From contig LCQK01000001.1 of the NCBI GenBank assembly GCA_001004105.1, positions 166,928-230,927 on the forward strand: a DNA stretch of 64,000 nucleotides. The letters are read 5' to 3'. The notes under the pieces were generated by a model. It worked only from the letters and a program-made list of their open reading frames with translations. It had not been told where the DNA came from and did not search any database. This stretch comes from Candidatus Jorgensenbacteria bacterium GW2011_GWB1_50_10 (GTDB taxonomy: Bacteria; Patescibacteriota; Minisyncoccia; UBA6257; GWB1-50-10). The translations under genes and the position numbers were made by a program. The stretch's first letter is position 1. Every line of letters begins with the position of its first letter. Below are positions 1-64,000 of this stretch, one piece after another.

Positions 1-620
1 ATTTGCGCCGCCCGAGACATCTGTGTCAAAAATTGAAGAGTCCAAGGTGCCGGTTAATTTCCCGGGCCGCCAGCTCGTTTCCACTTTGTAGTCGGAGTCG
101 CCGCAGCTATTGTCGTTTGCGCAATTGAAGCTTATCCAGCCGTCAATCTCATTCCAGGCGTAGCCCTGAAAAAGACCGTTTGCATCAATCGTTACCCGGT
201 AATTGGAATTAGAGCAGACGCTTGAAGCGTCTTCCACCGACGAACCGTCGCAGTCGCCGTCACCGCACCAGAAACTTATCCAGCCCACAGTATCGTTCCA
301 GGCACAGCCGGAGAGATTGCCGCTGCCGTCGGGGTTCGTAACCTGGTAGTTGGAGGTGCCGCAGATGTCGCCGGAAGGTGAAGTGTGGCAGTCAAGAGAA
401 ATTTCGGCAATGGAAGAAGAAGCGTAGCCGGAGATAGAGGAAGTGCTAACTTCCACGTTACCGTAGTGGTAGAAATCCCACCACCCGCTCACGTCTGACC
501 AAGCCCAGCGGTTTGTGGCGGAGATGTTGGTTGCCGAGCTGGAGGTTTGGACAAAAACAATAATGAGAGCCACCGCGAGGCCAGTGCCGACCACGATTGC
601 CGAAAGAAGTTTCTTCCACA
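1..620 (-). CDS. Partial (C-terminus beyond window edge) Cys-rich repeat surface/secreted protein with N-terminal signal-anchor; repeats contain GW(I/W)SF and C..GDxDC motifs
   Basis: Reverse strand is open from ATG at 620 to position 1 (MWKKLLSAIVVGTGLAVALIIVF...); hydrophobic N-terminus; internal repeats (NYQVTNPDG..GWISFWC / NYRVTIDANG..GWISFNC); TATAAT-like box just upstream on minus strand. Confidence 0.5.
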
Positions 621-671
621 TCTTTTAATTTAAATTATACCAGAATTTTGATAATCTGGAGGGAGGCAAAA

Positions 672-1712
672 ATGCTCTTCAATTTTAAAGTCGGTTTTAT
701 CGCGCTCCTGGGTCTTATTCTCGTTTTTGCCGCTTCCAATTTTGATTCCGTCGCGGACGGCAGCCGAAAATTCTTAGGTGAAGCGAGTGGTTTGTTCAAG
801 GAAACCTTCTTTCCGCAGGATAATTTCCGGGAAGTGGCGGTTATTCCGCTCAATTCTTCGGTGCCGGGTGAAGAAAAAAATGAACCGGTTGAGAAGGAAT
901 TATCCGCCGTGGCAGCGGTTTCCCGAACCGTTTGCGATTTTGATTCAGGTAGCGCGCCCGTGCCGGACAAAATAATTTTGAATGAAATTGCCTGGATGGG
1001 AACGGCCGCCGGTTTTGATAAAGAGTGGATTGAAATTAAAAACATTTCCGACGAACCGGCTAACATTTCCGGTTTTCAAATTTTAGATAGGGACGAACAG
1101 ATTAAAATTATTTTTCCAAAAGGAGCAATTATTCCCGCCGGAGGATTTTATCTTTTGGAACGCGGCGAAGAAGCCGTTTCACAAGTCAAAGCTGATTTAA
1201 CTTATACCGGTAATTTGCGGAACGCCGATGAAGCGCTTGAATTTTTTGACGGCGATTGCAATTTAATTGATGAAGCAAGCGCGAGTCCGAATTGGCCGGC
1301 CGGCGACAGCAAAAACAAATTTACAATGGAGAGAAACGCCGATGGAAATGGTTGGCACGCTTCTTCGGTGAAAGATGGGACGCCGAAAAAAGAGAATTCA
1401 TCAGCGGCGGTAATTCCTATAAGTCCGATAGGAAATGCAACAACTTCAGAAACAGCCGTTTCACCGGGCGATTCTTCGTTTCAATCGCCACCGCTATCGC
1501 CACCCGAAGCGTTTGTCGCGGGGAAAATCAACATCAACACAGCGGGATACGAGGAATTGCAGAAGATTACGGGTGTCGGGCCGGTAATCGCGGGGAGGAT
1601 CATTGATTACAGGAACGTGAACGGGCCATTTGGGCAAATTGAGGACATTAAAGATGTTAAAGGCATCGGCGACATCACGTTTCAGAAAATGCAAGATGAA
1701 ATCACTATATAG
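672..1712 (+). CDS. ComEA-like DNA-binding protein: N-terminal signal/TM, lamin-tail (LTD) domain, C-terminal helix-hairpin-helix
   Basis: GGAGG RBS 9 nt before ATG at 672 (track ORF 597 starts too early); LTD-like block ILNEIAWMG...WIEIKN...GFQILD; C-terminal HhH NINTAGYEELQKITGVGPVIAGRIIDYR..GPF as in ComEA. Confidence 0.7.
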   Translation: MLFNFKVGFIALLGLILVFAASNFDSVADGSRKFLGEASGLFKETFFPQDNFREVAVIPLNSSVPGEEKNEPVEKELSAVAAVSRTVCDFDSGSAPVPDKIILNEIAWMGTAAGFDKEWIEIKNISDEPANISGFQILDRDEQIKIIFPKGAIIPAGGFYLLERGEEAVSQVKADLTYTGNLRNADEALEFFDGDCNLIDEASASPNWPAGDSKNKFTMERNADGNGWHASSVKDGTPKKENSSAAVIPISPIGNATTSETAVSPGDSSFQSPPLSPPEAFVAGKININTAGYEELQKITGVGPVIAGRIIDYRNVNGPFGQIEDIKDVKGIGDITFQKMQDEITI

Positions 1713-1790
1713 GAAGTCCCGCCGCCGATCTCAGGCAACTCCTTTCTATAAGAAGTTCCGGACTTTTATTTCTTTTCTTTCTCTCTTTTT

Positions 1791-1818
1791 TCATTTTCTC
1801 CCATATGGGAGAAAATGA
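1791..1818. repeat. Perfect 28-nt palindrome TCATTTTCTCCCATATGGGAGAAAATGA (CCCATATGGG-core family)
   Basis: Reverse complement identical; intergenic downstream of ComEA-like gene; shares core TTTCTCCCATATGGGAGAAA with copies at 10339, 11038, 61877. Confidence 0.8.
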
Positions 1819-2144
1819 GATATGGCAAAAACTTCAGAGAGATGCTCAGCGGCATATTAGGGAATGGAGCAATCTTTTCTCCGATATAGGAGTAACGGAA
1901 ATTCTGAAGAGTTCGAGCTATAAACGGGTTGATTTCCAAGAAAATCAGGTTCAAATTCGGTTCGCGCCCTCGCCGCGCGGTTCAAAATAGGGGAATTGGG
2001 AAAAAATTTGCCAACCTCCGAAAATTATGACGTTTTAGGAGGTTATCCCCACTTGCCACGTTTGACCAGTCAGCCATAATTTATCATGCCGAGCGTCGAA
2101 GAAAATCCGCCGGCTGGCGGATTAAAAAAAATCAAAAATTTTTC

Positions 2145-4613
2145 ATGAAAAAAAGGAAAAACGTTGCCGCAAAAGTGGTCACCCTAACTGATGAAACCGT
2201 GAACTCCAGTTTTTCGGAGAATGCCTTGAAAATGATGCGGAAACGCTACCTTTTTACTGACGAGAGCGGCAAACAGGAGGTGCCGGCCGACATGTTCAGG
2301 CGCGTGGCAAAGAATTTGGCGGAAGTTGAACGCAATTACGAGCACGACGAAAGGCGGGTAAAGCAAGTTGAAGGCGATTTTTACGAAATCATGGCGCGGA
2401 AGGAATACACGCCGGCAGGACGGACGCTCACCAACGCCGGGACGCCGCAATCTTTGATTGCAAACTGCATCGTTCTCCCCATCCGCGATTCAATGGAAAG
2501 TATTTTCGGAACTTTGAAAGACGCTTCGCTCTTACAGCAAGCCGGTTCCGGTTTGGGATTCGCTATCGACGAGATGCGGCCCTCCATGTGGCCGACCAAG
2601 CGCTCGCGCGGCCACTCTTCCGGGCCGGTTTCGTTCCTGAAGGTTTACAACGAAGCGTTTGGCACGATTAAGCAGCAGGGCCGGCACGGCGCGAATATGG
2701 CGATGATGTCGGTCAATCACCCGGACGTTTTGGATTTCATCCGGTCCAAAGAAGTGGAAGGGGAAATCCGCAATTTCAATATCTCGGTCAAGGTGACCGA
2801 TGAATTTATGAAACTCGTTGAAGAAGCGCCGGAGACAAAATGGTACTGCGAGTGGAGCGGTGAAAAATTGAAACCGCGAAAAGTTTTGCGCCACCCGAAC
2901 GGCTCTGTTTACGGCTACGAAGACGTGGATATCACGGTCGGCGAAATGTTTGACGAAATCGTGGAGTACGCTTGGCTAAACGGCGAACCGGGAATCGTTT
3001 TCATTGACGAGGTGAATCGGACAAACCCTTTGCCCTCGCTCGGTCCCATTGCTTGTTCCAATCCCTGTGGCGAGCAATTTCTCCACCCTTACGACAACTG
3101 CAATTTGGGTTCCATCAATCTCGCGGTTTTCGTGAAAGACGGAAAGGCGGATTACGCCCGTTTGCGTTTTGCGACAAAGACCGCCGTGCGCCTAATGGAC
3201 AACGTCATTGACCGGTTTGATTTTCCGGTGAAAGAAGTGACCGAACTTGCCAAAAAGAACCGGCGCATCGGGCTCGGGATTATGGGTTTCGCCGACATGC
3301 TCTATCAGTTGGGAATTAAATACAATTCCGAAAAAGGATACGAGACGGCCGAGAAGGTGATGAGTGTGATTCAGGAAGCTTCGCATGAGGCCTCGGCGGA
3401 ACTCGCCAAAGAAAAAGGCGCCTTCCCCAATATCAAGAAGAGTATTTTTGCCAAAGGCCCGAAAATGCGCAACGCCGCTTTGACGACGGTCGCGCCCACC
3501 GGTTCCATTTCCATGATGTACGACACTTCTTCCGGGGTAGAACCCAATTTCGCCCTGGCCTATGTGAAACAGGACAAAGATGGCGTCAAGTATCACTATT
3601 TGAACAGGTATTTTGAGGAAGAATTGAAGCGGCGCAACTTTAGCGAGGAAAAAATCAATGAAATCAAGGAAGAAGTCATGAAAACCGGCGGCATCCAGAA
3701 ATTGGACTCTCTGCCTCAGGACTTGCGGGACACATACGTCATTTCCATGGATATTCCGGGAGGGGACCACGTGAAAATCCAGGCCGCTTTTCAGAAACAC
3801 GTTGATAATTCCATCTCCAAGACGATTAATTTCCCCGGGAGCGCGACCAGGGAAGACGTGAAGCGCGGTTATATCCAGGCCTGGAAGGCCGGTTGCAAGA
3901 GCTGCACGGTTTACCGCGACGGTAGCCGCAACGTCCAGGTTTTGAACGTAGGGAGCGGCGAGAACATGATTTCTATCACAGATGTTCCTTCGGGAAAGAA
4001 ACGCGAAGCGCAAGCGCAACCGGTTTTGAATCTGGAAATTGACAAAGGCAAGCTTTCACCCCGGACGCGGCCGGCAGTAATGAGCGGCAAGACCTATAAG
4101 ATGAAAATAGGCTACGGTAATCTGTACGTGACGATTAACGACGATGAGACCGGTGCGCCTTTTGAGGTTTTTGCCGCAATCGGCAAGACCGGCGGCTTTT
4201 TCCAAGAGCAGAGCGAGAGCATCTGCCGGCTGATATCGCTATCGCTTCGGGCCGGCATTAAAGTGGAGGAAATTATTGACAACCTTAAAGGTATTCGCGG
4301 ACCGATGCCGGTTTTCACCGACAAAGGCACAGTCCTATCGCTCCCGGATGCGATCGCGAGAATTCTGGAAGAACACGTGACCGGCAAGAAAGAAGATGCC
4401 GTGGAAGAGTTGCCACAGGTGGCGGAACTTCAAGCACCTCAACCATTGGTGGTTACGGCCAAAGTTGATTTGAATTCATATGAGAACGGCAACGGAACGA
4501 AATCAATCGCCGATTACGGCTTGATGCCGGGCTGCCCCGAATGCGGCGAGATGCTTCAGATGAGCGAAGGGTGCCTTTCTTGCCGCAACTGCGGCTTCAC
4601 GCGCTGTTTGTAA
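2145..4613 (+). CDS. nrdJ: Class II (adenosylcobalamin-dependent) ribonucleotide reductase NrdJ with C-terminal zinc ribbon
   Basis: 822 aa; active-site NPCGEQ, TVAPTGSIS, C-terminal CPECGE...CRNCG; monomeric class II RNR length. Confidence 0.85.
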   Translation: MKKRKNVAAKVVTLTDETVNSSFSENALKMMRKRYLFTDESGKQEVPADMFRRVAKNLAEVERNYEHDERRVKQVEGDFYEIMARKEYTPAGRTLTNAGTPQSLIANCIVLPIRDSMESIFGTLKDASLLQQAGSGLGFAIDEMRPSMWPTKRSRGHSSGPVSFLKVYNEAFGTIKQQGRHGANMAMMSVNHPDVLDFIRSKEVEGEIRNFNISVKVTDEFMKLVEEAPETKWYCEWSGEKLKPRKVLRHPNGSVYGYEDVDITVGEMFDEIVEYAWLNGEPGIVFIDEVNRTNPLPSLGPIACSNPCGEQFLHPYDNCNLGSINLAVFVKDGKADYARLRFATKTAVRLMDNVIDRFDFPVKEVTELAKKNRRIGLGIMGFADMLYQLGIKYNSEKGYETAEKVMSVIQEASHEASAELAKEKGAFPNIKKSIFAKGPKMRNAALTTVAPTGSISMMYDTSSGVEPNFALAYVKQDKDGVKYHYLNRYFEEELKRRNFSEEKINEIKEEVMKTGGIQKLDSLPQDLRDTYVISMDIPGGDHVKIQAAFQKHVDNSISKTINFPGSATREDVKRGYIQAWKAGCKSCTVYRDGSRNVQVLNVGSGENMISITDVPSGKKREAQAQPVLNLEIDKGKLSPRTRPAVMSGKTYKMKIGYGNLYVTINDDETGAPFEVFAAIGKTGGFFQEQSESICRLISLSLRAGIKVEEIIDNLKGIRGPMPVFTDKGTVLSLPDAIARILEEHVTGKKEDAVEELPQVAELQAPQPLVVTAKVDLNSYENGNGTKSIADYGLMPGCPECGEMLQMSEGCLSCRNCGFTRCL

Positions 4614-4630
4614 AAAACAAAAATAAAAGA

Positions 4631-4666
4631 CCAACCCGCCTCTCTTAAGGGGCGGGTTGCTGTTTG
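4631..4666 (+). terminator. Rho-independent terminator after nrdJ
   Basis: Stem CAACCCGCC / GGCGGGTTG (9 bp) with loop tctcttaag, followed by CTGTTTG. Confidence 0.55.
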
Positions 4667-4896
4667 CGGCCGTTGGGGATGAGACGGGCGAGAACTTCCT
4701 CTTCGGTTTCTGCTCTCCGCTCGCCGTTGCCGACGTCTCTTTTCCATCGGCAGACTTCCAGAGTGACGGTGAGATTGTACACGAACGATTTTTCTCCGTC
4801 CGCGGCGAGGTTTACCGCCGTAATCCAAGCGGGGTTGAGGCCGTAGAGGCAGATCCCTAACTCCTTCCGCTTTTCGGAGAGTTCAGTCGCGTCCAC
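4645..4896 (-). CDS. Hypothetical small protein (GC-rich islet), GTG start
   Basis: 83 aa ORF; GGGAGGG immediately upstream of GTG; weak motif similarity (NPxx..A..EV) to the N-terminal half of the 56507 orphan protein; opposite-strand ORF 4657..4860 is an alternative. Confidence 0.3.
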   Translation of the reverse strand: MDATELSEKRKELGICLYGLNPAWITAVNLAADGEKSFVYNLTVTLEVCRWKRDVGNGERRAETEEEVLARLIPNGRKQQPAP

Positions 4897-4968
4897 TTTC
4901 CCTCCCTGAGAGTTCTAATTTAATTATATTCCTCGCAGATTTGATTTTTTGAGGGAAAAGTGCATAAA

Positions 4969-5199
4969 CTACAGGTAGCCCCCATCTTGGAGGAATATAT
5001 GTTTCAGGGGATTATCGCCTTGCCGCCAGGAAGGACTCTGGATGACGTTCGGGAGTTGAAGCCCAACGAAGGCGAGTGGCGGCCGCTGCCTGGCCTCTTC
5101 TGCATCAGTGATAGCGAACCCGCCGTTGCTCACCCTAACACGGACGGTATCGTGGGGTGTCCGGCGTGTCTCGCTACAGAAGATTTCACCGACGGTCAC
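4969..5199 (-). CDS. Hypothetical small protein (GC-rich islet), GTG start; possible paralog of the downstream ORF
   Basis: 76 aa; GGGGAGGG upstream of GTG, same initiation signature as 4645..4896; C-terminal GDNPLKHIFLQDG resembles KYNPLLKAFLAYND of the 56507 protein; plus-strand ORF 4999..5250 (GGAGG-6-ATG) is an equally possible alternative in this GC-rich stretch. Confidence 0.25.
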   Translation of the reverse strand: MTVGEIFCSETRRTPHDTVRVRVSNGGFAITDAEEARQRPPLAFVGLQLPNVIQSPSWRQGDNPLKHIFLQDGGYL

Positions 5200-5262
5200 C
5201 GCCCTCCCCGGCGGTTCCGTCGTGCGCTCGTCGGTTCCGACAGCGAGTGACGGGCAACCGCA

Positions 5263-5309
5263 GAAGCGAAAACGGCTCCGAACATCAGTTCGGGGCCGCT
5301 TCGTTTTTC
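5263..5309. terminator. Imperfect hairpin with T-runs on both strands (bidirectional terminator between the GC-rich islet and the SWIB gene)
   Basis: GAAGCG...GGCTCCGAAC atca GTTCGGGGCC..CGCTTC then GTTTTTCC on plus; reverse reading gives the hairpin then TTTTCGCTTC. Confidence 0.45.
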
Positions 5310-5333
5310 CGGAAGAGATTTAGATAAAATATC

Positions 5334-5588
5334 CTAGGAAAGGTGTTTGGAAACGAGCTTTGTCATTTCAAACATGCTCACCGTTGCTTTGCCGCCAAAC
5401 ACTTTCTTAAGATTATCATCGGCGTTAATGTTGCGCTTGTTCATCGGGTCCTGGAGATTGTTCTTTTTGATGTATACCCAGAGCTTTTTAACGACCTCCG
5501 ACCTGGGCATGGGCCCCGAGCCGACCACAGCAGCCAGTTCCTCGCTGATATTCATCGGCCTCATAAACGCTGAATTAGATTTTGCCAT
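5334..5588 (-). CDS. SWIB/MDM2 domain protein
   Basis: 84 aa; LAAVVG..MPRSEVVKKLWVYIKKNNLQDP..KRNINADDNLKKVFG motif pattern typical of SWIB. Confidence 0.8.
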   Translation of the reverse strand: MAKSNSAFMRPMNISEELAAVVGSGPMPRSEVVKKLWVYIKKNNLQDPMNKRNINADDNLKKVFGGKATVSMFEMTKLVSKHLS

Positions 5589-5648
5589 ATGTTTTATTGA
5601 TTTTCGACAGCTTTATTATACCAAATTCCACTTAAACTTTCTATATGG

Positions 5649-5670
5649 GCTCCCCGGGCAGGGAATCGAA
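5649..5670 (-). repeat. Degenerate duplicate of the tRNA-Asn 3' end (T-loop half plus acceptor 3' strand), att-like direct repeat
   Basis: Minus-sense TTCGATTCCCTGCCCGGGGAGC vs the intact tRNA 3' end TTCGAATCCTGCCCGGGGAGC, about 108 bp apart; no complete cloverleaf can be folded for this copy. Confidence 0.5.
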
Positions 5671-5776
5671 CAAAATTTCGCCTTCGCGAAATTTTCTGAC
5701 ACCTTGCGGTTTCAGTACTTCTACCACGGGAAAACTCCCGTTTTCCCGACCCCTTTCCCGTTCGAATCCTACTCTG

Positions 5777-5848
5777 CTCCCCGGGCAGGATTCGAACCTG
5801 CGACCTTCGCTTTAACAGAGCGCCGCACTACCGCTGTGCTACCGGGGA
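5777..5848 (-). tRNA. tRNA-Asn (anticodon GTT)
   Basis: Minus-strand cloverleaf TCCCCGG TA GCAC AGCGGTA GTGC G GCGCT CTGTTAA AGCGA AGGTC GCAGG TTCGAAT CCTGC CCGGGGA G. Confidence 0.85.
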
Positions 5849-5999
5849 ATGTTGAAATTATTACACGATTTGTTAAGATACATCAAGCGATATGGACCGC
5901 AAAGAATTAATCAGGACAGTCTATCTTTATCTTTTCTCGCTGGGAGCGAAAGGAGAAAAACGCCTCGGCGTTTAGAATTCCTCAATTAAAAATAAATAT

Positions 6000-6073
6000 C
6001 CCCCTATAGCTCAGTCCGGTAGAGCAGCTCCCTTTTAAGGAGATGGTCCCAGGTTCAAATCCTGGTGGGGGGA
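6000..6073 (+). tRNA. tRNA-Lys (anticodon TTT)
   Basis: CCCCCTA TA GCTC AGTCCGGTA GAGC A GCTCC CTTTTAA GGAGA TGGTC CCAGG TTCAAAT CCTGG TGGGGGG A. Confidence 0.85.
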
Positions 6074-6103
6074 CAAGAGATTGGGGTATTTATTTTTGCC
6101 TCA

Positions 6104-6157
6104 CTGCCATCTGATAAGGAGATGGTCGTAGGTTCAAATCCTACACGGGGGACAAGA
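6104..6157 (+). pseudogene. Partial duplicate of the tRNA-Lys 3' half (anticodon-arm 3' side, T-arm, acceptor 3' strand) with compensatory T-stem changes
   Basis: TAAGGAGATGGTC-GTAGG-TTCAAATCC-TACAC-GGGGGACAAGA vs tRNA TAAGGAGATGGTC-CCAGG-TTCAAATCC-TGGTG-GGGGGACAAGA; no matching 5' acceptor strand. Confidence 0.5.
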
Positions 6158-6186
6158 TTTTTTAGAGGTGATATTATATAGAGGCT

Positions 6187-7614
6187 TTGAAAATACTCAA
6201 GAGCAAGAAAGTCATCATCGGTTTGATTGTCGTTGTTCTTGCGGTTTTTGTTTATTTCGTGAGCCGCGACAAAGGACCGCAGTACGAATACGCAGTCGCG
6301 GCGCGCGGCAACATCCTGCAGGAAGTAAGCGTCACCGGCCGCGTGAAGCCAGCGGAGGACGTGACGCTCGCTTTTGAAACAAGCGGCCGGGTGCGCTCCG
6401 TAAGCGTGAAGGTAGGTGATACGGTTTTTGCAGGGACGGTGCTCGTGCGACTGGATGCGGCTGAGCTTTCGGCCGAACTTGCCAAAGCCGAATCGGATTT
6501 GGCGACGCAGAGAGCAAAATTGGACGAAGCGAAAACAGCCCTCGGAAACGTTTACACAGGAGCGATAAATGATTTGAATAGTGCCTATCTTAAAGCCGAT
6601 GACGCGGTTCACGTGAAGATAACCTCGCTTTTTACAAGTTCCGGCCAGTCGGTTTATCAGCTCAGTTTCGACACCTGCGATTACGAGGCGAAAGTTAACG
6701 CCGGCGGTGAAAGGGCGGCGGCCGAAGAAGATTTGAAAAAATGGAAAAGCGAACTTGCGTTGTTGAACTCCGATTTATCGGAAACAGAGAGCGGCGAGTG
6801 GCTTAACGCCGGCCGGACCCACCTTAATCTAGTTAAAGGGCTTCTGGAAAATTTGAATAAAGCTCTGAATGCCGACTGCATTTTGAACCAATCATCGCTT
6901 GACACTTACCGGGCGAGTTTGAGCACGGCAAGGAGCAACGTTAATGATGCGCTTGTCGCGTTAAGCAATAAGGAACAAGCCATTCTTTCGCAGAAAGCTG
7001 CTGTCACCTCAGTCGAAGTGTCGGAGAAGAGCTACGAAGCTTCCGTTTCAACCATTAAAACCCAGCTTGCCAAAACCGTCCTTGTCTCGCCCATAAGAGG
7101 CACAATTTCTTCGGTGGAAGCGGAAGCTGGTGAGATTGTCGGCGCGAATGCCGCGGTTGCTTCCGTCATTTCCGCGGCGGAACTGGAAATCGAAGCCAAT
7201 ATCCCGGAGGTGGACGTGGCCAAAATCAAAGTCGGGGATGAGGCCAAAGTGACGCTCGACGCCTACGGAAGCGGCGTTGTTTTCCAAGCGATGGTTTTCC
7301 AAATTGACCCGGCCGAGAAAATCATTGAAGGAGTGCCGACCTATCGGACCAAACTGCAGTTTACGGAAAAAGACGAACGGATTAAATCCGGCATGACAGC
7401 GAATATTGATATTCTCGCGGCAGAGAAAGAAAACGTTATTTACGTCCCGGCGCGGGCGGTGGTGGGCGATGACAACCGGACTTTTGTGAGAATACTCGAG
7501 GGAAACATACCTAAAGAAGCTGATGTTCAAACCGGTTTGCGCGGTTCGGACGGCAACGTGGAGATAATTTCGGGCTTGAATGATGGAGATAAAGTAGTGA
7601 CTTTTGAGAAATAA
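6187..7614 (+). CDS. HlyD-family periplasmic adaptor (membrane fusion protein) of a MacAB-like efflux system
   Basis: 475 aa; N-terminal TM anchor, coiled-coil rich centre, C-terminal beta-barrel-like region; first gene of an adaptor/ABC/permease operon; the in-frame start appears to be TTG. Confidence 0.7.
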   Translation: MKILKSKKVIIGLIVVVLAVFVYFVSRDKGPQYEYAVAARGNILQEVSVTGRVKPAEDVTLAFETSGRVRSVSVKVGDTVFAGTVLVRLDAAELSAELAKAESDLATQRAKLDEAKTALGNVYTGAINDLNSAYLKADDAVHVKITSLFTSSGQSVYQLSFDTCDYEAKVNAGGERAAAEEDLKKWKSELALLNSDLSETESGEWLNAGRTHLNLVKGLLENLNKALNADCILNQSSLDTYRASLSTARSNVNDALVALSNKEQAILSQKAAVTSVEVSEKSYEASVSTIKTQLAKTVLVSPIRGTISSVEAEAGEIVGANAAVASVISAAELEIEANIPEVDVAKIKVGDEAKVTLDAYGSGVVFQAMVFQIDPAEKIIEGVPTYRTKLQFTEKDERIKSGMTANIDILAAEKENVIYVPARAVVGDDNRTFVRILEGNIPKEADVQTGLRGSDGNVEIISGLNDGDKVVTFEK

Positions 7615-7619
7615 AACAG

Positions 7620-8336
7620 ATGTCCCTCATTGAGGTTAAAAATCTTAAGAAGTCCTACGAAGCGGACGGGGCGGGGACGCCCGCGCTCCAGGGCGTAAAT
7701 TTCACCGTGGGAACGGGCGAATTCGTGGCGGTCATGGGCCCATCGGGGTCCGGCAAGTCAACCTTGCTTCATATTTTGGGATTTTTGGACCGGCAGAGTA
7801 CCGGCAAATATTTTTTTGAAGGCAGAGCCATAGACGAGTATTCCGACGACGAACTCGCTTTAGTCCGCAATAAGAAAATGGGATTTGTTTTCCAAACTTT
7901 CAATCTTCTGCCGCGGATGACCGCCTTGGAGAACGTGGAGCTGCCCCTGGTTTACGCGGGTATACCCGAGAGAACAAGAAGAAAAATGGCCGAAGCTGCG
8001 ATTGCGGATGTCGGCCTCGCTCACCGCTTGCATTACGAATCAACCAAGCTCTCCGGCGGGGAAAAACAACGGGTCGCGATTGCCCGCGCCCTCGTGAACG
8101 ACCCGGCCGTGATTTTTGCCGATGAGCCGACCGGCAATTTGGATTCGGAGTCCGGCCGCCAAATCATGGAAATCATCCGCAATTTGAACCAAACGCACGG
8201 CCACACGGTGATTTTAATCACTCACGAAACCTATACGGCCAATTACGCTGAGCGGGTGATTAAACTCCTTGACGGGGAAATCGTCAGCGATGAAAAAGTC
8301 GCCGAGAGGACAACGGGCGTGAGCTTCAAAAAATGA
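7620..8336 (+). CDS. ABC transporter ATP-binding protein (MacB/LolD-like)
   Basis: Walker [10 protein letters not shown], signature [15 protein letters not shown], Walker [13 protein letters not shown]. Confidence 0.85.
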
Positions 8337-8337
8337 C

Positions 8338-9579
8338 ATGAACTTTCGAGACACTTTTCAAACTTCCGTTCGGGGACTCAAAACCCATAAATCGCGCTCG
8401 TTCCTTACGATTTTGGGGATAGTGATCGGCATCACGGCTATTATCATGGTGATGTCTTTGGGGGCCGGGGCGGAAAGTTTGATTTTAGGGCAGATTCAGT
8501 CCATTGGAAGCAAAACCATCGCCGTTATCCCGGGCCGCGAACCGAAAGGCCCGACCGATTTCATCTCCACCTTTACAGATTCACTGAAGCAGAGAGATTT
8601 GGACGCCTTAAGCAACAAGGCGAATGTGCCCCATCTAGCGAAGCTCATGCCCGTTCTTTTCGGCGGCGAGACGGCTTATTACGGCAGCGAGACCTACCGG
8701 CCGAACGTTTTCGGCGTCACCGACTTATTTGCGGAAATTTACAACATTTACCCGAGCGAGGGTCGGCTTTTTGGCGCTGAGGAGATTAAAAGCTACGCCG
8801 ACGTGGCGATAATCGGCTCGGAAGTGAAGAAAGAACTTTTCGGCGAATGGGAAAACGCTTTAGGCAAACGGATAAAAATCAAGGGTCGCAATTTCCAGGT
8901 TATCGGTATTTTGGGGAAAACCGGCCAGTTTTCGTTTCTGAACTTTGACCAGGGCGTGATAGTTCCTTACACCACTGCCGGGCAGTACATTTTCGGCATT
9001 AAATATTTCCACCGGCTGGTGGTGGAAGCCGACAGCGAAGTGAATGTTCCCGTCACGGTGGAGGACATCAAAATCACTCTCCGTAATTCCCACAATATCA
9101 CCGATCCGGAGAAAGACGACTTTTTTGTCCAGACCCAGGCGGACGCGATTAAAACCGTAGGCACGATCACCACGGCGCTCACCGCGTTTCTTACGGCCAT
9201 GGCGGCAATATCGCTCCTCGTCGGCGGCGTCGGCATCATGAATATTATGCTTGTGTCGGTTACGGAGCGGACGCGGGAGATCGGCTTGCGTAAAGCGCTC
9301 GGCGCGACCGAGAGCGATATCTTGCGCCAGTTTCTTTTTGAGGCGGTGATTTTGACCGGCATCGGCGGCGTTATCGGAATTATTTTGGGGTTTTTATTGT
9401 CGTTCGGCGTTTCTTTGGTTTTGAGCCGGGCGGTGCTCTCGGGGTGGGAATTCTCTTTCTCCATTCCGGCCGCGATTTTGGGACTCACGGTTTCCGCCTT
9501 CATTGGCTTCGTCTTTGGCATTTATCCCGCGAGAGAGGCGGGTAAGAAAGACCCGATTGAGGCGCTAAGATATGAATAA
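8338..9579 (+). CDS. ABC transporter permease, MacB/FtsX family
   Basis: 413 aa; N-terminal TM, large periplasmic domain, C-terminal FtsX-like 3-TM bundle (ERTREIGLRKALGAT). Confidence 0.8.
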   Translation: MNFRDTFQTSVRGLKTHKSRSFLTILGIVIGITAIIMVMSLGAGAESLILGQIQSIGSKTIAVIPGREPKGPTDFISTFTDSLKQRDLDALSNKANVPHLAKLMPVLFGGETAYYGSETYRPNVFGVTDLFAEIYNIYPSEGRLFGAEEIKSYADVAIIGSEVKKELFGEWENALGKRIKIKGRNFQVIGILGKTGQFSFLNFDQGVIVPYTTAGQYIFGIKYFHRLVVEADSEVNVPVTVEDIKITLRNSHNITDPEKDDFFVQTQADAIKTVGTITTALTAFLTAMAAISLLVGGVGIMNIMLVSVTERTREIGLRKALGATESDILRQFLFEAVILTGIGGVIGIILGFLLSFGVSLVLSRAVLSGWEFSFSIPAAILGLTVSAFIGFVFGIYPAREAGKKDPIEALRYE

Positions 9580-9646
9580 CCTTTTTGCGGCGTTTTGCTA
9601 TAATACATTTAGGTAGACAAAAGGTCGGTTTCCAAATCAAAAATAA

Positions 9647-9868
9647 ATGAAAGCTTTACACAAAGTTGCTTTCGTCCTGCTCGTCATCGGCGGTTTGAAC
9701 TGGCTCTTGACCGCTTTCGGCTGGAACGTGGTGGCTTACTTGGGCGACACGCTCGCAACGGTTGTTTACGTTTTGGTCGGCCTCTCGGCGATTTACTTAG
9801 TTGCCACGCACGGCAAGGATTGCAGGTGGTGTATGAAAGGAGGGATGGGCGGCGGCATGGGCACGTAG
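9647..9868 (+). CDS. DUF378 family small membrane protein
   Basis: 73 aa; MKALHKVAFVLLVIGGLNWLL...two TM helices typical of DUF378. Confidence 0.65.
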   Translation: MKALHKVAFVLLVIGGLNWLLTAFGWNVVAYLGDTLATVVYVLVGLSAIYLVATHGKDCRWCMKGGMGGGMGT

Positions 9869-9893
9869 GTTTGATTGATTTGTTGAACTTACG

Positions 9894-10208
9894 GTGACGA
9901 TGACGGTTGTGCCGGAACTTCCGGTTTCGCTCATGGGTTTAGGCAAGTGTGAGCACTGCGACGGCATCGTTTCTCTGGACCTTGAGCTTCAGAGAAAACC
10001 AGGTGCGGAATCTCTCTCGTGTCCCCACTGCCACCGCGAGATTTCTTTTGCGAAAACCTTCGGTTTCAAGCCGAATCCGTCAAGTTTCAAAAAGGTGAGC
10101 TGGGTTGGCTCGGACGGCAACCGGACCGACGTTAAGCCAGAGGATGATTTCAATCTCGGCCCGTTCCGGGTGCTCGTCGGAGCCAAGCTCGTCGTGAGCG
10201 CAAGCTGA
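9894..10208 (+). CDS. Hypothetical zinc-ribbon protein
   Basis: 104 aa; CEHC..x20..CPHC motif; no recognisable family. Confidence 0.4.
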   Translation: MTMTVVPELPVSLMGLGKCEHCDGIVSLDLELQRKPGAESLSCPHCHREISFAKTFGFKPNPSSFKKVSWVGSDGNRTDVKPEDDFNLGPFRVLVGAKLVVSAS

Positions 10209-10338
10209 AGAGGTTTACGAGAAGCCAGAAAGGCGCCGCTCCGTGAATTTACGGACCGCGGCGCTTTCGTTCTAATCTTCTTAAATAATCTATTAAAGCA
10301 AAAAGCTGGTTCCTGTTTCAATTTCATTTATTAATAGT

Positions 10339-10384
10339 CTCTTCTATTCACTTTCTCCCATATGGGAGAAAGTGAATAGAAGAG
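10339..10384. repeat. Perfect 46-nt palindrome CTCTTCTATTCACTTTCTCCCATATGGGAGAAAGTGAATAGAAGAG
   Basis: Reverse complement identical; 150 bp upstream of the GC-rich orphan gene 10538..10921. Confidence 0.85.
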
Positions 10385-10446
10385 AATCAAACTCAATTTA
10401 AAAATTGAGAGAATGAAAATCTGACTTTAACAATCCACACCCCTTA

Positions 10447-10474
10447 TTGACTATTTTCTTTTAATATCTACAAT
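10447..10474 (+). promoter_or_regulatory. Sigma70-like promoter (TTGACT-16-TACAAT) for the orphan gene 10538..10921
   Basis: -35 TTGACT 10447..10452, -10 TACAAT 10469..10474. Confidence 0.4.
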
Positions 10475-10537
10475 CTGTTCTTAGTCCCTAGTGATCTATC
10501 CTCAATCCATCCAACTTAAGCGGAGAGGAGAAAAACC

Positions 10538-10921
10538 ATGCGGGTACAGGTTGCTCCATCCCAGGCCCAGATTTTTCAGAAGATGATGGCGGGGGCGAAA
10601 AAACCCATCACCGACGGGGCGCTCGTCCGAGTTGACCTACTGCACCTCGTGACACGGAGGGTCAGCCGCCGGACGAGAGAGGCGTATTTCAACGCCAGGG
10701 GGCGAGTTCGGCCGAGGTGCTTCTTCGTCCAGGGGAACGGTGCGCCCATTTCGGAGAGAATCCGGTTTGAGGGCATTGTTCTTCGGGGGAGAGGCGAGTT
10801 CGCGGCTCACGACGTCTTCAACGTGATGGTGGACGCGCGCGACCCGGCGGTCACGGTCATCCGGCCGTGGAAGGACGATGAGCATCCGGAGGAAAACACC
10901 GACGTGAAGCCCGCGCACTGA
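10538..10921 (+). CDS. Hypothetical GC-rich orphan protein (127 aa); shares C-terminal motif VTV(I/Y)RP(W/M)K with the 56507 protein
   Basis: GGAGAGGAG RBS then ATG; about 60% GC vs AT-rich flanks; own promoter and terminator; flanked by CCCATATGGG palindromes. Confidence 0.5.
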   Translation: MRVQVAPSQAQIFQKMMAGAKKPITDGALVRVDLLHLVTRRVSRRTREAYFNARGRVRPRCFFVQGNGAPISERIRFEGIVLRGRGEFAAHDVFNVMVDARDPAVTVIRPWKDDEHPEENTDVKPAH

Positions 10922-10956
10922 AGAGCACAACTAAGGGATGGAGTAACAAGAACGAG

Positions 10957-10994
10957 GGGCAGTCGTCCGCCGGATGACTGCCCTTTTGATTTTT
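10957..10994 (+). terminator. Rho-independent terminator
   Basis: GGGCAGTC gtccgccggat GACTGCCC followed by TTTTGATTTTT. Confidence 0.6.
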
Positions 10995-11037
10995 CTAATT
11001 TTTATAAATTATTAATTATTAAGTTGCGATTGTCTTT

Positions 11038-11069
11038 ATTCACTTTATCCCATATGGGATAAAGTGAAT
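11038..11069. repeat. Perfect 32-nt palindrome ATTCACTTTATCCCATATGGGATAAAGTGAAT
   Basis: Reverse complement identical; downstream flank of the orphan gene. Confidence 0.85.
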
Positions 11070-11084
11070 GCTTAGTGAGTATGT

Positions 11085-11123
11085 GAAAACAAAACGGCCG
11101 CGATTCCTGGTGAATCGGGCCGT
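11085..11123. terminator. Imperfect hairpin flanked by A-run and T-run (bidirectional terminator between convergent genes)
   Basis: AAAACGGCCGCGATTCC tggtg AATCGGGCCGTTTTCAG. Confidence 0.4.
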
Positions 11124-11125
11124 TT

Positions 11126-11512
11126 TCAGTTCAAGCTGGTAGGAAGGGCGATAGCGAAGTTTGTTGCGAGTCGAATGCGCTTACGCTTCATGTTAGCCAT
11201 TTCCCACGCGAGATGCGAGATGAGGCAAACAGAGGCGAGTTCGGTTTCGGTGAGGTCGTCCTGTTCCTTGAGGATGTTGCAGCCGTGGATGGCTTCTTCG
11301 GCATCGTGGCGAAGAATTTTCCAGAGCGGAAAATCTTCACCGGTTCTCCGGAACGCCTCGACGAGATTTTTGAACGTTTTGATTCTCATCATGGCGTAGA
11401 GGAAAGCGCCCATCTCGAGTGAACACTCCGCTTCATCGGCTTCTTCGTAGCGCCGCTTGCAGTAGTCAAGCGCTTGCCCGAAAGCCGCATCGGAAATTTC
11501 TTTAATCAGCAT
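11126..11512 (-). CDS. Hypothetical protein (128 aa)
   Basis: Clean ORF, no recognisable motif. Confidence 0.45.
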   Translation of the reverse strand: MLIKEISDAAFGQALDYCKRRYEEADEAECSLEMGAFLYAMMRIKTFKNLVEAFRRTGEDFPLWKILRHDAEEAIHGCNILKEQDDLTETELASVCLISHLAWEMANMKRKRIRLATNFAIALPTSLN

Positions 11513-11582
11513 GGATGCTGCCGCCTTTCTTCGGGTTTGGTTGTTTCGGTACCGCTTTCATGAAAGCACAAAGCCTGTGGAT

Positions 11583-11609
11583 TTGTAAAATTTAACGATG
11601 TGCTATAAT
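11583..11609 (+). promoter_or_regulatory. Sigma70-like promoter with extended -10 (TTGTAA ... TGcTATAAT)
   Basis: -35 TTGTAA 11583..11588; TGC then TATAAT 11604..11609; spacer 15-16. Confidence 0.35.
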
Positions 11610-11680
11610 TCAAGGCACAACCTGAAAATAAACAATCCATCCCAAATCTTGTGAGGAGAGAAGGGGTGGAGGGTTGTTCG

Positions 11681-11721
11681 AGAAAGGCCTCTTTTTGAAG
11701 GAGAGGCCTTTCTGTTTTTTG
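11681..11721 (+). terminator. Strong rho-independent terminator about 70 nt downstream of the promoter (bounds a ~105-nt transcript / leader)
   Basis: Perfect 12-bp stem AGAAAGGCCTCT / AGAGGCCTTTCT then GTTTTTTGAG. Confidence 0.6.
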
Positions 11722-11788
11722 AGTGCTTGATAAAATTTTTTTGGAGGAGCGGCAGGAAAAGAAGAAGTCGGTTTCTTTGGAGAAAGCG

Positions 11789-11848
11789 ATGATGGCAATC
11801 GTTTTTGTCGTTCTCGCCGGCGTTTTCGCGCTGATTATTCTCTCATGA
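11789..11848 (+). CDS. Candidate 19-aa hydrophobic leader peptide ([19 protein letters not shown]) translationally coupled to msrB
   Basis: GGAGAAAG SD 6 nt upstream of ATG; stop TGA overlaps ATG of the downstream ORF as ATGA. Confidence 0.3.
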
Positions 11849-12306
11849 AGCCGGCAAACCGGAGAACGGGCCCCGCAAACCAGAAGGAAAACGGGCCCTT
11901 TTTCTATAATGAAGAGATGGACAAAGAAAAATTACCACCAGAACTCTATCGCGTGGCATATGAGAAAGGCACCGAGGTGCCTTTCACCGGCAAATATGTT
12001 CATGAAAAAGCCGAGGGTATGTACAGGTGCGCCGTCTGCGGCAGCGAACTTTTTTCGTCGGAGGCGAAATTTGATTCCGGCACCGGCTGGCCGAGTTTCA
12101 CCGAGCCGGCCAATTTGAACAATATTGAACTAAAGGAAGATTTAAGCGGAGGCATGCGGCGCACCGAGGTTTTGTGCAGAAAGTGCGGGGCGCACTTGGG
12201 CCATGTTTTTGACGATGGGCCGCGGGACGGGCGCCTGCCTGCCGGCAGGCAGGGCAAGCGTTATTGCATCAACTCCGTTTGTTTGGACCTGGAAAAGAAA
12301 GAGTAG
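11845..12306 (+). CDS. msrB: Peptide-methionine (R)-S-oxide reductase MsrB carrying an in-frame LPAGRQ insertion
   Basis: CxxC...[23 protein letters not shown] MsrB motifs; ATG at 11917 is an alternative start; 6-aa insertion between DG and GKRYCINS encoded by the palindrome. Confidence 0.85.
12234..12253. repeat. 20-nt perfect palindrome CCTGCCTGCCGGCAGGCAGG, in-frame inside msrB (encodes LPAGRQ)
   Basis: Direct read; reverse complement identical; no stop codon in any frame. Confidence 0.9.
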
Positions 12307-12322
12307 TGTGATAAAAACAAAT

Positions 12323-12370
12323 CCCGCCAGTCCATGGACTGGCGGGGCCGCCAGTCCATGGACTGGCGGG
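12323..12370. terminator. Two tandem 24-nt palindromic hairpins (CCGCCAGTCCATGGACTGGCGG twice) between convergent genes
   Basis: Each unit is self-complementary with CCATGG centre; lies between the msrB stop and the minus-strand ORF stop. Confidence 0.45.
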
Positions 12371-12376
12371 ATGAGT

Positions 12377-12562
12377 TTAACGGAAGTTCCGTCTCGGAGG
12401 TCTTTCTTCGCGGTAACAATCACGGCACATCAAGTTGCTCATGCGGGCCGGATCCGGCTCGAAAGGGAGCTCGGTAATCGCTTTGCCGCACTTGGAGCAC
12501 TTCCAGTCACCCTGATACATCTTCCGCGGAGGAAAACCACCGTTATCCTGGTTAAAAGCCAT
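12377..12562 (-). CDS. Hypothetical small zinc-ribbon protein (61 aa)
   Basis: CSKCGK..x22..CRDC; clean ORF convergent with msrB. Confidence 0.4.
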   Translation of the reverse strand: MAFNQDNGGFPPRKMYQGDWKCSKCGKAITELPFEPDPARMSNLMCRDCYREERPPRRNFR

Positions 12563-12697
12563 TTTGCTTTTTAATTTGCGACCTTCGGACTTGAAGCAGA
12601 ATGGCTTTCGCCCTCTTACTTGATAATCCTTAATTTCCGAGTTTAGGGCAGGGAATTTGTTTTGTCAAATGGGCTGTGGTATAGTGTTTTCAACCCA

Positions 12698-13099
12698 ATG
12701 AAATCCTTTTTAGCAGTTTTGACTTTCGCGAGCTTGGTCCTTATCGCCGTTTTCGGGTTTGCGGCGATGAGCCACGGCGCGGGTCACTGCATTGCCTCAG
12801 CGGTGCAGGGCGCCGTCTGTCCCAATAATGACTTGTTCGGATTCGCTTCCTTCCATATCGGTTTTTTTAAGAATTTCGGCAACGCGGCTTTTAAGTCCTT
12901 ATTGGCGGGAATAACTCTTCTTGCCCTCGCTCTACTTACGCTACTCCTGAAGTCGCCCGAATTTTCCGGTCTCGGCTTACGAGAGGCGACTTTCCAGAGA
13001 ACCGGCGGCAGTGAATTTGTCACCTCTTCCATCAAAAACAATCGGCGCTGGCTTTCTCTTTTGGAGACGAGTCCCACTTTGTCTTTGGCGTTAAGATAG
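12698..13099 (+). CDS. Hypothetical membrane/secreted protein
   Basis: ATG at 12698 (MKSFLAVLTF...); the track start at 12662 is a TTG; hydrophobic N-terminus and a second TM. Confidence 0.4.
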   Translation: MKSFLAVLTFASLVLIAVFGFAAMSHGAGHCIASAVQGAVCPNNDLFGFASFHIGFFKNFGNAAFKSLLAGITLLALALLTLLLKSPEFSGLGLREATFQRTGGSEFVTSSIKNNRRWLSLLETSPTLSLALR

Positions 13100-13161
13100 A
13101 ACCGTAATCGGAACGGTCGAATCTTAGCGCGCTCTTATTCCGAATCCCCGGGATTTTTAGT

Positions 13162-13680
13162 TTGACAATCGCAAAAAACATGAACACAAAAATAAAAACA
13201 ACAATAATTATCAGTTTGCTCGTGGTAGCGAGCATTGGTTTGATCCTTGTTACCAAACCGGCGCCTGCGGGCAGTGATAATTTTCAGGCATCATTAAATT
13301 CCGCTCTTCAGACGGACGAACCGTCTTTTGATTTTGGGACCATTTCCATGGCTGGAGGTAACGTGAGCCGCGAATTTTCTTTCGTGAATTCCGGCGGCGA
13401 AACGCTAACCATAAACCAAATCTACACTTCCTGTATGTGTACGACGGCCGTTCTGGATTTGGCCGGCAGGAAGTTTGGGCCGTTCGGCATGCCCGGCCAC
13501 GGTTTTTCCACCCCGATTAAAGCCGAAGTTGCCCCGAGCGGCGCGGGAAAAATTAACGTGGTTTTCGACCCGGCCGCCCACGGACCGGCTGGAGTCGGCC
13601 TCATTGAAAGATTTGTCTATGTTCAAACCGGGGACGGAGCAGTTCTTCGCTTCCGAATAACGGCGTTGGTCACTCCATAA
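13162..13680 (+). CDS. DUF1573 domain protein (membrane-anchored)
   Basis: FDFGTI..G..VSREFSFVNSGGETLTIN..YTSCMCT pattern typical of DUF1573. Confidence 0.6.
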   Translation: MTIAKNMNTKIKTTIIISLLVVASIGLILVTKPAPAGSDNFQASLNSALQTDEPSFDFGTISMAGGNVSREFSFVNSGGETLTINQIYTSCMCTTAVLDLAGRKFGPFGMPGHGFSTPIKAEVAPSGAGKINVVFDPAAHGPAGVGLIERFVYVQTGDGAVLRFRITALVTP

Positions 13681-13700
13681 AATGAAGAGGATTTATTTGA

Positions 13701-14396
13701 TTGTTCTTGCGGCAGTACTGGTTCTTGGGTTTTTCCTTTTCTTCCGGTTTACAGGAGCAGGCCAGGATCTTCTTTGGTCCGTATCCAGTGGCGGGAAACT
13801 CCTTCTACCGCTGCGCCTTTCTCGTCGGTTTGGGTGGGAAAACCGGCCAGATCCTAAAAATCGGCGGCACTTACATCTTAGGGCTTTTCGTGGTCTATGT
13901 CCTGATTGGTCTTGGGATATTGAACGCGCTTCATTTTTTCAACACGCCGCATTTCATGGCGAAGGTCGGAGCGTTTATTCTTATCGGCTGGGGCATCTTG
14001 GAGATTGTCGGTGAATTTTTCCCAAGATTTCCGATTAAGCTCAAAATTCCGGATGCGGCCCATCACAAAATGGCCGAACTCATGGCCAAGGCCTCTTTAC
14101 CGGCGGCTTTTGCACTTGGCGGCTTGGTGGGTTTGTGCGAATTCCCTTGCACCGGCGGGCCGTACCTCATGGTGCTGGGCCTTCTTCACGATGCGGGCAC
14201 CTATCTTCGGGGTTTCGGCTATCTCATCTTCTACAACGTCATTTTCGTCCTGCCGCTTGTGATAATTCTTCTTATTGCAAGCCACGAAGGACTACTCACG
14301 AAGGTGCGGGACTGGCAGAGAAAAGAGAGACGGCTGATGAGATTGGGAACCGGAGCGGCTATGATTGTATTAGGGTTATTAATTTTTGTATTGTAA
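13701..14396 (+). CDS. CcdA/DsbD_2-like thiol-disulfide transporter membrane protein (start uncertain; possible frameshift with overlapping frame 13682)
   Basis: Second conserved motif GLCEFPCTGGPYL (cf. CcdA AGWTPCTGPIL), PYPxxxxxFY near TM1; multi-TM; upstream frame 13682 has an operon-coupled ATG and a TM N-terminus. Confidence 0.6.
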   Translation: MFLRQYWFLGFSFSSGLQEQARIFFGPYPVAGNSFYRCAFLVGLGGKTGQILKIGGTYILGLFVVYVLIGLGILNALHFFNTPHFMAKVGAFILIGWGILEIVGEFFPRFPIKLKIPDAAHHKMAELMAKASLPAAFALGGLVGLCEFPCTGGPYLMVLGLLHDAGTYLRGFGYLIFYNVIFVLPLVIILLIASHEGLLTKVRDWQRKERRLMRLGTGAAMIVLGLLIFVL

Positions 14397-14400
14397 ATTT

Positions 14401-14871
14401 ATGGCTTTAGTCATCACAACAGGTTCAATTCTCGTTATCACTGGCTTGGCTTGGCTATTGAATAAGGTTTTACCCTTCAAGGTTTGCCCCATTTGCGCCG
14501 GCGTCTCCGGTACCTGGTTTTTATTGTTAATCGGAATCCTATCGGGTGTGCTCCTAGTTACTAGTTACCAATTACTGGTTTCTATCCTTATGGGCGGCAC
14601 CGTGGTCGGCATTGCCTACCAAGGCGAGAAAAGCATGGGTGTCGCGCCGGAGAATTTCTTAAAATTCAGAACAGCGACCATTGTTCCTGGTTTTATTCTG
14701 GTTTATTTTGCCGTAAACAACATCAGTTGGCTTACTTTGGTTGTTGAGGCGGTAGCATTGGCGGCGGTTACATATCTCTACTTTGTATTGCCGTTCTCTA
14801 AAAGTATTTCATCTCCGCGGGATAATCAAAAAATTGCTGAACTTGAAGAAAAAATGAAAAATTGTTGCTAA
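14401..14871 (+). CDS. Integral membrane protein with CPIC motif (possible thiol-disulfide oxidoreductase partner)
   Basis: ATG 14401 (MALVITTG...); 4 TM; CxxC in TM1; C-terminal NCC. Confidence 0.45.
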   Translation: MALVITTGSILVITGLAWLLNKVLPFKVCPICAGVSGTWFLLLIGILSGVLLVTSYQLLVSILMGGTVVGIAYQGEKSMGVAPENFLKFRTATIVPGFILVYFAVNNISWLTLVVEAVALAAVTYLYFVLPFSKSISSPRDNQKIAELEEKMKNCC

Positions 14872-14873
14872 CC

Positions 14874-15239
14874 ATGAGGAAATATTCGTTATTTATCATC
14901 ATCTTAATTATTGTTGCCGCGGCTGTGGCGGTTCTGATTATCAATCCTGGTAAGAAGGCGTCGGCTGAGCTCAATAATTTTGCCGCTTGTCTTGCGGGTA
15001 AAAACATTACTATGTACGGCGCCGAATCCTGCTCCTGGTGCCAGAAGGAAAAAGCGAATTTCGGAAGCGCTTTTGAGCAAGTGCCTTACGTGGAGTGCCC
15101 GGACGAACCGCAGAAATGCATCGCGCTCGGCATTGAAGGAACGCCGACCTGGATTTTCCCCGACGGTAGAAAGTTAGTTGGTTATCAAGGTCTCCAAAAA
15201 CTGTCGGAAGCGAGCGGCTGCTCATTGCCGCAGAATTAA
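14874..15239 (+). CDS. Membrane-anchored thioredoxin/glutaredoxin-fold protein (CSWC active site)
   Basis: N-terminal TM then MYGAESCSWCQKEK...GTPTWIF; ATG 14874 (track ORF starts on TTG). Confidence 0.7.
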   Translation: MRKYSLFIIILIIVAAAVAVLIINPGKKASAELNNFAACLAGKNITMYGAESCSWCQKEKANFGSAFEQVPYVECPDEPQKCIALGIEGTPTWIFPDGRKLVGYQGLQKLSEASGCSLPQN

Positions 15240-15240
15240 A

Positions 15241-16089
15241 ATGCAGAAATTAACTTTACCGCTTAGCATCATTTTCTCGGTGCTCATTGTGCTGGGCGCC
15301 GTCGCTTACCGGAGCGGGTTGGAGGCGCCGCTTACGGGGAGTTTCCTCTCGGCTGCCGGAGATGAGAGCAACGTTTTCTGGCCGGAGTGGGGGAATTTGG
15401 GAAAAAAGTTGGTTGATTCCGGCGCCATTGACCCGAATAAGTTTGAATCGGTCTATGCCAGCCGGGGCGGCTTGAGCGAAGGTGAGAAGAAACTGCTCTA
15501 CGGCGACAATAACGGCAAGCTGGTTGTAAACGGAGAAAACGCCGGATTTGTCCTAAACTTACTCTGGGCTTTTGGTCTTGCCAACAAAAATCCGATTCTT
15601 GAAGAAGGCCCGATGATGGACACTCGTTATGGCGGCGCCGGAAATTTTGCCTCAACCGGTGGCTGGACTTTGGCTAAGGGTGATGCAATGGAGTATTACT
15701 CGAAAATTCTTCTTGTTGTTCTTACGCCAAAACAACAGGCGTTAGTAGAGGAAGTTTCAAAGAATATCTATCGACCCTGCTGCAATAATTCCACTTATTT
15801 CCCGGATTGCAATCACGGCATGGCGATGCTCGGATTTTTGGAACTTTTGGCCGCCCAAGGCGCAAGCGAAGAAGAAATGTACCGCGCGGCGTTTCAAGCG
15901 AATTCACTATGGTTCCCCGACACTTACGCGACCATCGCCGAATATCTGAAATCAAAAGGTATTGCTTGGGAGAACGTAAGTCCAAAAGAAATTTTAGGGC
16001 CGGCTTTTTCCAGTTATTCGGGCTTCAGCCGGATTCTCGCCGAATTTACGCCGCCCGAAGGCACGGGAGGTGCAAGCTGCGGAGTTTAG
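15241..16089 (+). CDS. Hypothetical exported Cys-rich protein (CCNNSTYFPDCNHGM motif)
   Basis: ATG 15241 MQKLTLPLSIIFSVLIVLGAVA signal anchor; conserved cysteine cluster. Confidence 0.5.
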   Translation: MQKLTLPLSIIFSVLIVLGAVAYRSGLEAPLTGSFLSAAGDESNVFWPEWGNLGKKLVDSGAIDPNKFESVYASRGGLSEGEKKLLYGDNNGKLVVNGENAGFVLNLLWAFGLANKNPILEEGPMMDTRYGGAGNFASTGGWTLAKGDAMEYYSKILLVVLTPKQQALVEEVSKNIYRPCCNNSTYFPDCNHGMAMLGFLELLAAQGASEEEMYRAAFQANSLWFPDTYATIAEYLKSKGIAWENVSPKEILGPAFSSYSGFSRILAEFTPPEGTGGASCGV

Positions 16090-16147
16090 TATCGACAGGA
16101 TGGTTATAATTAAAGGGAAAGGCCGAAAAACTAATAATTAATTAAGA

Positions 16148-16348
16148 ATGACTCAAAATCTTGGTAAGTTGGACAGAATTTTGCGGTTTCTCTTGGCTTT
16201 TTGGTGGCTTGGTCCATGGGCACCACAGTATGAGGCGGCTGGGGTTAATCTTGTTATCGCCGTTATCGGCTGGATAGCCCTTATTGAAAGTTTTTGGGGC
16301 TGGTGCTGGCTCCATAAACTGTTTGGCATAGATAACAAGAATCAGTAA
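16148..16348 (+). CDS. DUF2892 (YgaP-like) small membrane protein
   Basis: LDRILRFLLAF...GWIALIESFWGWCWLHKLFGI resembles the DUF2892 GWCP.Y.L.GI motif. Confidence 0.55.
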   Translation: MTQNLGKLDRILRFLLAFWWLGPWAPQYEAAGVNLVIAVIGWIALIESFWGWCWLHKLFGIDNKNQ

Positions 16349-16396
16349 CTGAAAATAATCAAAAAGGTCGGTAGTTAATTAACACATACAAAAATT

Positions 16397-16672
16397 ATGG
16401 AATTGAACAAGCAAAAATTTTCCCTCGCGGCCGCCGGGACAATGGGAATTGTTTACGTTGTTTGCGCGGTTTTCGTGGCCTTGTGGCCGGACTTCGCTCT
16501 CCGGCTTTTCGGCTGGCTGGTTCATTTGGTGAACGTCGATAAATTCGTTGGCGACGTTGCCATAACTTTCGGCGGATTTGTAGTCGGACTTCTCCAAGCA
16601 GCCGTCTATACCTACATCGGTGCGTGGATTTTCGCCTCCCTGCACAACAAGTTTATGCAGTCAAGAGCATAG
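16397..16672 (+). CDS. Hypothetical small membrane protein
   Basis: 91 aa, two TM helices. Confidence 0.45.
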   Translation: MELNKQKFSLAAAGTMGIVYVVCAVFVALWPDFALRLFGWLVHLVNVDKFVGDVAITFGGFVVGLLQAAVYTYIGAWIFASLHNKFMQSRA

Positions 16673-16682
16673 AAAGTTTATC

Positions 16683-16889
16683 ATGCGCAAAAAATTGAAA
16701 TCGATTCTCGGTTGGTTCGGATTTCACATTGACCCGGAGCAAAAAACCGCGTTTGACGTTGTCTGCGGAATGGAATTAAAATCGTTTTCTATCAAACAGG
16801 CGAGCCCTTACAAAGGCGAAACTTATTACTTTTGTTCTGAATCATGCAAGGATCATTTTGATGCCGACCCTAAAAAGTACATCGGATAA
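16683..16889 (+). CDS. YHS/TRASH domain metal-binding protein
   Basis: DPEQKTAFDVVCGMEL...YYFCSESCKDHF..P.KY; ATG at 16683. Confidence 0.7.
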   Translation: MRKKLKSILGWFGFHIDPEQKTAFDVVCGMELKSFSIKQASPYKGETYYFCSESCKDHFDADPKKYIG

Positions 16890-17630
16890 ATGCAATACGC
16901 TTGGTTAATTTGGAGCTTGATACTTCTCGCGATTTGGTTTGCGGTCTACCTTTCGCTGAAAAATAAAGAGAGCCGGAAAGAAATGCTTACGGTGAGTTTC
17001 TGGACTTCTCTTTTGGGTTTTACCGAACCGCTTTTCGTGCCGGAGTACTGGGCGCCGCCTTCGCTCTTTGATTTGGCGATGCGAACAGGTTTTGACGTAG
17101 AAAGTCTGATTTTTTCTTTCGGCATCGGCGGAATTGCGGTTGTGCTCTACGAACGGGTTTTCCGCACAAAACACGAGCTAATGCCGCAAAAAGAACGGCA
17201 CGCCGGAGGCCACCGTTATCATTTGTGGGCAATCATTTCCACACCGGTTATTCTTGTTGTTCTTCTTTTGACGACGAATCTAAATCCCATTTATTCGTCC
17301 GCTATTGCTTTAGTTGCGGGAGGATTGTTTACTTGGTATTGCCGGCCCGACTTGAAGAAAAAAATGATTGCAAGCGCATTTATTTTTTTTGGCCTCTACT
17401 TTTTATATTTTTTGACTTTAATAATAATGTTCCCCGGTTATGTTGAAAAAGTATGGAATTTGAGCGTTATTTCCGGAATTTTAGTCTTGGGCATACCGCT
17501 TGAGGAACTGATGTTCGCTTTGAGTTTCGGATTTTTGTGGTCAAGTATTTACGAGCATTTCACCTGGCGGCGGGTAAAAAATCTTGACACAAGCGTTATA
17601 ATGATAAGAAAAGGTCGGAAAATTAAATGA
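16890..17630 (+). CDS. Hypothetical polytopic membrane protein (about 7 TM)
   Basis: 246 aa, hydrophobic throughout. Confidence 0.5.
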   Translation: MQYAWLIWSLILLAIWFAVYLSLKNKESRKEMLTVSFWTSLLGFTEPLFVPEYWAPPSLFDLAMRTGFDVESLIFSFGIGGIAVVLYERVFRTKHELMPQKERHAGGHRYHLWAIISTPVILVVLLLTTNLNPIYSSAIALVAGGLFTWYCRPDLKKKMIASAFIFFGLYFLYFLTLIIMFPGYVEKVWNLSVISGILVLGIPLEELMFALSFGFLWSSIYEHFTWRRVKNLDTSVIMIRKGRKIK

Positions 17631-17634
17631 ACTA

Positions 17635-18120
17635 ATGAATCAGGAGTTAAATAAAAATTCGGCGAAATGGCTTTTTGTCCTGCGGGTCGTAACCGGCTGG
17701 CTCATGTTTTACGCTGGTATCACCAAGATTCTTGACCCGAACTGGAGCGCCGCCGGTTACCTGAAGGGCGCGCAAACGTTTGCCGGATTCTACCAGTGGC
17801 TTGCTAGTGACAGTCTGCTTGGCATCGTTAATTTCGTTAACGAGTGGGGTCTTACGATTTTGGGTGTGTCGCTTATCTTGGGTATCGGCGTGAGATTGAG
17901 CTCCATTTTGGGCGCGATTCTCATGCTTCTCTACTATTTTCCAGTGGCGAACTTCCCTTTTGTGGAGCACGGGTTTATCGTGGACGACCACATTATTGAC
18001 GCCGCCGTTCTCGCGTTTTTGGCCGCCGTTCGGGCGGGTCGTTATTACGGATTGGAGCGCTGGTGTTCCAATTTGCCGATTTGTTCGAAGTTCCCAAAGT
18101 TGCGGAACTGGCTTGGATAA
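17635..18120 (+). CDS. DoxX family membrane protein
   Basis: WLFVLRVVTGWLMFYAGITKI...DoxX-like 4-TM pattern. Confidence 0.65.
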   Translation: MNQELNKNSAKWLFVLRVVTGWLMFYAGITKILDPNWSAAGYLKGAQTFAGFYQWLASDSLLGIVNFVNEWGLTILGVSLILGIGVRLSSILGAILMLLYYFPVANFPFVEHGFIVDDHIIDAAVLAFLAAVRAGRYYGLERWCSNLPICSKFPKLRNWLG

Positions 18121-18136
18121 GTAAACTGAAACCCAT

Positions 18137-18463
18137 ATGAAGTTGGGTATTATCTTGCAGTCAAATAAACCGGAACACGCTTGGAATACGTTTCGTTTGG
18201 GAATCACGGCGCTTAAAGCCGGTCATCGGGTAGAAGTTTTTTTAATGAACGAAGGCTCGGAGCTTGATGCTATTCCCGATTCTAAAGATTTTGACATCTC
18301 TGCAAAACTGGCGGAATTCAAAGAACTGAAAGGCGAAATATACGCCTGCGGCACTTGTCTCGAATTGCGTGGAAAGAGCGAAAGCAAAGTGTGTCCGGTT
18401 TCCACGATGTCCGATTTATTAAAAATGGTTGAGAAGTCGGACAAAGTTTTAGTTTTTGGATAA
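18137..18463 (+). CDS. DsrE/DsrF-like sulfur-relay family protein
   Basis: 108 aa; KLGIIL...FLMNEG..YACGTC pattern. Confidence 0.65.
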   Translation: MKLGIILQSNKPEHAWNTFRLGITALKAGHRVEVFLMNEGSELDAIPDSKDFDISAKLAEFKELKGEIYACGTCLELRGKSESKVCPVSTMSDLLKMVEKSDKVLVFG

Positions 18464-18490
18464 AATGATAAAAAGTAATAAAATGAACCT

Positions 18491-18871
18491 ATGAATACAA
18501 AACTTATTGAATGGATCCTGCGTATCGCAGTTGCCGGAGAGTTTATCGGTCACGGTGTATTTGCGCTTCAGGGTCGCAAAGCATGGGTGGAATGGTTTTC
18601 TATTTTCGGCATCTCTGATGCCCAGACCGCAACCACGCTTTTGTGGCTTGTCGGTTTAATGGATGTCTTCTTGGCGGTTTTGATTCTAATTAAACCAGTT
18701 CGCCTCGCGCTTCTTTGGATGGCTTTCTGGGGCTTCTGGACCGCGCTTATGCGCCCCGTTGCCGGAGAGTCAATTTTTGAATTCGTAGAAAGATGGGCTA
18801 ACTGGGGAGCACCGCTGGCGTTGCTCCTCACAGTCGGTTGGCCTAAATCTTTTAAGGAATGGTTCAAATGA
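18491..18871 (+). CDS. Hypothetical membrane protein
   Basis: 126 aa, 3-4 TM. Confidence 0.5.
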   Translation: MNTKLIEWILRIAVAGEFIGHGVFALQGRKAWVEWFSIFGISDAQTATTLLWLVGLMDVFLAVLILIKPVRLALLWMAFWGFWTALMRPVAGESIFEFVERWANWGAPLALLLTVGWPKSFKEWFK

Positions 18872-19470
18872 AAGTTATGAGGAAATTTATAATTACAACT
18901 TTTGTTTTAGGATTGGCTCTCGTTATTGCTGGCCCAGCAAAGGCTCAAATGATGGGCAATTTTTCCAATACGACGGTTGATTGGAACGAAGTCGTCGAGC
19001 ATACTGCCCGCGAAGAACAAGAAGGCAAAGAGCTTTGGGATAAATTTCAAGCCAAAGAGGTCGCTTGCGAGAATTTGAGCGACGAACAGTTTGGGGTACT
19101 CGGCGAGTATTTTATGGGGCAAATGGCCGGAGATTCGCACGCCGCCATGAACGCGATGATGATTCAGACGCACGGTGAAGACGGCGAGGAGCAAATTCAT
19201 ATTGTCATGGGCAAGCGTCTTTCCGGTTGCGATACCTCGGCGGCATTTCCTTTTGGCGGCAGCGGCTGGATGCCCATGATGAATATGATGTGGGGAGGTT
19301 GGTCGGCTCCTCTTGGTGATAATAATTCGAATAATATGATGTGGAATTGGGGTCAAAACATGATGGGTTGGGGAGGATTCGGGTGGCTCTTTACGCTTAC
19401 CTGGATTGTCTGGCTTATTGTCGGCATCTTCCTCGCCGTCTGGCTTTGGCAGAAAATCAATAAGAAATAA
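18868..19470 (+). CDS. Exported Met-rich (MMxxMM / MNMMWGGW) protein with C-terminal TM anchor; putative copper-binding
   Basis: ATGA overlap with the upstream stop; signal peptide; Met-rich repeats typical of Cu(I) binding; adjacent to the Cu-ATPase. Confidence 0.55.
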   Translation: MKVMRKFIITTFVLGLALVIAGPAKAQMMGNFSNTTVDWNEVVEHTAREEQEGKELWDKFQAKEVACENLSDEQFGVLGEYFMGQMAGDSHAAMNAMMIQTHGEDGEEQIHIVMGKRLSGCDTSAAFPFGGSGWMPMMNMMWGGWSAPLGDNNSNNMMWNWGQNMMGWGGFGWLFTLTWIVWLIVGIFLAVWLWQKINKK

Positions 19471-19473
19471 TCA

Positions 19474-21582
19474 ATGAGTGAAAAAGTTTACATTTGTCCG
19501 ATGCACCCGGACGTTAAATCATCCGTGCCCGGTCTTTGTCCCGACTGCGGAATGCGGCTTGTGGAAATAAAAGAAAAGGCAAAGCATTACAAGCACAAAG
19601 AGCAGGGAGACAACGATTATGACAAGCACGCCGGTCACAGCACAATTTCCTTTTTGCGCAAGTTTTGGGTGAGTTTGATTTTAACCGTCCCGGTAGTCCT
19701 TTATTCGGATATTGCCGAAAAAGTTTTGAAAATCAAAATGCCGGTTTTTACCGGCTCGGATTATCTCGCGGCGATTTTGGGCTCGGTTGTATTTTTCTAC
19801 GGCGGCTGGATATTTCTTGCAAGCGGATGGCGCGAAATGAAGGCACGCTTGCCTGGAATGATGACTCTGATTGCGATCGCCATAACCGCCGCCTACTTCT
19901 GGAGCGTCTATGCAGTTTTTGCCGGAGCAGATACTCTCTTTTGGGAACTTACTACTTTAATTACCATCATGCTCCTTGGTCACTTTTTGGAGATGCGGGC
20001 GGTGCAGAGTTCGCGGCGGGCGCTCTCTGAACTTTCCAAGCTTCTGCCGGATAAAGCCGAAGTGATAAAAGACGGCAAGAGCGAGATGATTCCTTTGAAT
20101 AAACTCCAGGTGAGCGACGTTATTTTTGTCCGGCCGGGCGGCCGCATTCCGGCTGACGGTGTTGTAACGGAGGGCGAATCCGACGTAGATGAATCGCTTA
20201 TGACCGGCGAGTCCAAACCGATTAAGAAAAAGGCGGGGAATGAGGTTATTGCCGGGGCTTTGAACACCGACGGCTCGCTCAAAATCAAGGTGGCCAGAAT
20301 CGGCGAACAAACGTTTCTCTCCGGCGTGATGCGGCTCGTGCGCGAGGCCGAGGTCTCCAAATCGCGGCTCCAGGTTTTATCCGACCGGGCGGCGTTTTAT
20401 CTCACGATTATCGCCGTTTTTTCCGGAATTATTACTTTAGTTGCTTGGCTTCTCTCCGGTAGGGAAGTTTCTTTTGCCGTTTCGAGGTTGGTTGCGGTAT
20501 TGGTCATTGCCTGTCCGCACGCGCTCGGGCTTGCCGTGCCTTTGGTCGCTTCTATTTCCACAACACTTGCGGCCAAGCGCGGATTTTTGGTAAGGCAGCG
20601 TTTGGCACTTGAGGCGGCAAGGAACGTTGATGTAGTGCTTTTTGACAAGACCGGCACGCTTACCCGCGGCGCTTACGGTGTGACCGAAGCGGTGGCTTAT
20701 GATTCGACGACGACGGACCGCCTGCTTCAGGTCGCAGCTTCCGTCGATGCTCATTCCGAACACTTCATTTCGCACGCCATTGTGAAAGAGGCAAAAACAA
20801 GAAACATTGATTTGCTTGAAGTCAAAAATTTCCAGCGAGTGGCCGGTAAGGGCGTGCGGGGCACAATTGACGGGAAAATTTTTCTTGTGGGCGGCGAAGC
20901 GATTTTAAACGAGAGCGGCGTGGTTGTTCCCGAAGCGCTGCGGGCAGAGATTAACGAACTCAAAAATCAGGGCAAAACGATTGTTTATGTTGTTTCGGAT
21001 GCCGTTTTTTACGGCTTCTTTGCTTTAGCCGACGTAATAAGGGAAGAATCTAAGGAAGCGGTGCGGGAACTCAAAAAATTGGGCGTGAAAACGGCGATGC
21101 TGACTGGCGACTCTGAAGAAGTGGCCAAGTGGGTGGCATTCGAAACCGGTTTGGAGGAATATTTTGCCCGCGTTCTGCCGGGCGAGAAAGCGAATATAGT
21201 TAAAAAACTTCAAGCCGAAGGCCGCCGGGTGGCGATGGTGGGCGACGGCATCAATGACGCGCCAGCTCTAACACAGTCGGATTTGGGAATAGCTATCGGC
21301 GCGGGCACGAACGTGGCGATCGAATCGGCCGGCATAATTTTGGTGCGGAACGACCCGCGCGACATCACTTCCATCGTCAAACTTTCGCGGGCGACCTATT
21401 CCAAAATGATTCAAAATCTCTTTTGGGCAACTGGCTACAATATTGTCGCCCTGCCGCTTGCCGCCGGCGTACTTGCAAGTCAGGGAATACTTTTAGAACC
21501 GGCCCTTGCCGCCGTTTTCATGTCGCTTTCAACCGTGATAGTCGCCTTCAACGCTTTACTTCTCAAGCGCCGCGTCTTATAA
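19474..21582 (+). CDS. copB: Copper-translocating P1B-type ATPase (CopB-like, CPH motif) with N-terminal CPMHP...CPxCGMxL metal-binding domain and His-rich stretch
   Basis: DKTGTLT, TGES, GDGINDAP, transmembrane CPH (VIACPHALGLA), N-terminal YICPMHPDV..CPDCGMRL. Confidence 0.9.
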   Translation: MSEKVYICPMHPDVKSSVPGLCPDCGMRLVEIKEKAKHYKHKEQGDNDYDKHAGHSTISFLRKFWVSLILTVPVVLYSDIAEKVLKIKMPVFTGSDYLAAILGSVVFFYGGWIFLASGWREMKARLPGMMTLIAIAITAAYFWSVYAVFAGADTLFWELTTLITIMLLGHFLEMRAVQSSRRALSELSKLLPDKAEVIKDGKSEMIPLNKLQVSDVIFVRPGGRIPADGVVTEGESDVDESLMTGESKPIKKKAGNEVIAGALNTDGSLKIKVARIGEQTFLSGVMRLVREAEVSKSRLQVLSDRAAFYLTIIAVFSGIITLVAWLLSGREVSFAVSRLVAVLVIACPHALGLAVPLVASISTTLAAKRGFLVRQRLALEAARNVDVVLFDKTGTLTRGAYGVTEAVAYDSTTTDRLLQVAASVDAHSEHFISHAIVKEAKTRNIDLLEVKNFQRVAGKGVRGTIDGKIFLVGGEAILNESGVVVPEALRAEINELKNQGKTIVYVVSDAVFYGFFALADVIREESKEAVRELKKLGVKTAMLTGDSEEVAKWVAFETGLEEYFARVLPGEKANIVKKLQAEGRRVAMVGDGINDAPALTQSDLGIAIGAGTNVAIESAGIILVRNDPRDITSIVKLSRATYSKMIQNLFWATGYNIVALPLAAGVLASQGILLEPALAAVFMSLSTVIVAFNALLLKRRVL

Positions 21583-21599
21583 TTCAAAAATAAAAAACT

Positions 21600-21683
21600 A
21601 TGAACGGTTCTGAGTTTTGGATTTTCGCCGTTATCGCCTTTATTCTCGTTATCTTGGGCTTTAATTTTGTTTTCGCTTCCTGA
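21600..21683 (+). CDS. Candidate 27-aa single-TM peptide (MNGSEFWIFAVIAFILVILGFNFVFAS) coupled to the downstream nuclease gene
   Basis: Stop and next start overlap as TGATG; no SD; highly hydrophobic. Confidence 0.25.
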   Translation: MNGSEFWIFAVIAFILVILGFNFVFAS

Positions 21684-22441
21684 TGCCGAATGGGCAGAGG
21701 ATAAGAAATCTTTTCAATCCCGACTCGCAAGAGCCCTTTAAGCTTAGCCGTTCCAAGTTGGAGCTTTTCACCGAGTGCCCGCGGTGTTTTTATCTGGACC
21801 GCCGCTTAGGCATTGGACGGCCGTCCGGTCCGCCGTTTACGTTGAATAACGCCGTGGATTTCTTGCTGAAAAAGGAATTTGATCTGCACCGGGCGCGCGG
21901 AGAGCGCCATCCGCTCATGGCCGCTTACGGGATAGAGGCGGTGCCTTACCCTTCCGACCATATGGACGAGTGGCGGAATAATTTCCAAGGCGTTCAGTTT
22001 TTTCATCGGCCGACCAAACTTTTAATAACTGGCGCAATAGACGATATCTGGATTGACAATAAAAAAGAATTGATTGTCGTGGATTACAAAGCGACAAGCA
22101 CCCAGAATGGCGTGAACATAAATTCCGAATACCGGGTTTCCTACAAGCGGCAGATGGAAATTTATCAATGGCTCTTGCGGCAGAATGGTTTCAAGGTTTC
22201 GGACGTCGGCTATTTTGTCTATGCCAATGGCGACAAAGACAAGGCGGCCTTTGACGGCAAGCTGGAATTCAAGGTGGAAATCATTCCGTACAAAGGGAAC
22301 GACGCATGGGTGGAAAAAACCGTTTTCGCCGCGCATAAGTGCCTTATCGGCGATTTGCCGAAGCCGGGAGAAAACTGCGAGTACTGCCTGTATAGGGCGG
22401 CGGCAAGCAAACATGAGGACGAGAAGCGTTTAGGGTTATAA
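21683..22441 (+). CDS. PD-(D/E)XK nuclease superfamily protein, Cas4/RecB-like with 4-Cys Fe-S motif
   Basis: N-terminal CPRC, central GAIDDIWID..IVVDYKAT, C-terminal C..C..C (CLIGD..CEYC); no CRISPR-cas nearby. Confidence 0.65.
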   Translation: MPNGQRIRNLFNPDSQEPFKLSRSKLELFTECPRCFYLDRRLGIGRPSGPPFTLNNAVDFLLKKEFDLHRARGERHPLMAAYGIEAVPYPSDHMDEWRNNFQGVQFFHRPTKLLITGAIDDIWIDNKKELIVVDYKATSTQNGVNINSEYRVSYKRQMEIYQWLLRQNGFKVSDVGYFVYANGDKDKAAFDGKLEFKVEIIPYKGNDAWVEKTVFAAHKCLIGDLPKPGENCEYCLYRAAASKHEDEKRLGL

Positions 22442-23419
22442 TTGATCATGGAAGCAGAAAAAATGATTTACGAAGATATTAAAAATTTTTTCGGGCAATT
22501 CGCCTGGAAACCGGAGATCGTTAACGATGATGGAGAGCGGTTTCGCAAATTCCTTGCGGTCGGCATGGGCGGTTCTAATCTCGCCGCCGATCTCGTGAGG
22601 ATTTTGCGGCCGGATTTGGACATTGCCGTCCACCGCGATTATGGCCTGCCGGAATATCTGGAAGCCGACCGGCTCGTCCTTTTGTGTTCCCACTCCGGCA
22701 ACACCGAGGAGGTAATTGACGCCTACAATGAGGCGGGTAAAAGAAATTTTAAAAGAATGGCGATTGGTGCGGGAGGAAAGCTCTTGGAACTTGCGGAAAA
22801 GGATAAAACTCCCTACCTTAGATTTCCGGAAAACAAAATTCAGCCGCGGGTCGCTTTGGGTTTCAGTTTCCTCGCGCTTTTGAAGGCAATCGGCGATGAG
22901 AAACTATTGGAAGCGTCGTCGCTTCTTGCGAAAACTTTAAAGCCGGCGGATTCGGAAGAAAACGGCAAGAAACTTGCCGAGGGTTTAAGAGGTTTCGTAC
23001 CGGTCATCTACGCCTCCAACAGAAATAAAGGACTCTCTTATGTTTGGAAAGTTATTTTCAACGAAACGGCGAAGATACCCGCTTTTGCGAACGTGTTTCC
23101 GGAATTGAACCACAACGAAATGACGGGTTTTGATTTTAACGGAGAAACAAAGCCGATGAACGAAAAATTGGCGTTTATATTTTTGGAAGACGGCGCAGAT
23201 TATTCTCGCATTACAAAAAGAGCGACCGTAACGATAAAACTTATGAGCGGCAAGAGATTCAAAGTTGAAAAAGTGGTTTTGACCGGTTCCTCGCCGGTAG
23301 AAAAAATTTTCAACTCCATCATTCTTGCTCACTTCACGGCTTATCATCTAGCTTTGAATTACGGAGTGGAGCCGGAAGCGGTGCCGATGGTTGAGGATTT
23401 TAAAAAGCTGATTGGTTAG
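22442..23419 (+). CDS. Bifunctional phosphoglucose/phosphomannose isomerase (archaeal-type PGI/PMI, SIS domain)
   Basis: 325 aa; GMGGSNLAADL, CSHSGNTEE SIS motifs. Confidence 0.7.
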   Translation: MIMEAEKMIYEDIKNFFGQFAWKPEIVNDDGERFRKFLAVGMGGSNLAADLVRILRPDLDIAVHRDYGLPEYLEADRLVLLCSHSGNTEEVIDAYNEAGKRNFKRMAIGAGGKLLELAEKDKTPYLRFPENKIQPRVALGFSFLALLKAIGDEKLLEASSLLAKTLKPADSEENGKKLAEGLRGFVPVIYASNRNKGLSYVWKVIFNETAKIPAFANVFPELNHNEMTGFDFNGETKPMNEKLAFIFLEDGADYSRITKRATVTIKLMSGKRFKVEKVVLTGSSPVEKIFNSIILAHFTAYHLALNYGVEPEAVPMVEDFKKLIG

Positions 23420-23422
23420 ACG

Positions 23423-24070
23423 ATGAGAAGTAAATTTCTTCTGTTTGTTATCGTTGTTGTTCTTGCGCTTGTCATCTGGACTTCGTATGAAGCGGAAAGG
23501 TTTCTTGAGGATTTTTTGGCGGTTTCGGGGAAGCTCATTGCCGGCAACGAGATTGTCGTCGGTCTTATTTTTTTTGTTCTCGGCGCGTTCTCCGCAATGT
23601 TCGCTTTTTTCTCAAGCGTAGTTCTGGTGCCGGTCGCCGTTTACAATTTCGGGCTTTTCCCCACTTTTGTTCTCCTCTTCGGCAGCTGGCTTCTAGGCGG
23701 CACGGCTGCTTACTTCATTGGCAAGGGCCTGGGCCGGCGCATTATCAACCGTTTTTGGGCGTCCGGAAAATTGGATTATTACGAGAATTTAATCGCCGAC
23801 AAGCTCAATTTTTTCTTGGTTCTTCTTTTTCGGCTCGCCATGCCGGCGGAGATTCCCGGTTATCTTCTGGGAATTCTACGATATGGATTTAAGCCATATC
23901 TTTTGGCAACCGCCTTAGCGGAACTGCCCTTCGCCTTGGGCGCCGTCTACGGCAGCGAGTTCTTCTTGAATCGCCAAAAATCACTTTTTATCGCCGTCCT
24001 AGCCGCCGCAGCTCTAATTTTTACCATTGCGTTTTATTTTTTCCGCCGCAGGACGGATAGTATAAAATAA
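23423..24070 (+). CDS. TVP38/TMEM64 (DedA-related) family membrane protein
   Basis: 215 aa; multi-TM with GxxxLGRRIINRF pattern. Confidence 0.65.
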   Translation: MRSKFLLFVIVVVLALVIWTSYEAERFLEDFLAVSGKLIAGNEIVVGLIFFVLGAFSAMFAFFSSVVLVPVAVYNFGLFPTFVLLFGSWLLGGTAAYFIGKGLGRRIINRFWASGKLDYYENLIADKLNFFLVLLFRLAMPAEIPGYLLGILRYGFKPYLLATALAELPFALGAVYGSEFFLNRQKSLFIAVLAAAALIFTIAFYFFRRRTDSIK

Positions 24071-24074
24071 GAAC

Positions 24075-24338
24075 ATGGTTGAGAGATTCATAAAACCAGA
24101 AGAACGAACAGGTGATTCTTTAAGTGTTCAGGAAACCAATGAGGCGCAGTTGCGTCTTATGGAGCTTGCGGGTGTGGCTGATACGCCGGCGCGAGCGGCT
24201 TGGATTGCCGAAAATTCCGGCGCTTTCCGGGAGTTGCTCAACGACCCCGATTTCCGGCAACTGGTGAGAGACGGCAATTTCGACGAAGCCAAGCTCCGCT
24301 TGGATAATTTTAAGGCGGAAGAGCAAAAAGCGGCATGA
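24075..24338 (+). CDS. Hypothetical small protein
   Basis: 87 aa, hydrophilic, coupled to sodA. Confidence 0.45.
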
Positions 24339-24943
24339 GGCACGAACTACCAAAACTACCGTATGCCTACGATGCTTTGGAACCGTACATTGATGCGCGG
24401 ACGATGGAAATTCATCACACCAAGCACCACCAGGGCTACGTGGATAAATTGAATAAGGCGCTTGAGGGGCACCTGGATTTGGAGAGTAAGACGCTTGAGG
24501 AACTGCTTGGTGATCTTGAAGCGGTGCCGGAGGATATTCGGACAGCGGTGCGGAATCAGGGCGGCGGCCACTTCAACCACTCGCTTTTCTGGAAAATCAT
24601 GGCGCCGAAAGCAGGTGGTGAGCCACAAGGGGATTTAGCGGCGGCAATTGATAAAAATTTCGGCAATTTCGCCAAGTTCAAGGAAAGTTTTGCGAATGCG
24701 GCCTCCGGTGTTTTCGGCAGCGGCTGGGCGTGGTTGGTTGTTAAAAATAGCGAATTGGATATTATGACGACGCCGAATCAGGACAGTCCAATAATGCAGG
24801 GGCAGAAGCCGATTTTAGGTCTGGACGTTTGGGAGCACGCCTATTATCTCAAATATCAAAACAAGCGGCCGGATTACGTCGCTGCTTGGTGGAACGTAGT
24901 CAACTGGGCGGAAGTTCTGCGAAACTTTGAAATGCTAAAATAA
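24335..24943 (+). CDS. sodA: Fe/Mn superoxide dismutase
   Basis: [25 protein letters not shown]; DVWEHAYY. Confidence 0.9.
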
Positions 24944-24947
24944 AACA

Positions 24948-25424
24948 ATGGAATTGATAAGCGACAATTGGGACGTTATCTTCCGGCTCGCTGCCGCCCT
25001 GATTTTAGGGGGAGTTTTGGGGCTGGAGCGGGAGTTCGCCGGCAAAATGGCGGGGCTCCGGACTTATTCGCTTATAAGCGTCGGTTCCGCTCTTTTTGTA
25101 ATTGTTTCCCAACTGGTGAGCGAAAATTTCATTGGTGTTACTGTCTTTGATCCGCTTCGCGTTGCTTCGCAAATTGTGGTCGGCGTCGGTTTCGTTGGCG
25201 CCGGCCTCGTTATTTTCCGGGAGGTGGAGCACCGGCCGGGCGGGATTACCACCGCCGCGGGCTTGTGGGTTTCGGCCGGAATCGGTATGGCTTCCGGGTT
25301 TGGTCTTTACTCTGTTGCGGTTTTTGGAACAATCGCCGCGCTTTTCATTCTTTGGATTTTGGCTTTTGCCGACAGGAAAATAAGAGAAAAAGCCGAGAGA
25401 GACGAAAACAAAGTCCGCGGATAA
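24948..25424 (+). CDS. mgtC: MgtC/SapB family membrane protein
   Basis: AAALILGGVLGLEREFAGK..GLRTY MgtC signature. Confidence 0.8.
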   Translation: MELISDNWDVIFRLAAALILGGVLGLEREFAGKMAGLRTYSLISVGSALFVIVSQLVSENFIGVTVFDPLRVASQIVVGVGFVGAGLVIFREVEHRPGGITTAAGLWVSAGIGMASGFGLYSVAVFGTIAALFILWILAFADRKIREKAERDENKVRG

Positions 25425-25441
25425 ACCGCGGATTTTTATTT
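25414..25441 (+). terminator. Rho-independent terminator overlapping the mgtC stop
   Basis: TCCGCGGA taaa CCGCGGA followed by TTTTTATTT. Confidence 0.6.
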
Positions 25442-25442
25442 G

Positions 25443-25526
25443 TGCCCGAGGTGGGAGTCGAACCCACATGTCCTTGCGAACACAGGATTTTGAGTCCTGC
25501 GCGTCTGCCAGTTCCGCCACCCGGGC
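25443..25526 (-). tRNA. tRNA-Leu (anticodon CAA), type II with long variable arm
   Basis: GCCCGGG TG GCGG AACTGGCAGAC GC GCAGGA CTCAAAA TCCTGT var GTTCGCAAGGACATG TGGG TTCGACT CCCA CTCGGGC A. Confidence 0.85.
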
Positions 25527-25545
25527 CTGCCTGCCGGCAGGCAGG
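25526..25545. repeat. 20-nt palindrome CCTGCCTGCCGGCAGGCAGG abutting the 5' end of tRNA-Leu
   Basis: Direct read; first base is shared with the tRNA. Confidence 0.9.
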
Positions 25546-25593
25546 CGAAATTTTATTGATAATGCCACAAATATTGGGTAGAGTAAATATTAT

Positions 25594-26370
25594 ATGGCTC
25601 GCGTTATAGCGATTTGCAATCAGAAAGGCGGGGTGGGGAAGACCACGACCGCGATGAACTTATCGGCCTATCTTGCGATGGCCGGCAAGCACACGCTCCT
25701 TGTTGATTTTGACCCGCAATTCAACGCGACGGTGGGAGTGGGCGCAACGCACGCGCCGGACGAAACGATTTATCACGCGCTCTTAGCCGGGGTAGCCGTG
25801 GAGCGGATTATTAAGCCGACCTACCTTTCTAATTTTGAAATCGCACCGTCCTCGGCGGACTTGGCCGGAGCGCTTGTGGAACTCGTGAATTTGCCGGATA
25901 GGGAAACTTATCTTAGAAATTTTATAAACCGTATCCGCGACCGATACGATTTCATTCTCATTGACTTGGGACCGAGTTTGAATCTTCTAACGGTAAACGG
26001 CCTTATGGCTGCTGACGAGGTCATTGTGCCCATCCAGTGTGAGTATTACAGTTTGGAAGGATTGAATCAGCTTTTAGAAACGTTGGATTTGGTGAGAAAC
26101 AATTTGGGGCATCAGATCCAGGTGGCCGGAGCGTTGCTCACCATGTACGACAAACGTGAGAAACTTTCCCGGGAAATCGCCCGCGAAGTGAGACGGCGTT
26201 TTCCGCACAAGGTTTACGAGATTGAAATTCCGCGCTCGGTGGGTCTCGCCGAGGCGCCCCAATTCAAAAAACCGATAATGCTCTACGCTCCCCAGTCCTC
26301 CGGCGCAAGGGCCTATGAGGCGCTTGCCCGCGAGGTTATTGGCGTCCCGTCTTATCCACAAACGGCTTGA
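25594..26370 (+). CDS. parA: Chromosome partitioning ATPase ParA/Soj
   Basis: KGGVGKTTT Walker A; 258 aa. Confidence 0.9.
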   Translation: MARVIAICNQKGGVGKTTTAMNLSAYLAMAGKHTLLVDFDPQFNATVGVGATHAPDETIYHALLAGVAVERIIKPTYLSNFEIAPSSADLAGALVELVNLPDRETYLRNFINRIRDRYDFILIDLGPSLNLLTVNGLMAADEVIVPIQCEYYSLEGLNQLLETLDLVRNNLGHQIQVAGALLTMYDKREKLSREIAREVRRRFPHKVYEIEIPRSVGLAEAPQFKKPIMLYAPQSSGARAYEALAREVIGVPSYPQTA

Positions 26371-26705
26371 TTGACAGCGCCCGCGGTTCTTCTAACATTC
26401 TTTATTAGTTCGTGTCTTCTCGGGATGCGTGTTTGGTTTCCTGTGAGGCGTTCGTACGGCGCCAAATTGGTTTCCGGCACATGTTTTGGGGAGATTGCGG
26501 ACTCGTGCATGTGCATGTTGCTAAAGCAGAGGAAAGTGTATTCCGTTTCTTGGGAAGTGACGAAGTACTTCAAACTCCGGTGAGTTCTTTAATCAAAAAT
26601 TGAATTAATTACCCCGGAGTCCTTCAATGAAGGAAAAGATGCTTCTTAAAAGGCGGAATGCGGCCCCTCTGTTTTAGTTTTTGTAAGTGATATAAAATTG
26701 AGAGA

Positions 26706-27716
26706 ATGACAGGCAAAGGATTGGAATCTCTTATTCCCAAAAAAGATCGGGACGGGGAGATGTTCTCAAAAGACGCGGTCATTTCACCCAGAGCGAATGA
26801 AACGCCGCTCGACTCTCAACCTCGCTCTGTCCCGTTGGGGCGGGACAACCATACCCGCTCGGTTTCCCTGCCTGACCGGCAGGCAGGCGAGACACTTTCT
26901 CAAGCATCTCCCCGTCCCTCAATTAGAGATGAAGCGATATTCCAGATAGAAGTTGAGAAAATAAAACCCAACCCCTACCAGCCGCGGAAAGATTTTAACG
27001 ATGAAGAAATTGAAGATTTGGCCCGTTCCGTCCGCGAGTTCGGCATCATCCAGCCCTTAGTGGTCACCAAAGTTGAAAAAGAAACGGAGACCGGCACGAG
27101 CGTGGAATACGAGCTTATTACTGGAGAGCGCCGGCTTCTTGCGGCCAAAAAAATTGGTTTGCGGAGCGTGCCCGCAATCGTAAAGAGAGTGGATGTCGGG
27201 AAAGCCAAACTGGAAATGGCGCTTGTGGAAAACATCCAGCGGAGCGATTTGAATCCATTGGAAATAGCTAGGGGCTACGCGCGGCTGCAGGACGAGTTTA
27301 ATCTAACCCAGCAGGAGGTCGCCTCCCGGGTCGGCAAGAGTCGGGCTTCCGTTGCAAACACAGTGCGGCTTCTCGCTCTTCCAGGCGAAATGCAGGAAGC
27401 GTTGGGGGCAGGGAAAATAAACGCTTCGCAGGCCATCGCTCTTCTTGCCACCTCCGACATCAATGAACAGCGGCGCTTATTCAGCGAGTTTGTTCACGGT
27501 AAGACTATTAAAGGAGATGCGTCCCACGCCGCGAAAGCTGAAACGCCTGACCCGGAAAAACAATATTGGGAAAAACGCCTAGAAGAACGTTTCGGCGCGC
27601 CGGTCAAGATCATGCGCCGGGATGGCAGGGGAAAAATGGAAATTCGTTTCCATTCCAAAGAAGAATGGCAGGCGATCTTAGATAAGCTTTTGGGCGGCGA
27701 GAATCCCGAAACTTAG
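26706..27716 (+). CDS. parB: ParB/Spo0J partition protein with about 60-aa low-complexity N-terminal insertion
   Basis: GKGLESLIP, ParB box ELITGERRLLAAK, HTH; insertion contains the palindromic element (SLPDRQAGE). Confidence 0.85.
   Translation: MTGKGLESLIPKKDRDGEMFSKDAVISPRANETPLDSQPRSVPLGRDNHTRSVSLPDRQAGETLSQASPRPSIRDEAIFQIEVEKIKPNPYQPRKDFNDEEIEDLARSVREFGIIQPLVVTKVEKETETGTSVEYELITGERRLLAAKKIGLRSVPAIVKRVDVGKAKLEMALVENIQRSDLNPLEIARGYARLQDEFNLTQQEVASRVGKSRASVANTVRLLALPGEMQEALGAGKINASQAIALLATSDINEQRRLFSEFVHGKTIKGDASHAAKAETPDPEKQYWEKRLEERFGAPVKIMRRDGRGKMEIRFHSKEEWQAILDKLLGGENPET
26867..26887. repeat. Variant palindrome CCTGCCTGACCGGCAGGCAGG (one extra A) in-frame in parB
   Basis: Direct read. 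Confidence 0.85.
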
Positions 27717-29476
27717 CGGTTGAATTTGTAGTTTACTTCCTTGGTGCCGGCGATTTTTTTGATTTTAACGAGAATCTGCTCCAGTTTGGATTTGGTAAGC
27801 GGGGCGGTTCTCACGGTTACCGCCGAGATGGCGCCGCGTTTGTCGGTCTCGCTCGAGAGGTAGCCGATGTTTATTTTTGATTCGTCAAACTGGGCGGTGA
27901 CATCTTTCAGGAAACCGGGACGGTCTTGATTGACGATTTTGAATTCAACCCCTGCCGGGGCGGATTTCTCCCGCAGCGTTTTAATTTTATCTTTAATGGC
28001 GTTTTTGATTTGGCTTCTCGCGAGCGAAGTTTTAATGAAGCGGAGCCAGTCCTCCGACGGTTTTTTGGTCTTTTGAGTCATAATTTCCACGATGTCGCCG
28101 GACTGGAGCTCGTAGTTTAAGGGTACGATTTTGCCGTTCACTTTCGCGCCCACGCAGTTGTTGCCGACATCGGAGTGAATCCGGTAGGCGAAATCGACGG
28201 GGGTGGCGCCGGCGGGCAGGTCAATCACGTCGTTCTGGGGCGTAATGACGAAAATTCTGTCCTTGAAGAAATCGACGGCGATGGATTCAATTAGTTCCTT
28301 ATCGGAGAAGCTTTTCTGCCAATTGCGGAGCTGTTCCACCCATAAAAGCTCCTTACGCGAGAGAACGCCCTTCCATTGCTCGCTGTGTCTTTTGGAGTTT
28401 TTGATTTGTTCGTAAGCCCAGTGGGCGGCGATGCCGAGCTCGTCTACTTCGTGCATCTCGGCGGTGCGGACCTGAAACTCGGTGATAATATTCTCCAGAG
28501 CGAAAACCGTGGTGTGCAAACTTTGGTAGCCGTTAGGTTTCGGTCTTGCGATGTAATCCTTTATCCGGCCTGGCAGAGGCGGATAAAGTTTGTGAATGAC
28601 GCCCAGAGCCGCATAGCAATCCTCAATAGTTTTCACGACTATGCGGAGTGCCACGAGGTCATAAATTTTATCCAAATCCATATCGTAGCGCTGGAGTTTT
28701 TTATACAAACTGGAGTATCTTTTGGCCCGGGAATCAATAGCGATGACTTTGATGCCGTTACGCTCGAAATTTTTCCTGATGATCGGTTTTATTTTCCTAG
28801 CGTAAGATTCCCGCTCTTCGTAGCGGTCTTTGACGTTGTCCAAAAGCCATAGATACTCCTCGGGATGAAAGTAAGGGAAGGCGAGGTCTTCAAGTTCGCC
28901 CGAGAGACGCTGCATACCGAGCCGATAGGCGAGGGGGGCGTAGATTTCCGATGTTTCCCAGGCGATTCTTTTCTGCCGGTCTTCGGGCAGGAACTTGAGC
29001 GTCCTCATATTGTGCCACCGGTCGGCGAGCTTAATAATGACGACCCGGAGGTCGCGGCTAAAAGAGATGATGAACTTGCGGAGCGTCTCCACGTTCGGGT
29101 CGTGCTCCGGGTACTGGATTTTTTTGAGTTTGGTGAGTCCATCAACGAGGAAAGCCACTTCCTTGCCAAATTGTTTATCAATGTTTTTTAAGGTGAAGTT
29201 GGTGTCCTCGACGACGTCATGGAGAAGAGCGGCGGCAACCGAAGCCTCATCCAAACCCCACTTATGGACGGTTTCGGCAACCGAGAGAGAGTGAGTAATG
29301 TAGGGGTCGCCGCTTTCCCTTTTGACATCCTTGTGAGCTTCTTCGGCAAAAGCATAAGCCCTTTTGATAAGGCCGTTTTCGGGGTATTTTTGAAACCAGG
29401 AGGTGTTCATGGGACTTTTTATTTTATCCCCAAGCCGGTTTATTGACAAATAGAGCGGTTTTGAGGGACTTGACAT
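27713..29476 (-). CDS. relA: Bifunctional (p)ppGpp synthetase/hydrolase, RelA/SpoT family
   Basis: HD domain HDVVEDT, synthetase domain, TGS and ACT regions; 587 aa. Confidence 0.9.
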   Translation of the reverse strand: MSSPSKPLYLSINRLGDKIKSPMNTSWFQKYPENGLIKRAYAFAEEAHKDVKRESGDPYITHSLSVAETVHKWGLDEASVAAALLHDVVEDTNFTLKNIDKQFGKEVAFLVDGLTKLKKIQYPEHDPNVETLRKFIISFSRDLRVVIIKLADRWHNMRTLKFLPEDRQKRIAWETSEIYAPLAYRLGMQRLSGELEDLAFPYFHPEEYLWLLDNVKDRYEERESYARKIKPIIRKNFERNGIKVIAIDSRAKRYSSLYKKLQRYDMDLDKIYDLVALRIVVKTIEDCYAALGVIHKLYPPLPGRIKDYIARPKPNGYQSLHTTVFALENIITEFQVRTAEMHEVDELGIAAHWAYEQIKNSKRHSEQWKGVLSRKELLWVEQLRNWQKSFSDKELIESIAVDFFKDRIFVITPQNDVIDLPAGATPVDFAYRIHSDVGNNCVGAKVNGKIVPLNYELQSGDIVEIMTQKTKKPSEDWLRFIKTSLARSQIKNAIKDKIKTLREKSAPAGVEFKIVNQDRPGFLKDVTAQFDESKINIGYLSSETDKRGAISAVTVRTAPLTKSKLEQILVKIKKIAGTKEVNYKFNR

Positions 29477-29499
29477 CGGTTGGCGGCGGGACTAATTTG

Positions 29500-29891
29500 A
29501 TAACAGCAATCAAGGATCGAGTGTGCGTGTGCGTGTCTCCCCCGGCCATCTAATTGCGTGTCGGGCGTGGAATGGCGGGTCGCCAAGCGCTTGGTGACCC
29601 AAAGCTCTGCGGGGATGTCGAATGTCCGGATTCGCCGGCACGTCATAGTAGGGCTACTGCGGGAGCATCTCCGCACACTCGATTTCTATTAGTCGTGAGG
29701 TCACCCTCCAGGCCAGGTCTTACCTCGAGTAGGGTTCTTGGTGAGGGTACAACCCAGCCCGGACAACTGGAACCTCTTCAAGGAAGGGTAAGCGCTCCCG
29801 TAAGCCCTTCGACCTCACGAGACTTCAATGATGCCTTAGGCATCTGTAGCGATAACCCCCCGGTCGGCAACGATCGGGGGTGAGTATTTTT
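29500..29891 (+). ncRNA. Candidate structured ncRNA of about 400 nt (GC-rich, nested long-range helices, intrinsic terminator); identity unresolved, RNase P RNA is one possibility
   Basis: Long-range pairs GATCGAGTGTGCG(29515)/CGCACACTCGAT(29672) and AGTCGTGAGGTC(29691)/GACCTCACGAGACT(29810); many local hairpins; only garbage GC-rich ORFs; terminator at the 3' end. Confidence 0.35.
29856..29891 (+). terminator. Rho-independent terminator
   Basis: CCCCCGGTCG gcaa CGATCGGGGG then TGAGTATTTTT. Confidence 0.65.
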
Positions 29892-29905
29892 AGAAAGCCA
29901 TTATC

Positions 29906-29933
29906 TTGACAATAGTTTTTTTTTCACTAAAAT
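29906..29933 (+). promoter_or_regulatory. Sigma70-like promoter of groES (TTGACA-16-TAAAAT); no CIRCE element seen
   Basis: -35 29906..29911, -10 29928..29933. Confidence 0.4.
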
Positions 29934-29946
29934 CTTAACTACCAAC

Positions 29947-30237
29947 ATGAACCTCAAACCTCTTTCCAACCACTTATTTATAGAAGCAATTGAGGAAGAA
30001 AAAATGTCCAAGTCCGGCATTGTTTTACCGGATACGGCCGAGAAAGAAAAACCCGTGAAAGGGAAAATTGTAGCTGCGGGTCCCGGGAAATTGAACGAAA
30101 AAGGCGAGCGGATGCCGATGGCAGTCAAAGTAGGCGACGTCGTGCTTTTTAAAAAGTATGGGCCAGATGAGTTTGAACTGGACGGGAAAAAATATCTGGT
30201 CGGCGACGAGGACGGTATACTTGCAATCATCGAATGA
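29947..30237 (+). CDS. groES: Co-chaperonin GroES
   Basis: 96 aa; typical GroES sequence. Confidence 0.9.
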   Translation: MNLKPLSNHLFIEAIEEEKMSKSGIVLPDTAEKEKPVKGKIVAAGPGKLNEKGERMPMAVKVGDVVLFKKYGPDEFELDGKKYLVGDEDGILAIIE

Positions 30238-30284
30238 TTGCAAGTAAATAAGACCTATTGGACTGATAAGTCCTATTAAAAATC

Positions 30285-31907
30285 ATGGCTAAAAAAATTC
30301 TGTTTAACGAAGATGCGAGGGTGGCTTTGAAAAAAGGCATTGATAAGCTTGCCGAAGCGGTGCGGATGACGCTTGGTCCCCGCGGCCGGGCGGCGGTGAT
30401 TGAAAAGGGCTACGGTGCGCCACAGGTCACTTTTGACGGCGTCACGGTCGCCAAAGAAATCGAGCTTGAGGAAAAATACGAAAACCTCGGCGCGGATTTT
30501 ATCAAGCAGGCGGCCGAGAAAACGAACGACAACGTCGGCGACGGCACAACGACGGCGGTGGTTTTAGCCCACGCCATGATTGACGAAGGCGAAAAAGTCA
30601 TCCGCGAAAAAGGCTTTAATGTCATTCAACTCGGCGAGGAATTGAGAAAAGCAAGCCAAACCATTGTTAAGGAACTTGAAAAACAAAAAGAGTTAATTAA
30701 CGACAACAAAAAGGTGGAGGAAGTAGCTTCTCTTTCGGCCAAGGATAATGAAATCGGCAAGCTTATTGCCGAAGTGATGGAGAAAATCGGCAAGGATGGC
30801 GTGGTGACGGTGGAGGATTCCAATACCGTCGGCAATTCCTACGAAATGGTGGAAGGGATGCAGTTTGACCGCGGCTATATCTCGCCCTACATGATTACGA
30901 ACGCGGAGCGGATGGAGGCGGTACTGGATGACCCGTATATCTTGGTGACCGACGAGAAAATTTCCGCGATTGGTGACTTACTGCCGCTTTTGGAAAAAAT
31001 CGTGGCTAGCGGCAAAAAAGAACTTTTGATTATTGCCGATGATGTTGATGGAGAAGCCTTGGCGACTCTAATCGTGAACAAGCTTCGCGGTACGTTCAAT
31101 GTCGTGCCGGTCAAAGCTCCAGGTTTCGGCGACCGGAAGAAAGAAATGCTGCAGGATATCGCGGTCGTGACAGGCGCCACGTTTATTTCCAAGGAAATCG
31201 GCAAAAAGATGGAGAACGCTGATTTGTCAGTTTTGGGCCGCGCTAAAAGGGTTATTTCCGACAAGGATAACACTACGATTGTGGGCGGCACCGGGGATAA
31301 AAAGACGATTGATGAGAGAATTCACCAGTTGAAAGCTGAAGTCCAGAGAACGGAATCCGATTTCGACAAGGAAAAATTACAGGAACGGTTGGGTAAGCTC
31401 GCCGGCGGAGTGGCCGTGATTAAAGTCGGCGCGCCCACCGAAACCGCCCAAAAGGAATTGAAGCAAAGAGTGGAGGACGCGGTTCACGCGACTCGGGCGG
31501 CGATGGAGGAAGGAATTGTCCCCGGTGGCGGCATGGCTCTGTTTCATGCCTCGCCCGCGGAAGGGGGAGACGATTCCACGGTTCACGGCGCGGCCCGGCT
31601 CATTATTGATAAAGCCCGCGAGGCGCCGCTTCGGGCCATTATTGAAAACAGCGGTCTTCAAGCCGAGGAGATTATCGGGAAATTAAGGAGCGAAAAGAAC
31701 ATCTGGACGGGCTTCAACGCGATTGACAACAAAATTACCAATTTGAAGGAAGCAGGCATTATTGACCCTTTGAAGGTAACCAAAACCGCCTTTTTGAATG
31801 CGGTTTCGGTCGCGGCTAATTACCTCACGGTGGGTGTGGCGATTACCGATATTCCCGAGAAGAAAGAAGCACCTCCTGCCGGCGGCGGCATGGGAATGGG
31901 TTATTAA
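30285..31907 (+). CDS. groEL: Chaperonin GroEL
   Basis: 540 aa; [13 protein letters not shown]-terminal GGM repeat. Confidence 0.95.
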
Positions 31908-31920
31908 AACACTAAAAACT

Positions 31921-31939
31921 CTGCCTACCGGCAGGCAGG
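31921..31939. repeat. Variant palindrome CTGCCTACCGGCAGGCAGG just after the groEL stop
   Basis: Direct read; one G to A change relative to the consensus. Confidence 0.85.
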
Positions 31940-31972
31940 CCTTTATAAAATGAGGGTTTTTGACTATTTTAC

Positions 31973-32000
31973 TTGACTTTTACGGCGGTTGGGTTACAAT
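31973..32000 (+). promoter_or_regulatory. Sigma70-like promoter (TTGACT-16-TACAAT)
   Basis: -35 31973..31978, -10 31995..32000. Confidence 0.4.
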
Positions 32001-32040
32001 GGGATTATTAGCCTAATGAAGCGGGCTATTTTTTTTGGAT

Positions 32041-32439
32041 ATGACTACAGTAATTACAGCAGCCGTATTGGCCGCGAGACTGATTATTGCTCTCGGGTTT
32101 TTGCCTACGGCCGTTGCAGAAGACAAAAATCCGAGCGATCCAGCGCCCAAGGCCGTCCAAATCGTTGTCACGGCCTATTCCTCGAGCCCCGACGAGACCG
32201 ACAGCACGCCCTTTATTACCGCTTCCGGTAAGACCACCGGCGACGGGATCCTCGCGAACAACTGCCTGCCTTTCGGCACGGAGGTGAAAATTCCCGAGCT
32301 TTTCGGCGAGAAGATATTCGTCGTGGAAGACCGGAAGCATTCCCGCTACAGCTGCAACTGGCTTGATGTTTGGTATCCGACTAAAGCCGAAGCAAAGAAA
32401 TTCGGCATCAAGAAGGAGATAGAAGCGCTGGTTTTCTAA
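32041..32439 (+). CDS. 3D-domain (MltA/YocH-like) secreted protein
   Basis: Signal anchor; VTAYSS..DETDSTPFITASG...CLPFGT..DR pattern of 3D domain. Confidence 0.6.
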   Translation: MTTVITAAVLAARLIIALGFLPTAVAEDKNPSDPAPKAVQIVVTAYSSSPDETDSTPFITASGKTTGDGILANNCLPFGTEVKIPELFGEKIFVVEDRKHSRYSCNWLDVWYPTKAEAKKFGIKKEIEALVF

Positions 32440-32467
32440 CCGGCGCTTTTGCTATAATTTAGAGACC

Positions 32468-33022
32468 ATGAACGCAACGACCATTATTTTGATAGTTGTC
32501 GGCATAATTCTGCTTTGGCTCGTTTACGTTTTCAACAGCTTTATCCGCCTGAAGTACCGGGCAAAAGAAGCCTGGGCTGACATTGAGATTCAGCTCAAGC
32601 GCCGTTATGATTTAATCCCGAACGTAGTGGAAACGGTGAAGGGTTACGTGAGGCACGAGCGGGGAACGCTTGAAAAAGTGACCGAGGCGCGGACCAAAGC
32701 CATGAATGCCGACGGTTTGCACGAGAAAGCCGGTGCCGAGAATATGCTCTCAAACACTTTAAAAACCCTTTTTGCGGTTTCGGAAAATTACCCCGACCTC
32801 AAAGCCAACGCGAATTTTTTGGACCTCCAGCGGGAACTGGCTGATACCGAGAATAAAATCCAGGCGGCCCGCAGATTTTACAACGGTCAGGTTTTAGAAC
32901 TGAACACGAAAATTGAAACTTTCCCTTCGAATATTATTGCTCGGACGTTTAATTTCCAAAAAGCGGAATTTTTTGAAACCAAAGAAGAACTTGAACGGGA
33001 ACCAGTAAAAGTCAGGTTCTAG
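32468..33022 (+). CDS. lemA: LemA family membrane protein
   Basis: 184 aa; N-terminal TM and LemA core. Confidence 0.8.
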   Translation: MNATTIILIVVGIILLWLVYVFNSFIRLKYRAKEAWADIEIQLKRRYDLIPNVVETVKGYVRHERGTLEKVTEARTKAMNADGLHEKAGAENMLSNTLKTLFAVSENYPDLKANANFLDLQRELADTENKIQAARRFYNGQVLELNTKIETFPSNIIARTFNFQKAEFFETKEELEREPVKVRF

Positions 33023-33023
33023 T

Positions 33024-33929
33024 ATGACCTCGCTTTATACGCACAAAGCGTCTAACATCAGAAAGACGTGGTTGCTTTTTACCTTATTTTTCGTAATTGT
33101 CATCGGTATCGGCTGGGCGTTTTCCCGCGTCTACGGCAGTCCGGGAATTTTGTACTTTGCGGTGATTTTCTCGGTTTTAATGAGCGTCATAAGTTACTGG
33201 TACTCGGACAAAATCGTGCTCCGGATGACCAAAGCCCGTCCGGTTACGCAAGAGAATGCCCGGGAGCTTTGGAATGTTGTTGAAAATCTCGCGATTACCG
33301 CGGGGCTCCCGATGCCCAAGGTTTATTTGATAGATGAGAGGGCGCCCAATGCTTTCGCTACCGGCCGCGACCCAAAACATGCGGTGGTGGCGGTCACAAG
33401 CGGGTTACTTGAACGGCTTGACCGGTCAGAGCTTGAGGGAGTTATTGCCCATGAACTTTCCCACATCGGCAACCGGGATATGCTCGTTTCAACCGTTGCG
33501 GTAATTCTCGTCGGCTTTATCGCCATTCTTTCTGATATTTTTCTGCGGTCAATGTTCTGGCGCAGCGCTGGCCGAAGGCGGAACAGTGCGGGCGGCCTAA
33601 TGCTTCTTGTAGGCATAATTCTTTCAATTCTTGCGCCGATTTCAGCAATGCTCATTCAACTTGCAATTTCCCGCAAGCGCGAATTTTTGGCTGATGCTTC
33701 GGGCGCGCTTTTAACCCGTTATCCTGAAGGGCTCGCAAGTGCCCTAAAAAAAATCGCAAGCGACCCCACGCCTCTACCCGGTGCCACGAACACTAATTCC
33801 CACCTCTGGTTTGATGATCCTTTCACCCACGGTTTGGGCGGCAGAAAAACATCTCCGCTTCATCGCTTATTTATGACTCACCCACCGGTCGAAGAACGTA
33901 TAGCGGCCTTAAAAGGGATGAAAGCTTAA
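33024..33929 (+). CDS. htpX: Zinc metalloprotease HtpX (M48)
   Basis: HELSHIGNRD HExxH; 4 TM. Confidence 0.85.
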   Translation: MTSLYTHKASNIRKTWLLFTLFFVIVIGIGWAFSRVYGSPGILYFAVIFSVLMSVISYWYSDKIVLRMTKARPVTQENARELWNVVENLAITAGLPMPKVYLIDERAPNAFATGRDPKHAVVAVTSGLLERLDRSELEGVIAHELSHIGNRDMLVSTVAVILVGFIAILSDIFLRSMFWRSAGRRRNSAGGLMLLVGIILSILAPISAMLIQLAISRKREFLADASGALLTRYPEGLASALKKIASDPTPLPGATNTNSHLWFDDPFTHGLGGRKTSPLHRLFMTHPPVEERIAALKGMKA

Positions 33930-33931
33930 CC

Positions 33932-34342
33932 ATGCGCAAAGGTTGGGATTTATGGGCGGAAGGGAAATACTTTGATTTTTGGTCGGTTAATCATTTTTTG
34001 AGCGGGGTGATGGTGGCCGCGGCATTGCTCTTGCTCAACGTCTCCTTTTGGCCGGCGTTCGTCATTGCCTTTTTGATTTTCGTCGCTTATGAGCTTTTTG
34101 AAGTGGCGCTCCAGATTGGGGAGCATATGACGAACCGCGTGACCGATATTGTCGTTGACGTTGCCGGTTTCTTTGCCGCCGCTTATATTTTTCTAGTTCT
34201 TCAAAAACCTTTGAGCGTGACGTTCCTCGTCATTATTGTTTTATTAATTTTGGTTTTGACAATTTTGGGTTACGATGCCTGGGTGAAGCGCACTAAAAGG
34301 AGAGGAAAGGAGCCGGTTGATATTAAGGAAATCTACAAGTAA
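33932..34342 (+). CDS. Hypothetical membrane protein
   Basis: 136 aa, 4 TM. Confidence 0.5.
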   Translation: MRKGWDLWAEGKYFDFWSVNHFLSGVMVAAALLLLNVSFWPAFVIAFLIFVAYELFEVALQIGEHMTNRVTDIVVDVAGFFAAAYIFLVLQKPLSVTFLVIIVLLILVLTILGYDAWVKRTKRRGKEPVDIKEIYK

Positions 34343-34373
34343 TATTTTGAAAGATTACGGAGGGGTCGCATAG

Positions 34374-34413
34374 CCCTGCCTGCCGCCTGCCTGCCGGTAG
34401 GCAGGGCAGGCGG
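34374..34413. repeat. Extended/duplicated version of the palindromic element (CCCTGCCTGCCGCCTGCCTGCCGGTAGGCAGGGCAGGCGG) preceded by a 15-nt copy of the tRNA-Ser 5' end
   Basis: GGAGGGGTCGCATAG at 34359 repeats the tRNA 5' GGAGGGGT; the palindrome family core is tandemly reiterated. Confidence 0.8.
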
Positions 34414-34434
34414 AGGTCTAGTGCAATCCTATTT

Positions 34435-34519
34435 GGAGGGGTGCAGGAGCGGTTTAACTGGCGGTCCTGGAAAGACCGTATGTCGAAAGGCATCGAGGGT
34501 TCGAATCCCTCCCCCTCCG
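34435..34519 (+). tRNA. tRNA-Ser (anticodon GGA), type II
   Basis: GGAGGGG TG CAG GAGCGGTTTAA CTG G CGGTC CTGGAAA GACCG var TATGTCGAAAGGCATC GAGGG TTCGAAT CCCTC CCCCTCC G. Confidence 0.8.
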
Positions 34520-34522
34520 CTT

Positions 34523-35206
34523 ATGCAAGCCGTAATTTTAGCCGCTGGCGAAGGAATGAGGTTAAGACCACTGACTGATGCTATTCCGAAGTGCTTGCTT
34601 AAAGTCGGTAAGAAAACGATTTTAGAGCATATTTTTTCCCAGCTGCCGCAGGAAATTCACGAAGTTGTTCTTGTGGTCGGTCACCTGAAAGGCGAGATAA
34701 AAAAACAAATCGGCACGAGCAACGGAGGCCGGCGCATCCAATATATTGAACAGACCGAGCGGCTCGGTACCGGTCACGCGCTCTCCATCTGCAAAGACGT
34801 TTTAAACGACAGCAAGTTTCTCGTGCTCATGGGCGACAATCTTTATTTCAAAAAAGACATTGAAAATTGCCTGCGCCACGATTTATGTCTTCTTGCCCAG
34901 AAATTGGAGTCGCCGGAGCGCTTCGGCGTCTTGAGAATTGAAGACGGGATTCTGCGGGACATTATTGAAAGCCCGAAGTTATCAGTTGGGACACTCGTAA
35001 ACTGCGGTCTCTACGTACTGGACAAAAGAATTTTTGATTATCCGCTCGTGTCTATCGGGTTGAACGAGTACGGTTTGCCGCAGACAATCGTCAAAATGTC
35101 CAACCACCATCCCGTCGGAATTGAAAAAGCCAATTTCTGGCTTTCTATCAACACGGTTCAGGATTTGAAGCAGGCGGACAAGTATTTGAAGAAAATTTAC
35201 GTTTAA
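34523..35206 (+). CDS. Sugar-phosphate nucleotidyltransferase (NTP_transferase domain)
   Basis: AVILAAGEGMRLRPLTDAIPKCLLKVG motif; ATG at 34523, 3 nt after the tRNA. Confidence 0.7.
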   Translation: MQAVILAAGEGMRLRPLTDAIPKCLLKVGKKTILEHIFSQLPQEIHEVVLVVGHLKGEIKKQIGTSNGGRRIQYIEQTERLGTGHALSICKDVLNDSKFLVLMGDNLYFKKDIENCLRHDLCLLAQKLESPERFGVLRIEDGILRDIIESPKLSVGTLVNCGLYVLDKRIFDYPLVSIGLNEYGLPQTIVKMSNHHPVGIEKANFWLSINTVQDLKQADKYLKKIYV

Positions 35207-35362
35207 TCTTTCGCAAAAAGTTTTAACAAATTAAAAGTTATCCACAGATTTTGTAAAAAAACCTAAATGAAAAGGTTTATAATTAATACGTAAACAATTC
35301 GGCAGCTTGGTCGACTGTCAATAAAAGAAAAAACTTTTTTAAAACAGTTTTTCTGAAATAGA

Positions 35363-35437
35363 ATGGCAAAAAGAAGGAGAGCTAAAAAAGCAGCGCCGCG
35401 CAGGAGAAGGAGAGCGGCAAAGCGCAGAAGGAGATAA
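35363..35437 (+). CDS. Candidate 24-aa Arg/Lys-rich peptide (MAKRRRAKKAAPRRRRRAAKRRRR)
   Basis: Short ORF followed by a hairpin at 35458..35499; no SD; speculative. Confidence 0.2.
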   Translation: MAKRRRAKKAAPRRRRRAAKRRRR

Positions 35438-35506
35438 GCTCAGCAGGTACTTACAATTACCCCGTGAGATGATACTATTTGTCCCACGGGGTAATTTTTG
35501 AAAAAT

Positions 35507-35944
35507 ATGGCGAAGAAAAACTTATTAATAATAGTTATCTTGATTGTTGCAGTGATTATCGCGGTTTTTGCGTTTGGTAATAAAGCCGATAATAATCAGG
35601 AAGCAACACCCGGATCTCAAATACCGGTGCCGGGCAATACAATTTTTTATACCGATAGCGGTTTCTCGCCGAACCCCCTCACTGTCAAACTAGGTGAAAC
35701 GGTAACTTTCATAAATCAGAGTTCCAATCCTTTCTGGCCGGCTTCCGCCATGCACCCGACCCATAAAGTTTACCCGGGCTCTGACATTGAAAGGTGCGGC
35801 ACCGCCGAAGAGCCGAATATATTTGACGCCTGCCGCGGGATTCCCGCCGGCGGCTCGTGGTCTTTCACATTTGACGAAATCGGCAGCTGGAACTACCACA
35901 ATCATTTGAACTCAAGTCATTTCGGGAAAATTGTGGTCGAGTAG
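35507..35944 (+). CDS. Secreted cupredoxin-like fold protein (atypical ligand set)
   Basis: Signal anchor; TVKLGETVTFINQS...HP.H...NYHNHLNSSHFGKIVV resembles plastocyanin/amicyanin topology but lacks the canonical Cys ligand. Confidence 0.5.
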   Translation: MAKKNLLIIVILIVAVIIAVFAFGNKADNNQEATPGSQIPVPGNTIFYTDSGFSPNPLTVKLGETVTFINQSSNPFWPASAMHPTHKVYPGSDIERCGTAEEPNIFDACRGIPAGGSWSFTFDEIGSWNYHNHLNSSHFGKIVVE

Positions 35945-35946
35945 CG

Positions 35947-36130
35947 GAACTTTTATTTTTTACGTCAGACACTCTTCGGCTCGGGCGATTTCGTCCCGCT
36001 TCGGCGGGACTCAACCCTTCGCTCGCTTTAGACCGAGCACTCAAAGCATTGAGTGCTCGGTAGCTCGCTCACCCTAAAGGGCTCCGCCGAAGAATGGTAT
36101 TGAGAGTCTGACTTTAAAAAATAAAAGTTC
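35947..36130 (+). ncRNA. Structured repeat element copy A (about 184 nt): long closing stem, two internal perfect hairpins, conserved cores; second copy at 56176
   Basis: Closing stem GAACTTTTATTTTTTACGTCAGACACTCTTCGGC / GCCGAAGAAT..GAGAGTCTGACTTTAAAAAATAAAAGTTC; inner hairpins GTCCCGC-ttcg-GCGGGAC and CCGAGCACTCAA-agca-TTGAGTGCTCGG; conserved TCAACCCTTCGCTCGCTTTAGA and TAGCTCGCTCACCCTAAAGGGCTCCGCCGAAGAAT. Confidence 0.5.
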
Positions 36131-36400
36131 TGCAGGATTACTTGATTGGTTATTAATTGTTAAACGAAGCGGTTTTTATTAAGGAAACCGACTGTAGGTT
36201 TTTCACGCACTAAGCGAAGCCATTACCCCTGACGGCAACTCTCGGAGGCGAAAAAGATTGGTTCCGCGAAGCGGATTTTTCGCCGAGAGCGTAGCGGTGC
36301 GGCTTGTTGCTGGAGCAAGCCGACACCCGGTGACGGAAGAGGTGATGGCTGAACGATCTTGTTTGATTTTGAGCGTTAAAATAAGGTAAACTTCCTATTA

Positions 36401-38086
36401 ATGGCTCGCGAAACCGACCTAATTAAAGAGAGGTTGGACTTGGTTGAATTCCTGCGTTCTTACCTGAAAATTACGCCCGCCGGCAAGAATTTCCGGGCGC
36501 TCTGTCCATTCCACGCCGAAAAAACCCCTTCTTTCATTGTCTCGCCGGAACGGAAGATGTGGCACTGCTTCGGCTGCGGCTTGGGCGGCGACATCATCGG
36601 ATTCCTCATGCGCTACGAGAACCTGGAGTTTCCGGAAGCGCTCCGGTTCTTGGCCGAGAGAGCCGGCATTCCAATGCGGAGCTTGGACCCGCTCCAAGAG
36701 AAGCAATTCGGCGTTCTTTACTCACTCCAGGGGGCGGCCAAGGATTTTTACCGGGAGCATTTGGCAAAAAATGAAAAGGCCCGCGGCTATCTTAAGGAAC
36801 GAGGTTTGAACGACAAAACCATTGAGGAGTTTGAACTAGGGCTTGCGCCGGGCGGCGACTCCTTGACCCTCCACCTCATTAAAAAAGGATTTGACGTGAG
36901 CGATATTGTGCGAGCGGGTCTTGCCCACAAGAGCACGAGCGGAATGCTGCGCGACCGGTTTGAGGGCCGAATCATTTTTCCGATTGTAAATCACGTCGGT
37001 AAAATCGTTGCCTTCACCGGCCGGCTGCTCGACGAATCGGTAAATCAGGACCGGCCCAAATATTTGAATTCGCCCGAAACGCCGATATTCAACAAATCCA
37101 AAATTCTTTTCGGTCTCAATAAGTCCAAAAATGAAATCGCGAAGGTTCGGAGTGTTTTTTTGGTTGAAGGTCAGATGGACTTTCTTCTCGCTTGGCAGGC
37201 GGGGACGCAGAACGTCGCGGCCGTCTCCGGCACTGGTCTCACTAATTTCCATCTTGAGCGCTTGCGGCGTCTCGCCGATACCGTCCTTTTGAGTTTTGAC
37301 AACGATGAAGCTGGCTTGAAAGCTTTGGAACGCTCTTTGGACGTTTTCAATAATTACGATTTTCACATTAAGGTCATTGATTTGGGGATTTATAAGGACC
37401 CGGGCGATGCCTGCAAAGCCGAACCTGATTTTCTAGTGAAAGCGCTCGAGAATTCAAAGCCGGCTTTCGTCTACATTTTCAGCCGTTATTTCAAGGAGGC
37501 GCCCCGGGATGTCGCGAGTAAAAAAAGATTAGTGAGAGAAATGCTCCTCAAAATCCGAAAAATCAGAAGCCAAGTTGAACAGGCAAGCTGGATTAAGGAG
37601 CTCAGTGTTCATTCCGGCATTTCGGAGACGGCCTTAGAGAGCGAACTCCAAAATCTGCCCTCCGTTGAAACAAGGAGAACGGAAACAAGCGAAAAACCGC
37701 CTGAAGCTGCAATTCCCCGCATTGACTTGATCTCAAGCCGCCTGTTATCCTTGGCTTTCGGTGATGCTGTACTCCTCAAAACAGTGGATGGTTTGAGGGA
37801 TTGGCTGCCGGATGACTGGCGGCGGGTTTTGGAAAATCCGCAAGACGAAAAACTCGGTTTGATTGAAATGCGTTCGAGCTACGAGTTTGCCCTAAAGGAA
37901 CCCGAGATTTTAAAAACCGAATTCAATGAACTGGTGAAACAACTCCAGATTGAATCGCTAAAGCGCCAAATGGAAGAACTCCGTGAAGAAATCCGTCTCG
38001 CCCAGAACAAAGGTGACGACGATGCTCTTTCGGAAGTAATGGTGAGATTTAACGTTTTGGCGGGAAGACTGCAGAACCTTAAATGA
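36401..38086 (+). CDS. dnaG: DNA primase DnaG
   Basis: Zinc finger [17 protein letters not shown]; 561 aa. Confidence 0.9.
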
Positions 38087-39255
38087 AAAAAAGACAAAAA
38101 AAGGTAAAGAAAATTAAAAAGGGAAAGAAAAAAACCTTGCGCAAGCCCGCGAGGGAAGCGGTGAGAAACAGAATCCTTAAAATCGGTGAGGATTATCTTG
38201 AAGCGCTTGAAGATTTAATAAGGCGCGGCCGGGGCCGGGGATTCGTGACCGACGCCGAAGTGCTGAATTACTTCCCGAAAATAGAGCAAAACCTCGGTTT
38301 CTTGGAGAAGGTCTACGACCGGCTGGAGAAAGAAGGCATTAAGGTCAGGGAATCCGGGTCAATCATCGCCGGCGGCGAAGAAATCAGCGCCAAGGAACTA
38401 TCGGACGCGACGCGAATTGACCAGAATCTGCCGGATGCCGTTCAGATGTACCTGAAAGAAATCGGCCGGACGGCGCTTCTCACTTCCAAAGAGGAAAAAG
38501 AACTCGCCCGCCGGATTGAAAAAGGCGACGAGATTTCCAGAAAGAAACTTATTCAGGCGAACCTCCGGCTTGTCGTGTCGCTTGCCAAGCGCTACGTGAA
38601 CCGCAGTCCGCATCTTTCCATTCTTGATTTGATTCAGGAGGGGAACATTGGCCTTTCCCGGGCGGTGGATAAATTCGATTACCGCAAGGGGTTCAAGTTT
38701 TCCACTTACGCCACCTGGTGGATTAGGCAGGCCATTACAAGGGCGCTTGCCGATTACTCGCGGACCATCCGCATTCCGGTGCATATGGTTGAGACCATCA
38801 CCAAATACACCCAAACCAAACGCCGGCTGATGCAGGAGCTCGGCCGCGAACCGCTGCCTGAGGAAATCGCAACGGAAATGAATTTGGACGTGGAGAAAAT
38901 CCGCTACATCCAGAAAATTTCCCAGGAAGTGATCTCCCTTGAATCGCCGGTTGGCGACGACGATGAGGATTCCACTCTCTCCGACTTCATCAAGGATGAA
39001 ACGAGTTTAAGCCCAGACCAGCTTGCGAGCCAGGCGCTTTTGAAGGACCAAATCCGGGAAATTTTGGGCGACCTCACCGAACGGGAGCGGAAAATTCTTT
39101 CGATGCGGTTCGGTTTGGACGACAACATCACTCACACCTTGGAAGAAGTGGGAAAAGTTTTCGGCGTGACCCGCGAGCGCATCAGGCAGATTGAAGCGAA
39201 AGCTCTGGATAAAATCCGGCAGCATCATAAATCCAAAAAACTGGAAGGATATTAA
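38083..39255 (+). CDS. rpoD: RNA polymerase sigma-70 factor RpoD
   Basis: Regions 1.2-4 incl. [11 protein letters not shown], 390 aa. Confidence 0.9.
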
Positions 39256-39259
39256 GCAA

Positions 39260-40609
39260 ATGTCTAACAAAACACTTTTTGTTGTCGGTTTAATATTGTT
39301 TTTAGGTCTCGGTTCTTCGGCCCTCGCCCACGAAGATGCCTCGGGTGCGAGCATTGACTTAGGAGTGGGAAATCCTTTGATTTTGCCCGCCAACCCCCTT
39401 TATTTTTTTAAAGAACTGGGTCGCGATGTCAGACGTTTATTTACCTTCAACAAGGAGGCGAAGGCGCTTTTGGAATTGGAAATTTTGAACAAGAAAGCCG
39501 CGGAAATTAAATCTCTGGAAGAAAAGGAAAAAACCGAAGACGTCGTGAAAGCCATTCAGAAATATAAAAAGAGCGCTCTATCCCTCGCCGGACGGGTAAG
39601 CTCGCTAAAGCAAAGCGAGGCGGTGAAATATGAAAAACTGGTCGGCCTCTTGACCGACAAGCTTTTGAGACACCACGAACTTTTTGTGGAAATTTTGAGC
39701 CATAATGAGGATTTTAAGAAAGAAATAGAAGACACAAGAATCGTTTTGGATAAAGTAAGCGTCGCCATGGTGGTGAATTTTGAGAATCCGAACGATTTCA
39801 AGAAAATTTTCGAGGAGGCGGTGGCAAATTACAAAGACGGCACCCTTAAGGAGTTTAACGCCGTTCATGTTTTAGACAGAATTGAAGACCAACTGCCGGA
39901 GGAGGTGCGGGATAAAATCGTCTCCCTCAAAGACGATTTGATTTTGAGGTTTGAGGGCCGGTTTCGGGCCGAATCAAACGAAGATTTCATTAAGGTCCTG
40001 GACGAACTGACCATTAATAACCTCGAAGAACTAAAAGTTTTTGACGAAGTGAGGGAAAAGATCAGTGATTCCGGCCTGAAAAGCAAAATGAACTTAGTCC
40101 GGCAAAAAGCGTTTCTTGCTGCTGAAGAAAACGCTCTTACTGACCAGAGGGCGGCTGCCGAAATAATCGGTGCTGCCGAGGCATCAGTCCTGGAACTGGA
40201 AGGAAAAGTCGCCGCATCCGGCGCCGAGACGCAGAAGTCGGTAAGGAATCTTTTAGAAAAAGCCGATTTCCATTTTGAACAAGCCAAGAAATTTTTTGAT
40301 GGCGGTGAGTATGGTTCGGCCTTCGGCCAGGCGACCGCGGCTCTCGCGGAAGCGGAGAACGGTTTGGACCAGCTCGGCAAGGGGAGCGAGGATTTGTCTT
40401 CGGAAAATCTTGATTTAAGGAAGGAGTTCGACGAGTTGAAAGCCCGAGCTAAAGCGGAGAATCTGACCCCGGATGTCGTTCCTGACCTCTACGAACTTTT
40501 TGACGAGGCGGAAAAGCAAGTACTTGAGGCGAAGGCTGTAGAGAGCTTACGGGCGGTGAAAATTCTCCTGGCTGAGATTGAAGCGAAAATCCGGGCGAGA
40601 GAAAATTAA
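39260..40609 (+). CDS. Hypothetical secreted coiled-coil protein (Glu/Lys-rich)
   Basis: ATG 39260 MSNKTLFVVGLILFLGLGSSALA signal peptide; heptad-rich, about 449 aa. Confidence 0.5.
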   Translation: MSNKTLFVVGLILFLGLGSSALAHEDASGASIDLGVGNPLILPANPLYFFKELGRDVRRLFTFNKEAKALLELEILNKKAAEIKSLEEKEKTEDVVKAIQKYKKSALSLAGRVSSLKQSEAVKYEKLVGLLTDKLLRHHELFVEILSHNEDFKKEIEDTRIVLDKVSVAMVVNFENPNDFKKIFEEAVANYKDGTLKEFNAVHVLDRIEDQLPEEVRDKIVSLKDDLILRFEGRFRAESNEDFIKVLDELTINNLEELKVFDEVREKISDSGLKSKMNLVRQKAFLAAEENALTDQRAAAEIIGAAEASVLELEGKVAASGAETQKSVRNLLEKADFHFEQAKKFFDGGEYGSAFGQATAALAEAENGLDQLGKGSEDLSSENLDLRKEFDELKARAKAENLTPDVVPDLYELFDEAEKQVLEAKAVESLRAVKILLAEIEAKIRAREN

Positions 40610-40612
40610 TAA

Positions 40613-42373
40613 ATGAAATCCGAGGATATAAGAAAAAAATTTCTGGAGTTTTTCGCAAATAGGGGACACGCTATCGTGCCTTCGTCCTCGCTTATTCCCG
40701 ATGACCCGTCGGTGCTCCTCACCACCGCCGGCATGCAGCAATTCAAGCGGTATTACACCGGCGAACTTGACCCGATGAAGGATTTTGGGAGCTATAACAC
40801 GGCTTCGATTCAGAAATCGTTCAGAACTTCGGATATTGACGAGGTCGGCGACGAGTCACATCTCACCTTTTTTGAAATGCTCGGGAATTTCTCGTTCGGT
40901 GGGTATTTCAAGGAGAAGGCGGTAGAGTACGGCCGCGAATTCATTGAGGACGTGATGGGTTTGAAAATAGATTACGTAACGGTTTTTGACCCGACCAAGG
41001 TGCCGGCGGGCGACTGGCGGAAAGGCGTTCCCCGCGATGACGAATCGCGTGCCATTTGGGAAAAACTTGGCGTTAAAGATATCCGCGCCGAGGGGACGGA
41101 AGTGTTTTGGGGGCCGACCGGAGCGGAGGGACCCTGCGGTCCGACCACGGAAATTTATGTAAACGGCGTGGAGGTTTGGAACATTGTTTTCAACGAGTTC
41201 TATTGCGATAAAAACAGGAAGTTAGCGCCTCTAAAAACGCCGGGCGTGGATACCGGTATGGGTTTGGAGCGTTTGGCGATGGTTGCCCAAAATGTGCCGA
41301 CCATTTTTGAAACAGATTTGTTTAATCCATTGATTAGTCTTATATCTGGGAAATTGCCTATGCGTGTACGACGTATAATTTCAGATCATATCCGAGGCAT
41401 AGCCTTTTTAGTTTCCGATGGAGTGCGTCCATCGAACAAAGATGCTGGATACATGCTTCGTAGATTAATGAGGCGGGTTATTGCTTATGCTTACAGAGAT
41501 AATATTGGTTCTCCGCCGCAGGATATATTGAGACTCGTAGTCGACCAATACAGAAAGTTTCCTGATTATCGTAATTTGAATTCAGATATCGTTATTAAAG
41601 TCTTTAGCGAAGAGTATGAAGGATATAAGGAAAAAGTTGGTCCAGAAATTAAAGCTACAGAGAAGATTTTTTCTGAGTACAAAGCACAGGGGAAAAAATT
41701 AATCCCTCCCGCGGTTATTTTCGGTTTACATCAAAGCGCAGGTGTTACTTTTGATATATCAAGCGATATAGCGGAAGAATTAGGGGTAGAAGTTGACAGG
41801 AAGGCATTTGAGCAAGATTTGGATCGCCATAAGAAAATATCCCGTGCCGGGGGTGAGAAAAAGTTCGGCGGCCACGGCCTCATATTGAATACCGGTGAGC
41901 TTAAAGCGGGAAGCGAGGAGGAACTGAAAAAAGTGACGCGGCTTCACACCGCCACTCACCTTTTGAACCAGGCGCTCCGCGACGTTTTGGGAAAAGATGT
42001 TCGGCAGATGGGTTCGGATATCACCGTAGAACGGACGCGTTTTGACTTCACATTCCCCAGAAAAATGACCGCGGACGAGGTAAAGAAAGTAGAAAAAATC
42101 GTAAATGAAAAAATAGAGGAGAATTTGCCGGTGGGTTTCAAGGAAATGCCGAAAACCGAAGCGGAGGCAACCGGCGCCCTGCATTTTTTCAAAAGCAAGT
42201 ACCCGGAACGGGTAAAGATTTATTATGTCGGCAAATCATTGGAGGATGCCTGGAGCAAAGAGTTCTGCGGCGGTCCGCACGTGACCCGTATCGGCGAGAT
42301 CGGCAAATTCAGAATCATCAAGGAAGAAGCATCTTCGGCCGGCGTCCGCCGAATACGCGCAATCGTGGGATGA
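40613..42373 (+). CDS. alaS: Alanine--tRNA ligase, short form (catalytic and editing domains, no C-Ala domain)
   Basis: FLEFFANRGHAIVPSSSLIPDDPSVLLTTAGMQQFK; editing HTATHLL..CGGPHV; 586 aa. Confidence 0.85.
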   Translation: MKSEDIRKKFLEFFANRGHAIVPSSSLIPDDPSVLLTTAGMQQFKRYYTGELDPMKDFGSYNTASIQKSFRTSDIDEVGDESHLTFFEMLGNFSFGGYFKEKAVEYGREFIEDVMGLKIDYVTVFDPTKVPAGDWRKGVPRDDESRAIWEKLGVKDIRAEGTEVFWGPTGAEGPCGPTTEIYVNGVEVWNIVFNEFYCDKNRKLAPLKTPGVDTGMGLERLAMVAQNVPTIFETDLFNPLISLISGKLPMRVRRIISDHIRGIAFLVSDGVRPSNKDAGYMLRRLMRRVIAYAYRDNIGSPPQDILRLVVDQYRKFPDYRNLNSDIVIKVFSEEYEGYKEKVGPEIKATEKIFSEYKAQGKKLIPPAVIFGLHQSAGVTFDISSDIAEELGVEVDRKAFEQDLDRHKKISRAGGEKKFGGHGLILNTGELKAGSEEELKKVTRLHTATHLLNQALRDVLGKDVRQMGSDITVERTRFDFTFPRKMTADEVKKVEKIVNEKIEENLPVGFKEMPKTEAEATGALHFFKSKYPERVKIYYVGKSLEDAWSKEFCGGPHVTRIGEIGKFRIIKEEASSAGVRRIRAIVG

Positions 42374-42882
42374 ATTTGAGCCAAATAATAAAAAAAGGCG
42401 GCGTTGGCGTCATCCCGACCGACACCGTTTACGGCATCGTCGGTTCGGTTTTCTCCCGCAGAGCGGTGGAAAGGATTTACCGCTTGCGCAAACGCGACCG
42501 CCGAAAGCCGTTTATTGTTTTGATTTCCGGATTTGGCGACCTGAAAAAATTAAGCGTAAAACCGAATAAGGAAACGACATCTCTTTTGAAAAAACTGTGG
42601 CCGGGGCCGGTAAGCGTGATTTTACCCTGCAAAAACAAAAAATTCGCTTATATTCACCGCGGCACAAGTTCCGTTGCTTTTCGTCTACCTAAGGACATTT
42701 GGCTCCGGAATTTTTTGAAGAAAACCGGGCCGCTTGTCGCGCCTTCCGCCAATTTAGCCGGCAAACCGCCGGCTAAAACCATTGCCGAAGCGAGAAAGTA
42801 CTTCGGAAACAAGGTTGATTTCTATTTTAATAAAGGCAGACGCGGGGGAGCGCCTTCAACTCTTGTGGAGATAAAGAGGTAG
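42370..42882 (+). CDS. tsaC: L-threonylcarbamoyladenylate synthase TsaC/YrdC family
   Basis: GGVGVIPTDTVYGIVG..KRDRRKPFIVLI. Confidence 0.8.
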   Translation: MNLSQIIKKGGVGVIPTDTVYGIVGSVFSRRAVERIYRLRKRDRRKPFIVLISGFGDLKKLSVKPNKETTSLLKKLWPGPVSVILPCKNKKFAYIHRGTSSVAFRLPKDIWLRNFLKKTGPLVAPSANLAGKPPAKTIAEARKYFGNKVDFYFNKGRRGGAPSTLVEIKR

Positions 42883-42901
42883 GGATTATACTCTAAAACG
42901 G

Positions 42902-44524
42902 ATGAAGACGGAGAAAAAAATATTCCTGGAGAAAAAAGATGATGTTCAGTTCGCACTCCAGGCACTTCGTGAGACGCCGGCCGAACTGGTTATTTTAAAC
43001 ATTCCCCAGGAGTCGGTTTTAGGCAGAACCATAGATAATTTTCATACTCTAAAGAACAAAGCATCGGTTTTTCAGAAAGAAATTTCCATTGAGTCCTTAG
43101 ACGATAAAATTTTGGAGATGGCAAACGCTGCCGGTTTAAAAAGCTTGAACCCGCTTTTTCGCCGAAGCGAAAAATTAATCTCCGACATTGTGCTGAAATC
43201 AAAACCGGTTCCTAAGTTCAAGGCCCCGCGGAGGCTGGAAACTGAAGTTGAAGCTCCGCCGGAGGTAAAGCCGAAAATTGAAAAGAGGCCGGAATTGCCG
43301 AAAGTTTTCTTTGAGCCGAAAGAACCGTCCCCGAAAGTAATTTCTTTCCAAGAGCCAAGAATCATCATGAAGCGGCCGAAATCGCGGATGAGGCGATTCG
43401 TTTTCGTTGCCTTTTTGGTTCTGTTTGTTTCCGGCGTTTTCATTTTTGCGACGAACGTTTTACCCAAAGCGAATATCACTATAACCCTCAAAAAATTTCC
43501 AACATCTTTCAACGAAACAGTTTGGGCCGAAACGTCGGCGAAGGAAGCTGATGCCGGAACTAATATTATCTTGCCAGCCGAACTTATCGCCGCCAAGAAG
43601 AATTTGACGATGAATTTCCTGGCCACCGGCAAGGAAGAAGTGGAGCGCAAAGCCAAAGGGATGCTAACTGTTTACAACGCTTTCAGTTCCGAGCCCCAGG
43701 CGCTTGTTGCAAACACGAGATTTCTTTCACCTGACGGGAAAATTTTCCGCCTGACTGCGAAAGCCACCGTCCCCGGCGCGAAAATCGTGGACAATAAAAT
43801 CGTGCCTTCGAAAATTGACGTGGCGGTGACTTCCGACAAGCCCGGCGAGGAATACAATGTGCCAGCCTCCGCGAAATGGCGGATTCCCGGGTTTCAAGGA
43901 ACACCCCGCTATGAAGGTTTCTACGCCGAATCCGTGAGCGCCATGAGCGGCGGCTTTGTGGGCGAATTGCCCACGCCGACCGAAAACGATTTAGAGAAAG
44001 CGAGGACCGTAGTGACGGAGACTTTGAAGAACGCTCTCACGAACGAAACCAACATTCTTATTACTTCGCGCTTCAAGCTTTTTGACGAAGCGAAGCAATT
44101 TAGGTTTTTGACCGAACGGATTGACGAAGCCGATGAGGACGGCAATTTCGGCTTTTTCGGCGAAGCCGAACTCAAGTATCTGGTTTTTGAGGAAAAAATG
44201 CTGAAGAGTGTTCTGGAAAATAAATTGAGGTCCGCCGTGCCGGAGAAAAAAACGAGCGTCCGAGATTTTGCTTTGGAGTATGCTGAACCGAAAGTTGATT
44301 TTGCCTCCGGTCGGCTGGAGTTTAATGCCTCCGGCTCCATTGTTTTTACTTCCGCGATTGAAGCTAATAAACTCAAGGCGGAACTCGCTGGCCTTAGCGA
44401 GGAAAAATTGCGGCAGACGGTTTTTTTCCTGCCCGGCCTTGAAAAAGCGAACGTTTCCCTTTGGCCGTTTTGGGTCGGCCGCGTGCCCAAAAACGAAGAC
44501 CGCGTGAAAATTGAGATAAATTGA
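42902..44524 (+). CDS. Hypothetical membrane-anchored protein (540 aa)
   Basis: Single TM around residue 165, large extracytoplasmic domain; no family recognised. Confidence 0.5.
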   Translation: MKTEKKIFLEKKDDVQFALQALRETPAELVILNIPQESVLGRTIDNFHTLKNKASVFQKEISIESLDDKILEMANAAGLKSLNPLFRRSEKLISDIVLKSKPVPKFKAPRRLETEVEAPPEVKPKIEKRPELPKVFFEPKEPSPKVISFQEPRIIMKRPKSRMRRFVFVAFLVLFVSGVFIFATNVLPKANITITLKKFPTSFNETVWAETSAKEADAGTNIILPAELIAAKKNLTMNFLATGKEEVERKAKGMLTVYNAFSSEPQALVANTRFLSPDGKIFRLTAKATVPGAKIVDNKIVPSKIDVAVTSDKPGEEYNVPASAKWRIPGFQGTPRYEGFYAESVSAMSGGFVGELPTPTENDLEKARTVVTETLKNALTNETNILITSRFKLFDEAKQFRFLTERIDEADEDGNFGFFGEAELKYLVFEEKMLKSVLENKLRSAVPEKKTSVRDFALEYAEPKVDFASGRLEFNASGSIVFTSAIEANKLKAELAGLSEEKLRQTVFFLPGLEKANVSLWPFWVGRVPKNEDRVKIEIN

Positions 44525-44568
44525 CAATAATTTTTGATTTTGATAGGATTTCAAACTGACATCGTTAA

Positions 44569-44787
44569 ATGACGCGTGAGCAAAAAGGCGTAAAAGCCGA
44601 GGGTATGGTTTTTGAGGCGTTGCCGGGACTCCTGTTCCGAGTCCGTCTGGACGACGGCAAGGAAGTGCTCGCCCATCTCGCTGGCAAAATGAAAATCAAC
44701 TACATTCGCGTTATTCCCGGCGATCGGGTGATCGTGGAAATGCCCAGCGCCGAAGACAGACGCGGCCGCATCGTGAGACGATTCTAG
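44569..44787 (+). CDS. infA: Translation initiation factor IF-1
   Basis: 72 aa S1-like; [19 protein letters not shown]. Confidence 0.85.
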
Positions 44788-44792
44788 ATTTT

Positions 44793-44906
44793 ATGAAAGT
44801 CAGGACTTCGGTCAAGAAAATCTGCAGCAACTGCAAGATAGTCCGGCGCCACGGCCGACTTTACGTTATCTGCAAGAATCCGAAGCATAAACAAAAACAA
44901 GGTTAA
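44793..44906 (+). CDS. rpmJ: 50S ribosomal protein L36
   Basis: [37 protein letters not shown]; not in the ORF track because it is shorter than 60 aa. Confidence 0.85.
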
Positions 44907-44908
44907 TT

Positions 44909-45292
44909 ATGAGAGTAGTTGGAGTAAATATTCCCGACAATAAAAAAGTAGAAATAGCTTTGAGCTATCTTTACGGCGTTGGCCGTTCGCTTGCGGAGAA
45001 AATTTTGGCGGAAGCGGGCATTTCGACCGGAAAGAGAGCGAAAGACCTGACCGCCGAAGAGGTGAATAAAATCCAATCCATTCTTGAAAAAAAGTACAAG
45101 GTGGAAGGAGAACTTCGCCAGATTGTGAAGCAGAATATTTCCCGCCTGAAGGAAATTCAGGCCTACCGCGGCTTGCGCCACGTAAAGAAACTGCCGGTGC
45201 GGGGCCAGCGGACAAAGAGCAATTCAAGAACGGTCCGCGGCAACGTCCGGAAAACGGCCGGTAGCGGCAAGAGAAAAGTTGAACTGAAATAA
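44909..45292 (+). CDS. rpsM: 30S ribosomal protein S13
   Basis: MRVVGVNIPDNKKVEIALSYLYGVG. Confidence 0.9.
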   Translation: MRVVGVNIPDNKKVEIALSYLYGVGRSLAEKILAEAGISTGKRAKDLTAEEVNKIQSILEKKYKVEGELRQIVKQNISRLKEIQAYRGLRHVKKLPVRGQRTKSNSRTVRGNVRKTAGSGKRKVELK

Positions 45293-45294
45293 TT

Positions 45295-45732
45295 ATGGGA
45301 AAAAAGAAAGTAATCCAAAAATCGGAAACGGAAGCCGTGAAGGAGCCAGTTGTGACTAAAAAAAAGACCGAGGGCGCCCAGACAAGGTACGAGAAGGGTT
45401 TTATTTACATCCAGGCCTCCTACAACAACACGCTCCTTACGGTCACCGACGACAAAGGCAATGTTTTGACTTGGCTCTCCGCCGGCAGTTTGGGTTTCTC
45501 GGGACCGAAAAAAGCCACTCCTTTCGCCGCTTCCAAGGTAGCGGAGGCGATTGTGGAAAAAATTCAGAAATCGGGTCCGTCCACGGTTGAGGTTTTCGTG
45601 AAAGGCGTCGGTTCCGGCCGGGACGCCGTGCTCCGCTCACTCGCGGCCCAGGGATTGAACATTGTCTCCATTAAGGATATCACTCCGATTCCCCACAACG
45701 GTCCGCGGCCGAGAAAAGTCAGGCGAGTTTAG
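45295..45732 (+). CDS. rpsK: 30S ribosomal protein S11
   Basis: IYIQASYNNTLLTVTDDKGNVLTW. Confidence 0.9.
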   Translation: MGKKKVIQKSETEAVKEPVVTKKKTEGAQTRYEKGFIYIQASYNNTLLTVTDDKGNVLTWLSAGSLGFSGPKKATPFAASKVAEAIVEKIQKSGPSTVEVFVKGVGSGRDAVLRSLAAQGLNIVSIKDITPIPHNGPRPRKVRRV

Positions 45733-45748
45733 GTAATTCAAATTAGCT

Positions 45749-46348
45749 ATGAGAAAAATAACCGAAAAAAAGGAGAGGTATTTAGGCGTCAAGCTTTTTT
45801 TGAAGCCGGAGCGCTGTTCGAGTCCCAAGTGCGTGATGATCCGCCGGCCTTACCGGCCAGGCGTCCACGGCGCAAAAAGAAGGGGGCCGGTTTCCGATTA
45901 CGGCCGGCAGCTCCGGGAAAAGCAGAAAATTCAGATTGTCTACGGCCTCACGAACCGCCAGATGTGCAACCTTTTCAAGGAGCCATTAGGGAAAATTCTT
46001 TTGATTTTAGAGCAGCGGCTGGACAGAGTAGTGTATCTTTTGGGTTTGGCGCCCTCGCCCCGGGTCGCCCGGCAGTTTATTTCCCACGGCCATATTCAGG
46101 TGAATCAAAGGAAGGTGACAATTCCTTCCTTCCATGTTAAAGTGGGTGACATTGTGGGTATTCGGCCCGAGTCGCGGAAAGCCAAAATTTTTGAAGGCCT
46201 ACCAGAGAAATTGAAGCAGTACCAACCGCCGGCCTGGCTTGAACTCAATAAAGAAGAACTGAAGGGCAAATGTGTCGCGAACCCGCGGGCCGAAGAAATA
46301 AACCTTGGCGCTGACGCCAATTTAGTCGGTCAGTTTTATTCAAGGTGA
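45749..46348 (+). CDS. rpsD: 30S ribosomal protein S4
   Basis: S4 N-terminal zinc-ribbon-like region and S4 RNA-binding domain. Confidence 0.9.
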   Translation: MRKITEKKERYLGVKLFLKPERCSSPKCVMIRRPYRPGVHGAKRRGPVSDYGRQLREKQKIQIVYGLTNRQMCNLFKEPLGKILLILEQRLDRVVYLLGLAPSPRVARQFISHGHIQVNQRKVTIPSFHVKVGDIVGIRPESRKAKIFEGLPEKLKQYQPPAWLELNKEELKGKCVANPRAEEINLGADANLVGQFYSR

Positions 46349-46363
46349 AATAATTTTACTTAT

Positions 46364-47149
46364 ATGAAGTATTCACATCTGAGCGAAACAGTATCGATTA
46401 AAAAAGTTTCCGAAGACGGAAAAAAAGGGGTTTTTCACGTTGAGGGCCTCTATACAGGTTACGGTCAGACGGTCGGCAACGCCTTGCGCCGTGCCCTTCT
46501 TTCGTCGCTTCCCGGCGCGGCCATAACCCAGATTAAAATCAAAGGTGTGGACCATGAATTTTCAACGCTGCCCGGCATGGTGGAAGACGCCGTTGAACTC
46601 ACGCTGAATTTAAAAAAAGTCCGGTTTCATTTCTTCGCCGACGAGCCGCAGACTTTGAAACTCCACGTCAAAGGCGAGCGCGAAGTGAAGGCGGGTGACA
46701 TTGAGTCGACGACGCTCGTCAGAGTGGTAAATCCCGAGCTTCGCATCGCCACTTTAACCAAGAAAAACGCCGATTTGGACATGGAGCTTACGGTTGAAAA
46801 AGGTTTGGGCTACGTGCCTTCGGAGTCGCGCCGCCTAGAACGGCTCTCCGTGGGAACCATCGTGCTTGATGCCATTTTTTCGCCGGTCACGCGGGTTGAA
46901 TTTTCGGTGGAGGATATGCGGGTCGGCGAACGCACCGATTATAACCGCTTGGAACTTGAAATCGAAACTGACGGGTCCTTAAGTCCCTCGGAAGCGCTCC
47001 ATAAAGCGGCCAATGTTCTGAAGGATCATTTTGAAAAAGTTTCAGACATTCCGGTTGTTAAAGTTGAAACGGAGGCCATGCCTACCGGCAGGCAGGCGCC
47101 GAAAGAAGGTAGCAAGAAAAAACCGAGAGCGAAGAAGGCGAAATTATGA
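46364..47149 (+). CDS. rpoA: DNA-directed RNA polymerase alpha subunit, short form (N-terminal domain plus Lys-rich tail, apparently no alpha-CTD), tail carries a palindromic-element insertion
   Basis: 261 aa; alpha NTD motifs; C-terminal ...EAMPTGRQAPKEGSKKKPRAKKAKL. Confidence 0.85.
   Translation: MKYSHLSETVSIKKVSEDGKKGVFHVEGLYTGYGQTVGNALRRALLSSLPGAAITQIKIKGVDHEFSTLPGMVEDAVELTLNLKKVRFHFFADEPQTLKLHVKGEREVKAGDIESTTLVRVVNPELRIATLTKKNADLDMELTVEKGLGYVPSESRRLERLSVGTIVLDAIFSPVTRVEFSVEDMRVGERTDYNRLELEIETDGSLSPSEALHKAANVLKDHFEKVSDIPVVKVETEAMPTGRQAPKEGSKKKPRAKKAKL
47090..47107. repeat. Variant palindrome GCCTACCGGCAGGCAGGC in-frame in the rpoA tail (encodes PTGRQA)
   Basis: Direct read; same reading frame as the msrB and efp copies. 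Confidence 0.85.
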
Positions 47150-47496
47150 GGCACTTAGCGAAGGGCAGAAAATTCGGCCTCACAAAAGGTAAGAGAAAAG
47201 CGTTTTTGAAAACGCTTGCGGGGAATTTCATTAAAAAAGAGAGAATTGTGACGACCGAGGCGAGAGCCAAGGAAATCCGGCCGCTCGTCGAGCGGTTTGT
47301 AAGCTACGGCAAGCGCAGAAATTTGCAGGGACTTCGGCTTCTTCTTCAAAAACTTCCCAAAGAAGCCGCTTATAAGGTTTATTACGAAATTGCCCCCCGT
47401 TATGAAGGTCGCCGCGGCGGCTACGTTAGAATCGTGAAGCGCGCGGCCGCGAGGCGCGGCGACGGCGCAAAAATGGCCACCATTGAATTCGTTTAA
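47146..47496 (+). CDS. rplQ: 50S ribosomal protein L17
   Basis: MRHLAKGRKFGLTKGKRKA. Confidence 0.9.
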   Translation: MRHLAKGRKFGLTKGKRKAFLKTLAGNFIKKERIVTTEARAKEIRPLVERFVSYGKRRNLQGLRLLLQKLPKEAAYKVYYEIAPRYEGRRGGYVRIVKRAAARRGDGAKMATIEFV

Positions 47497-47498
47497 CT

Positions 47499-47846
47499 AT
47501 GGCCGAATACGTTATTGACGCAAAAAACAAAAAACTCGGACGACTGGCGAGCGAAATCGCGGTTATTCTCCAAGGCAAAAAAAATCCGACCTACGAACCT
47601 AAAGAAGCCGGCAGCGACCGCGTCGTCGTAAAAAACGTGGCCGGTTTGACTTTAAGCGGCCGCAAAACGAAACAAAAAGTTTATTATAAGCACACCGGTC
47701 CTTTGGGTCACCTCAAAATCAGGAAATACGAGGAAGTTTTCGCGAAAAACCCGGCCTGGGTGCTCCGCCACGCTGTTTCCCTGATGTTGCCCAAAAACCG
47801 TCTCCAAAAAGCAAGGATGAAAAGATTGGTCATTCTAGTAAAATAA
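47499..47846 (+). CDS. rplM: 50S ribosomal protein L13
   Basis: 115 aa L13 pattern. Confidence 0.9.
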   Translation: MAEYVIDAKNKKLGRLASEIAVILQGKKNPTYEPKEAGSDRVVVKNVAGLTLSGRKTKQKVYYKHTGPLGHLKIRKYEEVFAKNPAWVLRHAVSLMLPKNRLQKARMKRLVILVK

Positions 47847-47849
47847 TTT

Positions 47850-48296
47850 ATGGAAAAACAAAAAACAAGAGCCAAAGTGAAGAAAATAGAAGAGAAACCC
47901 GTCCCCAAGGAACGTTATTTTGAGGGCTTAGGCAGGCGAAAAACGGCGGTCGCGCGGGTGCGGATCGTAAAAGGCAACCGCGACGAAGTTATTATAAACG
48001 GCCGGGAACTTATGAAATATTTCCCGCTTCAAAAGCAGGCAAACACGGCCGTTTCAGCTTTCAAGCAGCTTTCCCTTAAGGGCTATAAAACGAGTGTCAG
48101 GGTTTCAGGCGGCGGCGCGAGCGCCCAAGCCGAAGCGGTTCGGTTGGGTGTTGCCCGTGCTTTGGTTCTAATGGACGCCGAACTTCGTTCGCGCCTTAAA
48201 GCGCTCGGATTCTTAAGGCGCGACCCGCGAATGGTGGAGCGGAAGAAATACGGGCTACGCAAAGCGCGAAGACCGCAGCAGTGGCGAAAGCGCTAA
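47850..48296 (+). CDS. rpsI: 30S ribosomal protein S9
   Basis: C-terminal GLRKARRPQQWRKR. Confidence 0.9.
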   Translation: MEKQKTRAKVKKIEEKPVPKERYFEGLGRRKTAVARVRIVKGNRDEVIINGRELMKYFPLQKQANTAVSAFKQLSLKGYKTSVRVSGGGASAQAEAVRLGVARALVLMDAELRSRLKALGFLRRDPRMVERKKYGLRKARRPQQWRKR

Positions 48297-49627
48297 AGCG
48301 AGGTCTTTAAAACTTCTCCAGCTTTCAAAAAATACAAGTCGTTTCCGCTTATGGCGTAATTCGCCACATCTTCGGCAATGTCCTCGGCGTTCAAGCCGTC
48401 GCGGGTGTCAAGTTCCGTGACCCAGAGATTGCCCCCTCGGAGGCCGATAAAATGGTTGGTTTTTGGAAGCCAGGTTACATTTTCAAGTTTGTTTTCGTCG
48501 CCTGCCGGAAGAATGATGTTTTTTGTAAAGACCTTATATTCAATGTCGCTTTGGTAATCGTCGAGATATAAAACCTGGAGCGAGCCGTCAGTTTTCGCGA
48601 TGGCCAACCTTTTTTCTTCAGGTGAAAGAACGGCGGTAAAAACTCCGTCGTCAAGGAGTGTGCTTGTCGCCGCGTTTCGGTTGTAAAGATAGAGTTTGTA
48701 AGATTCGTTCAAAAAGATGATTCTTCCGCCTCGCCCAACGATGAGGTTCAGATTTTTAGGGCCCACGAGGGGATAACTCGACCTGATCTTTAAAAGAAGG
48801 TTTATGACGTTCAGGTTCTCGCCGTCCCACAAGACGACTTCGCTTCCGCTTACGGCAAAATCATCGATTTTTTCCGAAAAAGCCAGTCTTTCGAGAGAGA
48901 GTTTTTTGAAATCCAGCGCGTAGAGGGAATTTTGGGTTGAAATAAGGATTTTCTGCGGCGTGAAGGGATGAAACAGAACTTTCTTAATGGGCACAACGCC
49001 TTGCAGGAGGAGTTGCCTTTGTTTTAAGGAGTTGAAAAGCTGGCTCAAATTCGTGGCGGACGAAGGATCATCCAAATCGAAGAGGAAAAAATTATTATTA
49101 TCTTTCGTCACCACAAATTTAGAGTTCGGCCCGCCGAGCAGAATGTCGTTCCCCCGCAGTATCACTTCATTGTTAAAGAGGAGCTTATTTTCCTCGTCCC
49201 GAAAAATAAGTCCTTTTTCCGTGAGATAAAAATTTTCCGTTTTTTCATTGATTTTTTCGGTTTCGGGCGTCACGGGCCACAATTTAATTTGGGAAACCGA
49301 GGTAATGAGACCGGATTTAACGGAGAGCGTTTTCCGCCAGGGACGAAAACCGGGTTTTGATACTTCAATTTCATATTCGCCTGGGGAGAGGTTCCTGATG
49401 AGCGAACCGGTTTCAAAGAGACCGGAGGAGCCGCTTGTTTTTTTGCCGTTCAAACGGATTTCGGCATCAGCGGGTGAATGCTTCAAAAACAGGCCGCCGG
49501 TTTTGACGATTTGGAGATGTTTCAGGTCAAGAACCATCCCTTGGGCGGTAAGAACAAGATAGGCACTGACTATGATAAAAACGGCGGCGAAGAATAAAAA
49601 AAGCAGCCGTCTGGTTTTCAAATTCAT
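48293..49627 (-). CDS. PEGA domain-containing exported protein (signal anchor, PEGA, beta-rich C-terminal region)
   Basis: GEYEIEVSKPGFRPWRKTLSV PEGA motif; N-terminal TM. Confidence 0.55.
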   Translation of the reverse strand: MNLKTRRLLFLFFAAVFIIVSAYLVLTAQGMVLDLKHLQIVKTGGLFLKHSPADAEIRLNGKKTSGSSGLFETGSLIRNLSPGEYEIEVSKPGFRPWRKTLSVKSGLITSVSQIKLWPVTPETEKINEKTENFYLTEKGLIFRDEENKLLFNNEVILRGNDILLGGPNSKFVVTKDNNNFFLFDLDDPSSATNLSQLFNSLKQRQLLLQGVVPIKKVLFHPFTPQKILISTQNSLYALDFKKLSLERLAFSEKIDDFAVSGSEVVLWDGENLNVINLLLKIRSSYPLVGPKNLNLIVGRGGRIIFLNESYKLYLYNRNAATSTLLDDGVFTAVLSPEEKRLAIAKTDGSLQVLYLDDYQSDIEYKVFTKNIILPAGDENKLENVTWLPKTNHFIGLRGGNLWVTELDTRDGLNAEDIAEDVANYAISGNDLYFLKAGEVLKTSL

Positions 49628-49651
49628 ATGGGATAGTATACTTTAAAGGAC

Positions 49652-50947
49652 ATGAAATTCGTAGTTAGGGGCGGTAAACCATTGAAGGGAGAAGTTAAGC
49701 TCGCCGGCGCCAAGAACGCCGCGACAAAGTTGCTCGTTGCGTCCATTTTAAGCGAAGAGCCTTCAGTTTTGGAAAATTTTCCGATTATCGGCGATACGGC
49801 AATTACCGCGGGCCTCTGCGAAGAATTGGGAAGCGAAATTTTAAAAGACGGCAATACTGTTTCCATCAAAACGCCGGTCATTAAAAACACCAGGGTCGGC
49901 TTGCTCACCCGCCGCAACCGGATTCCCGTTTTGGCCTTAGGACCGCTTCTTGCGAGAGCCGGCCGAGCCGAAGTGCCGGTCGTAGGCGGCGATAAAATCG
50001 GCGCCCGGCCGGTTGATATTCATCTGGAGGCGTTAAAAAAGCTTGGAGCCGAAGTTACGATTTCCGGTGCTTCTTACGAAGCCAAGGCGCCGGAGGGCTT
50101 ACGGGGAGCAGAGATAACCTTCCGTTTTCCTTCGGTCGGGGCGACCGAAAACACACTCCTTGCCTCGGTTTTAGCCAAGGGCAAAACCGTCATGAGAAAT
50201 GCGGCTCTTGAGCCCGAGATAATGGACTTAATCAAATTTTTGCAGAAAATGGGGGCGATTATCGAGCTTGGGGCGAACCGCACAATTTATGTGGAGGGCG
50301 TCTCGCGCCTGCGGGGAGCAAAACACAGTATTTTGCCGGATCGGAACGAAGCGGTTTCTTTTGCCTGTCTTGCGGTCGTGACGGGGGGCGATATCTTCGT
50401 AAAAGACGCCGTTCAGGAACATTTGATAACTTTTTTGAACACCTTACGGAGAATCGGCGGCGACTACGAGGTGGTTAATGGAGGTGTGAGATTTTGGAGA
50501 GCCGGCAAACTTACGCCCACTAGCATTGAAACCGACACCCATCCGGGTTTCATGACCGATTGGCAGCAGCCGCTTGCCATACTTCTCACGCAGGCCGAGG
50601 GCGTTTCAAAAATCCACGAGACCGTTTACGAAGACCGTTTCAGCTACACCAAGGACTTGAATTTAATGGGAGCGGATATTATTGTGACTACGGAGTGTCT
50701 CGGTAGTTTGCCTTGCCGTTTCTCCGGAAAATTTCCCCATAGTGCGACGATAAGTGGACCGACGCCCTTGAAAGGAATGAAGTTGGAAGTGCCGGATTTG
50801 CGGGCGGGGATGGCGCACCTGACCGCCGCTTTAATCGCCGAGGGGGAGTCCGAAATTTCGGGCGTGGAGGAAATCGACCGCGGTTACGAAAGGATAGATG
50901 AGAGATTGAGATATTTGGGCGCCGACATTAAAAGAATTGACGATTAA
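49652..50947 (+). CDS. murA: UDP-N-acetylglucosamine 1-carboxyvinyltransferase
   Basis: 431 aa, EPSP-synthase fold motifs. Confidence 0.9.
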   Translation: MKFVVRGGKPLKGEVKLAGAKNAATKLLVASILSEEPSVLENFPIIGDTAITAGLCEELGSEILKDGNTVSIKTPVIKNTRVGLLTRRNRIPVLALGPLLARAGRAEVPVVGGDKIGARPVDIHLEALKKLGAEVTISGASYEAKAPEGLRGAEITFRFPSVGATENTLLASVLAKGKTVMRNAALEPEIMDLIKFLQKMGAIIELGANRTIYVEGVSRLRGAKHSILPDRNEAVSFACLAVVTGGDIFVKDAVQEHLITFLNTLRRIGGDYEVVNGGVRFWRAGKLTPTSIETDTHPGFMTDWQQPLAILLTQAEGVSKIHETVYEDRFSYTKDLNLMGADIIVTTECLGSLPCRFSGKFPHSATISGPTPLKGMKLEVPDLRAGMAHLTAALIAEGESEISGVEEIDRGYERIDERLRYLGADIKRIDD

Positions 50948-50954
50948 CTCAAAA

Positions 50955-51962
50955 ATGTTTGTAAGAAAAATAGGCATTGATTTGGGAACGACGAATACTT
51001 TGGTTTTTTTACCTGACAAAGGCATCGTCATCAACGAACCAACCGTCGTTGCTCTCCGCCGGCCCGATAACGGCGTTTTGGCGGTTGGCGCCGAGGCCAA
51101 AGAAATGGTGGGGCGCACACCCGACAATATCGTCACCTACAAACCTTTAAAAGACGGCGTCATTGCCGAGTATTACATCACTCAAGCGATGCTCAAATAT
51201 TTCATTGCCAAAAGCATCGGTCCTTTCAACGTTTTCCGGCCAGAGGTGGTCATTTCTGTGCCGGCCGGCATTACTTCCACCGAGTATCGGGCGGTCATGA
51301 ATGCGGCCCGGGAGGCCGGCGCTCGCGAAGTTTATCTCGTTAAGGAGCCGCTTTTGGCTTCCTTGGGTGCCGGTATCCCCATTCATTCTTCGGAAGGGAA
51401 TATGATTGTGAATATCGGCGGCGGCACGACGGAGGTCGCCATCATTTCCTTGGGTGGCATTGTTGCCTGGGCGAGCCGGCGGGTGGCCGGCAACCGTTTT
51501 GACCAGGCCGTTTCCGAGTATATCAAGAAAAAATACGGCCTCGCGATTGGCGAGAGCACGGCCGAGAACATCAAAATCGCGGTGGGCAGCGCCTTGCCGA
51601 ACCGGACGAAGCTTGAGGCGAAAATCCGCGGCCGCGACTTGCTCTCCGGCTTGCCGCGGGATTTGGTGGTGAATTCCAATGAGGTGGCGGAAGCGATTAA
51701 TCCGTACTTAATAGAGATAATGGATGCGGTCCAGTCGGTTTTCAACGTCACGCCGCCGGAACTCGCGGCTGATATCATGGAAAAAGGCATTATTCTTTCG
51801 GGCGGCAGCGCCCAACTTCGGAATTTGGACGAATTTTTCAAGCGGTCTTTGGGGGTGGCGGCCTACATTGCGGAGGACCCGTTTTTCTGCGTTGCCCGCG
51901 GCACGGCGACGATCTTGAATCACCTCGACGTTTATAAGCGGACGCTTTTGACCAAACGATGA
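50955..51962 (+). CDS. mreB: Rod shape-determining protein MreB
   Basis: IGIDLGTTNTLV, actin-fold phosphate motifs; ATG 50955. Confidence 0.85.
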   Translation: MFVRKIGIDLGTTNTLVFLPDKGIVINEPTVVALRRPDNGVLAVGAEAKEMVGRTPDNIVTYKPLKDGVIAEYYITQAMLKYFIAKSIGPFNVFRPEVVISVPAGITSTEYRAVMNAAREAGAREVYLVKEPLLASLGAGIPIHSSEGNMIVNIGGGTTEVAIISLGGIVAWASRRVAGNRFDQAVSEYIKKKYGLAIGESTAENIKIAVGSALPNRTKLEAKIRGRDLLSGLPRDLVVNSNEVAEAINPYLIEIMDAVQSVFNVTPPELAADIMEKGIILSGGSAQLRNLDEFFKRSLGVAAYIAEDPFFCVARGTATILNHLDVYKRTLLTKR

Positions 51963-52720
51963 CGGAGCTTTACGGTCACGAGGGTAAACTTGCCGCTTTT
52001 CAAAAACTGATCGAAAGCGGCCTCTTGAGCCACGCTTATCTTTTTTACGGCGCTCCCGGGATAGGTAAGTTTCATTTTGCGAAAATTTTGGCTCGGAGAA
52101 TGGAATTCGGCGCCGTTTCGCCTAAAAAAGAACCGTTCTTAGACACCTTTTTTATTGAACCGGATGAAAAAGGAACAATCGGAGTGGAGACAGTCCGCGA
52201 AATCAGAAAATTTTTGTCGCAAAAGCCCTTCCGGTCAAGCCGCCGGCTTGCGGTTGTCCGGGACGCCGAGGCCTTAACCAGGGAAGCACAAAGCGCGATG
52301 CTCAAAATCGTTGAAGAGCCGGGAGAGGCGGCACTCATTGTTTTTATAGCGCACGACCCGCAAGTCCTTTTTGCGCCGCTCCGCTCACGGCTATTAAGGA
52401 TTTATTTCCGCCATTTCAGAAAAGAAGAACTTGAATCGATTCTTGTGGGCCTTAAAGTAAGCGCCCGGGATGCTAAATCAATCGCTTCAAAATCGTTCGG
52501 CCGCCTGGACTTGGCTCTTCGCTTCGCTAAAGGAAAGAAAATAAGGACCGATGATTTATTTGAAGAAATAACCCAGGAAATTCTCAATCTTTATTTTAAG
52601 GGAGTTAAAGCGGAATCCGGGAAACTTTCAGAGCTCCTTAGTCGGGCAACGGCTGCGGTGCGCTTCAATCTCAATGCCAATCTTCAGCGCAAGGCCCTGG
52701 AATACATAATGGAGCAATGA
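51959..52720 (+). CDS. holB: DNA polymerase III delta-prime subunit-like (HolB)
   Basis: AYLFYGAPGIGKFHFAKILA AAA+ Walker A, 253 aa. Confidence 0.7.
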   Translation: MTELYGHEGKLAAFQKLIESGLLSHAYLFYGAPGIGKFHFAKILARRMEFGAVSPKKEPFLDTFFIEPDEKGTIGVETVREIRKFLSQKPFRSSRRLAVVRDAEALTREAQSAMLKIVEEPGEAALIVFIAHDPQVLFAPLRSRLLRIYFRHFRKEELESILVGLKVSARDAKSIASKSFGRLDLALRFAKGKKIRTDDLFEEITQEILNLYFKGVKAESGKLSELLSRATAAVRFNLNANLQRKALEYIMEQ

Positions 52721-53268
52721 ACGATTTTATTTCCGATTTTAAAACTAAACTCTCCGCCGTTCTTTCCGATTTCAAAAAGGAATTGGGCGGGATTCGGACG
52801 AATCGCCCGACGCCGGCTATTTTGGAAAACATCCGGGTGGAGTATTACGGCCAAAAATTACCCCTCAATCAGGTTGCCTCGATCGCCATTGAACCGCCGC
52901 GCGACATCGTGGTTTCCGTTTGGGATGCTTCGGCTATCCCCGAAGTCGTGAAGGGCATTGAATCGGCCTCAATGGGCTTATCGGCCGCCCCCCAGGGCAA
53001 CATCGTCCGGGTTCATTTGCCGGAGCTCTCCACCGAACGGCGGGCGGAACTTACCAAACTTGTGGGACGCATTGCTGAAGATTACCGCATCAAGGTGCGG
53101 CACCTCCGGGATGAGGTTAATAAACACGCGGAAAATCTTTTCAAAAGCGGAGAAATCAACGAGGATATGAAGTTCAAATCAAAGGAAAAAATCCAGGAAG
53201 AGACGGAAAAAACCAACAAAGAGATTGAAACGGCCCTTGAGGGAAAAATCAGGGAAATAAAGGAATGA
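52717..53268 (+). CDS. frr: Ribosome recycling factor
   Basis: 183 aa RRF pattern. Confidence 0.9.
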   Translation: MNDFISDFKTKLSAVLSDFKKELGGIRTNRPTPAILENIRVEYYGQKLPLNQVASIAIEPPRDIVVSVWDASAIPEVVKGIESASMGLSAAPQGNIVRVHLPELSTERRAELTKLVGRIAEDYRIKVRHLRDEVNKHAENLFKSGEINEDMKFKSKEKIQEETEKTNKEIETALEGKIREIKE

Positions 53269-54308
53269 TCATCGTTCTTGTCGTCGTCGGCCTGTCGCTT
53301 TTGATTTTAGTCCACGAATTCGGCCACTTTTTGGCCGCCAAACTATCGGGCGTCAAAGTGGAGGAATTCGGTCTGGGTTTTCCGCCGCGCCTCTTCGGTA
53401 AAAAAATAGGCGAGACGATTTACAGCATAAACCTCCTGCCTTTCGGCGGCTTTGTGAGAATTTTCGGTGAGGACGGAAGCGAGGAAACCAAGCGGGACGA
53501 GAAAAGTTTTTCCAATCAGCCCATCTCACACCGTTCGGCGATAATTCTCGCCGGTGTCATCATGAACGTAATCCTTGGCTGGCTTATCTTGAGCTTGGTT
53601 TTCGCAATCGGCGCGCCGGAACATTTGATGATTGCCGAAGTTGCCCCCGGCTCACCGGCCGCCGAAGCCAAATTGAAAAGCGGCGACGTCATTTTGGAAG
53701 CGAGAACCAGAGAGGTTTTAAGCGACCCGGTGAGAAGCAGCGCTTTTGTGGATTTGGTGGAGAACGCCCCAGGAGAAGTTTTTTTGAAGCTAAAGCGGGG
53801 CAAGGATGTTTTTGAGACGACTCTCGCACCCCGGAGGGAACCGCCCGCGGGGCAAGGACCGATTGGCGTGAGTTTGGTGGAAATCGGAATTCCCTCCGAG
53901 CCAATTCTTAAAAGTTTTTACCGGGGGCTCACCGCCACTTTCCGAACCTTAGTTTTGGTTGCCGTAGGCCTTTGGACATTTTTCAGCCGGCTTTTCGTCT
54001 CGCCCGAAGTGCTGGAAACCGTGGCCGGCCCGGTCGGCATTTTCGCCCTCTCGGCTCAGGCCGGTTATTTGGGCCTTGTTTATCTTTTTCAACTTCTCGC
54101 TTTCATTTCTTTGAACTTGGCGGTTTTGAATCTTATTCCTTTTCCGGCTCTGGATGGCGGTCGTTTTCTTCTTCTTATTATTGAAAAAATCAAAGGTAAG
54201 CCGATTTCGCGCCGCTTTCAGGTTGTCGTTAACGCCGCGGGCTTCGTTTTTCTCATTGTTTTAATGCTCATCGTCACTTGGCGCGATGTACTCCGCATCT
54301 TAGAGTGA
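53265..54308 (+). CDS. rseP: RIP metalloprotease RseP (site-2 protease, M50) with PDZ
   Basis: HEFGHF HExxH in TM1, PDZ region, C-terminal LDGG. Confidence 0.8.
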   Translation: MIIVLVVVGLSLLILVHEFGHFLAAKLSGVKVEEFGLGFPPRLFGKKIGETIYSINLLPFGGFVRIFGEDGSEETKRDEKSFSNQPISHRSAIILAGVIMNVILGWLILSLVFAIGAPEHLMIAEVAPGSPAAEAKLKSGDVILEARTREVLSDPVRSSAFVDLVENAPGEVFLKLKRGKDVFETTLAPRREPPAGQGPIGVSLVEIGIPSEPILKSFYRGLTATFRTLVLVAVGLWTFFSRLFVSPEVLETVAGPVGIFALSAQAGYLGLVYLFQLLAFISLNLAVLNLIPFPALDGGRFLLLIIEKIKGKPISRRFQVVVNAAGFVFLIVLMLIVTWRDVLRILE

Positions 54309-54323
54309 TATTATTAATTCAAG

Positions 54324-56168
54324 ATGGCTAATTCCTCGGGAAACAGTAAAGACGTAGTTTACTTCGGCCGGACCGATTTTCGGGGCGAGAACCGGCTCTT
54401 CGGCGTGAAGCGCGCCGATCGGCGCCAGCACATGTATGTTATCGGCAAGACCGGCACCGGCAAGAGCGCGCTCCTGCACAATATGATCGTCCAAGATATT
54501 GCAAACGGCGAAGGCGTTTGCGTCGTTGACCCCCACGGCGAACTCGTTGAGGATATTCTCTCCAAAATTCCCGAGGAGCGGCTAGAGGATGTGATTTATC
54601 TTAATCCGGCCGACACCGAACATTACGTCGGCTTCAACGTGCTGGAGTTGCCGGACCCGAAATACAAACATCTGGTCGCCTCCGGCTTAATGGGAATTTT
54701 CACCAAAATCTGGGCGAATGTCTGGTCGGCGCGGATGGAGTACATCTTGAACAACGCCGTCCTCGCCCTACTGGACACGCCCAATTCCACGCTTTTGGGT
54801 ATTACCCGAATACTCGTTGATAAGGAGTACCGGCAGAAAATTATCGCCAATCTCAAGGACCCGGTGGTGAAGGCCTTTTGGGTTCACGAATACGAAGAAT
54901 GGCAGGATAAATTCCGTAACGAAGCCATCGCTCCCATTCAGAATAAAGTCGGCCAGTTCCTTTCAACCGCCCTCATTAGGAACATTGTGGGGCAGGCCAA
55001 AAGCACGATAGACATTTTTAAAATAATGAACGAGGGAAAAATTTTTATCGTAAATCTTTCTAAAGGCAGAATCGGCGAAGATAATTCTGCTCTCCTTGGA
55101 GCCATGATTATCACCAAAATCCAGCTCTCGGCCATGGAGCGCGTCCGCCTTCCCGAGGAGGAACGGGTGGATTTTTATCTCTATGTCGATGAGTTTCAGA
55201 ATTTCGCGACCGATTCCTTCGCGGGCATTTTGTCGGAGGCCCGCAAATACCGCCTCAATCTGATTTTGGCCCATCAGTACGTGGGCCAGCTCGTGACCGA
55301 AACTTCCACCCGGGTGCGGGATGCCGTTTTCGGCAACGTCGGGACAATGATTATTTTCCGGGTGGGGGCGGCTGATGCTGAATATCTGGAGCCGGAATTT
55401 ACGCCGGAATTCACGATTCAGGATATCGTCAATCTCCCGAACTACCACGTTTATTTGAAACTGATGGTAAACGGCGTGACAAGCCGCCCTTTTTCTTCCC
55501 GGACCCTGCCGCCGTTTAAGGTCCAAGCCTCGCCACTTATCAAGGAAAAAGTGATTGCTTCTTCCGTGAAGCGTTATGGCCGGCCGAGAGTGGTGGTGGA
55601 AGAAGAAATCAACCGCTGGAGCGGGATTATGGCCGGGGAAGGAGGCGCTCCCCCAAGCGGCAAGTATGAAGCGACTTGTTCCATTTGCGGCAAACCGGCG
55701 ATTGTGCCTTTCAAACCCGAGCCGGGCCGGCCGGTTTACTGCAGCGACTGTTTTGCCAAAATTGAGGCCGGCGAACTAAAGCCGCTCCCCGCCAAACTTT
55801 TTACCGGCAAACCTGAAAAGAGATATACAAGCGATTTATCGGCCTTAGGCATTGAATTTGAAGGGTCGCCAAAAAAAGAAACGATGGTGGGTGGGCTCGC
55901 CCGCAACGCTTCGCGTAGCGATGCGGGCGGGGGATTTCTAGAGAGAAGGAACCGGCCCGAAAGAAGAAGATATGAGCGCCCGAGGCAGGGTCCGCCACGG
56001 CCGCAATCCATTATCCGGGAAAGTTCGGTGCCGGAGGAGACCGAGAAGCCACTGGGGCTTAGTGAACTCACGCCTCAAGAGGAAAAAATCAAACCCGAAC
56101 GGAGTAAACCCGAGCCGGACGTGGCCGGTCTCCAAGAAGCGCTCCGAAAGGCGCTGGAGAATAAGTAG
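54324..56168 (+). CDS. VirD4/TraD-type (T4SS coupling protein-like) AAA ATPase with C-terminal zinc ribbon and RG-rich tail
   Basis: Walker A GKTGTGKS, VVDPHGE, Walker B YLYVDEFQNF; C-terminal CSICGK...VYCSDCF; no other T4SS genes in the window. Confidence 0.5.
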   Translation: MANSSGNSKDVVYFGRTDFRGENRLFGVKRADRRQHMYVIGKTGTGKSALLHNMIVQDIANGEGVCVVDPHGELVEDILSKIPEERLEDVIYLNPADTEHYVGFNVLELPDPKYKHLVASGLMGIFTKIWANVWSARMEYILNNAVLALLDTPNSTLLGITRILVDKEYRQKIIANLKDPVVKAFWVHEYEEWQDKFRNEAIAPIQNKVGQFLSTALIRNIVGQAKSTIDIFKIMNEGKIFIVNLSKGRIGEDNSALLGAMIITKIQLSAMERVRLPEEERVDFYLYVDEFQNFATDSFAGILSEARKYRLNLILAHQYVGQLVTETSTRVRDAVFGNVGTMIIFRVGAADAEYLEPEFTPEFTIQDIVNLPNYHVYLKLMVNGVTSRPFSSRTLPPFKVQASPLIKEKVIASSVKRYGRPRVVVEEEINRWSGIMAGEGGAPPSGKYEATCSICGKPAIVPFKPEPGRPVYCSDCFAKIEAGELKPLPAKLFTGKPEKRYTSDLSALGIEFEGSPKKETMVGGLARNASRSDAGGGFLERRNRPERRRYERPRQGPPRPQSIIRESSVPEETEKPLGLSELTPQEEKIKPERSKPEPDVAGLQEALRKALENK

Positions 56169-56175
56169 GGAATTA

Positions 56176-56367
56176 AAACTTCTTTTCTTACGCCAGACAG
56201 CTTCAGCTCGGGCGATTTCCCCCGCCTGTCCATGGGCAGGCGGGGTCAACCCCTCGCTCGCTTTAGATCCGGTGGTATGACGCGTCATACCACCGGATAG
56301 CTCGCTCACCCTAAAGGGCTTCGCCGAAGAATTGAGGGGTAAGTCTGGCGCAAAGAAAAGTAGTTTT
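56176..56367 (+). ncRNA. Structured repeat element copy B (about 192 nt), homolog of copy A with compensatory changes
   Basis: Closing stem AAACTTCTTTTCTTACGCCAGACAGCTTCAGC / GCCGAAGAAT..GTCTGGCGCAAAGAAAAGTAGTTT; hairpins CCCCGCCTG..CAGGCGGGG and TCCGGTGGTATGACG/CGTCATACCACCGGA; same conserved cores as A. Confidence 0.5.
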
Positions 56368-56381
56368 GATAAGAGAAGAAT

Positions 56382-56410
56382 TTGACAAAATCAGATTTAT
56401 CTGATATAAT
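56382..56410 (+). promoter_or_regulatory. Consensus sigma70 promoter TTGACA-17-TATAAT driving the 56507 orphan gene through a hairpin-containing 5'UTR
   Basis: -35 56382..56387, -10 56405..56410; 5'UTR hairpin GGTATAAGA/TCTTATACC; SD CAGGAGG. Confidence 0.55.
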
Positions 56411-56506
56411 TAAAGATAGCACAATGGTATAAGATCACTCTGGTCTTATACCCCTACCAGATGCCCGGACGGGCTCAAAGGGTCGGATGACCCAGGAGGC
56501 ACAGCA

Positions 56507-57016
56507 ATGTCGTTACTGAAAACGATGTCCCCGAGGGAGCAAGAGAGGATTCAACACGAACGGCTCGTGAACCGGGATTTCCCCTGGTTGTGGGCCGTGA
56601 GAAGCGAGTGGGATTTTCCAGCGCAGGAGATGACAGTTCAGTACGCTGGTAAATACAATCCACTTCTCAAGGCGTTTCTTGCCTACAATGACTCCATACT
56701 CAAAGAGATTTGGGTTCGAGTTGAGGTCAAACATCCTCGGGGCAAGGACTACACCGGTTACTCTTTCTCCGCGGTGAGGAAAGTAGACGAACCCCGGGAT
56801 CGCTCTTGGGCGGAGGCGATTTTGTGCAGAGTTCCTTACGGGGGCGTAACTCACCTCGCGATTCTGAGTTACCGTCATCATCAAGACGGCACGGAGGATA
56901 GGAGTAGGCGTCAGGTAACGGTCTATCGGCCGATGAAGCCGGAGATGACCCTCGACGCCTTCCTTCTCGAGGCTGTCGAAGAGGCGGAAAAGAACAAGCC
57001 GCGGGCGTGGAAATAA
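56507..57016 (+). CDS. Hypothetical GC-rich orphan protein (169 aa)
   Basis: Strong promoter, SD and terminator; shares VTVYRPMK with the 10538 protein and NPLLKAFL with the minus-strand ORFs at 4645-5199. Confidence 0.55.
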   Translation: MSLLKTMSPREQERIQHERLVNRDFPWLWAVRSEWDFPAQEMTVQYAGKYNPLLKAFLAYNDSILKEIWVRVEVKHPRGKDYTGYSFSAVRKVDEPRDRSWAEAILCRVPYGGVTHLAILSYRHHQDGTEDRSRRQVTVYRPMKPEMTLDAFLLEAVEEAEKNKPRAWK

Positions 57017-57034
57017 CCCGCAGTTGCAGAGTTT

Positions 57035-57066
57035 GGAGGCGACACGAAAGTGCCGCCTCTTTCTTT
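57035..57066 (+). terminator. Rho-independent terminator
   Basis: GGAGGCG acacgaaagt GCCGCCTC then TTTCTTTTT. Confidence 0.55.
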
Positions 57067-57651
57067 TTATCCTTTCTCCACCCGTTCTACGTAATCGCCG
57101 CTTGCCGTGTTTATGCGGATGATGTCGCCTTCATTGATGAAGAGGGGAACATTTACTTTGGCGCCGGTTTCCAAAGTCACGGTTTTAGTGCCGCCCTGGG
57201 CGGTGTTGCCTTTGACGCCCGGCGGCGCTTCCGTCACTTTCAAGTCCATCTTGACGGGCGGTTCGATATTGATGATTTTTTCGTTGAATTTGAAAGCCCG
57301 TGCCTCGCTGCCCTGTTTCAAATAATTTGCCGCTTCGCCCACGATGTCGGCCTTGAGGGCAAATCTTGATTTGGGATTGCCAGAGACGTGGAACCAGTAC
57401 TCCTGCCTGCCGGCAGGCAGGCGCCGCGCATAAATAAACTCAACCGGAATTATCTCAATATCTGCCTCTTTGAACGAGTCGTTCTGGTGGGCGGCGTATT
57501 CCCGGACCTTGCCGGAAATTAAATTCTTGATTTTGAGCTGGGCCACGGGCTTGCGCTGCTGCATCCGGACGAAGGCGTAGTCCAGTACCTCATACGGCTC
57601 GCCGTCTTTAATGAACAACATCCCGACTTTTAGTTCGTTGTAGGAAAGCAT
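57067..57651 (-). CDS. efp: Elongation factor P carrying an in-frame LPAGRQ insertion
   Basis: 194 aa EF-P; FIYARR-LPAGRQ-EYWFHV where canonical EF-P has a short loop. Confidence 0.9.
   Translation of the reverse strand: MLSYNELKVGMLFIKDGEPYEVLDYAFVRMQQRKPVAQLKIKNLISGKVREYAAHQNDSFKEADIEIIPVEFIYARRLPAGRQEYWFHVSGNPKSRFALKADIVGEAANYLKQGSEARAFKFNEKIINIEPPVKMDLKVTEAPPGVKGNTAQGGTKTVTLETGAKVNVPLFINEGDIIRINTASGDYVERVEKG
57402..57421. repeat. 20-nt palindrome CCTGCCTGCCGGCAGGCAGG in-frame inside efp
   Basis: Direct read, perfect copy. Confidence 0.9.
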
Positions 57652-57720
57652 AACGAGAACTATTGTGCCCTAATTCCCAAAAATAATCAACGCCTGGGAA
57701 CCTGTATAATTAGATTAAAT

Positions 57721-59493
57721 ATGACTGAAACAAAGGTCTGCCAAAGTTGCAAACAAAGTTTTGTAATAGAGGCCGAGGATTTTGATTTCTACATGAAAAT
57801 CCAAGTTCCGCCGCCGACGTGGTGTTCGGATTGCAGAATCATGCGGCGGCTTGCTTGGCGAAACGAGCGAACGCTGTATAAAGCGAAGTGCGCGAATTGC
57901 AAGAAAGATATTTTTTCCGCTTACTCACCGGACAAACCATTTCCGGTTTTCTGCCACGATTGCTGGTTTTCCGATGCCTGGGACCCTATAGCCTACGGCC
58001 GTGATTATGATTTTTCCAGGCCCTTTTTTGAGCAGTGGGGCGAGCTTTTTCAGGAAGTGCCGCGGCTCAATCTCTGGCAATTGAACTGCGTAAATTCCCC
58101 GTACTCAAACATTATCCGCGATGCCAAGAATTGTTACCTTGCTTTTTCCATGGTTGGCGGTGAGGAGGTTTTTTATTCAAAAATCATTGACCGTTCGAAG
58201 CAGATTTTTGACAGTTTGCTCGTCGTAGACAGCGAGCTCTGTACAGGGGTGATTTACGGTGCGAAGAATTATAACGTCCACAATTCTCTCTCCGTTAACT
58301 CATGCTTGGATTCGTCTTTCTTATTTGACTGCCGGAACGTCAGAAACTGCTTCATGAGTTCCAACTTCCGCAATAAAGAATATGTTTTCAAGAATAAACA
58401 GCTTACAAAAGAGCAGTATATTGGAGAATTAAAGAAGATTAATTTCGGCAGTTTTTCGGTTTCCCAGGGCTTAAAAAAGGAATTTGATGAAATGTTGCTT
58501 CGGTCTATTCATGAATATGCTGATAATAACAAGGTAGAAAACTCCACCGGTGATAAGTTAATGAACGTGAGAAACGTAAAAGATTCTTTTGAAAGTTATG
58601 AGATGGAGAACTGCCGCTTTATGGGGCGGTGCCTTCAAATTAATGATTCAATGGATTGCGTATATACAGGAGTTGGTTCAGAGTTGATTTTTGAATATAC
58701 TAGCGGTGGCTCGGCGATGCGAAACATTAAATTTGCGATTGCCTGTTTTGGCGGCGAGAGCGACTGTATTTATGTTGGTTGGTGCAAGAACTCGTCAAAT
58801 CTTTTCGGTTGTTTTGGGGTTCGTGACAAACGTTATTGTATTTTAAACAAGCAATACACAGAAGCAGGGTATGATGAATTGGTATCGAAAATTATAAAAC
58901 ACATGGACGCGATGCCATATGCGGGAAAGAACGGCCGCATTTATAAATATGGAGAATTCTTTCCGATTGAACTTTCGCCGTTTTCATATAACGGCAGTGT
59001 GGCGCAAGAACACTACCCGTTTGCGAGGGAGGAGATCCTGGCGCGCGGGTACAATTATCGCAAGCCGGACGTGAAGGATCCGGCGATTGACGTCAAAAAT
59101 GAGGAGATTCCGGATGATATTACCTCGGTTAAAGACGATTTTGTGGGTAAATCAGTCGCCTGTGCTCACGCCGGAGAATGTATCCATCAGTGCACCGTTG
59201 CTTTTAAGATTGTTCCTCAAGAACTTACGATGTATCGGAGAATTAAACTTCCTCTGCCGCGTTTATGTCCCAACTGTCGCCACTACGAACGCTTGAGATA
59301 TAGGAATCCTTGGAAACTCTGGCACCGCAAATGCACTTGTGCCGGCCAAAAATCAGAAAATGGCGTCTATCAAAACACCACTTCTCATTTCCACGGTGCA
59401 GGCCATTGCCCCAACGAATTTGAAACAAGTTATTCTCCGGACAGAAAGGAGGTCGTCTACTGCGAGCAGTGCTATAACACTGAGGTAGTGTAA
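57721..59493 (+). CDS. Hypothetical Cys-rich protein with homologous double zinc-ribbon modules at both termini and a central beta-helix-like repeat region
   Basis: N-terminal CQSC..CSDCR..CANC..CHDC; C-terminal CPNCR..CTC..CEQC; internal repeat of the module (Y.K..P.P..C..CR..R...RN...L...C....YSPD...V.C..C). Confidence 0.55.
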   Translation: MTETKVCQSCKQSFVIEAEDFDFYMKIQVPPPTWCSDCRIMRRLAWRNERTLYKAKCANCKKDIFSAYSPDKPFPVFCHDCWFSDAWDPIAYGRDYDFSRPFFEQWGELFQEVPRLNLWQLNCVNSPYSNIIRDAKNCYLAFSMVGGEEVFYSKIIDRSKQIFDSLLVVDSELCTGVIYGAKNYNVHNSLSVNSCLDSSFLFDCRNVRNCFMSSNFRNKEYVFKNKQLTKEQYIGELKKINFGSFSVSQGLKKEFDEMLLRSIHEYADNNKVENSTGDKLMNVRNVKDSFESYEMENCRFMGRCLQINDSMDCVYTGVGSELIFEYTSGGSAMRNIKFAIACFGGESDCIYVGWCKNSSNLFGCFGVRDKRYCILNKQYTEAGYDELVSKIIKHMDAMPYAGKNGRIYKYGEFFPIELSPFSYNGSVAQEHYPFAREEILARGYNYRKPDVKDPAIDVKNEEIPDDITSVKDDFVGKSVACAHAGECIHQCTVAFKIVPQELTMYRRIKLPLPRLCPNCRHYERLRYRNPWKLWHRKCTCAGQKSENGVYQNTTSHFHGAGHCPNEFETSYSPDRKEVVYCEQCYNTEVV

Positions 59494-59494
59494 A

Positions 59495-60931
59495 ATGTCT
59501 TCTTACGACATTTTCTTTTTTGTTGCGTTGTTTTTCTTAGCTGGAGTGTTTTTGTCGAGTATCGGAGGAGAGTTTTGGATATTAGTTTTGGTTGTCGCGG
59601 CGGGAGCCGCGTTTTTGTTTTGGGGCGTTTGGCGCAAAAACAGAAGATTTTTTTGGCTTGCCGGTCTGGTTTTTATCACTATCGTGGGCGCGCTTTATTA
59701 CACCGGGGATGATTTGAAATTCCAGGGAAGCGTCAATATTCATTTTGACGAGAAAATAACTTTTACCGGCGTCATTATTTCCAACCCAACCTTGAAAAGT
59801 GGCAGTCAAGAATTTAAATTGAAATTAAATCCGCCCTTTAGCGGCAATGTTTTAGTAAAAACCGCCCGCTATCCCGAGTTCAGTTATGGCGATGAAGTGC
59901 GGATTGAGGGAAAAATAGAGAGACCGTTTTCCGGAAGTTATGCTCAATATTTGAGTAAAGAAAAGATAAGCGGCGTCGTAACTTTTGCCGAGGCCGAAGA
60001 AATCTCAAGCGGCAAGGGAAGCAAAATAAAAGCGCTCCTTTTCGGCGTCAAAAATGCCGTGATTGGCTCGTTTCAGAATATTTTACCGGTGAAGGAGGCA
60101 GCCTTTGCTTCCGGCCTTACTTTGGGCGAGCGGGGAGAGTTTTCCGAAGAGTTTCGGGAAGCAATGTCAAAGAGCGGCACGACGCATTTGGTAGCGCTCT
60201 CCGGCTACAACATCACGATTATCGTCGGCGCCGTGACGGGGCTCTTTGTTTGGTTTCTCTCGCGCCGGGTTTCATTTATTCTCACTATCATTGTGGTTTT
60301 GGGTTTCGTGCTCATGACCGGCGCCGAGGCCTCGGTGGTACGGGCGGCGATTATGGGAATTTTAGTGATGCTCTCACGCGAAGTGGGGCGCTTGTTTGAT
60401 TTCCGGAACGCGATAATCTTGGCCGGACTCCTCATGGTTCTTCAAAATCCCAAAGTGCTCGCTTTTGACGCCGGTTTTCAATTGTCGTTTCTCGCGCTTC
60501 TCGGAATAATCTATCTTCGGCCGGCAGTCGTGAAATTTTTCCGGGTCAGTGACGACGAAGGGTTTTTGTCTTGGAAAGGCAACCTTTTGACCACCGCCTC
60601 AGCGCAATTTATGGTTGCGCCGCTTTTGATCTCCAGTTTCGGCAGTTTTTCGCTCACCTCGCTTGCCGCAAACGTCTTAATTTTGGAACTTGTCCCGCTC
60701 ACGATGTTTTTGGGTTTTCTTACCGCCTTTTTGGGTTTTTTCGCCAGTTACTTTGCTATGATCTCAGGGCTTATCGTTTCCGTGCTTCTCAAATTTGAGA
60801 TGTTTGTCATAGAACTCTTCGCTAAATTGAGTATTCCTTTCGGTTCGGGTGCCGGAAGTTTATTTTTCGTTTTCTATTACATGGTTCTTGTCGGTTTCAT
60901 AATTTATGTGGGAAAAATTAGCCGAGCATAA
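59495..60931 (+). CDS. comEC: ComEC/Rec2 competence protein, membrane channel part (DUF4131 plus competence domain)
   Basis: TTHLVALSGYNITII motif, 10+ TM. Confidence 0.8.
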   Translation: MSSYDIFFFVALFFLAGVFLSSIGGEFWILVLVVAAGAAFLFWGVWRKNRRFFWLAGLVFITIVGALYYTGDDLKFQGSVNIHFDEKITFTGVIISNPTLKSGSQEFKLKLNPPFSGNVLVKTARYPEFSYGDEVRIEGKIERPFSGSYAQYLSKEKISGVVTFAEAEEISSGKGSKIKALLFGVKNAVIGSFQNILPVKEAAFASGLTLGERGEFSEEFREAMSKSGTTHLVALSGYNITIIVGAVTGLFVWFLSRRVSFILTIIVVLGFVLMTGAEASVVRAAIMGILVMLSREVGRLFDFRNAIILAGLLMVLQNPKVLAFDAGFQLSFLALLGIIYLRPAVVKFFRVSDDEGFLSWKGNLLTTASAQFMVAPLLISSFGSFSLTSLAANVLILELVPLTMFLGFLTAFLGFFASYFAMISGLIVSVLLKFEMFVIELFAKLSIPFGSGAGSLFFVFYYMVLVGFIIYVGKISRA

Positions 60932-61775
60932 AAACAAAATTATCGTTTTGCTCGCGGCCCTCGCGATTCTTGATTTTTTGGTTTTTTGGCAAATCGGCAG
61001 GGCGGGAACGGAGGATGAAAATTTAAGGATTTATTTCTTGAGCGTCGGCCAGGGCGACAGTGAGCTTGTCGAACTACCGGGCGGCGTGAAGGTTTTGATT
61101 GACGGCGGCCCGCCGAACGGCTTGGTCTCCGGAGAATTAAGTAAATTTCTGCCGATGGGTGACCGTTACGTTGATTTAGTGGTGATGAGCCATCCGCAAT
61201 TGGACCACTTCGGCGGCTTGATTGAAATTTTGAGAAATTACGAAATCGGCGCCTTCCTTACAAGCGGCCGTGAGGGGGAAGCCGCGGCTTTTGCCGAGCT
61301 TGAGCAAGTAATTGAAGAGAAGAACATAAAAGTTATTACGCTCTCTGCCGGCGACAGAATCCGCTATCTTGATTCTCGTTTTGAAATTTTGAGCCCCGAA
61401 CCGGCCGATTTGAAAAGCAGAGAATTGAACGATGCCACGCTTGTGATGGAGCTTACGAACGGGGCGGCGAAGGCGCTTTTTACGGGTGACATCGGAGCAG
61501 ACATTGAGGAGAAGATTTTCTGGAAATTGGAGAATATCGATATTCTCAAAGTCCCTCACCACGGCTCCAAATTTTCTTCATCGGAAAAATTTCTCGCGGC
61601 GATAAAACCGGCGGTCGCGGTGGTGGAAGTCGGCAAGAACAGTTACGGCCATCCGACGAAAGAAGCGCTCGATCGGGTAAGTTCCGTGGGCGCCCGCATT
61701 TTCCGGACGGATTTGGACGGCACTTTAAGGTTTGAACTAAGCGATAAGGAGATTAGAATTTTTCAGCAGAGATAA
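60906..61775 (+). CDS. ComEC C-terminal metallo-beta-lactamase domain encoded as a separate, +1-overlapping ORF
   Basis: MBL motif VMSHPQLDHFGG, D..H; overlaps the upstream ORF by 26 nt in the +1 frame. Confidence 0.75.
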   Translation: MWEKLAEHKNKIIVLLAALAILDFLVFWQIGRAGTEDENLRIYFLSVGQGDSELVELPGGVKVLIDGGPPNGLVSGELSKFLPMGDRYVDLVVMSHPQLDHFGGLIEILRNYEIGAFLTSGREGEAAAFAELEQVIEEKNIKVITLSAGDRIRYLDSRFEILSPEPADLKSRELNDATLVMELTNGAAKALFTGDIGADIEEKIFWKLENIDILKVPHHGSKFSSSEKFLAAIKPAVAVVEVGKNSYGHPTKEALDRVSSVGARIFRTDLDGTLRFELSDKEIRIFQQR

Positions 61776-61800
61776 CCAGTTGCTGTAAGATTTCTGTCTC

Positions 61801-61834
61801 GCCTCAAAAACGCCCATATGGGCGTTTTTGAGGC
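61801..61834. repeat. 34-nt perfect palindrome GCCTCAAAAACGCCCATATGGGCGTTTTTGAGGC (hairpin after the comEC-MBL stop)
   Basis: Reverse complement identical; CCCATATGGG core; no T-run. Confidence 0.8.
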
Positions 61835-61876
61835 GGTAGAGAAAAAGTTTAGTTTGGAAATTGGGTTGTTCTTTCT

Positions 61877-61914
61877 CTATTTCACTTTCTCCCATATGGG
61901 AGAAAGTGAAATAG
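61877..61914. repeat. 38-nt perfect palindrome CTATTTCACTTTCTCCCATATGGGAGAAAGTGAAATAG
   Basis: Reverse complement identical; same family as 10339 and 11038. Confidence 0.85.
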
Positions 61915-61968
61915 TTAAGGCGAAGAGTTCAATCAGGGGATTAGAATTTTTAAGGAGAATAAAGTAAA

Positions 61969-63378
61969 ATGATAAGAATGAAAGGAAGGATTTTAGCAGG
62001 CGAAATCAGCAAATACGAAGGGGAGGAAGTGAAATTGAAGGGCTGGGTGGATTCCCGCCGCGACCACGGCGGCCTTATTTTTATTGATGTCCGCGACCGG
62101 AGCGGCCTGGCGCAGGTTGTTTTCAATCCAAAGAAGGATAAGAAACTTCACGAAATTGCGGAAGAACTGCGGCCGGAATGGGTAGTGGCGATTCGCGGGG
62201 AAGTCGTGAAACGCCCGAAGGGAATGGAGAATCCGAAGATTTTAGGCGGCGAATTTGAGGTCGTGGCTCTGAAACTTGAGGTTTTGGCCCAGGCCTTGCC
62301 GGTGCCGCTTGACGTTACCGGCGACGGGGCCGATGTCGGCGAGGAAATCAGGATGAAATACCGCTATCTGGATTTGCGCCGGCCGCGGATGCAGAAAAAT
62401 ATCCGGATGCGCGATAAAGTCATCAAGTTTTTCCGCGACTACTTGACCGCCCGCGATTTTGTGGAAATTGAGACGCCGCATTTGAGCAAGTCCACGCCGG
62501 AAGGAGCCCGCGACTACGTTGTCCCTTCCCGGCTCCACGCCGGCAAGTTCTATGCTCTACCCCAATCTCCCCAGCAGTATAAGCAGCTCCTCATGGTGGC
62601 CGGCTTTGAAAAATATTTTCAGATTGCCCGGGTCTTCCGCGACGAAGACACACGTGGCGACCGCCAGCCCGAGCACACCCAGCTCGATATTGAAATGTCT
62701 TTCACCAGCCCCGAAGAAGTGATGAGTTTAGTTGAGGAAATGGTGACGGAGATGATCGGCGTTCTTTACTCGGAGAAGAGGATTGAGACACCATGGCCGC
62801 GGCTAGATTATGCGGATGCAATGAAGAAATACAGCACCGACAAGCCGGATTTGCGCAAAGACAAGAACGATCCGAATGAAGTCGCCTTTTGCTGGATCGT
62901 GGATTTTCCGCAGTTTGAGTTGGACAAAGCCACGAAACAAATTCAGCCGGTGCATCATATGTTTGTAGAACCGGCGGAGGGCGGTGCCGATTTACTGGAT
63001 TCCGAACCGCTTAAAATGACGAGCACGCAGTATGACTGGGTTTGCAACGGCTATGAACTAGCAAGCGGCAGTTTGCGAATTACCGATCCAACGCTTCAGA
63101 TGAAAGTATTCAAACTTTTGGGCATGAGCGAAGAAAAGGCACGGGCTGATTTCGGTCACTTGCTTGAAGCGTTCAGTTTCGGCGTGCCGCCCCACGGCGG
63201 CATCGCGCCGGGTATTGACCGACTGGTAATGATTTTGCAGAATGAACCGAACATCCGGGAAGTGATTGCTTTCCCCAAAACCGGCGACGGGCGGGATTTG
63301 ATGATGGACTCACCGAGTGAAGTTTCTAAAAAACAACTGAAAGAACTTCATCTCAAAATTGATAAAAAGGAAAAATAA
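61969..63378 (+). CDS. aspS: Aspartate--tRNA ligase (archaeal/short type, possibly non-discriminating)
   Basis: OB-fold N-terminus, class II motifs FRDEDTRGDRQPEHTQLDIE, GGIAPGIDR. Confidence 0.85.
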   Translation: MIRMKGRILAGEISKYEGEEVKLKGWVDSRRDHGGLIFIDVRDRSGLAQVVFNPKKDKKLHEIAEELRPEWVVAIRGEVVKRPKGMENPKILGGEFEVVALKLEVLAQALPVPLDVTGDGADVGEEIRMKYRYLDLRRPRMQKNIRMRDKVIKFFRDYLTARDFVEIETPHLSKSTPEGARDYVVPSRLHAGKFYALPQSPQQYKQLLMVAGFEKYFQIARVFRDEDTRGDRQPEHTQLDIEMSFTSPEEVMSLVEEMVTEMIGVLYSEKRIETPWPRLDYADAMKKYSTDKPDLRKDKNDPNEVAFCWIVDFPQFELDKATKQIQPVHHMFVEPAEGGADLLDSEPLKMTSTQYDWVCNGYELASGSLRITDPTLQMKVFKLLGMSEEKARADFGHLLEAFSFGVPPHGGIAPGIDRLVMILQNEPNIREVIAFPKTGDGRDLMMDSPSEVSKKQLKELHLKIDKKEK

Positions 63379-63379
63379 T

Positions 63380-63985
63380 ATGAAACACCCCAAGACCGAA
63401 AGAACATTGGTAATTATTAAACCCGACGGCGTCCAGCGGGGGCTTATCGGCGAGATTATCAGGCGCTACGAGCAGAGCGGTTTGAAGCTTGTCGGTTTAA
63501 AAATGGTTGTGCCGACCAAGGATTTCATTGAAAAGCATTACTTAATCAATCCCGAATGGCGCCGGATAACCGGCGAGAAAACAATTGAATCCTATCGCAA
63601 GAATGGAAAGAAACCGCCTTCGGACGACCCGATTAAAGTGACCGAGGTTATCCTCAATAATCTGAAAAAATACCTGTCCTCGGGCCCCGTCGTCGCAATG
63701 GTCTGGCAGGGGATGCACGCCGTGGGCATTGTCCGGAAAATCACGGGCGGCACTGAGCCCCTAACCTCCGATGTCGGCACCATCCGGGGCGATTTGACGA
63801 TTGATTCCTACGAGGTATCCGACGTTGACGGCCGGGCAGTGCGGAATCTTATCCACGCCTCCGGCACCCCGGAGGAAGCGGAGGCGGAAATCCCCCTCTG
63901 GTTTTCGGAAAAAGAGCTTTTGAATTACCGCCTCATTTCCGAGGCGATATTATACGACGTGAATCTCGACGGGATTTTGGAATAA
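63380..63985 (+). CDS. ndk: Nucleoside diphosphate kinase (with internal insertion)
   Basis: ERTLVIIKPDGVQRGLIGEIIRRYEQSGLKL; active-site His region; 201 aa. Confidence 0.8.
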   Translation: MKHPKTERTLVIIKPDGVQRGLIGEIIRRYEQSGLKLVGLKMVVPTKDFIEKHYLINPEWRRITGEKTIESYRKNGKKPPSDDPIKVTEVILNNLKKYLSSGPVVAMVWQGMHAVGIVRKITGGTEPLTSDVGTIRGDLTIDSYEVSDVDGRAVRNLIHASGTPEEAEAEIPLWFSEKELLNYRLISEAILYDVNLDGILE

Positions 63986-64000
63986 TCTTTTGAATTATCC

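Follow-up and report, generated by a model that had tools for sequence, protein, structure and literature searches.

Five perfect palindromes in a Candidatus Jorgensenbacteria genome are probably copies of an operator-type site of a small PaaX-like protein

In this study, we analysed a window of 64,000 nucleotides from Candidatus Jorgensenbacteria bacterium GW2011_GWB1_50_10. The 10-mer CCCATATGGG occurs five times in this window (starts 1800, 10357, 11049, 61813, and 61891), whereas shuffled versions of the window contain it 0.03 times on average and at most once, and each copy is the midpoint of a perfect, loop-less palindrome of 28-48 nt. The original prediction of five perfect palindromes, sharing a core that exceeds compositional expectation, is therefore borne out by the shuffle check within the window, and so is their intergenic placement (5/5). 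The core is absent from the coding DNA of the window and is confined to the five palindromes, about one per 13 kb. Site 1 (1790..1819, TTCATTTTCTCCCATATGGGAGAAAATGAG) holds a perfect palindrome of 28 nt at 1791-1818. Site 2 (10338..10385) is a perfect palindrome of 48 nt with the core TTCACTTTCTCCCATATGGGAGAAAGTGAA at 10347-10376, and site 3 (11038..11069, ATTCACTTTATCCCATATGGGATAAAGTGAAT) is one of 32 nt. Site 4 (61800..61835, CGCCTCAAAAACGCCCATATGGGCGTTTTTGAGGCG; 36 nt) belongs to class B, with the order A-run, core, T-run, and site 5 (61877..61914, CTATTTCACTTTCTCCCATATGGGAGAAAGTGAAATAG; 38 nt) to class A, with the order T-run, core, A-run; both are perfect. The predicted ends were right for sites 1, 3, and 5 and too narrow for sites 2 and 4, which had been placed at 10339-10384 and 61801-61834. 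All five sites share the architecture YTCA-N22-TGAR, and a scan of the 64 kb for YTCA-N22/24/26-TGAR, allowing up to three arm mismatches, returned exactly these five and no further match. Since other assemblies, made independently from this population (LCPI01, LCPO01, ANAN16 scaffolds, SRR1658462, and JGI 3300025012), carry identical sites, the sites are not assembly artefacts.

Site 1 falls after an ORF previously described as ComEA-like, in which we found a lamin-tail domain (LTD) and an HHH_3 domain; its listed start at 597 is over-extended, given the minus-strand gene that begins at 620. Sites 4 and 5 fall in a plus-strand block (59495..63378) made of comEC (59495-60931) and a metallo-beta-lactamase-type (MBL) ORF (60906-61775), both confirmed, followed by an aminoacyl-tRNA synthetase (aaRS) gene (61969-63378). 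Site 4 begins 25 nt after the MBL stop codon, and site 5 is 55 nt upstream of the aaRS ATG. Sites 2 and 3 bracket a GC-rich gene on the plus strand (10538..10921), with site 2 located 153 nt upstream. This gene, proposed to be an orphan, is a real near-orphan: a set of 1.8 billion representative proteins contained only three homologs, all distant. The gene comes with a sigma-70-like promoter (10447-10474) and a canonical terminator (10954-10986) of its own, is inherited vertically, and has an ortholog elsewhere without sites 2 and 3; site 2 is not present at the orthologous position in L141. The near-orphan gene is context and lies outside the element.

Just after site 1, on the plus strand, lies a frameshifted and cut-down pseudogene (1822..1990, end approximate) of a small protein that we call mini-PaaX. 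The relic reads MAKTS, then a 1-nt insertion shifts the frame to a TAG; it continues in another frame as ...RHIREWSNLFSD..., with internal deletions, and its Cas2-like half is missing. Positions 1764-1888 of the window are 85% identical over 125 nt to L072 3876-3999, which comprises the operator and the beginning of an intact gene. In addition, 37 of 45 family proteins match 1829-1981 (best E 1.6e-5), with no comparable family-protein match elsewhere in the window. Site 1, centred 17.5 nt upstream of the relic ATG, is the predicted upstream operator of this dead gene. This pseudogene is the only mini-PaaX sequence in the 64-kb window, which holds no intact copy. At locus L078, however, the same order comEC-MBL-aaRS is found with an intact mini-PaaX gene filling the gap of sites 4 and 5, and it is this synteny, together with the pseudogene after site 1, that ties the window to mini-PaaX. 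The upstream operator of the intact L068 gene is nearly identical to site 4, and the centre of site 5 is followed after 46.5 nt by a TAGAAT -10 box, a distance similar to the 45.5 nt seen for the L078 downstream operator. The best candidates for an intact mini-PaaX gene elsewhere in this genome are on two contigs that are similar in tetranucleotide composition (L055, 0.947; L077, 0.959).

The mini-PaaX proteins of Patescibacteria are about 172 aa long and combine an N-terminal winged helix with a Cas2-like dimerisation domain (Pfam PaaX_M); a related family in Verrucomicrobia is about 260 aa long. The AlphaFold model (pLDDT 85) gave E. coli PaaX (8A39) as the top Foldseek match, followed by 3L09, a Cas2 protein, and 3KFW. 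Identity with PaaX proper, the phenylacetate repressor, was rejected: scores against its equivalog model TIGR02277 are 22-63 bits, below the cutoff of 264.55, and the 172-aa proteins stop after the Cas2-like domain, without the C-terminal ligand domain. In the alignment, the beta1 Asp of Cas2 falls on an invariant FDVP motif; at this position, E. coli PaaX and Rv0674 carry a replacement. According to a review (PMC9493321), the binding site of E. coli PaaX is TGATTC(N27)GAATCA, autorepression acts on its promoter Px, and phenylacetyl-CoA is bound by the C-terminal domain. Both proteins have the same fold, with the Cas2-like domain in the middle of PaaX; both have long sites whose short inverted half-sites are spaced by about three helical turns, and in both a site lies over the regulator's own promoter. 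Unlike PaaX, mini-PaaX is about half the size, retains the Cas2-type Asp, and has no paa genes nearby, and its site is palindromic throughout, including the spacer, with a second site past the stop codon. In the literature, we found no report that connects PaaX-like proteins to Patescibacteria or to palindromes of this kind.

Across dozens of genomes of ultra-small Patescibacteria and of Verrucomicrobia, a small mini-PaaX gene has palindromes of this type on either side. The pattern is seen at about 40 distinct metagenomic loci and at four Verrucomicrobia loci (L011, L044, L148, and L149). The site type is about 60-fold enriched adjoining the gene: 25 of 36 non-redundant close-family loci have a perfect palindrome of 24 nt or more in the 200 nt before or the 150 nt after it, versus eight such palindromes in 171 kb elsewhere, and most loci without a perfect site still have an upstream and a downstream site at three mismatches or fewer. 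Sites on both sides were found in 43 non-redundant loci, the second falling just past the mini-PaaX stop codon. The frame YTCA-N22/24/26-TGAR is constant in the window sites (N22) and in about 55 sites elsewhere. In contrast, the palindrome centre is uniform within a genome and variable between genomes: close-family sites have CATATG, CACGTG, CGTACG, or TATATA, and those of a distant subfamily have CGATCG.

From a regulatory perspective, the 60 nt preceding the mini-PaaX ATG contain an extended -10 (TGnTAnnnT) in 21 of 37 loci, and in 16 of those the -10 ends 6-9 nt before the ATG. The operator centre is found either 38.5-44.5 nt or 16.5-18.5 nt upstream, and in the latter arrangement its right arm is itself the -10. 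As the upstream palindrome overlaps the extended -10 of the mini-PaaX gene, it looks like an autoregulatory operator. In the window, only site 1, beside the dead gene, occupies the position over the regulator's promoter, and the promoter geometry of the regulator gene was not seen at any of the five sites. The operator of the dead gene has lost its -10 and turned into a perfect palindrome.

In our view, the five palindromes are probably copies of an operator-type site of mini-PaaX, preserved in the window together with a dead remnant of the gene. Among the functions first suggested, a palindromic protein-binding site is the best supported, as the search for a cognate DNA-binding protein yielded mini-PaaX as a candidate, palindromes of this type flank its gene in dozens of genomes, and their geometry at the promoter is that of a typical operator. 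The link between protein and site comes from co-location and covariation, from which we infer binding. A mini-PaaX dimer would lie over the 30-36 bp site, its two winged helices spanning A/T-rich linkers to read the outer YTCA/TGAR half-sites, which are separated by some three helical turns, with the central 10-14 bp being lineage-specific. The upstream site, over the extended -10 or -35 zone of a leaderless promoter, would mediate self-repression. The window sites may have outlived the mini-PaaX gene or spread beyond it: sites 4 and 5 would mark the gap between comEC-MBL and aaRS where a relative retains the gene, sites 2 and 3 could be extra copies acquired around a neighbouring gene, and another part of the genome is presumed to encode an intact paralog that supplies the protein.

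An ordinary operator leaves two observations unexplained. One is the perfect symmetry of the spacer, as arm symmetry persists through compensated changes: between paired sites of one locus, 52 differences are compensated and 70 positions are asymmetric among 688. Selection for a hairpin or cruciform, or templated correction from arm to arm, may keep this symmetry. The other is the 55-180 nt of flank shared by copies in some genomes.

The compensated arm changes would also suit a role in RNA, with the palindromes acting as bidirectional intrinsic terminators or mRNA-stabilising 3' stem-loops and resembling each other through common descent only. The sites lie 25-117 nt past stop codons or between convergent genes, they are predicted to form strong hairpins (as DNA, -11 to -23 kcal/mol; z -5.7 to -10.9), and class B sites, in the window only site 4, have an A5-stem-T5 core. 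However, four of the five sites carry the T-run 5' and the A-run 3' of the stem and thus no U-tract after the hairpin on either strand. A terminator scan called none of the five, while it called canonical terminators nearby (10954-10986, 11681-11713, and 5273-5298); site 3 itself sits between two convergent canonical terminators (10954-10986 and 11084-11133). Rho-independent terminators were rejected on the scan and on the class A run order. A hairpin role also leaves unexplained the YTCA/TGAR ends, the fixed length, the palindromic 'loop', and a site on the mini-PaaX promoter, upstream of the transcription start, and we regard it as very unlikely.

The position of the sites after the LTD-HHH ComEA-like gene and after comEC-MBL had suggested DNA-uptake sequences embedded in terminators. 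Known uptake sequences occur about once per kb and frequently inside genes, and those of Neisseria (DUS) and Pasteurellaceae (USS) can stand as inverted pairs after genes. The window sites likewise adjoin DNA-uptake genes but, unlike DUS/USS, have an at least tenfold lower density (five per 64 kb), no genic copies, a 10-mer never found outside the palindromes, and a core that differs between lineages, even between related genomes; with the run order wrong in four of five, the terminator-embedded option is not supported. The association with competence genes does recur, but as part of the regulator's gene neighbourhood, which accounts for it: 7 of 37 mini-PaaX loci have adjacent LTD-domain genes, L078 has comEC-MBL, and L148 has DprA. 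Another DNA-level system would be partitioning, with the sites as non-canonical parS for the ParB at 26706-27716. The window contains parAB and no canonical parS was found there, and the outer arms TTTCAC/GTGAAA resemble parS half-sites. However, parS is 16 bp long and nearly invariant across phyla, whereas the sites are 30-48 bp and lineage-variable; no match to the 16-bp ParB site TGTTNCACGTGNAACA within three mismatches exists in the window, and parS was rejected. Nor was parAB found near mini-PaaX in loci with called and annotated genes. Service to uptake or partitioning is, in our view, extremely improbable.

A further alternative is a mobile origin. The cassette of palindrome, gene, and palindrome could be a mobile, formerly mobile, or domesticated unit similar to REP/RAYT, in which the Cas2-like domain, with its kept catalytic-type Asp, cuts or copies palindromes and decay leaves solo palindromes or MITE-like fold-backs. 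Mini-PaaX genes are bracketed by their palindromes as RAYT genes are by REPs, and REP/REPIN systems similarly have extragenic palindromes of 30-40 nt flanking a single-copy gene, palindrome types that covary with the protein subfamily, and dispersed copies between genes. The flank shared by dispersed copies measures 93 nt in PFWU01, 65 nt in L020 (100% identity), and 55-64 nt within the window, and the copies in JAKALR01 are imperfect fold-backs of about 180 nt inserted where the window has no spacer. Copy presence also varies among related genomes, the window holds a dead copy (site 1 and the pseudogene, whose start still resembles L072) and an empty pair (sites 4 and 5), and the FDVP motif keeps the Cas2 Asp. 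Against this, the flanked gene encodes a winged-helix/Cas2-like protein and not an HUH Y1 transposase as in RAYT; no HUH/Y1 or other transposase domain was found, and none was present among about 60 window ORFs scanned, so the suggested search for a RAYT came back empty. The window sites lack the 5' GTAG of REPs, are perfect and loop-less, and number five per 64 kb, and most genomes sampled have just two or three sites, at the mini-PaaX gene itself, within 8-20 kb. No parent IS was identified, and no consistent or convincing target-site duplication in the three copies inspected. A search of viral contigs returned no relatives, and the neighbourhood of the gene is conserved within lineages, as expected of a resident gene. 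A REP/RAYT system in the strict sense is not supported, and the proposal of a REP- or MITE-like element has descriptive support only, from dispersed copies, shared flanks, and presence/absence differences in some genomes; we judge a mobile unit unlikely. It is possible, but quite unlikely, that mini-PaaX and its palindromes form a new palindrome-associated system comparable to REP/RAYT, in which the protein recognises the palindromes when extruded as hairpin or cruciform, cuts or copies them through the Cas2-type Asp, and so spreads and homogenises them, with decayed cassettes like those of the window left behind; nuclease activity of mini-PaaX is pure conjecture.

Returning to the operator-type site of mini-PaaX, a further parallel is CIRCE/HrcA, where inverted repeats conserved across phyla are tied to one regulator. 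CIRCE can serve both as operator and as RNA hairpin. Stress genes (HSP20, ClpB, and thioredoxin reductase) are neighbours of some mini-PaaX genes, but the site has another sequence, no 9-nt non-palindromic spacer, and a protein of another family. Two neighbourhoods are conserved by lineage, one with thioredoxin reductase, cupredoxin, and DsbA, the other with an unnamed family of ~190-aa proteins and an LTD protein. Candidate target neighbourhoods of mini-PaaX comprise comEC, genes for LTD/ComEA-type surface proteins, and genes of thiol redox and heat shock. To our knowledge, transcriptional regulation in Patescibacteria (Candidate Phyla Radiation) is almost entirely uncharted. Here, a widespread uncharacterised regulator family is paired with a precisely defined DNA site that it presumably binds, and with a defined promoter geometry of extended -10 and leaderless mRNA. 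The sites also offer a clean natural case of palindrome symmetry being maintained or restored. Finally, the palindromes break metagenome assemblies, as in L037, L085, L094, and L165, or fold them back, and the small gene between them is therefore easily lost and often missing from binned genomes.

The palindrome observation is real. CCCATATGGG has five copies in the window (0.03 expected), each lying at the centre of a perfect, loopless and intergenic palindrome (site 1, 1791-1818; site 2, 10338-10385; site 3, 11038-11069; site 4, 61800-61835; site 5, 61877-61914), in keeping with the original prediction of a palindrome family. All five share an outer YTCA - 22 nt - TGAR architecture, and a scan of the window for it, allowing three arm mismatches, returned these sites and no others. 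Four of the five fall in class A, in which a T-run, the core and an A-run follow one another (TTCACTTTNTCCCATATGGGANAAAGTGAA); in site 4 the runs are swapped (class B; A-run, core, T-run; CCTCAAAAACGCCCATATGGGCGTTTTTGAGG). The two classes also stand side by side, as in the window, at the comparison locus L059. Sites 1-5 are base-for-base identical in independent assemblies from the same groundwater population (Rifle/groundwater Patescibacteria LCPI01 and LCPO01). The earlier suggestion that they are embedded in intrinsic terminators was not supported: terminator scans pass over all five and pick out canonical terminators in the vicinity, two of which enclose site 3, and the T-run of class A sites is on the wrong side. 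No Rfam family matches at the palindromes, three tRNAs being the only Rfam matches in the window, and the literature on CCCATATGGG yielded NdeI-site primers only.

The family extends beyond the window. A scan of one genome per species for the 20-mer TTTNTCCCATATGGGANAAA gave 50 stretches, in about half of which the palindrome reaches 26-50 nt, well past the searched sequence, and is mostly intergenic; the matches that do not extend are mostly within genes and look like chance. None of the six viral 20-mer matches used as a negative control becomes a long palindrome, the longest measuring 22 nt. Extended copies were found in the Patescibacteria JAKALR01 (at least six copies), PFWU01, CAZGRD01 and a Jorgensenbacteria MAG, and also in many Verrucomicrobia. 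We also observed that several contigs stop or fold back exactly at such palindromes (L085 1-120, L094 1-120, the end of L165 and the start of L037), producing artefactual perfect palindromes of 120 nt. A small gene between two sites is therefore often on a very short contig and may drop out of bins.

Such a gene was found at two Verrucomicrobia loci, where a 261-263-aa reading frame lies tightly between two palindromes and matches Pfam PaaX_M, which corresponds to the Cas2-like domain in the middle of PaaX. The same arrangement is seen at two further Verrucomicrobia loci, whose genes belong to a very conserved 260-aa family. In JAKALR01 (L037), a 174-aa relative is likewise bracketed, and its homologs make up a compact family of ~172-aa proteins, here called mini-PaaX, whose alignment was used to retrieve 80 metagenomic loci. 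Of these, 36 are non-redundant, belong to the close family and are covered on both flanks. At 25 of the 36, a perfect palindrome 24 nt or longer lies no more than 200 nt upstream or 150 nt downstream of the gene; the background is 8 such palindromes in 171 kb. Most loci without a perfect palindrome show an upstream and a downstream site at up to three mismatches, and with that tolerance both sites are present at 43 non-redundant loci. Four further gene-context look-ups were consistent with this arrangement.

The AlphaFold model of mini-PaaX (pLDDT 85) combines an N-terminal winged helix with a ferredoxin-like Cas2 fold, and its structural matches are, in order, E. coli PaaX (8A39), 3L09, the Cas2 RNase 3EXC and Rv0674 (3KFW). 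An invariant FDVP motif aligns with the beta1 Asp of Cas2, whereas E. coli PaaX and Rv0674 do not retain it. The family also has a single invariant cysteine, in a YCK motif. Mini-PaaX is not PaaX proper, as its score is far under the curated cutoff and the C-terminal domain is missing. PADLOC gave only weak Cas2 and winged-helix matches, and membership of a defence system was rejected; the protein was not found in IMG/VR, where a viral origin was sought.

At 21 of 37 non-redundant loci, the 60 nt preceding the mini-PaaX ATG contain an extended -10 (TGnTAnnnT). In 16 of these 21 it stops 6-9 nt short of the start codon, implying that the mRNA is leaderless. Two placements of the operator were observed: its centre is either 38.5-44.5 nt upstream of the ATG, over the -35 zone, or 16.5-18.5 nt upstream, in which case the right arm (ATGGTAnAAT...) doubles as the extended -10 and so matches the left arm imperfectly. 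Such a geometry is typical of an autorepressor's operator, through which mini-PaaX would repress its own gene. The E. coli PaaX protein binds TGATTC(N27)GAATCA and represses its own promoter (PMC9493321), and the sites described here share the same general design. The idea that the palindromes are operators thus gained ground, with the mini-PaaX gene flanked by palindromes and the upstream one placed on its promoter. They are best explained as operator-type sites of the mini-PaaX regulator family, where we infer both the protein-DNA interaction and the regulatory sign. No published description of this pairing was found in the searchable literature. In the window itself, site 5 alone is spaced from a -10 box in a suggestive way, and none of the five makes a convincing case.

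Across loci, the distance from half-site to centre is constant at 11-13 nt, as are the outer half-sites; the central 10-14 nt are uniform across the sites of a genome and differ from genome to genome. Close-family sites are centred on CATATG, CACGTG, CGTACG or TATATA, whereas sites of a more remote 180-195-aa subfamily have CGATCG there. In several genomes the centre consists of two inverted DnaA-box-like sequences (TTATCCACATATGTGGATAA). Another identity for the palindromes would be parS, as the window encodes ParA and ParB (25594-27716) and holds no canonical parS (TGTTTCACGTGAAACA, up to three mismatches) anywhere in its 64 kb. However, the palindromes differ among lineages, and no parAB lies near the mini-PaaX loci with called and annotated genes.

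Read as mini-PaaX operators, the window sites would be remnants or additional copies at a dead mini-PaaX gene, at a position emptied of it and around a neighbouring gene. The dead gene is at site 1, where window 1764-1888 aligns with L072 3876-3999 (125 nt, 85% identity), a segment containing the upstream operator and first 66 nt of an intact mini-PaaX gene. Window 1822-1885 encodes MAKTS, followed by a 1-nt insertion and an early TAG; the relic continues in the other frame (...RHIREWSNLFSD) and then has internal deletions; window 1829-1981 is matched by 37 of 45 family proteins, with nothing comparable in the rest of the window. Site 1 would therefore be the dead gene's operator, and its centre is 17.5 nt ahead of the relic ATG. 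The right operator arm, ATGGTATAAATTGA in intact genes, is ATGGGAGAAAATGA at site 1, the exact complement of the left arm, the -10 having been destroyed by three changes, all towards symmetry. On the minus strand, a gene for a secreted repeat protein (1-620) starts at 620, so the LTD-HHH 'ComEA-like' ORF (597-1712) is over-extended when it is taken to begin at its listed TTG, position 597.

At sites 4 and 5, the window order is comEC, MBL, site 4, site 5, aaRS, as against comEC, MBL, mini-PaaX, a 217-aa ORF and aaRS in L078; mini-PaaX is absent from this position in 17 of 17 contigs with an identical MBL protein. The window's comEC (59495-61775) consists of two separate ORFs, one for Competence/DUF4131 and one for the metallo-beta-lactamase, that overlap by 26 nt; all independent assemblies show this split, so it is not a sequencing error. 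Sites 2 and 3 bracket a near-orphan gene (10538-10921, plus strand). In L141 its ortholog is set among the same neighbouring genes, with the same promoter and terminator, but has no palindromes; these sites were thus gained or lost independently of the gene. For the same reason we rejected the idea that the orphan gene is a mobile cassette. A match of the orphan protein in L023 was treated as spurious, as the region resembles, by eye, a dihydrouridine-synthase gene.

Recurrent neighbours of mini-PaaX include an unnamed ~190-aa family (10 of 37 loci), followed by a large LTD-domain protein (7 of 37). Others that recur are cupredoxin, thioredoxin reductase, a DsbA-like protein, glutaredoxin and a small zinc-ribbon protein, HSP20 and ClpB, and an aaRS-NDK pair; at a Verrucomicrobium locus, DprA is just upstream of the mini-PaaX relative. 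The three site-bearing regions of the window hold members of the same sets: the LTD-HHH ComEA-like gene, the zinc-ribbon/MsrB/thiol-redox region, and comEC-MBL with aaRS-NDK. The proposed link to competence genes therefore recurs as a gene neighbourhood of the regulator, but not as DNA uptake sequences, the palindromes having neither the density nor the distribution of these. Genes for thiol redox, metals and oxidative stress are densely clustered at 11845-25424 (MsrB, DsbD-like, thioredoxin-like, two DoxX, DsrE, copper P-type ATPase, Fe/Mn superoxide dismutase and MgtC), a cluster that resembles the redox genes found around mini-PaaX in related genomes.

Downstream of mini-PaaX, GTGGGGATAAGT directly abuts the operator at five loci (L077, L084, L089, L090 and L095); its reverse complement contains TTATCCCCA, one mismatch off a DnaA box. 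The window has only a 2-mismatch copy (2041-2052), abutting the -35 of the predicted nrdJ promoter. Also downstream, L076, L084, L089 and L090 have a conserved sigma-70-type promoter with a hairpin and T-run within ~15 nt (...GGAAAACAGAGAGC...GCTCTGTTTTCC-TTTTATTTT), which precedes a gene of the unnamed ~190-aa family and could be an attenuator leader or a small RNA.

When the arms of the two sites of a locus were compared over 688 positions, 566 were identical and symmetric, 52 showed compensated changes (the sites differ and each is still symmetric) and 70 were asymmetric. As both sites presumably serve the same protein, symmetry at variable positions points to selection for a hairpin or cruciform, or to templated arm-to-arm correction, as the putative cause of the strict palindromy. 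Some copies share flanks: those in JAKALR01 are ~180-nt fold-back repeats, and the shared stretch measures 93 nt for PFWU01, 65 nt for L020 and 55-64 nt among the window sites. One JAKALR01 copy separates rpsI from a convergent gene; the window has no spacer at all at that point. The REP/MITE-like part of the original prediction stands as far as this behaviour goes, but no transposase is present in the window. Nor did inspection of the JAKALR01 repeats give convincing target-site duplications.

Other repeats were noted in the window. A ~150-nt element occurs twice (35948-36110 and 56177-56345, 72% identical), with a conserved framing sequence (...TCGGGCGATTTC...CGCTCGCTTTAGA...TAGCTCGCTCACCCTAAAGGGC...GCCGAAGAAT...) and internal hairpins that are wholly different between the copies, each still paired; the perfect palindrome at 56267-56298 is one of them, with its counterpart at 36032-36061. 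The element looks like a structured RNA and matches no Rfam family, even at E<=1. A 20-22-nt perfect palindrome, (G)CCTGCCTGCCGGCAGGCAGG(C), has three copies (12234-12253, 25525-25546 and 57402-57421), one inside the MsrB coding sequence, as also in the L141 ortholog (3886-3905), and one sharing 2 nt with the end of a minus-strand tRNA gene (25443-25526). These copies may represent a family of in-frame palindromic insertions. Finally, a 22-24-nt perfect palindrome unrelated to the CATATG family, CCCGCCAGTCCATGGACTGGCGGG, forms a tandem pair at 12323-12370, followed by a T-run on the minus strand, and is called as the terminator of the zinc-ribbon gene at 12377-12562.

Follow-up and report, generated by a model that had tools for sequence, protein, structure and literature searches.

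A tRNA-Asn-linked segment as a probable member of an apparently undescribed family of protein-less insertions in Patescibacteria

An intact element of about 125 bases follows the tRNA-Asn gene of the window, that is, of the whole 64-kb stretch of DNA analysed here, which comes from a member of Ca. Jorgensenbacteria. This segment (5649–5775, minus strand) is probably an intact member of a compact, protein-less and apparently undescribed insertion family in Patescibacteria, and the probability is meant for the explanation as a whole, including the mechanism set out below. The family itself exists: its scaffold was found more than 80 times in metagenome and genome contigs of Patescibacteria, and its single-strand structure is specific to the tRNA-sense strand. 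By sequence comparison, both arms of the element are target-derived, many different tRNA and protein-gene ends hold near-identical scaffolds, and the copy downstream at a protein gene is a foreign or displaced coding allele. Some related genomes have the element and others lack it.

A full-text literature search that included sequence strings found no published description of the family. The window copy and six other copies had no match to a curated RNA family in Rfam 15 at E ≤ 1 to 10. Nor did permissive thresholds bring up a ribozyme, riboswitch, IS605-orfB/HEARO or tRNA-like element.

The tRNA-Asn gene and its downstream copy

ARAGORN and Rfam agreed with a sequence-only reading of this DNA on an intact minus-strand tRNA-Asn(GTT), which ends at 5777 in that reading and in Rfam and at 5776 in ARAGORN (Table 1). 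That reading had also placed a near-copy of the tRNA 3' end at 5649–5670, and the copy was found to be exact over 14 nt and to cover 23 nt with one indel. The exact direct repeat GCTCCCCGGGCAGG (family D14) is located at 5649–5662 and 5776–5789 with a spacing of 127, and has an E-value of 0.012 in a blastn-short search against the whole 64-kb window. When one indel was allowed, GCTCCCCGGGCAGG-GAATCGAAC at 5649–5671 aligned with GCTCCCCGGGCAGG-ATTCGAAC at 5776–5797, reaching through the T-loop, and a gapped alignment stretched the likeness between tRNA and copy back to GCGAAGG. The repeat begins in the T-loop of the tRNA, which is a classical crossover position for tRNA-targeting elements. Of the earlier attL/attR assignment, an insertion footprint at the tRNA 3' end holds as a reading of the direct repeat, while the integrase does not, as none was found in the scanned ORFs of the window. 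The gene-attached copy D1 is intact, and the downstream copy D2 is proposed to be a displaced or duplicated target end. Because D1 is intact, the tRNA-Asn remains functional.

Table 1. Features of the tRNA-Asn gene and the adjoining element in the window
Feature	Position	Strand	Evidence
tRNA-Asn(GTT), intact target gene	5777–5848	−	ARAGORN 5776–5848, gtt; Rfam RF00005, 68 bits
D1, gene-attached copy of the target segment (T-loop, T-stem 3' strand, acceptor 3' strand, discriminator)	5776–5797	−	direct repeat D14 and tRNA/downstream alignment
Spacer AGAGUA, 6 nt, from tRNA end to element	5770–5775	−	sequence
X' arm, AGGAUUCGAAC	5760–5770	−	reverse complement of own tRNA T-loop and T-stem 3' strand, 11/11
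Conserved scaffold core, match to covariance model R1	5687–5773	−	cmsearch 87.4 bits, E 1.4e-22
Hairpin 1, CGGGAAAAC-GGGA-GUUUUCCCG, invariant family-wide	5727–5748	−	alignment A2 and pair counts
Helix B with ACCGCAAGG loop	5695–5718	−	compensatory pair changes
Hairpin 3, AAAAUUUCGC-GAAG-GCGAAAUUUU, then GUU	5672–5695	−	sequence and predicted fold
D2, downstream copy of the target segment, GUUCGAUUCC-CUGCCCGGGGAGC	5649–5671	−	final 14 nt are the exact tRNA end

About 106 nt without an ORF separate the two repeat copies. Both hairpins described there before are present (AAAATTTCGC-CTTC-GCGAAATTTT at 5672–5695 and CGGGAAAAC-TCCC-GTTTTCCCG at 5727–5748), and the reported lack of a cloverleaf was borne out by ARAGORN and Rfam, which gave no tRNA between the copies (E ≤ 10). 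The same two programs found no second or intron-containing tRNA in 5300–6400 (Rfam E ≤ 10), and a second, split or intron tRNA at 5600–5776 was thereby ruled out. The interval had been taken for a decayed islet, a view that has to be abandoned, as these ~106 nt form an intact structured element that scores 87.4 bits. Primer-binding-site-type complementarity containing CCA was considered as well and is unsupported; the copies have no CCA after them.

More distant copies of the 22-mer, which could have bounded a larger island, were absent from the window, as was any third copy of the 14-nt repeat. The region 4660–5330 had been described as GC-rich with only orphan ORFs and had been tied to the insertion. 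It is GC-rich (0.557 vs a window mean of 0.494; z = 2.0, 98.9th percentile) and holds at least one ORFan, ORF 4960–5250, which had no Pfam match and only 2 matching clusters among 5.8 billion proteins. The tie to the insertion was not upheld: the region lies outside both repeats, and nothing found here ties it to them, as no further repeat copy bounds it.

The scaffold and its flanking arms

The covariance model R1 was built from 49 copies, and its sole strong cmsearch match in the 64-kb window is the scaffold core. A metagenome scan with a 22-base motif returned more than 120 stretches. The family scaffold consists of an invariant hairpin, GGGAAAAC-N4-GUUUUCCC, a covarying helix of the pseudoknot type and a variable third hairpin. 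Hairpin 1 is paired in 99% of cells of alignment A2 without any variation. In helix B, both sides have changed in 5 of the 8 pairs, with 47 compensatory cells vs 16.6 in shuffles, and none of 500 shuffles reached the observed score. G-U pairs settle the strand of the structure as tRNA-sense. Through CCG in its ACCGCAAGG loop, helix B could pair with an upstream GG(N)GG, which would form an H-type pseudoknot, and these candidate pairs are invariant. The structure could in principle be that of single-stranded DNA instead of RNA.

Hairpin 3 of the window type also occurs in five other copies (L091, L102, L105, L110 and L167). In this subfamily it has a terminator-like look (A-tract, stem, U-tract); the terminator scan did not flag it.

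A homologous core was found behind other tRNAs, such as those for Pro and Arg at L014 and for Gly at L039, and each copy closes with the 3'-end copy of its own tRNA. The two copies at L014 lie on one contig and have near-identical scaffold cores with different arms. The window scaffold and that of L105, which is located at a GTPase gene, are 98.6% identical over 70 nt. Between L091 and L110 the scaffold is extremely conserved, whereas the adjacent 2.8 kb, probably an rRNA operon, is just 80% identical.

The layout of the family is a gene end (D1), 0–60 nt, the start of D in reverse complement, the scaffold and D2. The 5' arm of the cassette is the reverse complement of the first 8–20 nt of D, the scaffold measures 75–130 nt, and the 3' part is a direct copy of D. 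For the window copy this gene is tRNA-Asn, with D extending from its T-loop as far as its 3' end. An inverted repeat (score ≥9) was detected in 51 of 68 copies vs 1 of 68 controls, and a direct repeat in 47 of 68 copies vs 2 of 68 controls. The 5' arm is complementary to the T-arm of the upstream tRNA over up to the full 14-nt span tested, and it follows unusual T-loops, for example GTCCGATTCC at L143.

Among 86 copies, 55 are located 12–140 nt after a same-strand tRNA, and these tRNAs belong to 32 anticodon classes. An exact 12-nt copy of the tRNA end was present in 38 of the 55 tRNA-linked copies, and a copy with at most 2 mismatches in 43. The target duplication varies in length from 13 to 66 nt; the longest exact direct repeats have 66 nt, and several continue past the terminator of the tRNA. 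At tRNAs, D stops on its outer side where the terminator U-tract ends (L122, L124, L127, L141), and at N-terminal targets it stops exactly at the start codon (L105, L121, L132, L135, L137). A few copies have no recognisable direct repeat or lie directly upstream of a complete tRNA (L115, L150, L162).

The window element is probably co-transcribed with tRNA-Asn, because the 6-nt spacer is too short for a separate promoter; the promoter-like sites that were predicted all lie away from this spacer. In the predicted fold of such a co-transcript (−89 kcal/mol, z = −5.0), the T-arm pairs with X' and the 5' acceptor strand pairs with D2.

Copies at protein genes and in related genomes

The same architecture was found at the N-terminal ends of genes for EF-G/TypA-type GTPases, L11 and a GH57-like protein, and at the C-terminal ends of genes for an S21-like protein, UvrC and PBP2. 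The cassette is in sense orientation after 3' ends and in antisense orientation before 5' ends. At the EF-G gene (L121) and the GH57-like gene (L137), D2 retains the start codon and the reading frame, and its differences from D1 are almost all synonymous. At L132, D2 also shows amino-acid changes relative to D1. The D2 of protein genes is thus a gene end that has diverged while staying in frame, with mostly synonymous differences, which implies mobility as DNA in which the gene end is replaced.

Uninterrupted tRNA-Asn genes were found in six relatives (L004, L010, L013, L021, L026 and L030), in which the site is empty, and a decayed copy is left in L003. The interval between NrdJ and tRNA-Asn also differs between relatives. 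All 10 of 10 contigs with an identical SWIB protein were at least 99.7% identical and carried the element, so that no pair of empty and filled alleles was seen at strain level at the window locus; the exact insertion boundaries and recent mobility are therefore putative. Four independent assemblies of the window population break within the conserved core, which is expected because it is a multi-copy repeat. The copies are solitary, without an array, and the 64-kb window has one. Regarding a phage or plasmid origin, an 18-mer had 0 matches in IMG/VR, and INPHARED and PLSDB gave no blastn match.

Mechanism, alternatives and known systems

We propose that the element would be a non-autonomous mobile element that is co-transcribed with its target or transcribed beside it and that may spread between genomes as DNA. 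In naturally competent hosts, the conserved gene body and the carried copy of the gene end could act as two homology arms. Natural transformation has been demonstrated in Patescibacteria (PMC10633639), and ComEA and ComEC are encoded in the window. New sites would be set by the arms, not by a site-specific protein, and the machinery (a recombinase, nuclease or reverse transcriptase) would be encoded elsewhere. The target-derived arms suggest programmable targeting by such factors, aided by natural transformation. It is conceivable, but we would not expect it, that the cassette encodes a new kind of natural guide RNA that can be programmed, in which a pseudoknotted scaffold would carry a 5' antisense arm and a 3' sense arm that pair with both DNA strands, so that a recombinase, nuclease or reverse transcriptase encoded elsewhere could insert or home the protein-less element at conserved gene ends. 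If the terminator-like hairpin 3 acts before D2, it would leave D2 outside the RNA, which counts against a 3' guide role in the window copy.

The extreme scaffold conservation in distant hosts (L091 vs L110) would also suit a structured RNA that benefits the host, namely a cis-acting module under selection that spreads just occasionally. Such a module might serve to form 3' ends, to stabilise or insulate the transcript next to it, or as a switch in competition with the 3' strand of the tRNA. This alternative is unlikely, though probable co-transcription across the 6-nt spacer, the predicted co-transcript fold and the terminator-like hairpin 3 of the window subfamily all speak for it. A single RNA-level role does not fit all cases because the cassette stands in sense after 3' ends and in antisense before 5' ends of protein genes; the foreign-coding-allele signature of D2 at these genes and the patchy presence in close relatives point away from it as well. 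Somewhat less likely still is a retro-copy, in which reverse-transcribed scaffold RNA was joined or template-switched onto the terminal segment of a cellular RNA and then fixed by recombination. Snap-back extension of a scaffold-plus-D cDNA would give exactly the order reverse complement of the D start, scaffold and D, and on its outer side D stops where the transcript ends at tRNAs, and at the start codon at N-terminal targets. These boundaries, however, are equally explained by the limit of conservation between donor and recipient, no reverse transcriptase was found near the copies examined, and neither poly(A) nor other hallmarks of retro-elements are present.

Very improbable, and largely refuted, is the interpretation of the repeats as attL/attR of an almost fully decayed tyrosine-integrase island at tRNA-Asn with 4660–5330 as its remnant. 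The repeats enclose just 106 nt, which are an intact conserved element with more than 80 occurrences elsewhere; the scanned window ORFs gave no integrase, and none recurred consistently near other copies; and the ORFan region lies outside the repeats without a third repeat copy. One tRNA-specific integrase is inadequate because the single scaffold stands at 32 anticodon classes and at protein-gene ends. What this interpretation does accommodate is the block from T-loop to 3' end, which is typical of the identity blocks of tRNA-targeting integrases, together with the GC-rich composition (z = 2.0) and at least one ORFan gene of 4660–5330 and the variable NrdJ/tRNA-Asn interval in relatives. A decayed tandem duplicate of tRNA-Asn, that is, a pseudo-tRNA, is hardly credible and is refuted by the family alignment: although the gapped likeness extends back to GCGAAGG in the anticodon-stem/variable region, the sequence between the copies has its homologues in elements that follow unrelated tRNAs and protein genes, and not in tRNA-Asn, and neither ARAGORN nor Rfam finds a tRNA there.

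As in tRNA-targeting integrative elements and CIMEs, their protein-less, att-flanked and cis-mobilisable derivatives, the repeat extends from the T-loop to the tRNA 3' end, and a carried or duplicated end leaves the target gene intact; those elements also use conserved protein-gene ends, and their gene-end copies may be different alleles. Compared with an att site, the 3' part of the tRNA is present as a direct repeat, integrase and cargo are absent between the repeats, and 32 anticodon classes plus protein genes take the place of a single target or a few related ones. Unlike integrative elements, the window family has no nearby integrase and a whole insert of only about 100–200 nt. Its conserved part is a covarying single-strand structure rather than protein-binding arm sites, and one scaffold serves dozens of targets, with an inverted copy of the target start at the 5' edge.

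The OMEGA systems (TnpB omega-RNA/reRNA of IS200/IS605, and ORF-less derivatives) also have a pseudoknot scaffold followed by a 3' stretch identical to flanking or target DNA, and recombination homing would co-convert flanks. In contrast, the window family has no adjacent tnpB or tnpA and no Rfam match to IS605-orfB or HEARO, duplicates 13–66 nt of its target where IS200/IS605 makes no duplication, has an extra 5' arm antisense to the target and, in the window copy, places a terminator-like hairpin ahead of the 'guide'. A TnpB-style target-adjacent motif was rejected by eye, as the bases ahead of D differ among seven targets.

The guide of the TIGR-Tas tigRNA reads both DNA strands of its target (PMC12045711). 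Similar to this tigRNA and to the IS110/IS1111 bridge RNA or seekRNA, two target-derived segments of opposite polarity could pair with both strands of one site; in the window family, arms of opposite polarity exist and may pair with DNA. The guides of those systems are internal-loop segments of 4–10 nt or 36-nt array units, whereas the arms of the window family are terminal and 8–66 nt long. Those guides are encoded beside a DEDD recombinase or a Nop-domain Tas protein, whereas the window family has neither such a neighbour nor an array; the systems leave just a 2-nt core repeat or none, in contrast to its duplication of 13–66 nt. In type V-K CASTs, the homing crRNA carries a guide copied from a tRNA gene and is part of a mobile element that has inserted a short way beyond that tRNA. 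Those elements exceed 10 kb and have Cas12k and Tns genes and a fixed insertion distance, and nothing comparable was found at the window element. MITEs are likewise small, have no ORF, occur in several copies per genome and break assemblies at the repeat, but they have constant terminal inverted repeats and a short duplication of fixed length, whereas in the window family each target supplies the sequence of the arms, and duplications are anywhere from 13 to 66 nt long.

If the proposed explanation is true, Patescibacteria harbour a widespread mobile or functional RNA element of ~100 nt that needs no gene of its own, lands precisely at tRNA and essential protein-gene ends without inactivating them, and bears the address of its target in two oppositely oriented flanking arms. 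It would be a new way in which selfish DNA can survive in very small genomes, and it might point to an RNA-guided activity in DNA targeting or recombination that has gone unrecognised. The guide-RNA idea, if true, would mean a guide-only mobile element with its specificity written in its own flanks. The element breaks contigs and leaves tRNA-fragment "pseudo-att" sites as well as decoy gene starts and ends, which annotation pipelines and island finders can misread; the earlier reading of this window is an example.

Pfam searches of the scanned window ORFs gave only housekeeping genes, without an integrase or other recombinase. No recurrent recombinase was found by Pfam in 123 ORFs within 2.8 kb of 80 copies, and a cis-encoded effector was rejected, as these ORFs and 10 selected neighbours were host housekeeping genes only. 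Transposase, reverse transcriptase, tnpB/iscB, DEDD or Nop-domain neighbours were absent near the copies examined. Nor was there an autonomous form, in which an ORF would stand between D1 and the scaffold: recognisable first copies lay within ~130 nt of the scaffold. At L164 the motif follows a 353-aa ORF, which encodes an ATP-grasp-type protein and not a nuclease or transposase. This locus also carries a longer RNA-like sequence.

A conserved element behind tRNA-Asn

In the window, tRNA-Asn(gtt) was called at 5776-5848 (-) by ARAGORN and at 5777-5848 by the Rfam tRNA model (68 bits). The repeat finder returned an exact 14-nt direct repeat, GCTCCCCGGGCAGG, at 5649-5662 and 5776-5789 (blastn-short E of 0.012 against the whole window), and the similarity extends through the T-loop with one indel over the segments listed as D1 and D2 in the table. 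The sequence-only reading had described this duplicated end, and as an observation it was confirmed as a whole: the two hairpins it named were both found between the copies, and no tRNA was called in 5600-5776 by ARAGORN or by Rfam at E ≤ 10, in agreement with the reported lack of a cloverleaf. Uninterrupted tRNA-Asn loci, which it proposed to look for, are present in L004, L010, L013, L021, L026 and L030 (L numbers denote loci or contigs from other Patescibacteria genomes and metagenomes). Distant copies that would bound a larger island were also sought, and no further copy of the tRNA-Asn end occurs within the 64-kb window. Of its interpretation, a decayed integrase islet, the insertion footprint at the tRNA T-loop stands; what was inserted, and how, had to be revised.

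Features of the tRNA-Asn locus and the GC-rich region in the window
Feature	Position	Strand	Remarks
D1, gene-attached copy of the target segment	5776-5797
Spacer	5770-5775
X', 5' arm	5760-5770
Scaffold	5672-5759
D2, downstream copy of the target segment	5649-5671
Small ORF	4645-4896	(-)	no Pfam match
Small ORF, ORFan	4960-5250	(+)	no Pfam match; known solely from this population

The region 4660-5330, which had been included in the islet, is moderately GC-rich as described (0.557 vs 0.494, z = 2.0). Its two divergent small ORFs are located in the interval from the reductase terminator to the SWIB gene. They had been called orphans; both lack a Pfam match, and one is a true ORFan, annotated in Ca. 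Jorgensenbacteria GW2011_GWC1. The region is situated outside the repeats, lacks a recombinase and is not bounded by any repeat; there is thus nothing to connect it with them. The reductase-to-tRNA-Asn interval varies among relatives. A 16-nt inverted repeat (4925-4940 / 4984-4999) is located in the upstream region common to both ORFs.

The window ORFs scanned were chromosomal genes (NrdJ, ABC exporter, ParB, RelA/SpoT, GroEL, DnaG, RpoD, AlaRS, MurA, MreB, RseP, ComEA, ComEC), with no integrase or transposase among them. A VirD4/TraG-type coupling-protein homologue and ComEC are close together (54324-56168 and 59495-60931) and, with ComEA at 597-1712, represent DNA-uptake and transfer machinery in the genome.

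Spread and structure of the family

With the neighbouring class II ribonucleotide reductase as query, 80 Patescibacteria loci were collected, and the last 15 nt of each tRNA were searched for up to 400 nt downstream. Downstream end copies with at most two mismatches were found for 6 of 127 tRNAs: window Asn, L003 Asn, L014 Arg, L014 Pro, L034 Phe and L039 Gly. The window spacer was homologous to those behind L014 tRNA-Arg, L014 tRNA-Pro and L039 tRNA-Gly, with the common core GGAATCGAAC-GGGAAAGGGGTC-GGGAAAAC-N4-GTTTTCCC-...-GCGGAAGT.TTGAAACCGC.GGGTTTCAA..., and each of these spacers terminated in a copy of its own tRNA 3' end. By this comparison, the sequence between the two copies in the window is a conserved element and not the decayed DNA previously proposed. 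It is a member of a family with a clear, quantitatively supported architecture, for which no published description was found in the full-text literature, motif string included. At L034 (5529-5700), an exact 16-nt copy of the tRNA-Phe 3' end lies 78 nt downstream behind a spacer unlike the scaffold, and this repeat may represent a different insertion family or a scar.

A 22-base gapped motif matched at least 120 metagenome stretches, 80 of which were retrieved, while an 18-mer of the core had no match in IMG/VR viral contigs and nothing similar was found in phage and plasmid collections. In total, 86 copies were counted, including the window, two in L014 and one in L039. Fifty-five lie 12-140 nt after a same-strand tRNA (32 anticodon classes, 16 amino acids); an exact copy of the last 12 nt of the tRNA follows the scaffold in 38 of these, and a copy with at most two mismatches in 43. 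Several copies without an ARAGORN call are also behind tRNAs, truncated by contig ends. The remaining copies are at protein-gene ends, either antisense before the N-termini of EF-G/TypA-type GTPases (L105, L121, L132), L11 (L135) and a GH57-like protein (L137), or sense behind the C-termini of an S21-like protein (L131, L140, L154), UvrC (L146, L147) and PBP2 (L139). Pfam searches returned host genes only, both for 123 ORFs located up to 2.8 kb from 80 copies and for 10 chosen neighbours. Neither a version with an intervening ORF after D1 and ahead of the scaffold nor a conserved motif before the targets was seen.

Some loci differed in arrangement. In L115 (263-349), L150 (4323-4409) and L162 (6109-6195), the scaffold is immediately followed by a complete tRNA (Ala, Met and Arg, respectively), with no upstream gene-end repeat or matching 5' arm seen, which places them outside the general formula given below. 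At L164 (3710-3736, -), the hairpin-1 motif occurs about 30 nt behind a 353-aa ATP-grasp-type ORF; the sequence after it is different and longer, GC-rich, and matched by no Rfam family. In L091 (2778-3188) and L110 (5299-5704), the element follows the tRNA-Ala of a tRNA-Ile/tRNA-Ala pair, probably an rRNA operon spacer; tRNAs and element are 87.5% identical and lie inverted with respect to the adjacent 2.8 kb, where identity is only 80%.

The alignment of 49 cores (A2) contains an invariant hairpin, CGGGAAAAC-N4-GUUUUCCCG. In the second helix, five of eight pairs change on both sides, with 47 compensatory cells compared with 16.6 in shuffles (0/500), a count exceeding every slid register. Its loop carries an invariant CCG able to pair with an upstream GG; these pairs, which never vary, would give a candidate H-type pseudoknot. 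G-U pairs are frequent (for example, 26 U-G vs 13 U-A at one position), and the structure therefore belongs to the tRNA-sense strand. The third hairpin differs in length and sequence between copies, some of which lack it. The covariance model R1 scored the window copy at 87.4 bits (E of 1.4e-22), detected no second copy in the window, and identified five strong copies when run on the reductase-linked loci (898 kb). At permissive thresholds, Rfam 15 gave no family match for the window copy or for six others.

Flanking arms and evidence for DNA mobility

The scaffold is directly preceded by an arm of about 14 nt, which repeats the T-loop and T-stem 3' strand of the upstream tRNA as their reverse complement. 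The longest perfectly complementary run averaged 9.6 nt and reached all 14 nt examined. This arm tracks unusual T-loops (L143, GTCCGATTCC) and in 37 of 43 cases its fit to the gene-attached copy is closer than that to the downstream one. Among 68 copies with sufficient flank, inverted repeat scores of at least 9 were obtained for 51 copies vs 1 control, and direct repeat scores of at least 12 for 47 copies vs 2 controls. The general formula is gene...D1 - 0-60 nt - revcomp(D[0:n], n = 8-20) - scaffold - D2, where D is the target segment; in L166, L163 and L139, the 5' arm is the reverse complement of the entire D. At N-terminal targets, the outer end of D is exactly the start codon. Long direct repeats continue through the tRNA terminator (66 nt exact in L130; about 53-60 nt with few mismatches in L122, L124 and L127), and these copies look recent.

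At the EF-G gene of L121, D1 and D2 encode an identical stretch of 18 residues, with about 11 synonymous differences between them; at the GH57-like gene of L137, the two differ by five synonymous changes and R->K; and the D2 of L132, although diverged, reads in frame as an EF-G N-terminus and has its own ATG. D2 copies of this kind must have been shaped as functional gene ends of another genome or allele, and are therefore not local duplications that drifted. L014 carries two copies with a near-identical scaffold core and different arms on one contig, and between the window scaffold and that at the GTPase gene of L105, identity is 98.6% over 70 nt. Occupancy of an Arg/Pro/Gly tRNA cluster differs among L014, L033, L034 and L039. 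At L003 tRNA-Asn, only an arm remnant, the last scaffold bases (GCGTGAGA) and D2 are left, which resembles a decayed copy that has lost an internal part. The element is also carried by ten contigs of this population from other assemblies (at least 99.7% identity); four of these, from independent assemblies, stop at 5718-5741 inside the conserved core. Such breaks are expected of assemblers at a multi-copy repeat, which suggests further near-identical copies elsewhere in this genome.

Possible mechanisms and the adjacent tRNA-Lys

Promoter-like sites were located at 5886-5857 for tRNA-Asn and next at 5643-5615 for the SWIB gene. Because the 6-nt spacer is too short for a promoter, the window copy and tRNA-Asn probably share a transcript. 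The element alone has a predicted fold of -50.6 kcal/mol (z = -3.8). For tRNA plus element, the preferred predicted fold (-89 kcal/mol, z = -5.0) pairs X' with the T-arm, and D2 displaces the tRNA's own 3' strand; such predicted refolding is a potential, not a function.

One cassette occurs at sense 3' ends and antisense 5' ends, and DNA is therefore the common denominator. Patescibacteria are naturally transformable and their com genes are conserved (PMC10633639). A fragment consisting of gene body, D1, element and D2 could enter by transformation, with D2 as its own right-hand homology arm, and could integrate in any species in which the gene end is conserved. Such exchange would account both for the differing alleles and for the end of similarity at start codons and tRNA ends. 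The two arms of opposite polarity could also pair with the two strands of one site. IS110 bridge RNAs follow the same two-strand targeting logic. It has likewise been demonstrated for TIGR-Tas guides (PMC12045711). The analogy suggests programmable targeting by a factor encoded elsewhere. Hairpin 3 of the window copy is an A-tract/stem/U-tract, so its RNA may terminate before D2, which counts against a 3' guide role in this copy. Alternatively, a cDNA of scaffold and D could snap back on itself, which would give exactly revcomp(D start)-scaffold-D.

The reductase/tRNA-Asn/tRNA-Lys neighbourhood is kept across relatives, and tRNA order and orientation differ between the window and L002, L003, L004, L018 and L030, which points to repeated rearrangement at these tRNA genes. 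In the window, a 43-nt copy of the 3' half of a tRNA-Lys, from the anticodon loop on, lies at 6115-6157 behind tRNA-Lys(TTT) (6000-6074, +). This half has a compensatory T-stem difference (CCAGG/CCTGG vs GTAGG/CCTAC) and matches the L003 orthologue, not the window's own tRNA-Lys. L004 (8482-8731) contains a homologous 3' half, with the matching 5' half 174 nt upstream; once joined, the halves give a valid tRNA-Lys(TTT), whose anticodon loop is interrupted by the 174-nt insert, and this insert holds a complete second tRNA-Lys. By its sequence, L004 thus has a tRNA gene nested within a tRNA gene, of which the window retains only the inner gene and the outer 3' half. The tRNA-Lys leader plus first bases, AAAAATAAATATCCC, and the trailer, GGGGTATTTATTTTT, form a 15-nt inverted repeat (5988-6002 / 6083-6097), conserved in L004 as AAAAATAAATCC / GGATTTATTTT, which could keep the two parts of the interrupted outer tRNA in contact once the inner one has been excised.

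What the first reader, a model, noticed from the sequence alone, without database searches (positions are those of the whole stretch)
10339..11069. GC-rich orphan gene cassette (promoter, RBS, ORF, terminator) bracketed by two CCCATATGGG palindromes in an AT-rich spacer
The gene 10538-10921 is about 60% GC while the flanking spacers are about 30-35% GC. It has its own TTGACT-16-TACAAT promoter, a GGAGAGGAG SD and an intrinsic terminator. The whole unit sits between near-identical palindromes at 10339 and 11038. This looks like a horizontally acquired or mobile mini-cassette rather than a native gene.
Basis: seen in the sequence. Interest (0 to 1): 0.6.

Follow-up and report, generated by a model that had tools for sequence, protein, structure and literature searches.

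The report
Native fast-evolving gene between stray palindromes
The GC-rich gene is not a mobile cassette but a native, unusually fast-diverging gene of a few Jorgensenbacteria, and the two palindromes beside it are stray copies of a repeat that normally brackets small PaaX-like regulator genes across Patescibacteria.

Summary
ORF 10538-10921 has 62.5% GC, the highest of about 74 genes in the window. It has a promoter, SD and terminator, and sits in AT-rich spacers between perfect palindromes of 48 nt (10338-10385) and 32 nt (11038-11069).

The "mobile cassette" reading fails. Three distant homologs (32-38% identity) lie at the same place (MacB/DUF378 ... msrB) in related genomes. They share the promoter, terminator and about 60% GC, and none has the palindromes. 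The gene is native.

Its interior is anomalous: 38% protein identity where neighbours are 87-98%. Its two ends are conserved and pair with each other.

The palindromes belong to a dispersed, CATATG-centred family with five copies in the window and others in other CPR genomes. The arms covary strictly by Watson-Crick rules.

In 11 of 11 loci examined, palindromes of this kind lie at a small PaaX-like gene (winged helix plus Cas2-like domain): on both sides in ten loci, upstream only in L036. The upstream copy overlaps or abuts the gene's promoter. The window keeps a decayed copy of such a gene beside palindrome A.

The palindromes are most likely the regulator's binding sites that spread as solo copies; a REPtron-like selfish element is the main rival. 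I found no published description in the four full-text searches I ran.

The parts
10338..10385 (.). Palindrome B: 48-nt perfect zero-spacer palindrome TCTCTTCTATTCACTTTCTCCCAT|ATGGGAGAAAGTGAATAGAAGAGA. It lies between the upstream terminator-like hairpin (10230-10267) and the ORF promoter.
   Evidence: I2, 24+24, 100%; DNA hairpin -23.4 kcal/mol, z -9.1; absent at the equivalent place in L016, L018 and L020
10447..10474 (+). Sigma-70-type promoter TTGACT-16-TACAAT of the ORF
   Evidence: 10 of 12 matches; the same hexamers are conserved upstream of all three homologs
10522..10530 (+). Shine-Dalgarno GGAGAGGAG, 7 nt before the ATG
   Evidence: conserved as GGAGAGGAG in L016
10538..10921 (+). 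ORFa: 127-aa basic protein (pI 10.5), one N-terminal helix followed by beta strands. It belongs to a tiny family restricted to a narrow Jorgensenbacteria/Paceibacterota clade and has a tandem paralog 'b' in relatives.
   Evidence: best codon score in frame +0; 3 homologs at 32-38% identity; paralogy to 'b' genes with hhalign probability 92%; AlphaFold2 pLDDT 90.5; no Pfam, NCBIfam, PADLOC or PHROG hit and no PDB or BFVD fold match
10550..10562 (+). 5' partner (codons 5-9, GTTGCTCCATCCC) of a conserved long-range pairing with the 3' UTR
   Evidence: I7; duplex -34.5 kcal/mol, z -4.2; conserved with one compensatory change in L020 and a G.U to A-U change in L018
10935..10947 (+). 3' partner (GGGATGGAGTAAC), 14 nt after the stop codon and just before the terminator
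   Evidence: 86% nt identity to L016 over 10935-10993
10954..10996 (+). Intrinsic terminator of ORFa (15-bp stem, then TTTTGATTTTT)
   Evidence: conserved in L016
11038..11069 (.). Palindrome C: 32-nt perfect palindrome ATTCACTTTATCCCAT|ATGGGATAAAGTGAAT, lying between two convergent terminators. It differs from B by a compensated C:G to A:T change.
   Evidence: I3, D1; DNA hairpin -12.9 kcal/mol, z -9.0; its core and left flank match the site downstream of the PaaX-like gene in L023
1791..1818 (.). Palindrome A: 28-nt perfect palindrome of the same family, with a compensated C:G to T:A change
   Evidence: both flanks are homologous to the upstream site of the L023 PaaX-like gene (scores 20 and 15 against a 99th percentile of 10)
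1822..1987 (+). Decayed remnant of a PaaX-like gene. It starts MAKTS, is then frameshifted (RDAQRHIREWSNLFSD...), and the Cas2-like domain is missing.
   Evidence: tblastn 1829-1981, E 4e-8; 21 family members hit only this spot in the window
61800..61835 (.). Palindrome E: 36-nt perfect palindrome CGCCTCAAAAACGCCCAT|ATGGGCGTTTTTGAGGCG. It has the CCTCA-outer-box / CATATG-centre architecture seen at PaaX-like genes elsewhere.
   Evidence: compare the L037 site GTCCTCAAAAAATCACATATGTGATTTTTTGAGGAC
61877..61914 (.). Palindrome D: 38-nt perfect palindrome whose 30-nt core is identical to that of B
   Evidence: DNA hairpin -17.3 kcal/mol

Best explanation
Two unrelated things are superimposed here. 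(1) ORFa is a native, monocistronic, lineage-restricted gene with its own promoter, SD and terminator. It encodes a small, basic, well-folded protein (one helix, then beta strands) of unknown family. High GC is a trait of the whole family. The mRNA ends (codons 5-9 and the 3' UTR) pair with each other and are conserved, whereas the coding interior differs between close relatives far more than any neighbouring gene. The most likely cause is exchange of deeply diverged alleles by recombination in the conserved ends; diversifying selection is the alternative. (2) The two palindromes are independent solo copies of a dispersed, CATATG-centred perfect-palindrome family. The home of this family is the two ends of small PaaX-like genes (winged helix plus Cas2-like PaaX_M domain) in Patescibacteria. 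At those genes the upstream copy overlaps or abuts an extended -10 promoter that lies 6-7 nt before the ATG in most loci, so the protein most likely binds the palindrome as a dimer or tetramer and represses itself, possibly by looping to the downstream copy 550-700 nt away. In this genome lineage, extra copies have landed in AT-rich intergenic spacers, two of them on either side of ORFa. Status of the steps: synteny, composition, covariation, and the gene-palindrome association and its position are shown; protein binding, repression, and how the solo copies spread are inferred.
For: Native gene: homologs P0002-P0004 are the only hits in 1.84 billion representatives. All sit in the same MacB/DUF378 ... 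msrB neighbourhood with the same promoter and terminator. GC is 0.596-0.625 in every homolog. Divergence outlier: ORFa is 37.8% identical while MacB is 98.3%, DUF378 95.8% and MsrB 86.6%; the values stay at 35-44% whatever the genome distance. End pairing: z -4.2 in 3 of 4 homologs. Palindromes are not cassette ends: they are absent from L016, L018 and L020. Palindrome family: 5 copies in the window against 0.03 expected. Exact 24-base core matches occur in 3 other CPR MAGs and 13 metagenome stretches. Arm covariation: 17 of 22 pairs change on both sides, 0 of 500 shuffles reach this, and G.U pairs are almost absent. Link to PaaX-like genes: Pfam PF20803 at E 5e-17. Palindromes occur at 11 of 11 PaaX-like loci (both sides in ten, upstream only in L036), with lineage-specific cores TCCCATATGGGA, TTCCATATGGAA, TGCATATGCA, CCACATATGTGG, TCACATATGTGA and GTACATATGTAC. 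The upstream copies contain or abut TGnTATAAT-like boxes, 6-7 nt before the ATG in most loci. A decayed gene lies beside copy A, and the flanks of copies A and C are homologous to the gene-proximal sites in L023.
Confidence: 0.6

Rival explanations
1. REPtron-like selfish element. The palindromes are hairpin-forming REP/MITE-like DNA elements. They are mobilised or maintained by the wHTH-Cas2-like protein they bracket, or by host replication and repair, and solo copies spread or persist without any regulatory role. ORFa happens to lie between two insertions.
For: The architecture mirrors REPtrons: a gene bracketed by its palindromes plus dispersed intergenic solos. Arms covary strictly by Watson-Crick rules out to variable outer positions. 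Positions are not conserved between the related genomes compared (window versus WY5.bin131 or L016). In WY5.bin131 the core sits inside a 110-240-nt imperfect inverted-repeat element present on three contigs. Copies carry homologous flanks. Many PaaX-like genes sit on very short contigs, as expected if assemblies break at repeats. Another perfect palindrome is an insertion polymorphism within this population.
Against: No transposase or HUH/Y1 domain was found; PaaX_M has no known DNA-cleaving activity. Six of the 20-kb PaaX-like loci contain only the gene-proximal copies and no solos. No target-site duplication or exact empty site could be defined. There were no hits on viral contigs.
Confidence: 0.22
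2. First reader's model. The unit 10339-11069 is a horizontally acquired or mobile mini-cassette whose ends are the two palindromes.
For: ORFa is the most GC-rich gene of the window. The two flanking palindromes are 94% identical over 33 nt. The surrounding segments (zinc-ribbon gene, the 128-aa minus-strand gene) differ between relatives.
Against: The gene with the same promoter and terminator is present at the same site in 3 other genomes without the palindromes. GC-richness is shared by all homologs and paralogs. No integrase or transposase lies within 6 kb. The palindromes belong to a family with its own home elsewhere.
Confidence: 0.04
3. Co-option. Palindromes B and C are functional operators that place ORFa inside a repression loop of the PaaX-like protein, copying the arrangement at the regulator's own gene.
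For: The centre-to-centre distance B-C is 692 nt, inside the 550-700-nt range of the pairs that bracket PaaX-like genes. Both copies are perfect palindromes with the exact family core.
Against: Relatives express the same gene from the same promoter without palindromes. B ends 62 nt upstream of the -35 hexamer, and C lies beyond the terminator. The only PaaX-like gene in the window is decayed. The spacing is largely set by gene length.
Confidence: 0.08
4. RNA-level elements. The palindromes act as transcribed hairpins (terminators, mRNA stabilisers or RNase III sites).
For: The stems are very stable. Downstream copies sit 5-30 nt after the stop codon of several PaaX-like genes. Copy E has a T-run in its 3' arm.
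Against: No U-tract follows the hairpins, and none is called by the terminator scan. B and C lie beyond good intrinsic terminators, so they are probably little transcribed. Covariation shows almost no G.U pairs, which points to DNA-level symmetry.
Confidence: 0.06

Closest known systems
PaaX-family transcriptional repressors (E. coli/Pseudomonas PaaX; Pfam PF20803 PaaX_M, TIGR02277)
   Same: The gene that the palindromes bracket has the PaaX central Cas2-like domain (E 5e-17 to 9e-16). A weak winged-helix match precedes it in L023 and L030. Like PaaX it is most likely a DNA-binding repressor recognising an inverted repeat (the PaaX comparison is from my own knowledge).
   Different: It is only 169-199 aa, lacks the PaaX C-terminal domain, and scores 23 bits against a cutoff of 264 for TIGR02277. 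No paa genes are nearby. Its sites are 28-48-nt perfect palindromes centred on CATATG, placed on both sides of its own gene and, in some genomes, dispersed.
REP/BIME elements and REPtrons (RAYT, an IS200/IS605-like Y1 transposase gene flanked by REPs)
   Same: Short intergenic palindromes are dispersed through the genome. A small gene is bracketed by two copies of its cognate palindrome, and the palindrome sequence is lineage-specific.
   Different: The bracketed gene is a wHTH-Cas2-like protein, not an HUH/Y1 transposase. The palindromes are perfect, have no spacer, and lack the 5' GTAG motif. Copy number is low (about 1 per 13 kb here, and none beyond the gene in most loci).
Integron gene cassettes (ORF plus attC)
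   Different: The ORF has its own conserved promoter. The palindromes are on both sides and perfect, rather than a single imperfect attC with extrahelical bases. There is no intI gene and no cassette array. The gene is syntenic in relatives without the palindromes.
Two-operator looping repressors (DeoR, LacI, GalR)
   Same: Two identical symmetric sites hundreds of bp apart flank a promoter or gene, and one overlaps the promoter.
   Different: The sites flank the regulator's own whole gene. No biochemical data exist, and the sites are far longer than typical operators.
Lineage-specific fast-evolving (ORFan-like) genes with divergent alleles at a conserved locus
   Same: Flanks and expression signals are conserved, the coding interior is highly divergent, and the taxonomic range is narrow.
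   Different: ORFa is cytoplasmic and basic rather than a surface protein. It carries a conserved 5'-3' mRNA pairing and elevated GC in all alleles. It shows no ongoing hypervariation within the population: the sequence is identical on the 14 contigs read.

Membership tests
Integron gene cassette | A single attC site 3' of the ORF: an imperfect palindrome with R''-L''/L'-R' boxes and extrahelical bases | tested here: not met
   Two perfect zero-spacer palindromes, one on each side of the gene, with no unpaired bases
Integron gene cassette | Promoterless ORF expressed from Pc; intI integrase and a cassette array nearby | tested here: not met
   The gene has its own promoter, conserved in 3 relatives. 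No integrase family appears among the genes within 6 kb.
Recently acquired genomic islet / mobile cassette | Present or absent as a unit between close relatives, with boundaries at the repeats | tested here: not met
   ORFa is present at the same site in L016, L018/L019 and L020 without the palindromes
Recently acquired genomic islet / mobile cassette | Composition atypical for the host and not shared by orthologs in relatives | tested here: not met
   Composition is atypical in the window (z +3), but all homologs and paralogs show the same 0.60-0.67 GC
REP elements / REPtron | Dispersed intergenic palindromes, with a gene bracketed by two copies | tested here: met
   Five intergenic copies in the window; 10 of 11 PaaX-like genes bracketed on both sides, L036 upstream only
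REP elements / REPtron | The bracketed gene is a RAYT (Y1 HUH transposase, PF01797), and the REP carries a conserved 5' GTAG | tested here: not met
   The gene matches PaaX_M and weakly Cas2 only; there is no GTAG next to the palindromes
PaaX family regulators | Central Cas2-like PaaX_M domain | tested here: met
   PF20803 at E 4.9e-17 (L023), 6.1e-17 (L012) and 8.7e-16 (L030), all above the gathering score; precomputed for all 61 clusters
PaaX family regulators | Full-length architecture (wHTH + PaaX_M + PaaX_C, about 300 aa) reaching the TIGR02277 equivalog score, with linkage to paa genes | tested here: not met
   169-199 aa; TIGR02277 gives 23 bits against a cutoff of 264; no paa genes in any locus
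Autoregulated repressor with operator | Binding site overlaps or abuts the regulator's own promoter | tested here: met
   The extended -10 lies inside the palindrome's right arm in L023, L030, L034 and L040. The palindrome abuts the extended -10 in L035 and L037, and lies within about 50 nt upstream of a -10-like box in L036 and L038. This is positional evidence only.
Autoregulated repressor with operator | Sequence-specific binding of the protein to the site | not testable with these tools
   Needs EMSA, footprinting or DAP-seq
Intrinsic terminator (for the palindromes) | GC-rich hairpin followed by a U-tract | tested here: not met
   None of the five palindromes is called by the scan, and no T-run follows them
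Known RNA family (for the GC-rich stretch) | Match to an Rfam covariance model | tested here: not met
   There are no credible hits in 10150-11250; only generic hairpin matches to the palindrome, far below gathering scores. The whole window yields tRNAs only.

The most novel reading that the evidence does not exclude
Patescibacteria carry an undescribed two-part module: a wHTH-Cas2-like protein plus its cognate CATATG-centred perfect palindromes. It would behave like a REPtron built on a non-transposase protein. The protein recognises extruded or duplex palindromes. The module seeds solo palindromes into AT-rich spacers, and these mark or promote the boundaries of variable gene segments such as those around ORFa. 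ORFa itself would be a conflict-type gene whose alleles are exchanged through its conserved, self-pairing ends.
Probability: 0.15. Interest if true: 0.7.

Novelty: new variant of a known kind. Interest (0 to 1): 0.45.

Why it matters
For the finding as stated, the result is a correction. A striking "cassette" turns out to be a vertically inherited gene with two unrelated repeats that landed beside it. Composition together with flanking repeats is therefore not enough to call mobility.

Two by-products are of wider interest.

First, a small PaaX-like (wHTH + Cas2-like) protein family, widespread in Patescibacteria, has long perfect palindromes at its gene in all 11 loci examined, and these co-vary with lineage. 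That gives a directly testable regulator-site pair in a group of organisms with almost no characterised regulation. It also offers a possible new route by which perfect palindromes disperse in reduced genomes.

Second, ORFa is a clean example of a gene whose interior is about 60% different between genomes that are about 97% identical in adjacent proteins, while its expression signals and an mRNA end-to-end pairing are kept. That makes it a candidate for allele exchange or conflict-driven evolution in CPR bacteria.

Tried and rejected
**Structured RNA in place of a protein gene.** Rejected. There is no Rfam hit and no tmRNA. The best codon score is in frame +0, protein-level conservation is clear, and the AF2 model is confident.

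**IS200 TnpA or RAYT identity for the 127-aa ORF.** Rejected. There is no Pfam hit at E 0.1.

**Diversity-generating retroelement target.** Rejected. The differences span the whole protein, and the protein is identical on the 14 contigs read from the population.

**Intragenic inversion between the 13-nt inverted repeats.** Considered and dropped. By my own reading of the sequence (no tool call), inversion would give only about a 50-codon frame. The G.U to A-U change fits RNA pairing better.

**Palindromes as a parS-like, terminator or classical operator regulon.** Not supported. There is no U-tract, no promoter overlap for the solo copies, and no common function among neighbouring genes.

**Phage origin.** Not supported. 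Neither the palindrome nor the PaaX-like gene was found on viral contigs, and there were no PHROG or PADLOC hits.

**Relation of the GC-rich ORF 4960-5250 to ORFa.** None.

**Literature.** Four full-text searches found no description of these palindromes or of PaaX-like proteins in CPR bacteria.

**Exact empty-site or target-duplication analysis for B and C.** Not possible. The relatives are too diverged in the spacers.
Full report
**Source and observation.** The window comes from a Candidatus Jorgensenbacteria genome (CPR/Patescibacteria) from groundwater. The ORF product is identical to UY26_C0002G0071.

- The ORF 10538-10921 has GC 0.625 (GC1/2/3 = 0.66/0.45/0.77), against 0.494 for the window. 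Its spacers are 0.31-0.37 GC.
- It contains the most GC-rich 384-nt stretch of the 64 kb and is the most GC-rich of about 74 genes (z +3.05).
- The scan calls the promoter TTGACT-16-TACAAT (10447-10474) and the terminator (10954-10986 plus T-run).
- The SD GGAGAGGAG lies 7 nt before the ATG.
- The palindromes are much larger than stated: 48 nt perfect (10338-10385) and 32 nt perfect (11038-11069), sharing 33 nt at 94% identity.

**Is it a protein gene?** Yes.
- No Rfam family matches the GC-rich stretch.
- Frame +0 has the best codon score.
- An exhaustive HMMER search of 1.84 billion representatives finds three full-length relatives of 122-131 aa at 32-38% identity.
- AlphaFold2 on only six sequences gives pLDDT 90.5 and pTM 0.83, with one N-terminal helix followed by beta strands.
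- The protein is basic (pI 10.5, 17 Arg). By eye, the sequence shows no signal peptide or membrane segment (for composition).
- It matches no Pfam, NCBIfam, PADLOC or PHROG family and no PDB or BFVD fold at a significant level.

**Is it a mobile or acquired cassette?** No.
- All three relatives lie in the same neighbourhood in other genomes: an MFP/ABC/MacB transporter operon, DUF378, the ORF, a variable stretch, a conserved noncoding block of about 140 nt, then msrB. These loci are L016 (GCA_040960095.1), L018/L019 (GCA_035573955.1) and L020.
- The TTGACT/TACAAT-type promoter, the leader and the terminator are conserved.
- Every homolog has GC 0.596-0.625 in loci of about 0.50-0.52 GC, apart from L020, a 1.55-kb contig of 0.575.
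- A tandem paralog "b" present in L016 and L020 (hhalign probability 92%) has GC 0.62-0.67. High GC is therefore a family trait, not a sign of recent transfer.
- None of these loci has the palindromes. In L018 and L020 the preceding terminator is followed almost directly by the -35 box. The roughly 165-nt AT-rich spacer carrying palindrome B is specific to the window's lineage.

**What is unusual about the gene.**
- Between the window and L016, MacB is 98.3% identical, DUF378 95.8% and MsrB 86.6%, but ORFa only 37.8%.
- Across all genome pairs ORFa stays at 35-44%, whatever the distance.
- At the nucleotide level the promoter (0.83), the first 30 nt of the ORF (0.90) and the terminator (0.87) are conserved, while the interior is at 0.27-0.67.
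- The conserved ends pair. GTTGCTCCATCCC (codons 5-9, 10550-10562) pairs with GGGATGGAGTAAC (10935-10947). The duplex is -34.5 kcal/mol with z -4.2.
- The same pairing holds in L016 and L020, the latter with one C-G to T-A compensatory change. It is weaker in L018, with a G.U to A-U change. The "b" paralogs lack it.
- The sequence is identical on the 14 contigs read from the population, so this is not ongoing hypermutation.
- I infer exchange of deeply diverged alleles through the conserved ends, or strong diversifying selection. The function of the protein remains open. My guess is a small nucleic-acid-binding or conflict-related protein, held with low confidence.

**What the palindromes are.**
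- CCCATATGGG occurs five times in the window against 0.03 expected. The 30-nt pattern occurs four times against 0 expected.
- The copies are A 1791-1818, B, C, D 61877-61914 and E 61800-61835. All lie outside the real genes; the one ORF that one search's automatic gene set places over copy A (1766-1954, minus strand) is, in my judgement, a spurious antisense ORF across the PaaX-like remnant. The window is 89% coding.
- The exact 24-base core CAYTTTNTCCCATATGGGANAAARTG occurs in three other CPR MAGs: WY5.bin131 (six copies), an Uhrbacteria MAG (two) and MAG CAZGRD01 (one). It also occurs in 13 metagenome stretches and never on viral contigs.
- Across 16 distinct copies the core is conserved, while the outer arms vary but stay complementary. 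17 of 22 arm positions change on both sides, 0 of 500 shuffles reach the observed values, and G.U pairs are almost absent. This indicates DNA-level symmetry rather than an RNA hairpin.
- Positions are not conserved between the related genomes compared.

**The link to PaaX-like genes.**
- In L023 a half-palindrome lies directly before a 171-aa gene and two more copies lie after it.
- That protein has the PaaX central Cas2-like domain (PF20803, E 5e-17), and weak winged-helix matches precede it in L023 and L030.
- The family has 61 clusters, and every source name given for them is a Patescibacteria lineage.
- I examined 11 loci: L012, L023/L026, L030, L034-L040 and the window remnant. In all of them the gene has CATATG-centred palindromes at its ends: on both sides in ten loci and upstream only in L036. 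Centre-to-centre spacing of the pairs is 550-700 nt.
- The cores are lineage-specific: TCCCATATGGGA, TTCCATATGGAA, TGCATATGCA, CCACATATGTGG, TCACATATGTGA and GTACATATGTAC. Outer boxes are often CCTCA...TGAGG.
- The upstream copy is often imperfect because it contains, or immediately precedes, an extended -10 box (TGGTATAAT, TGGTATAAA, TGCTATAAT) that lies 6-7 nt before the ATG in most loci. This is the layout of an autoregulated repressor on a leaderless transcript.
- Most 20-kb loci have no further copies, so the solo copies are a lineage-specific proliferation.
- In the window, copy A is followed at 1822-1987 by a frameshifted, truncated remnant of such a gene. No intact copy exists in the 64 kb.
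- The flanks of A match the upstream site of the L023 gene. The core and left flank of C match its downstream site.

**Interpretation.** The most economical reading has three parts.
- ORFa is native.
- B and C are two independent solo copies of the PaaX-like-associated palindrome that landed in its AT-rich spacers.
- The palindrome is the recognition site of the PaaX-like protein.

The mechanism of spread is unresolved. Features that favour a REPtron-like selfish element:
- perfect palindromy extending into variable outer arms;
- frequent location between convergent 3' ends;
- no overlap with consensus promoters;
- the 110-240-nt inverted-repeat elements around the core in WY5.bin131;
- an 83-nt insertion polymorphism carrying another perfect palindrome within this same population.

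Features that argue against it:
- no nuclease or transposase domain was found;
- solo copies are rare in most genomes.

A role of B and C in looping out ORFa (692 nt apart, within the native pair spacing) cannot be excluded. It is unlikely, because relatives run the same promoter without them.

**Novelty.** The cassette interpretation is refuted and the gene itself is an ordinary, if fast-evolving, lineage-specific gene. The PaaX-like gene/palindrome module and its dispersed copies were not found in the searchable literature. I rate it as a new variant of known kinds (repressor-operator pairs; REP/REPtron-like repeats).

Noticed in passing
window 11578-11749: A conserved noncoding block lies upstream of msrB: a promoter-like TTGTAA...TATAAT, a transcript of about 90 nt with internal pairing (cacaacc/ggttgtt, ccatccc/ggggtgg), a possible 15-codon ORF, and a terminator. 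It is 74-84% identical in L016, L018 and L020 although the neighbouring genes differ. There is no Rfam hit. It could be a leader or small RNA.
   Followed up: partly
window 12234-12253, 25525-25546, 57402-57421: A second family of perfect zero-spacer palindromes, CCTGCCTGCCGGCAGGCAGG. One copy lies inside the msrB coding region (encoding ...RLPAGRQ...) and is conserved at the same place in L016 (3886-3905). One copy abuts tRNA-Leu.
   Followed up: no
window 12323-12369 and 9892/9893; L001 5273-5355 and 7784-7811: Strain- or assembly-level variation at GC-rich perfect palindromes. The window has a tandem pair CCCGCCAGTCCATGGACTGGCGGG where L001 has one copy. L001, L002 and L003 carry an 83-nt segment with the palindrome ACCCCGCCGGTCCGCGGACCGGCGGGGT between DUF378 and the zinc-ribbon gene, which the window lacks. 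Several contigs break about 85 nt upstream of this junction, near window 9808.
   Followed up: partly
window 56267-56298; 56177-56332 versus 35948-36095: A 32-nt perfect palindrome, ATCCGGTGGTATGACGCGTCATACCACCGGAT, lies inside a repeat of about 160 nt that is 72% identical to a second copy 20 kb away.
   Followed up: no
L011 5332-5396 and 7810-7874 (WY5.bin131): Two 100%-identical 65-nt direct repeats, each a small hairpin plus an imperfect family palindrome. They bracket a 2.4-kb segment holding two genes (a histidine-phosphatase-like gene and a 417-aa gene) next to radical-SAM-like genes. This is a larger analogue of 'genes between two palindromes'.
   Followed up: no
L010 4362-4601; L013 6069-6179; L015 4281-4452 (WY5.bin131): In this relative the family palindrome is the centre of a 110-240-nt imperfect inverted-repeat element present on at least three contigs. 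It is MITE-like.
   Followed up: partly
L018 1-397: A large serine recombinase (Resolvase + Recombinase domains) lies immediately upstream of the MFP/ABC/MacB operon in one relative. There is no counterpart in the window.
   Followed up: no
window 9894-10208 and 11126-11512: The segments next to ORFa vary between relatives. The zinc-ribbon gene is present in the window and L020 but absent between DUF378 and ORFa in L016 and L018. The 128-aa minus-strand gene has no family match and no counterpart in the syntenic loci, which carry a 'b' paralog and/or a DUF5667 protein instead.
   Followed up: partly
window 4960-5250 (+) and 4645-4896 (-): Two further small GC-rich ORFs (0.60 and 0.58 GC) without Pfam hits, called as genes in L001. 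The first is unrelated to the ORFa family (hhalign probability 0.5%).
   Followed up: partly
table (PaaX-like family): A large share of the PaaX-like genes sit on contigs of about 1-2 kb. This suggests that their flanking palindromes regularly break metagenome assemblies.
   Followed up: no
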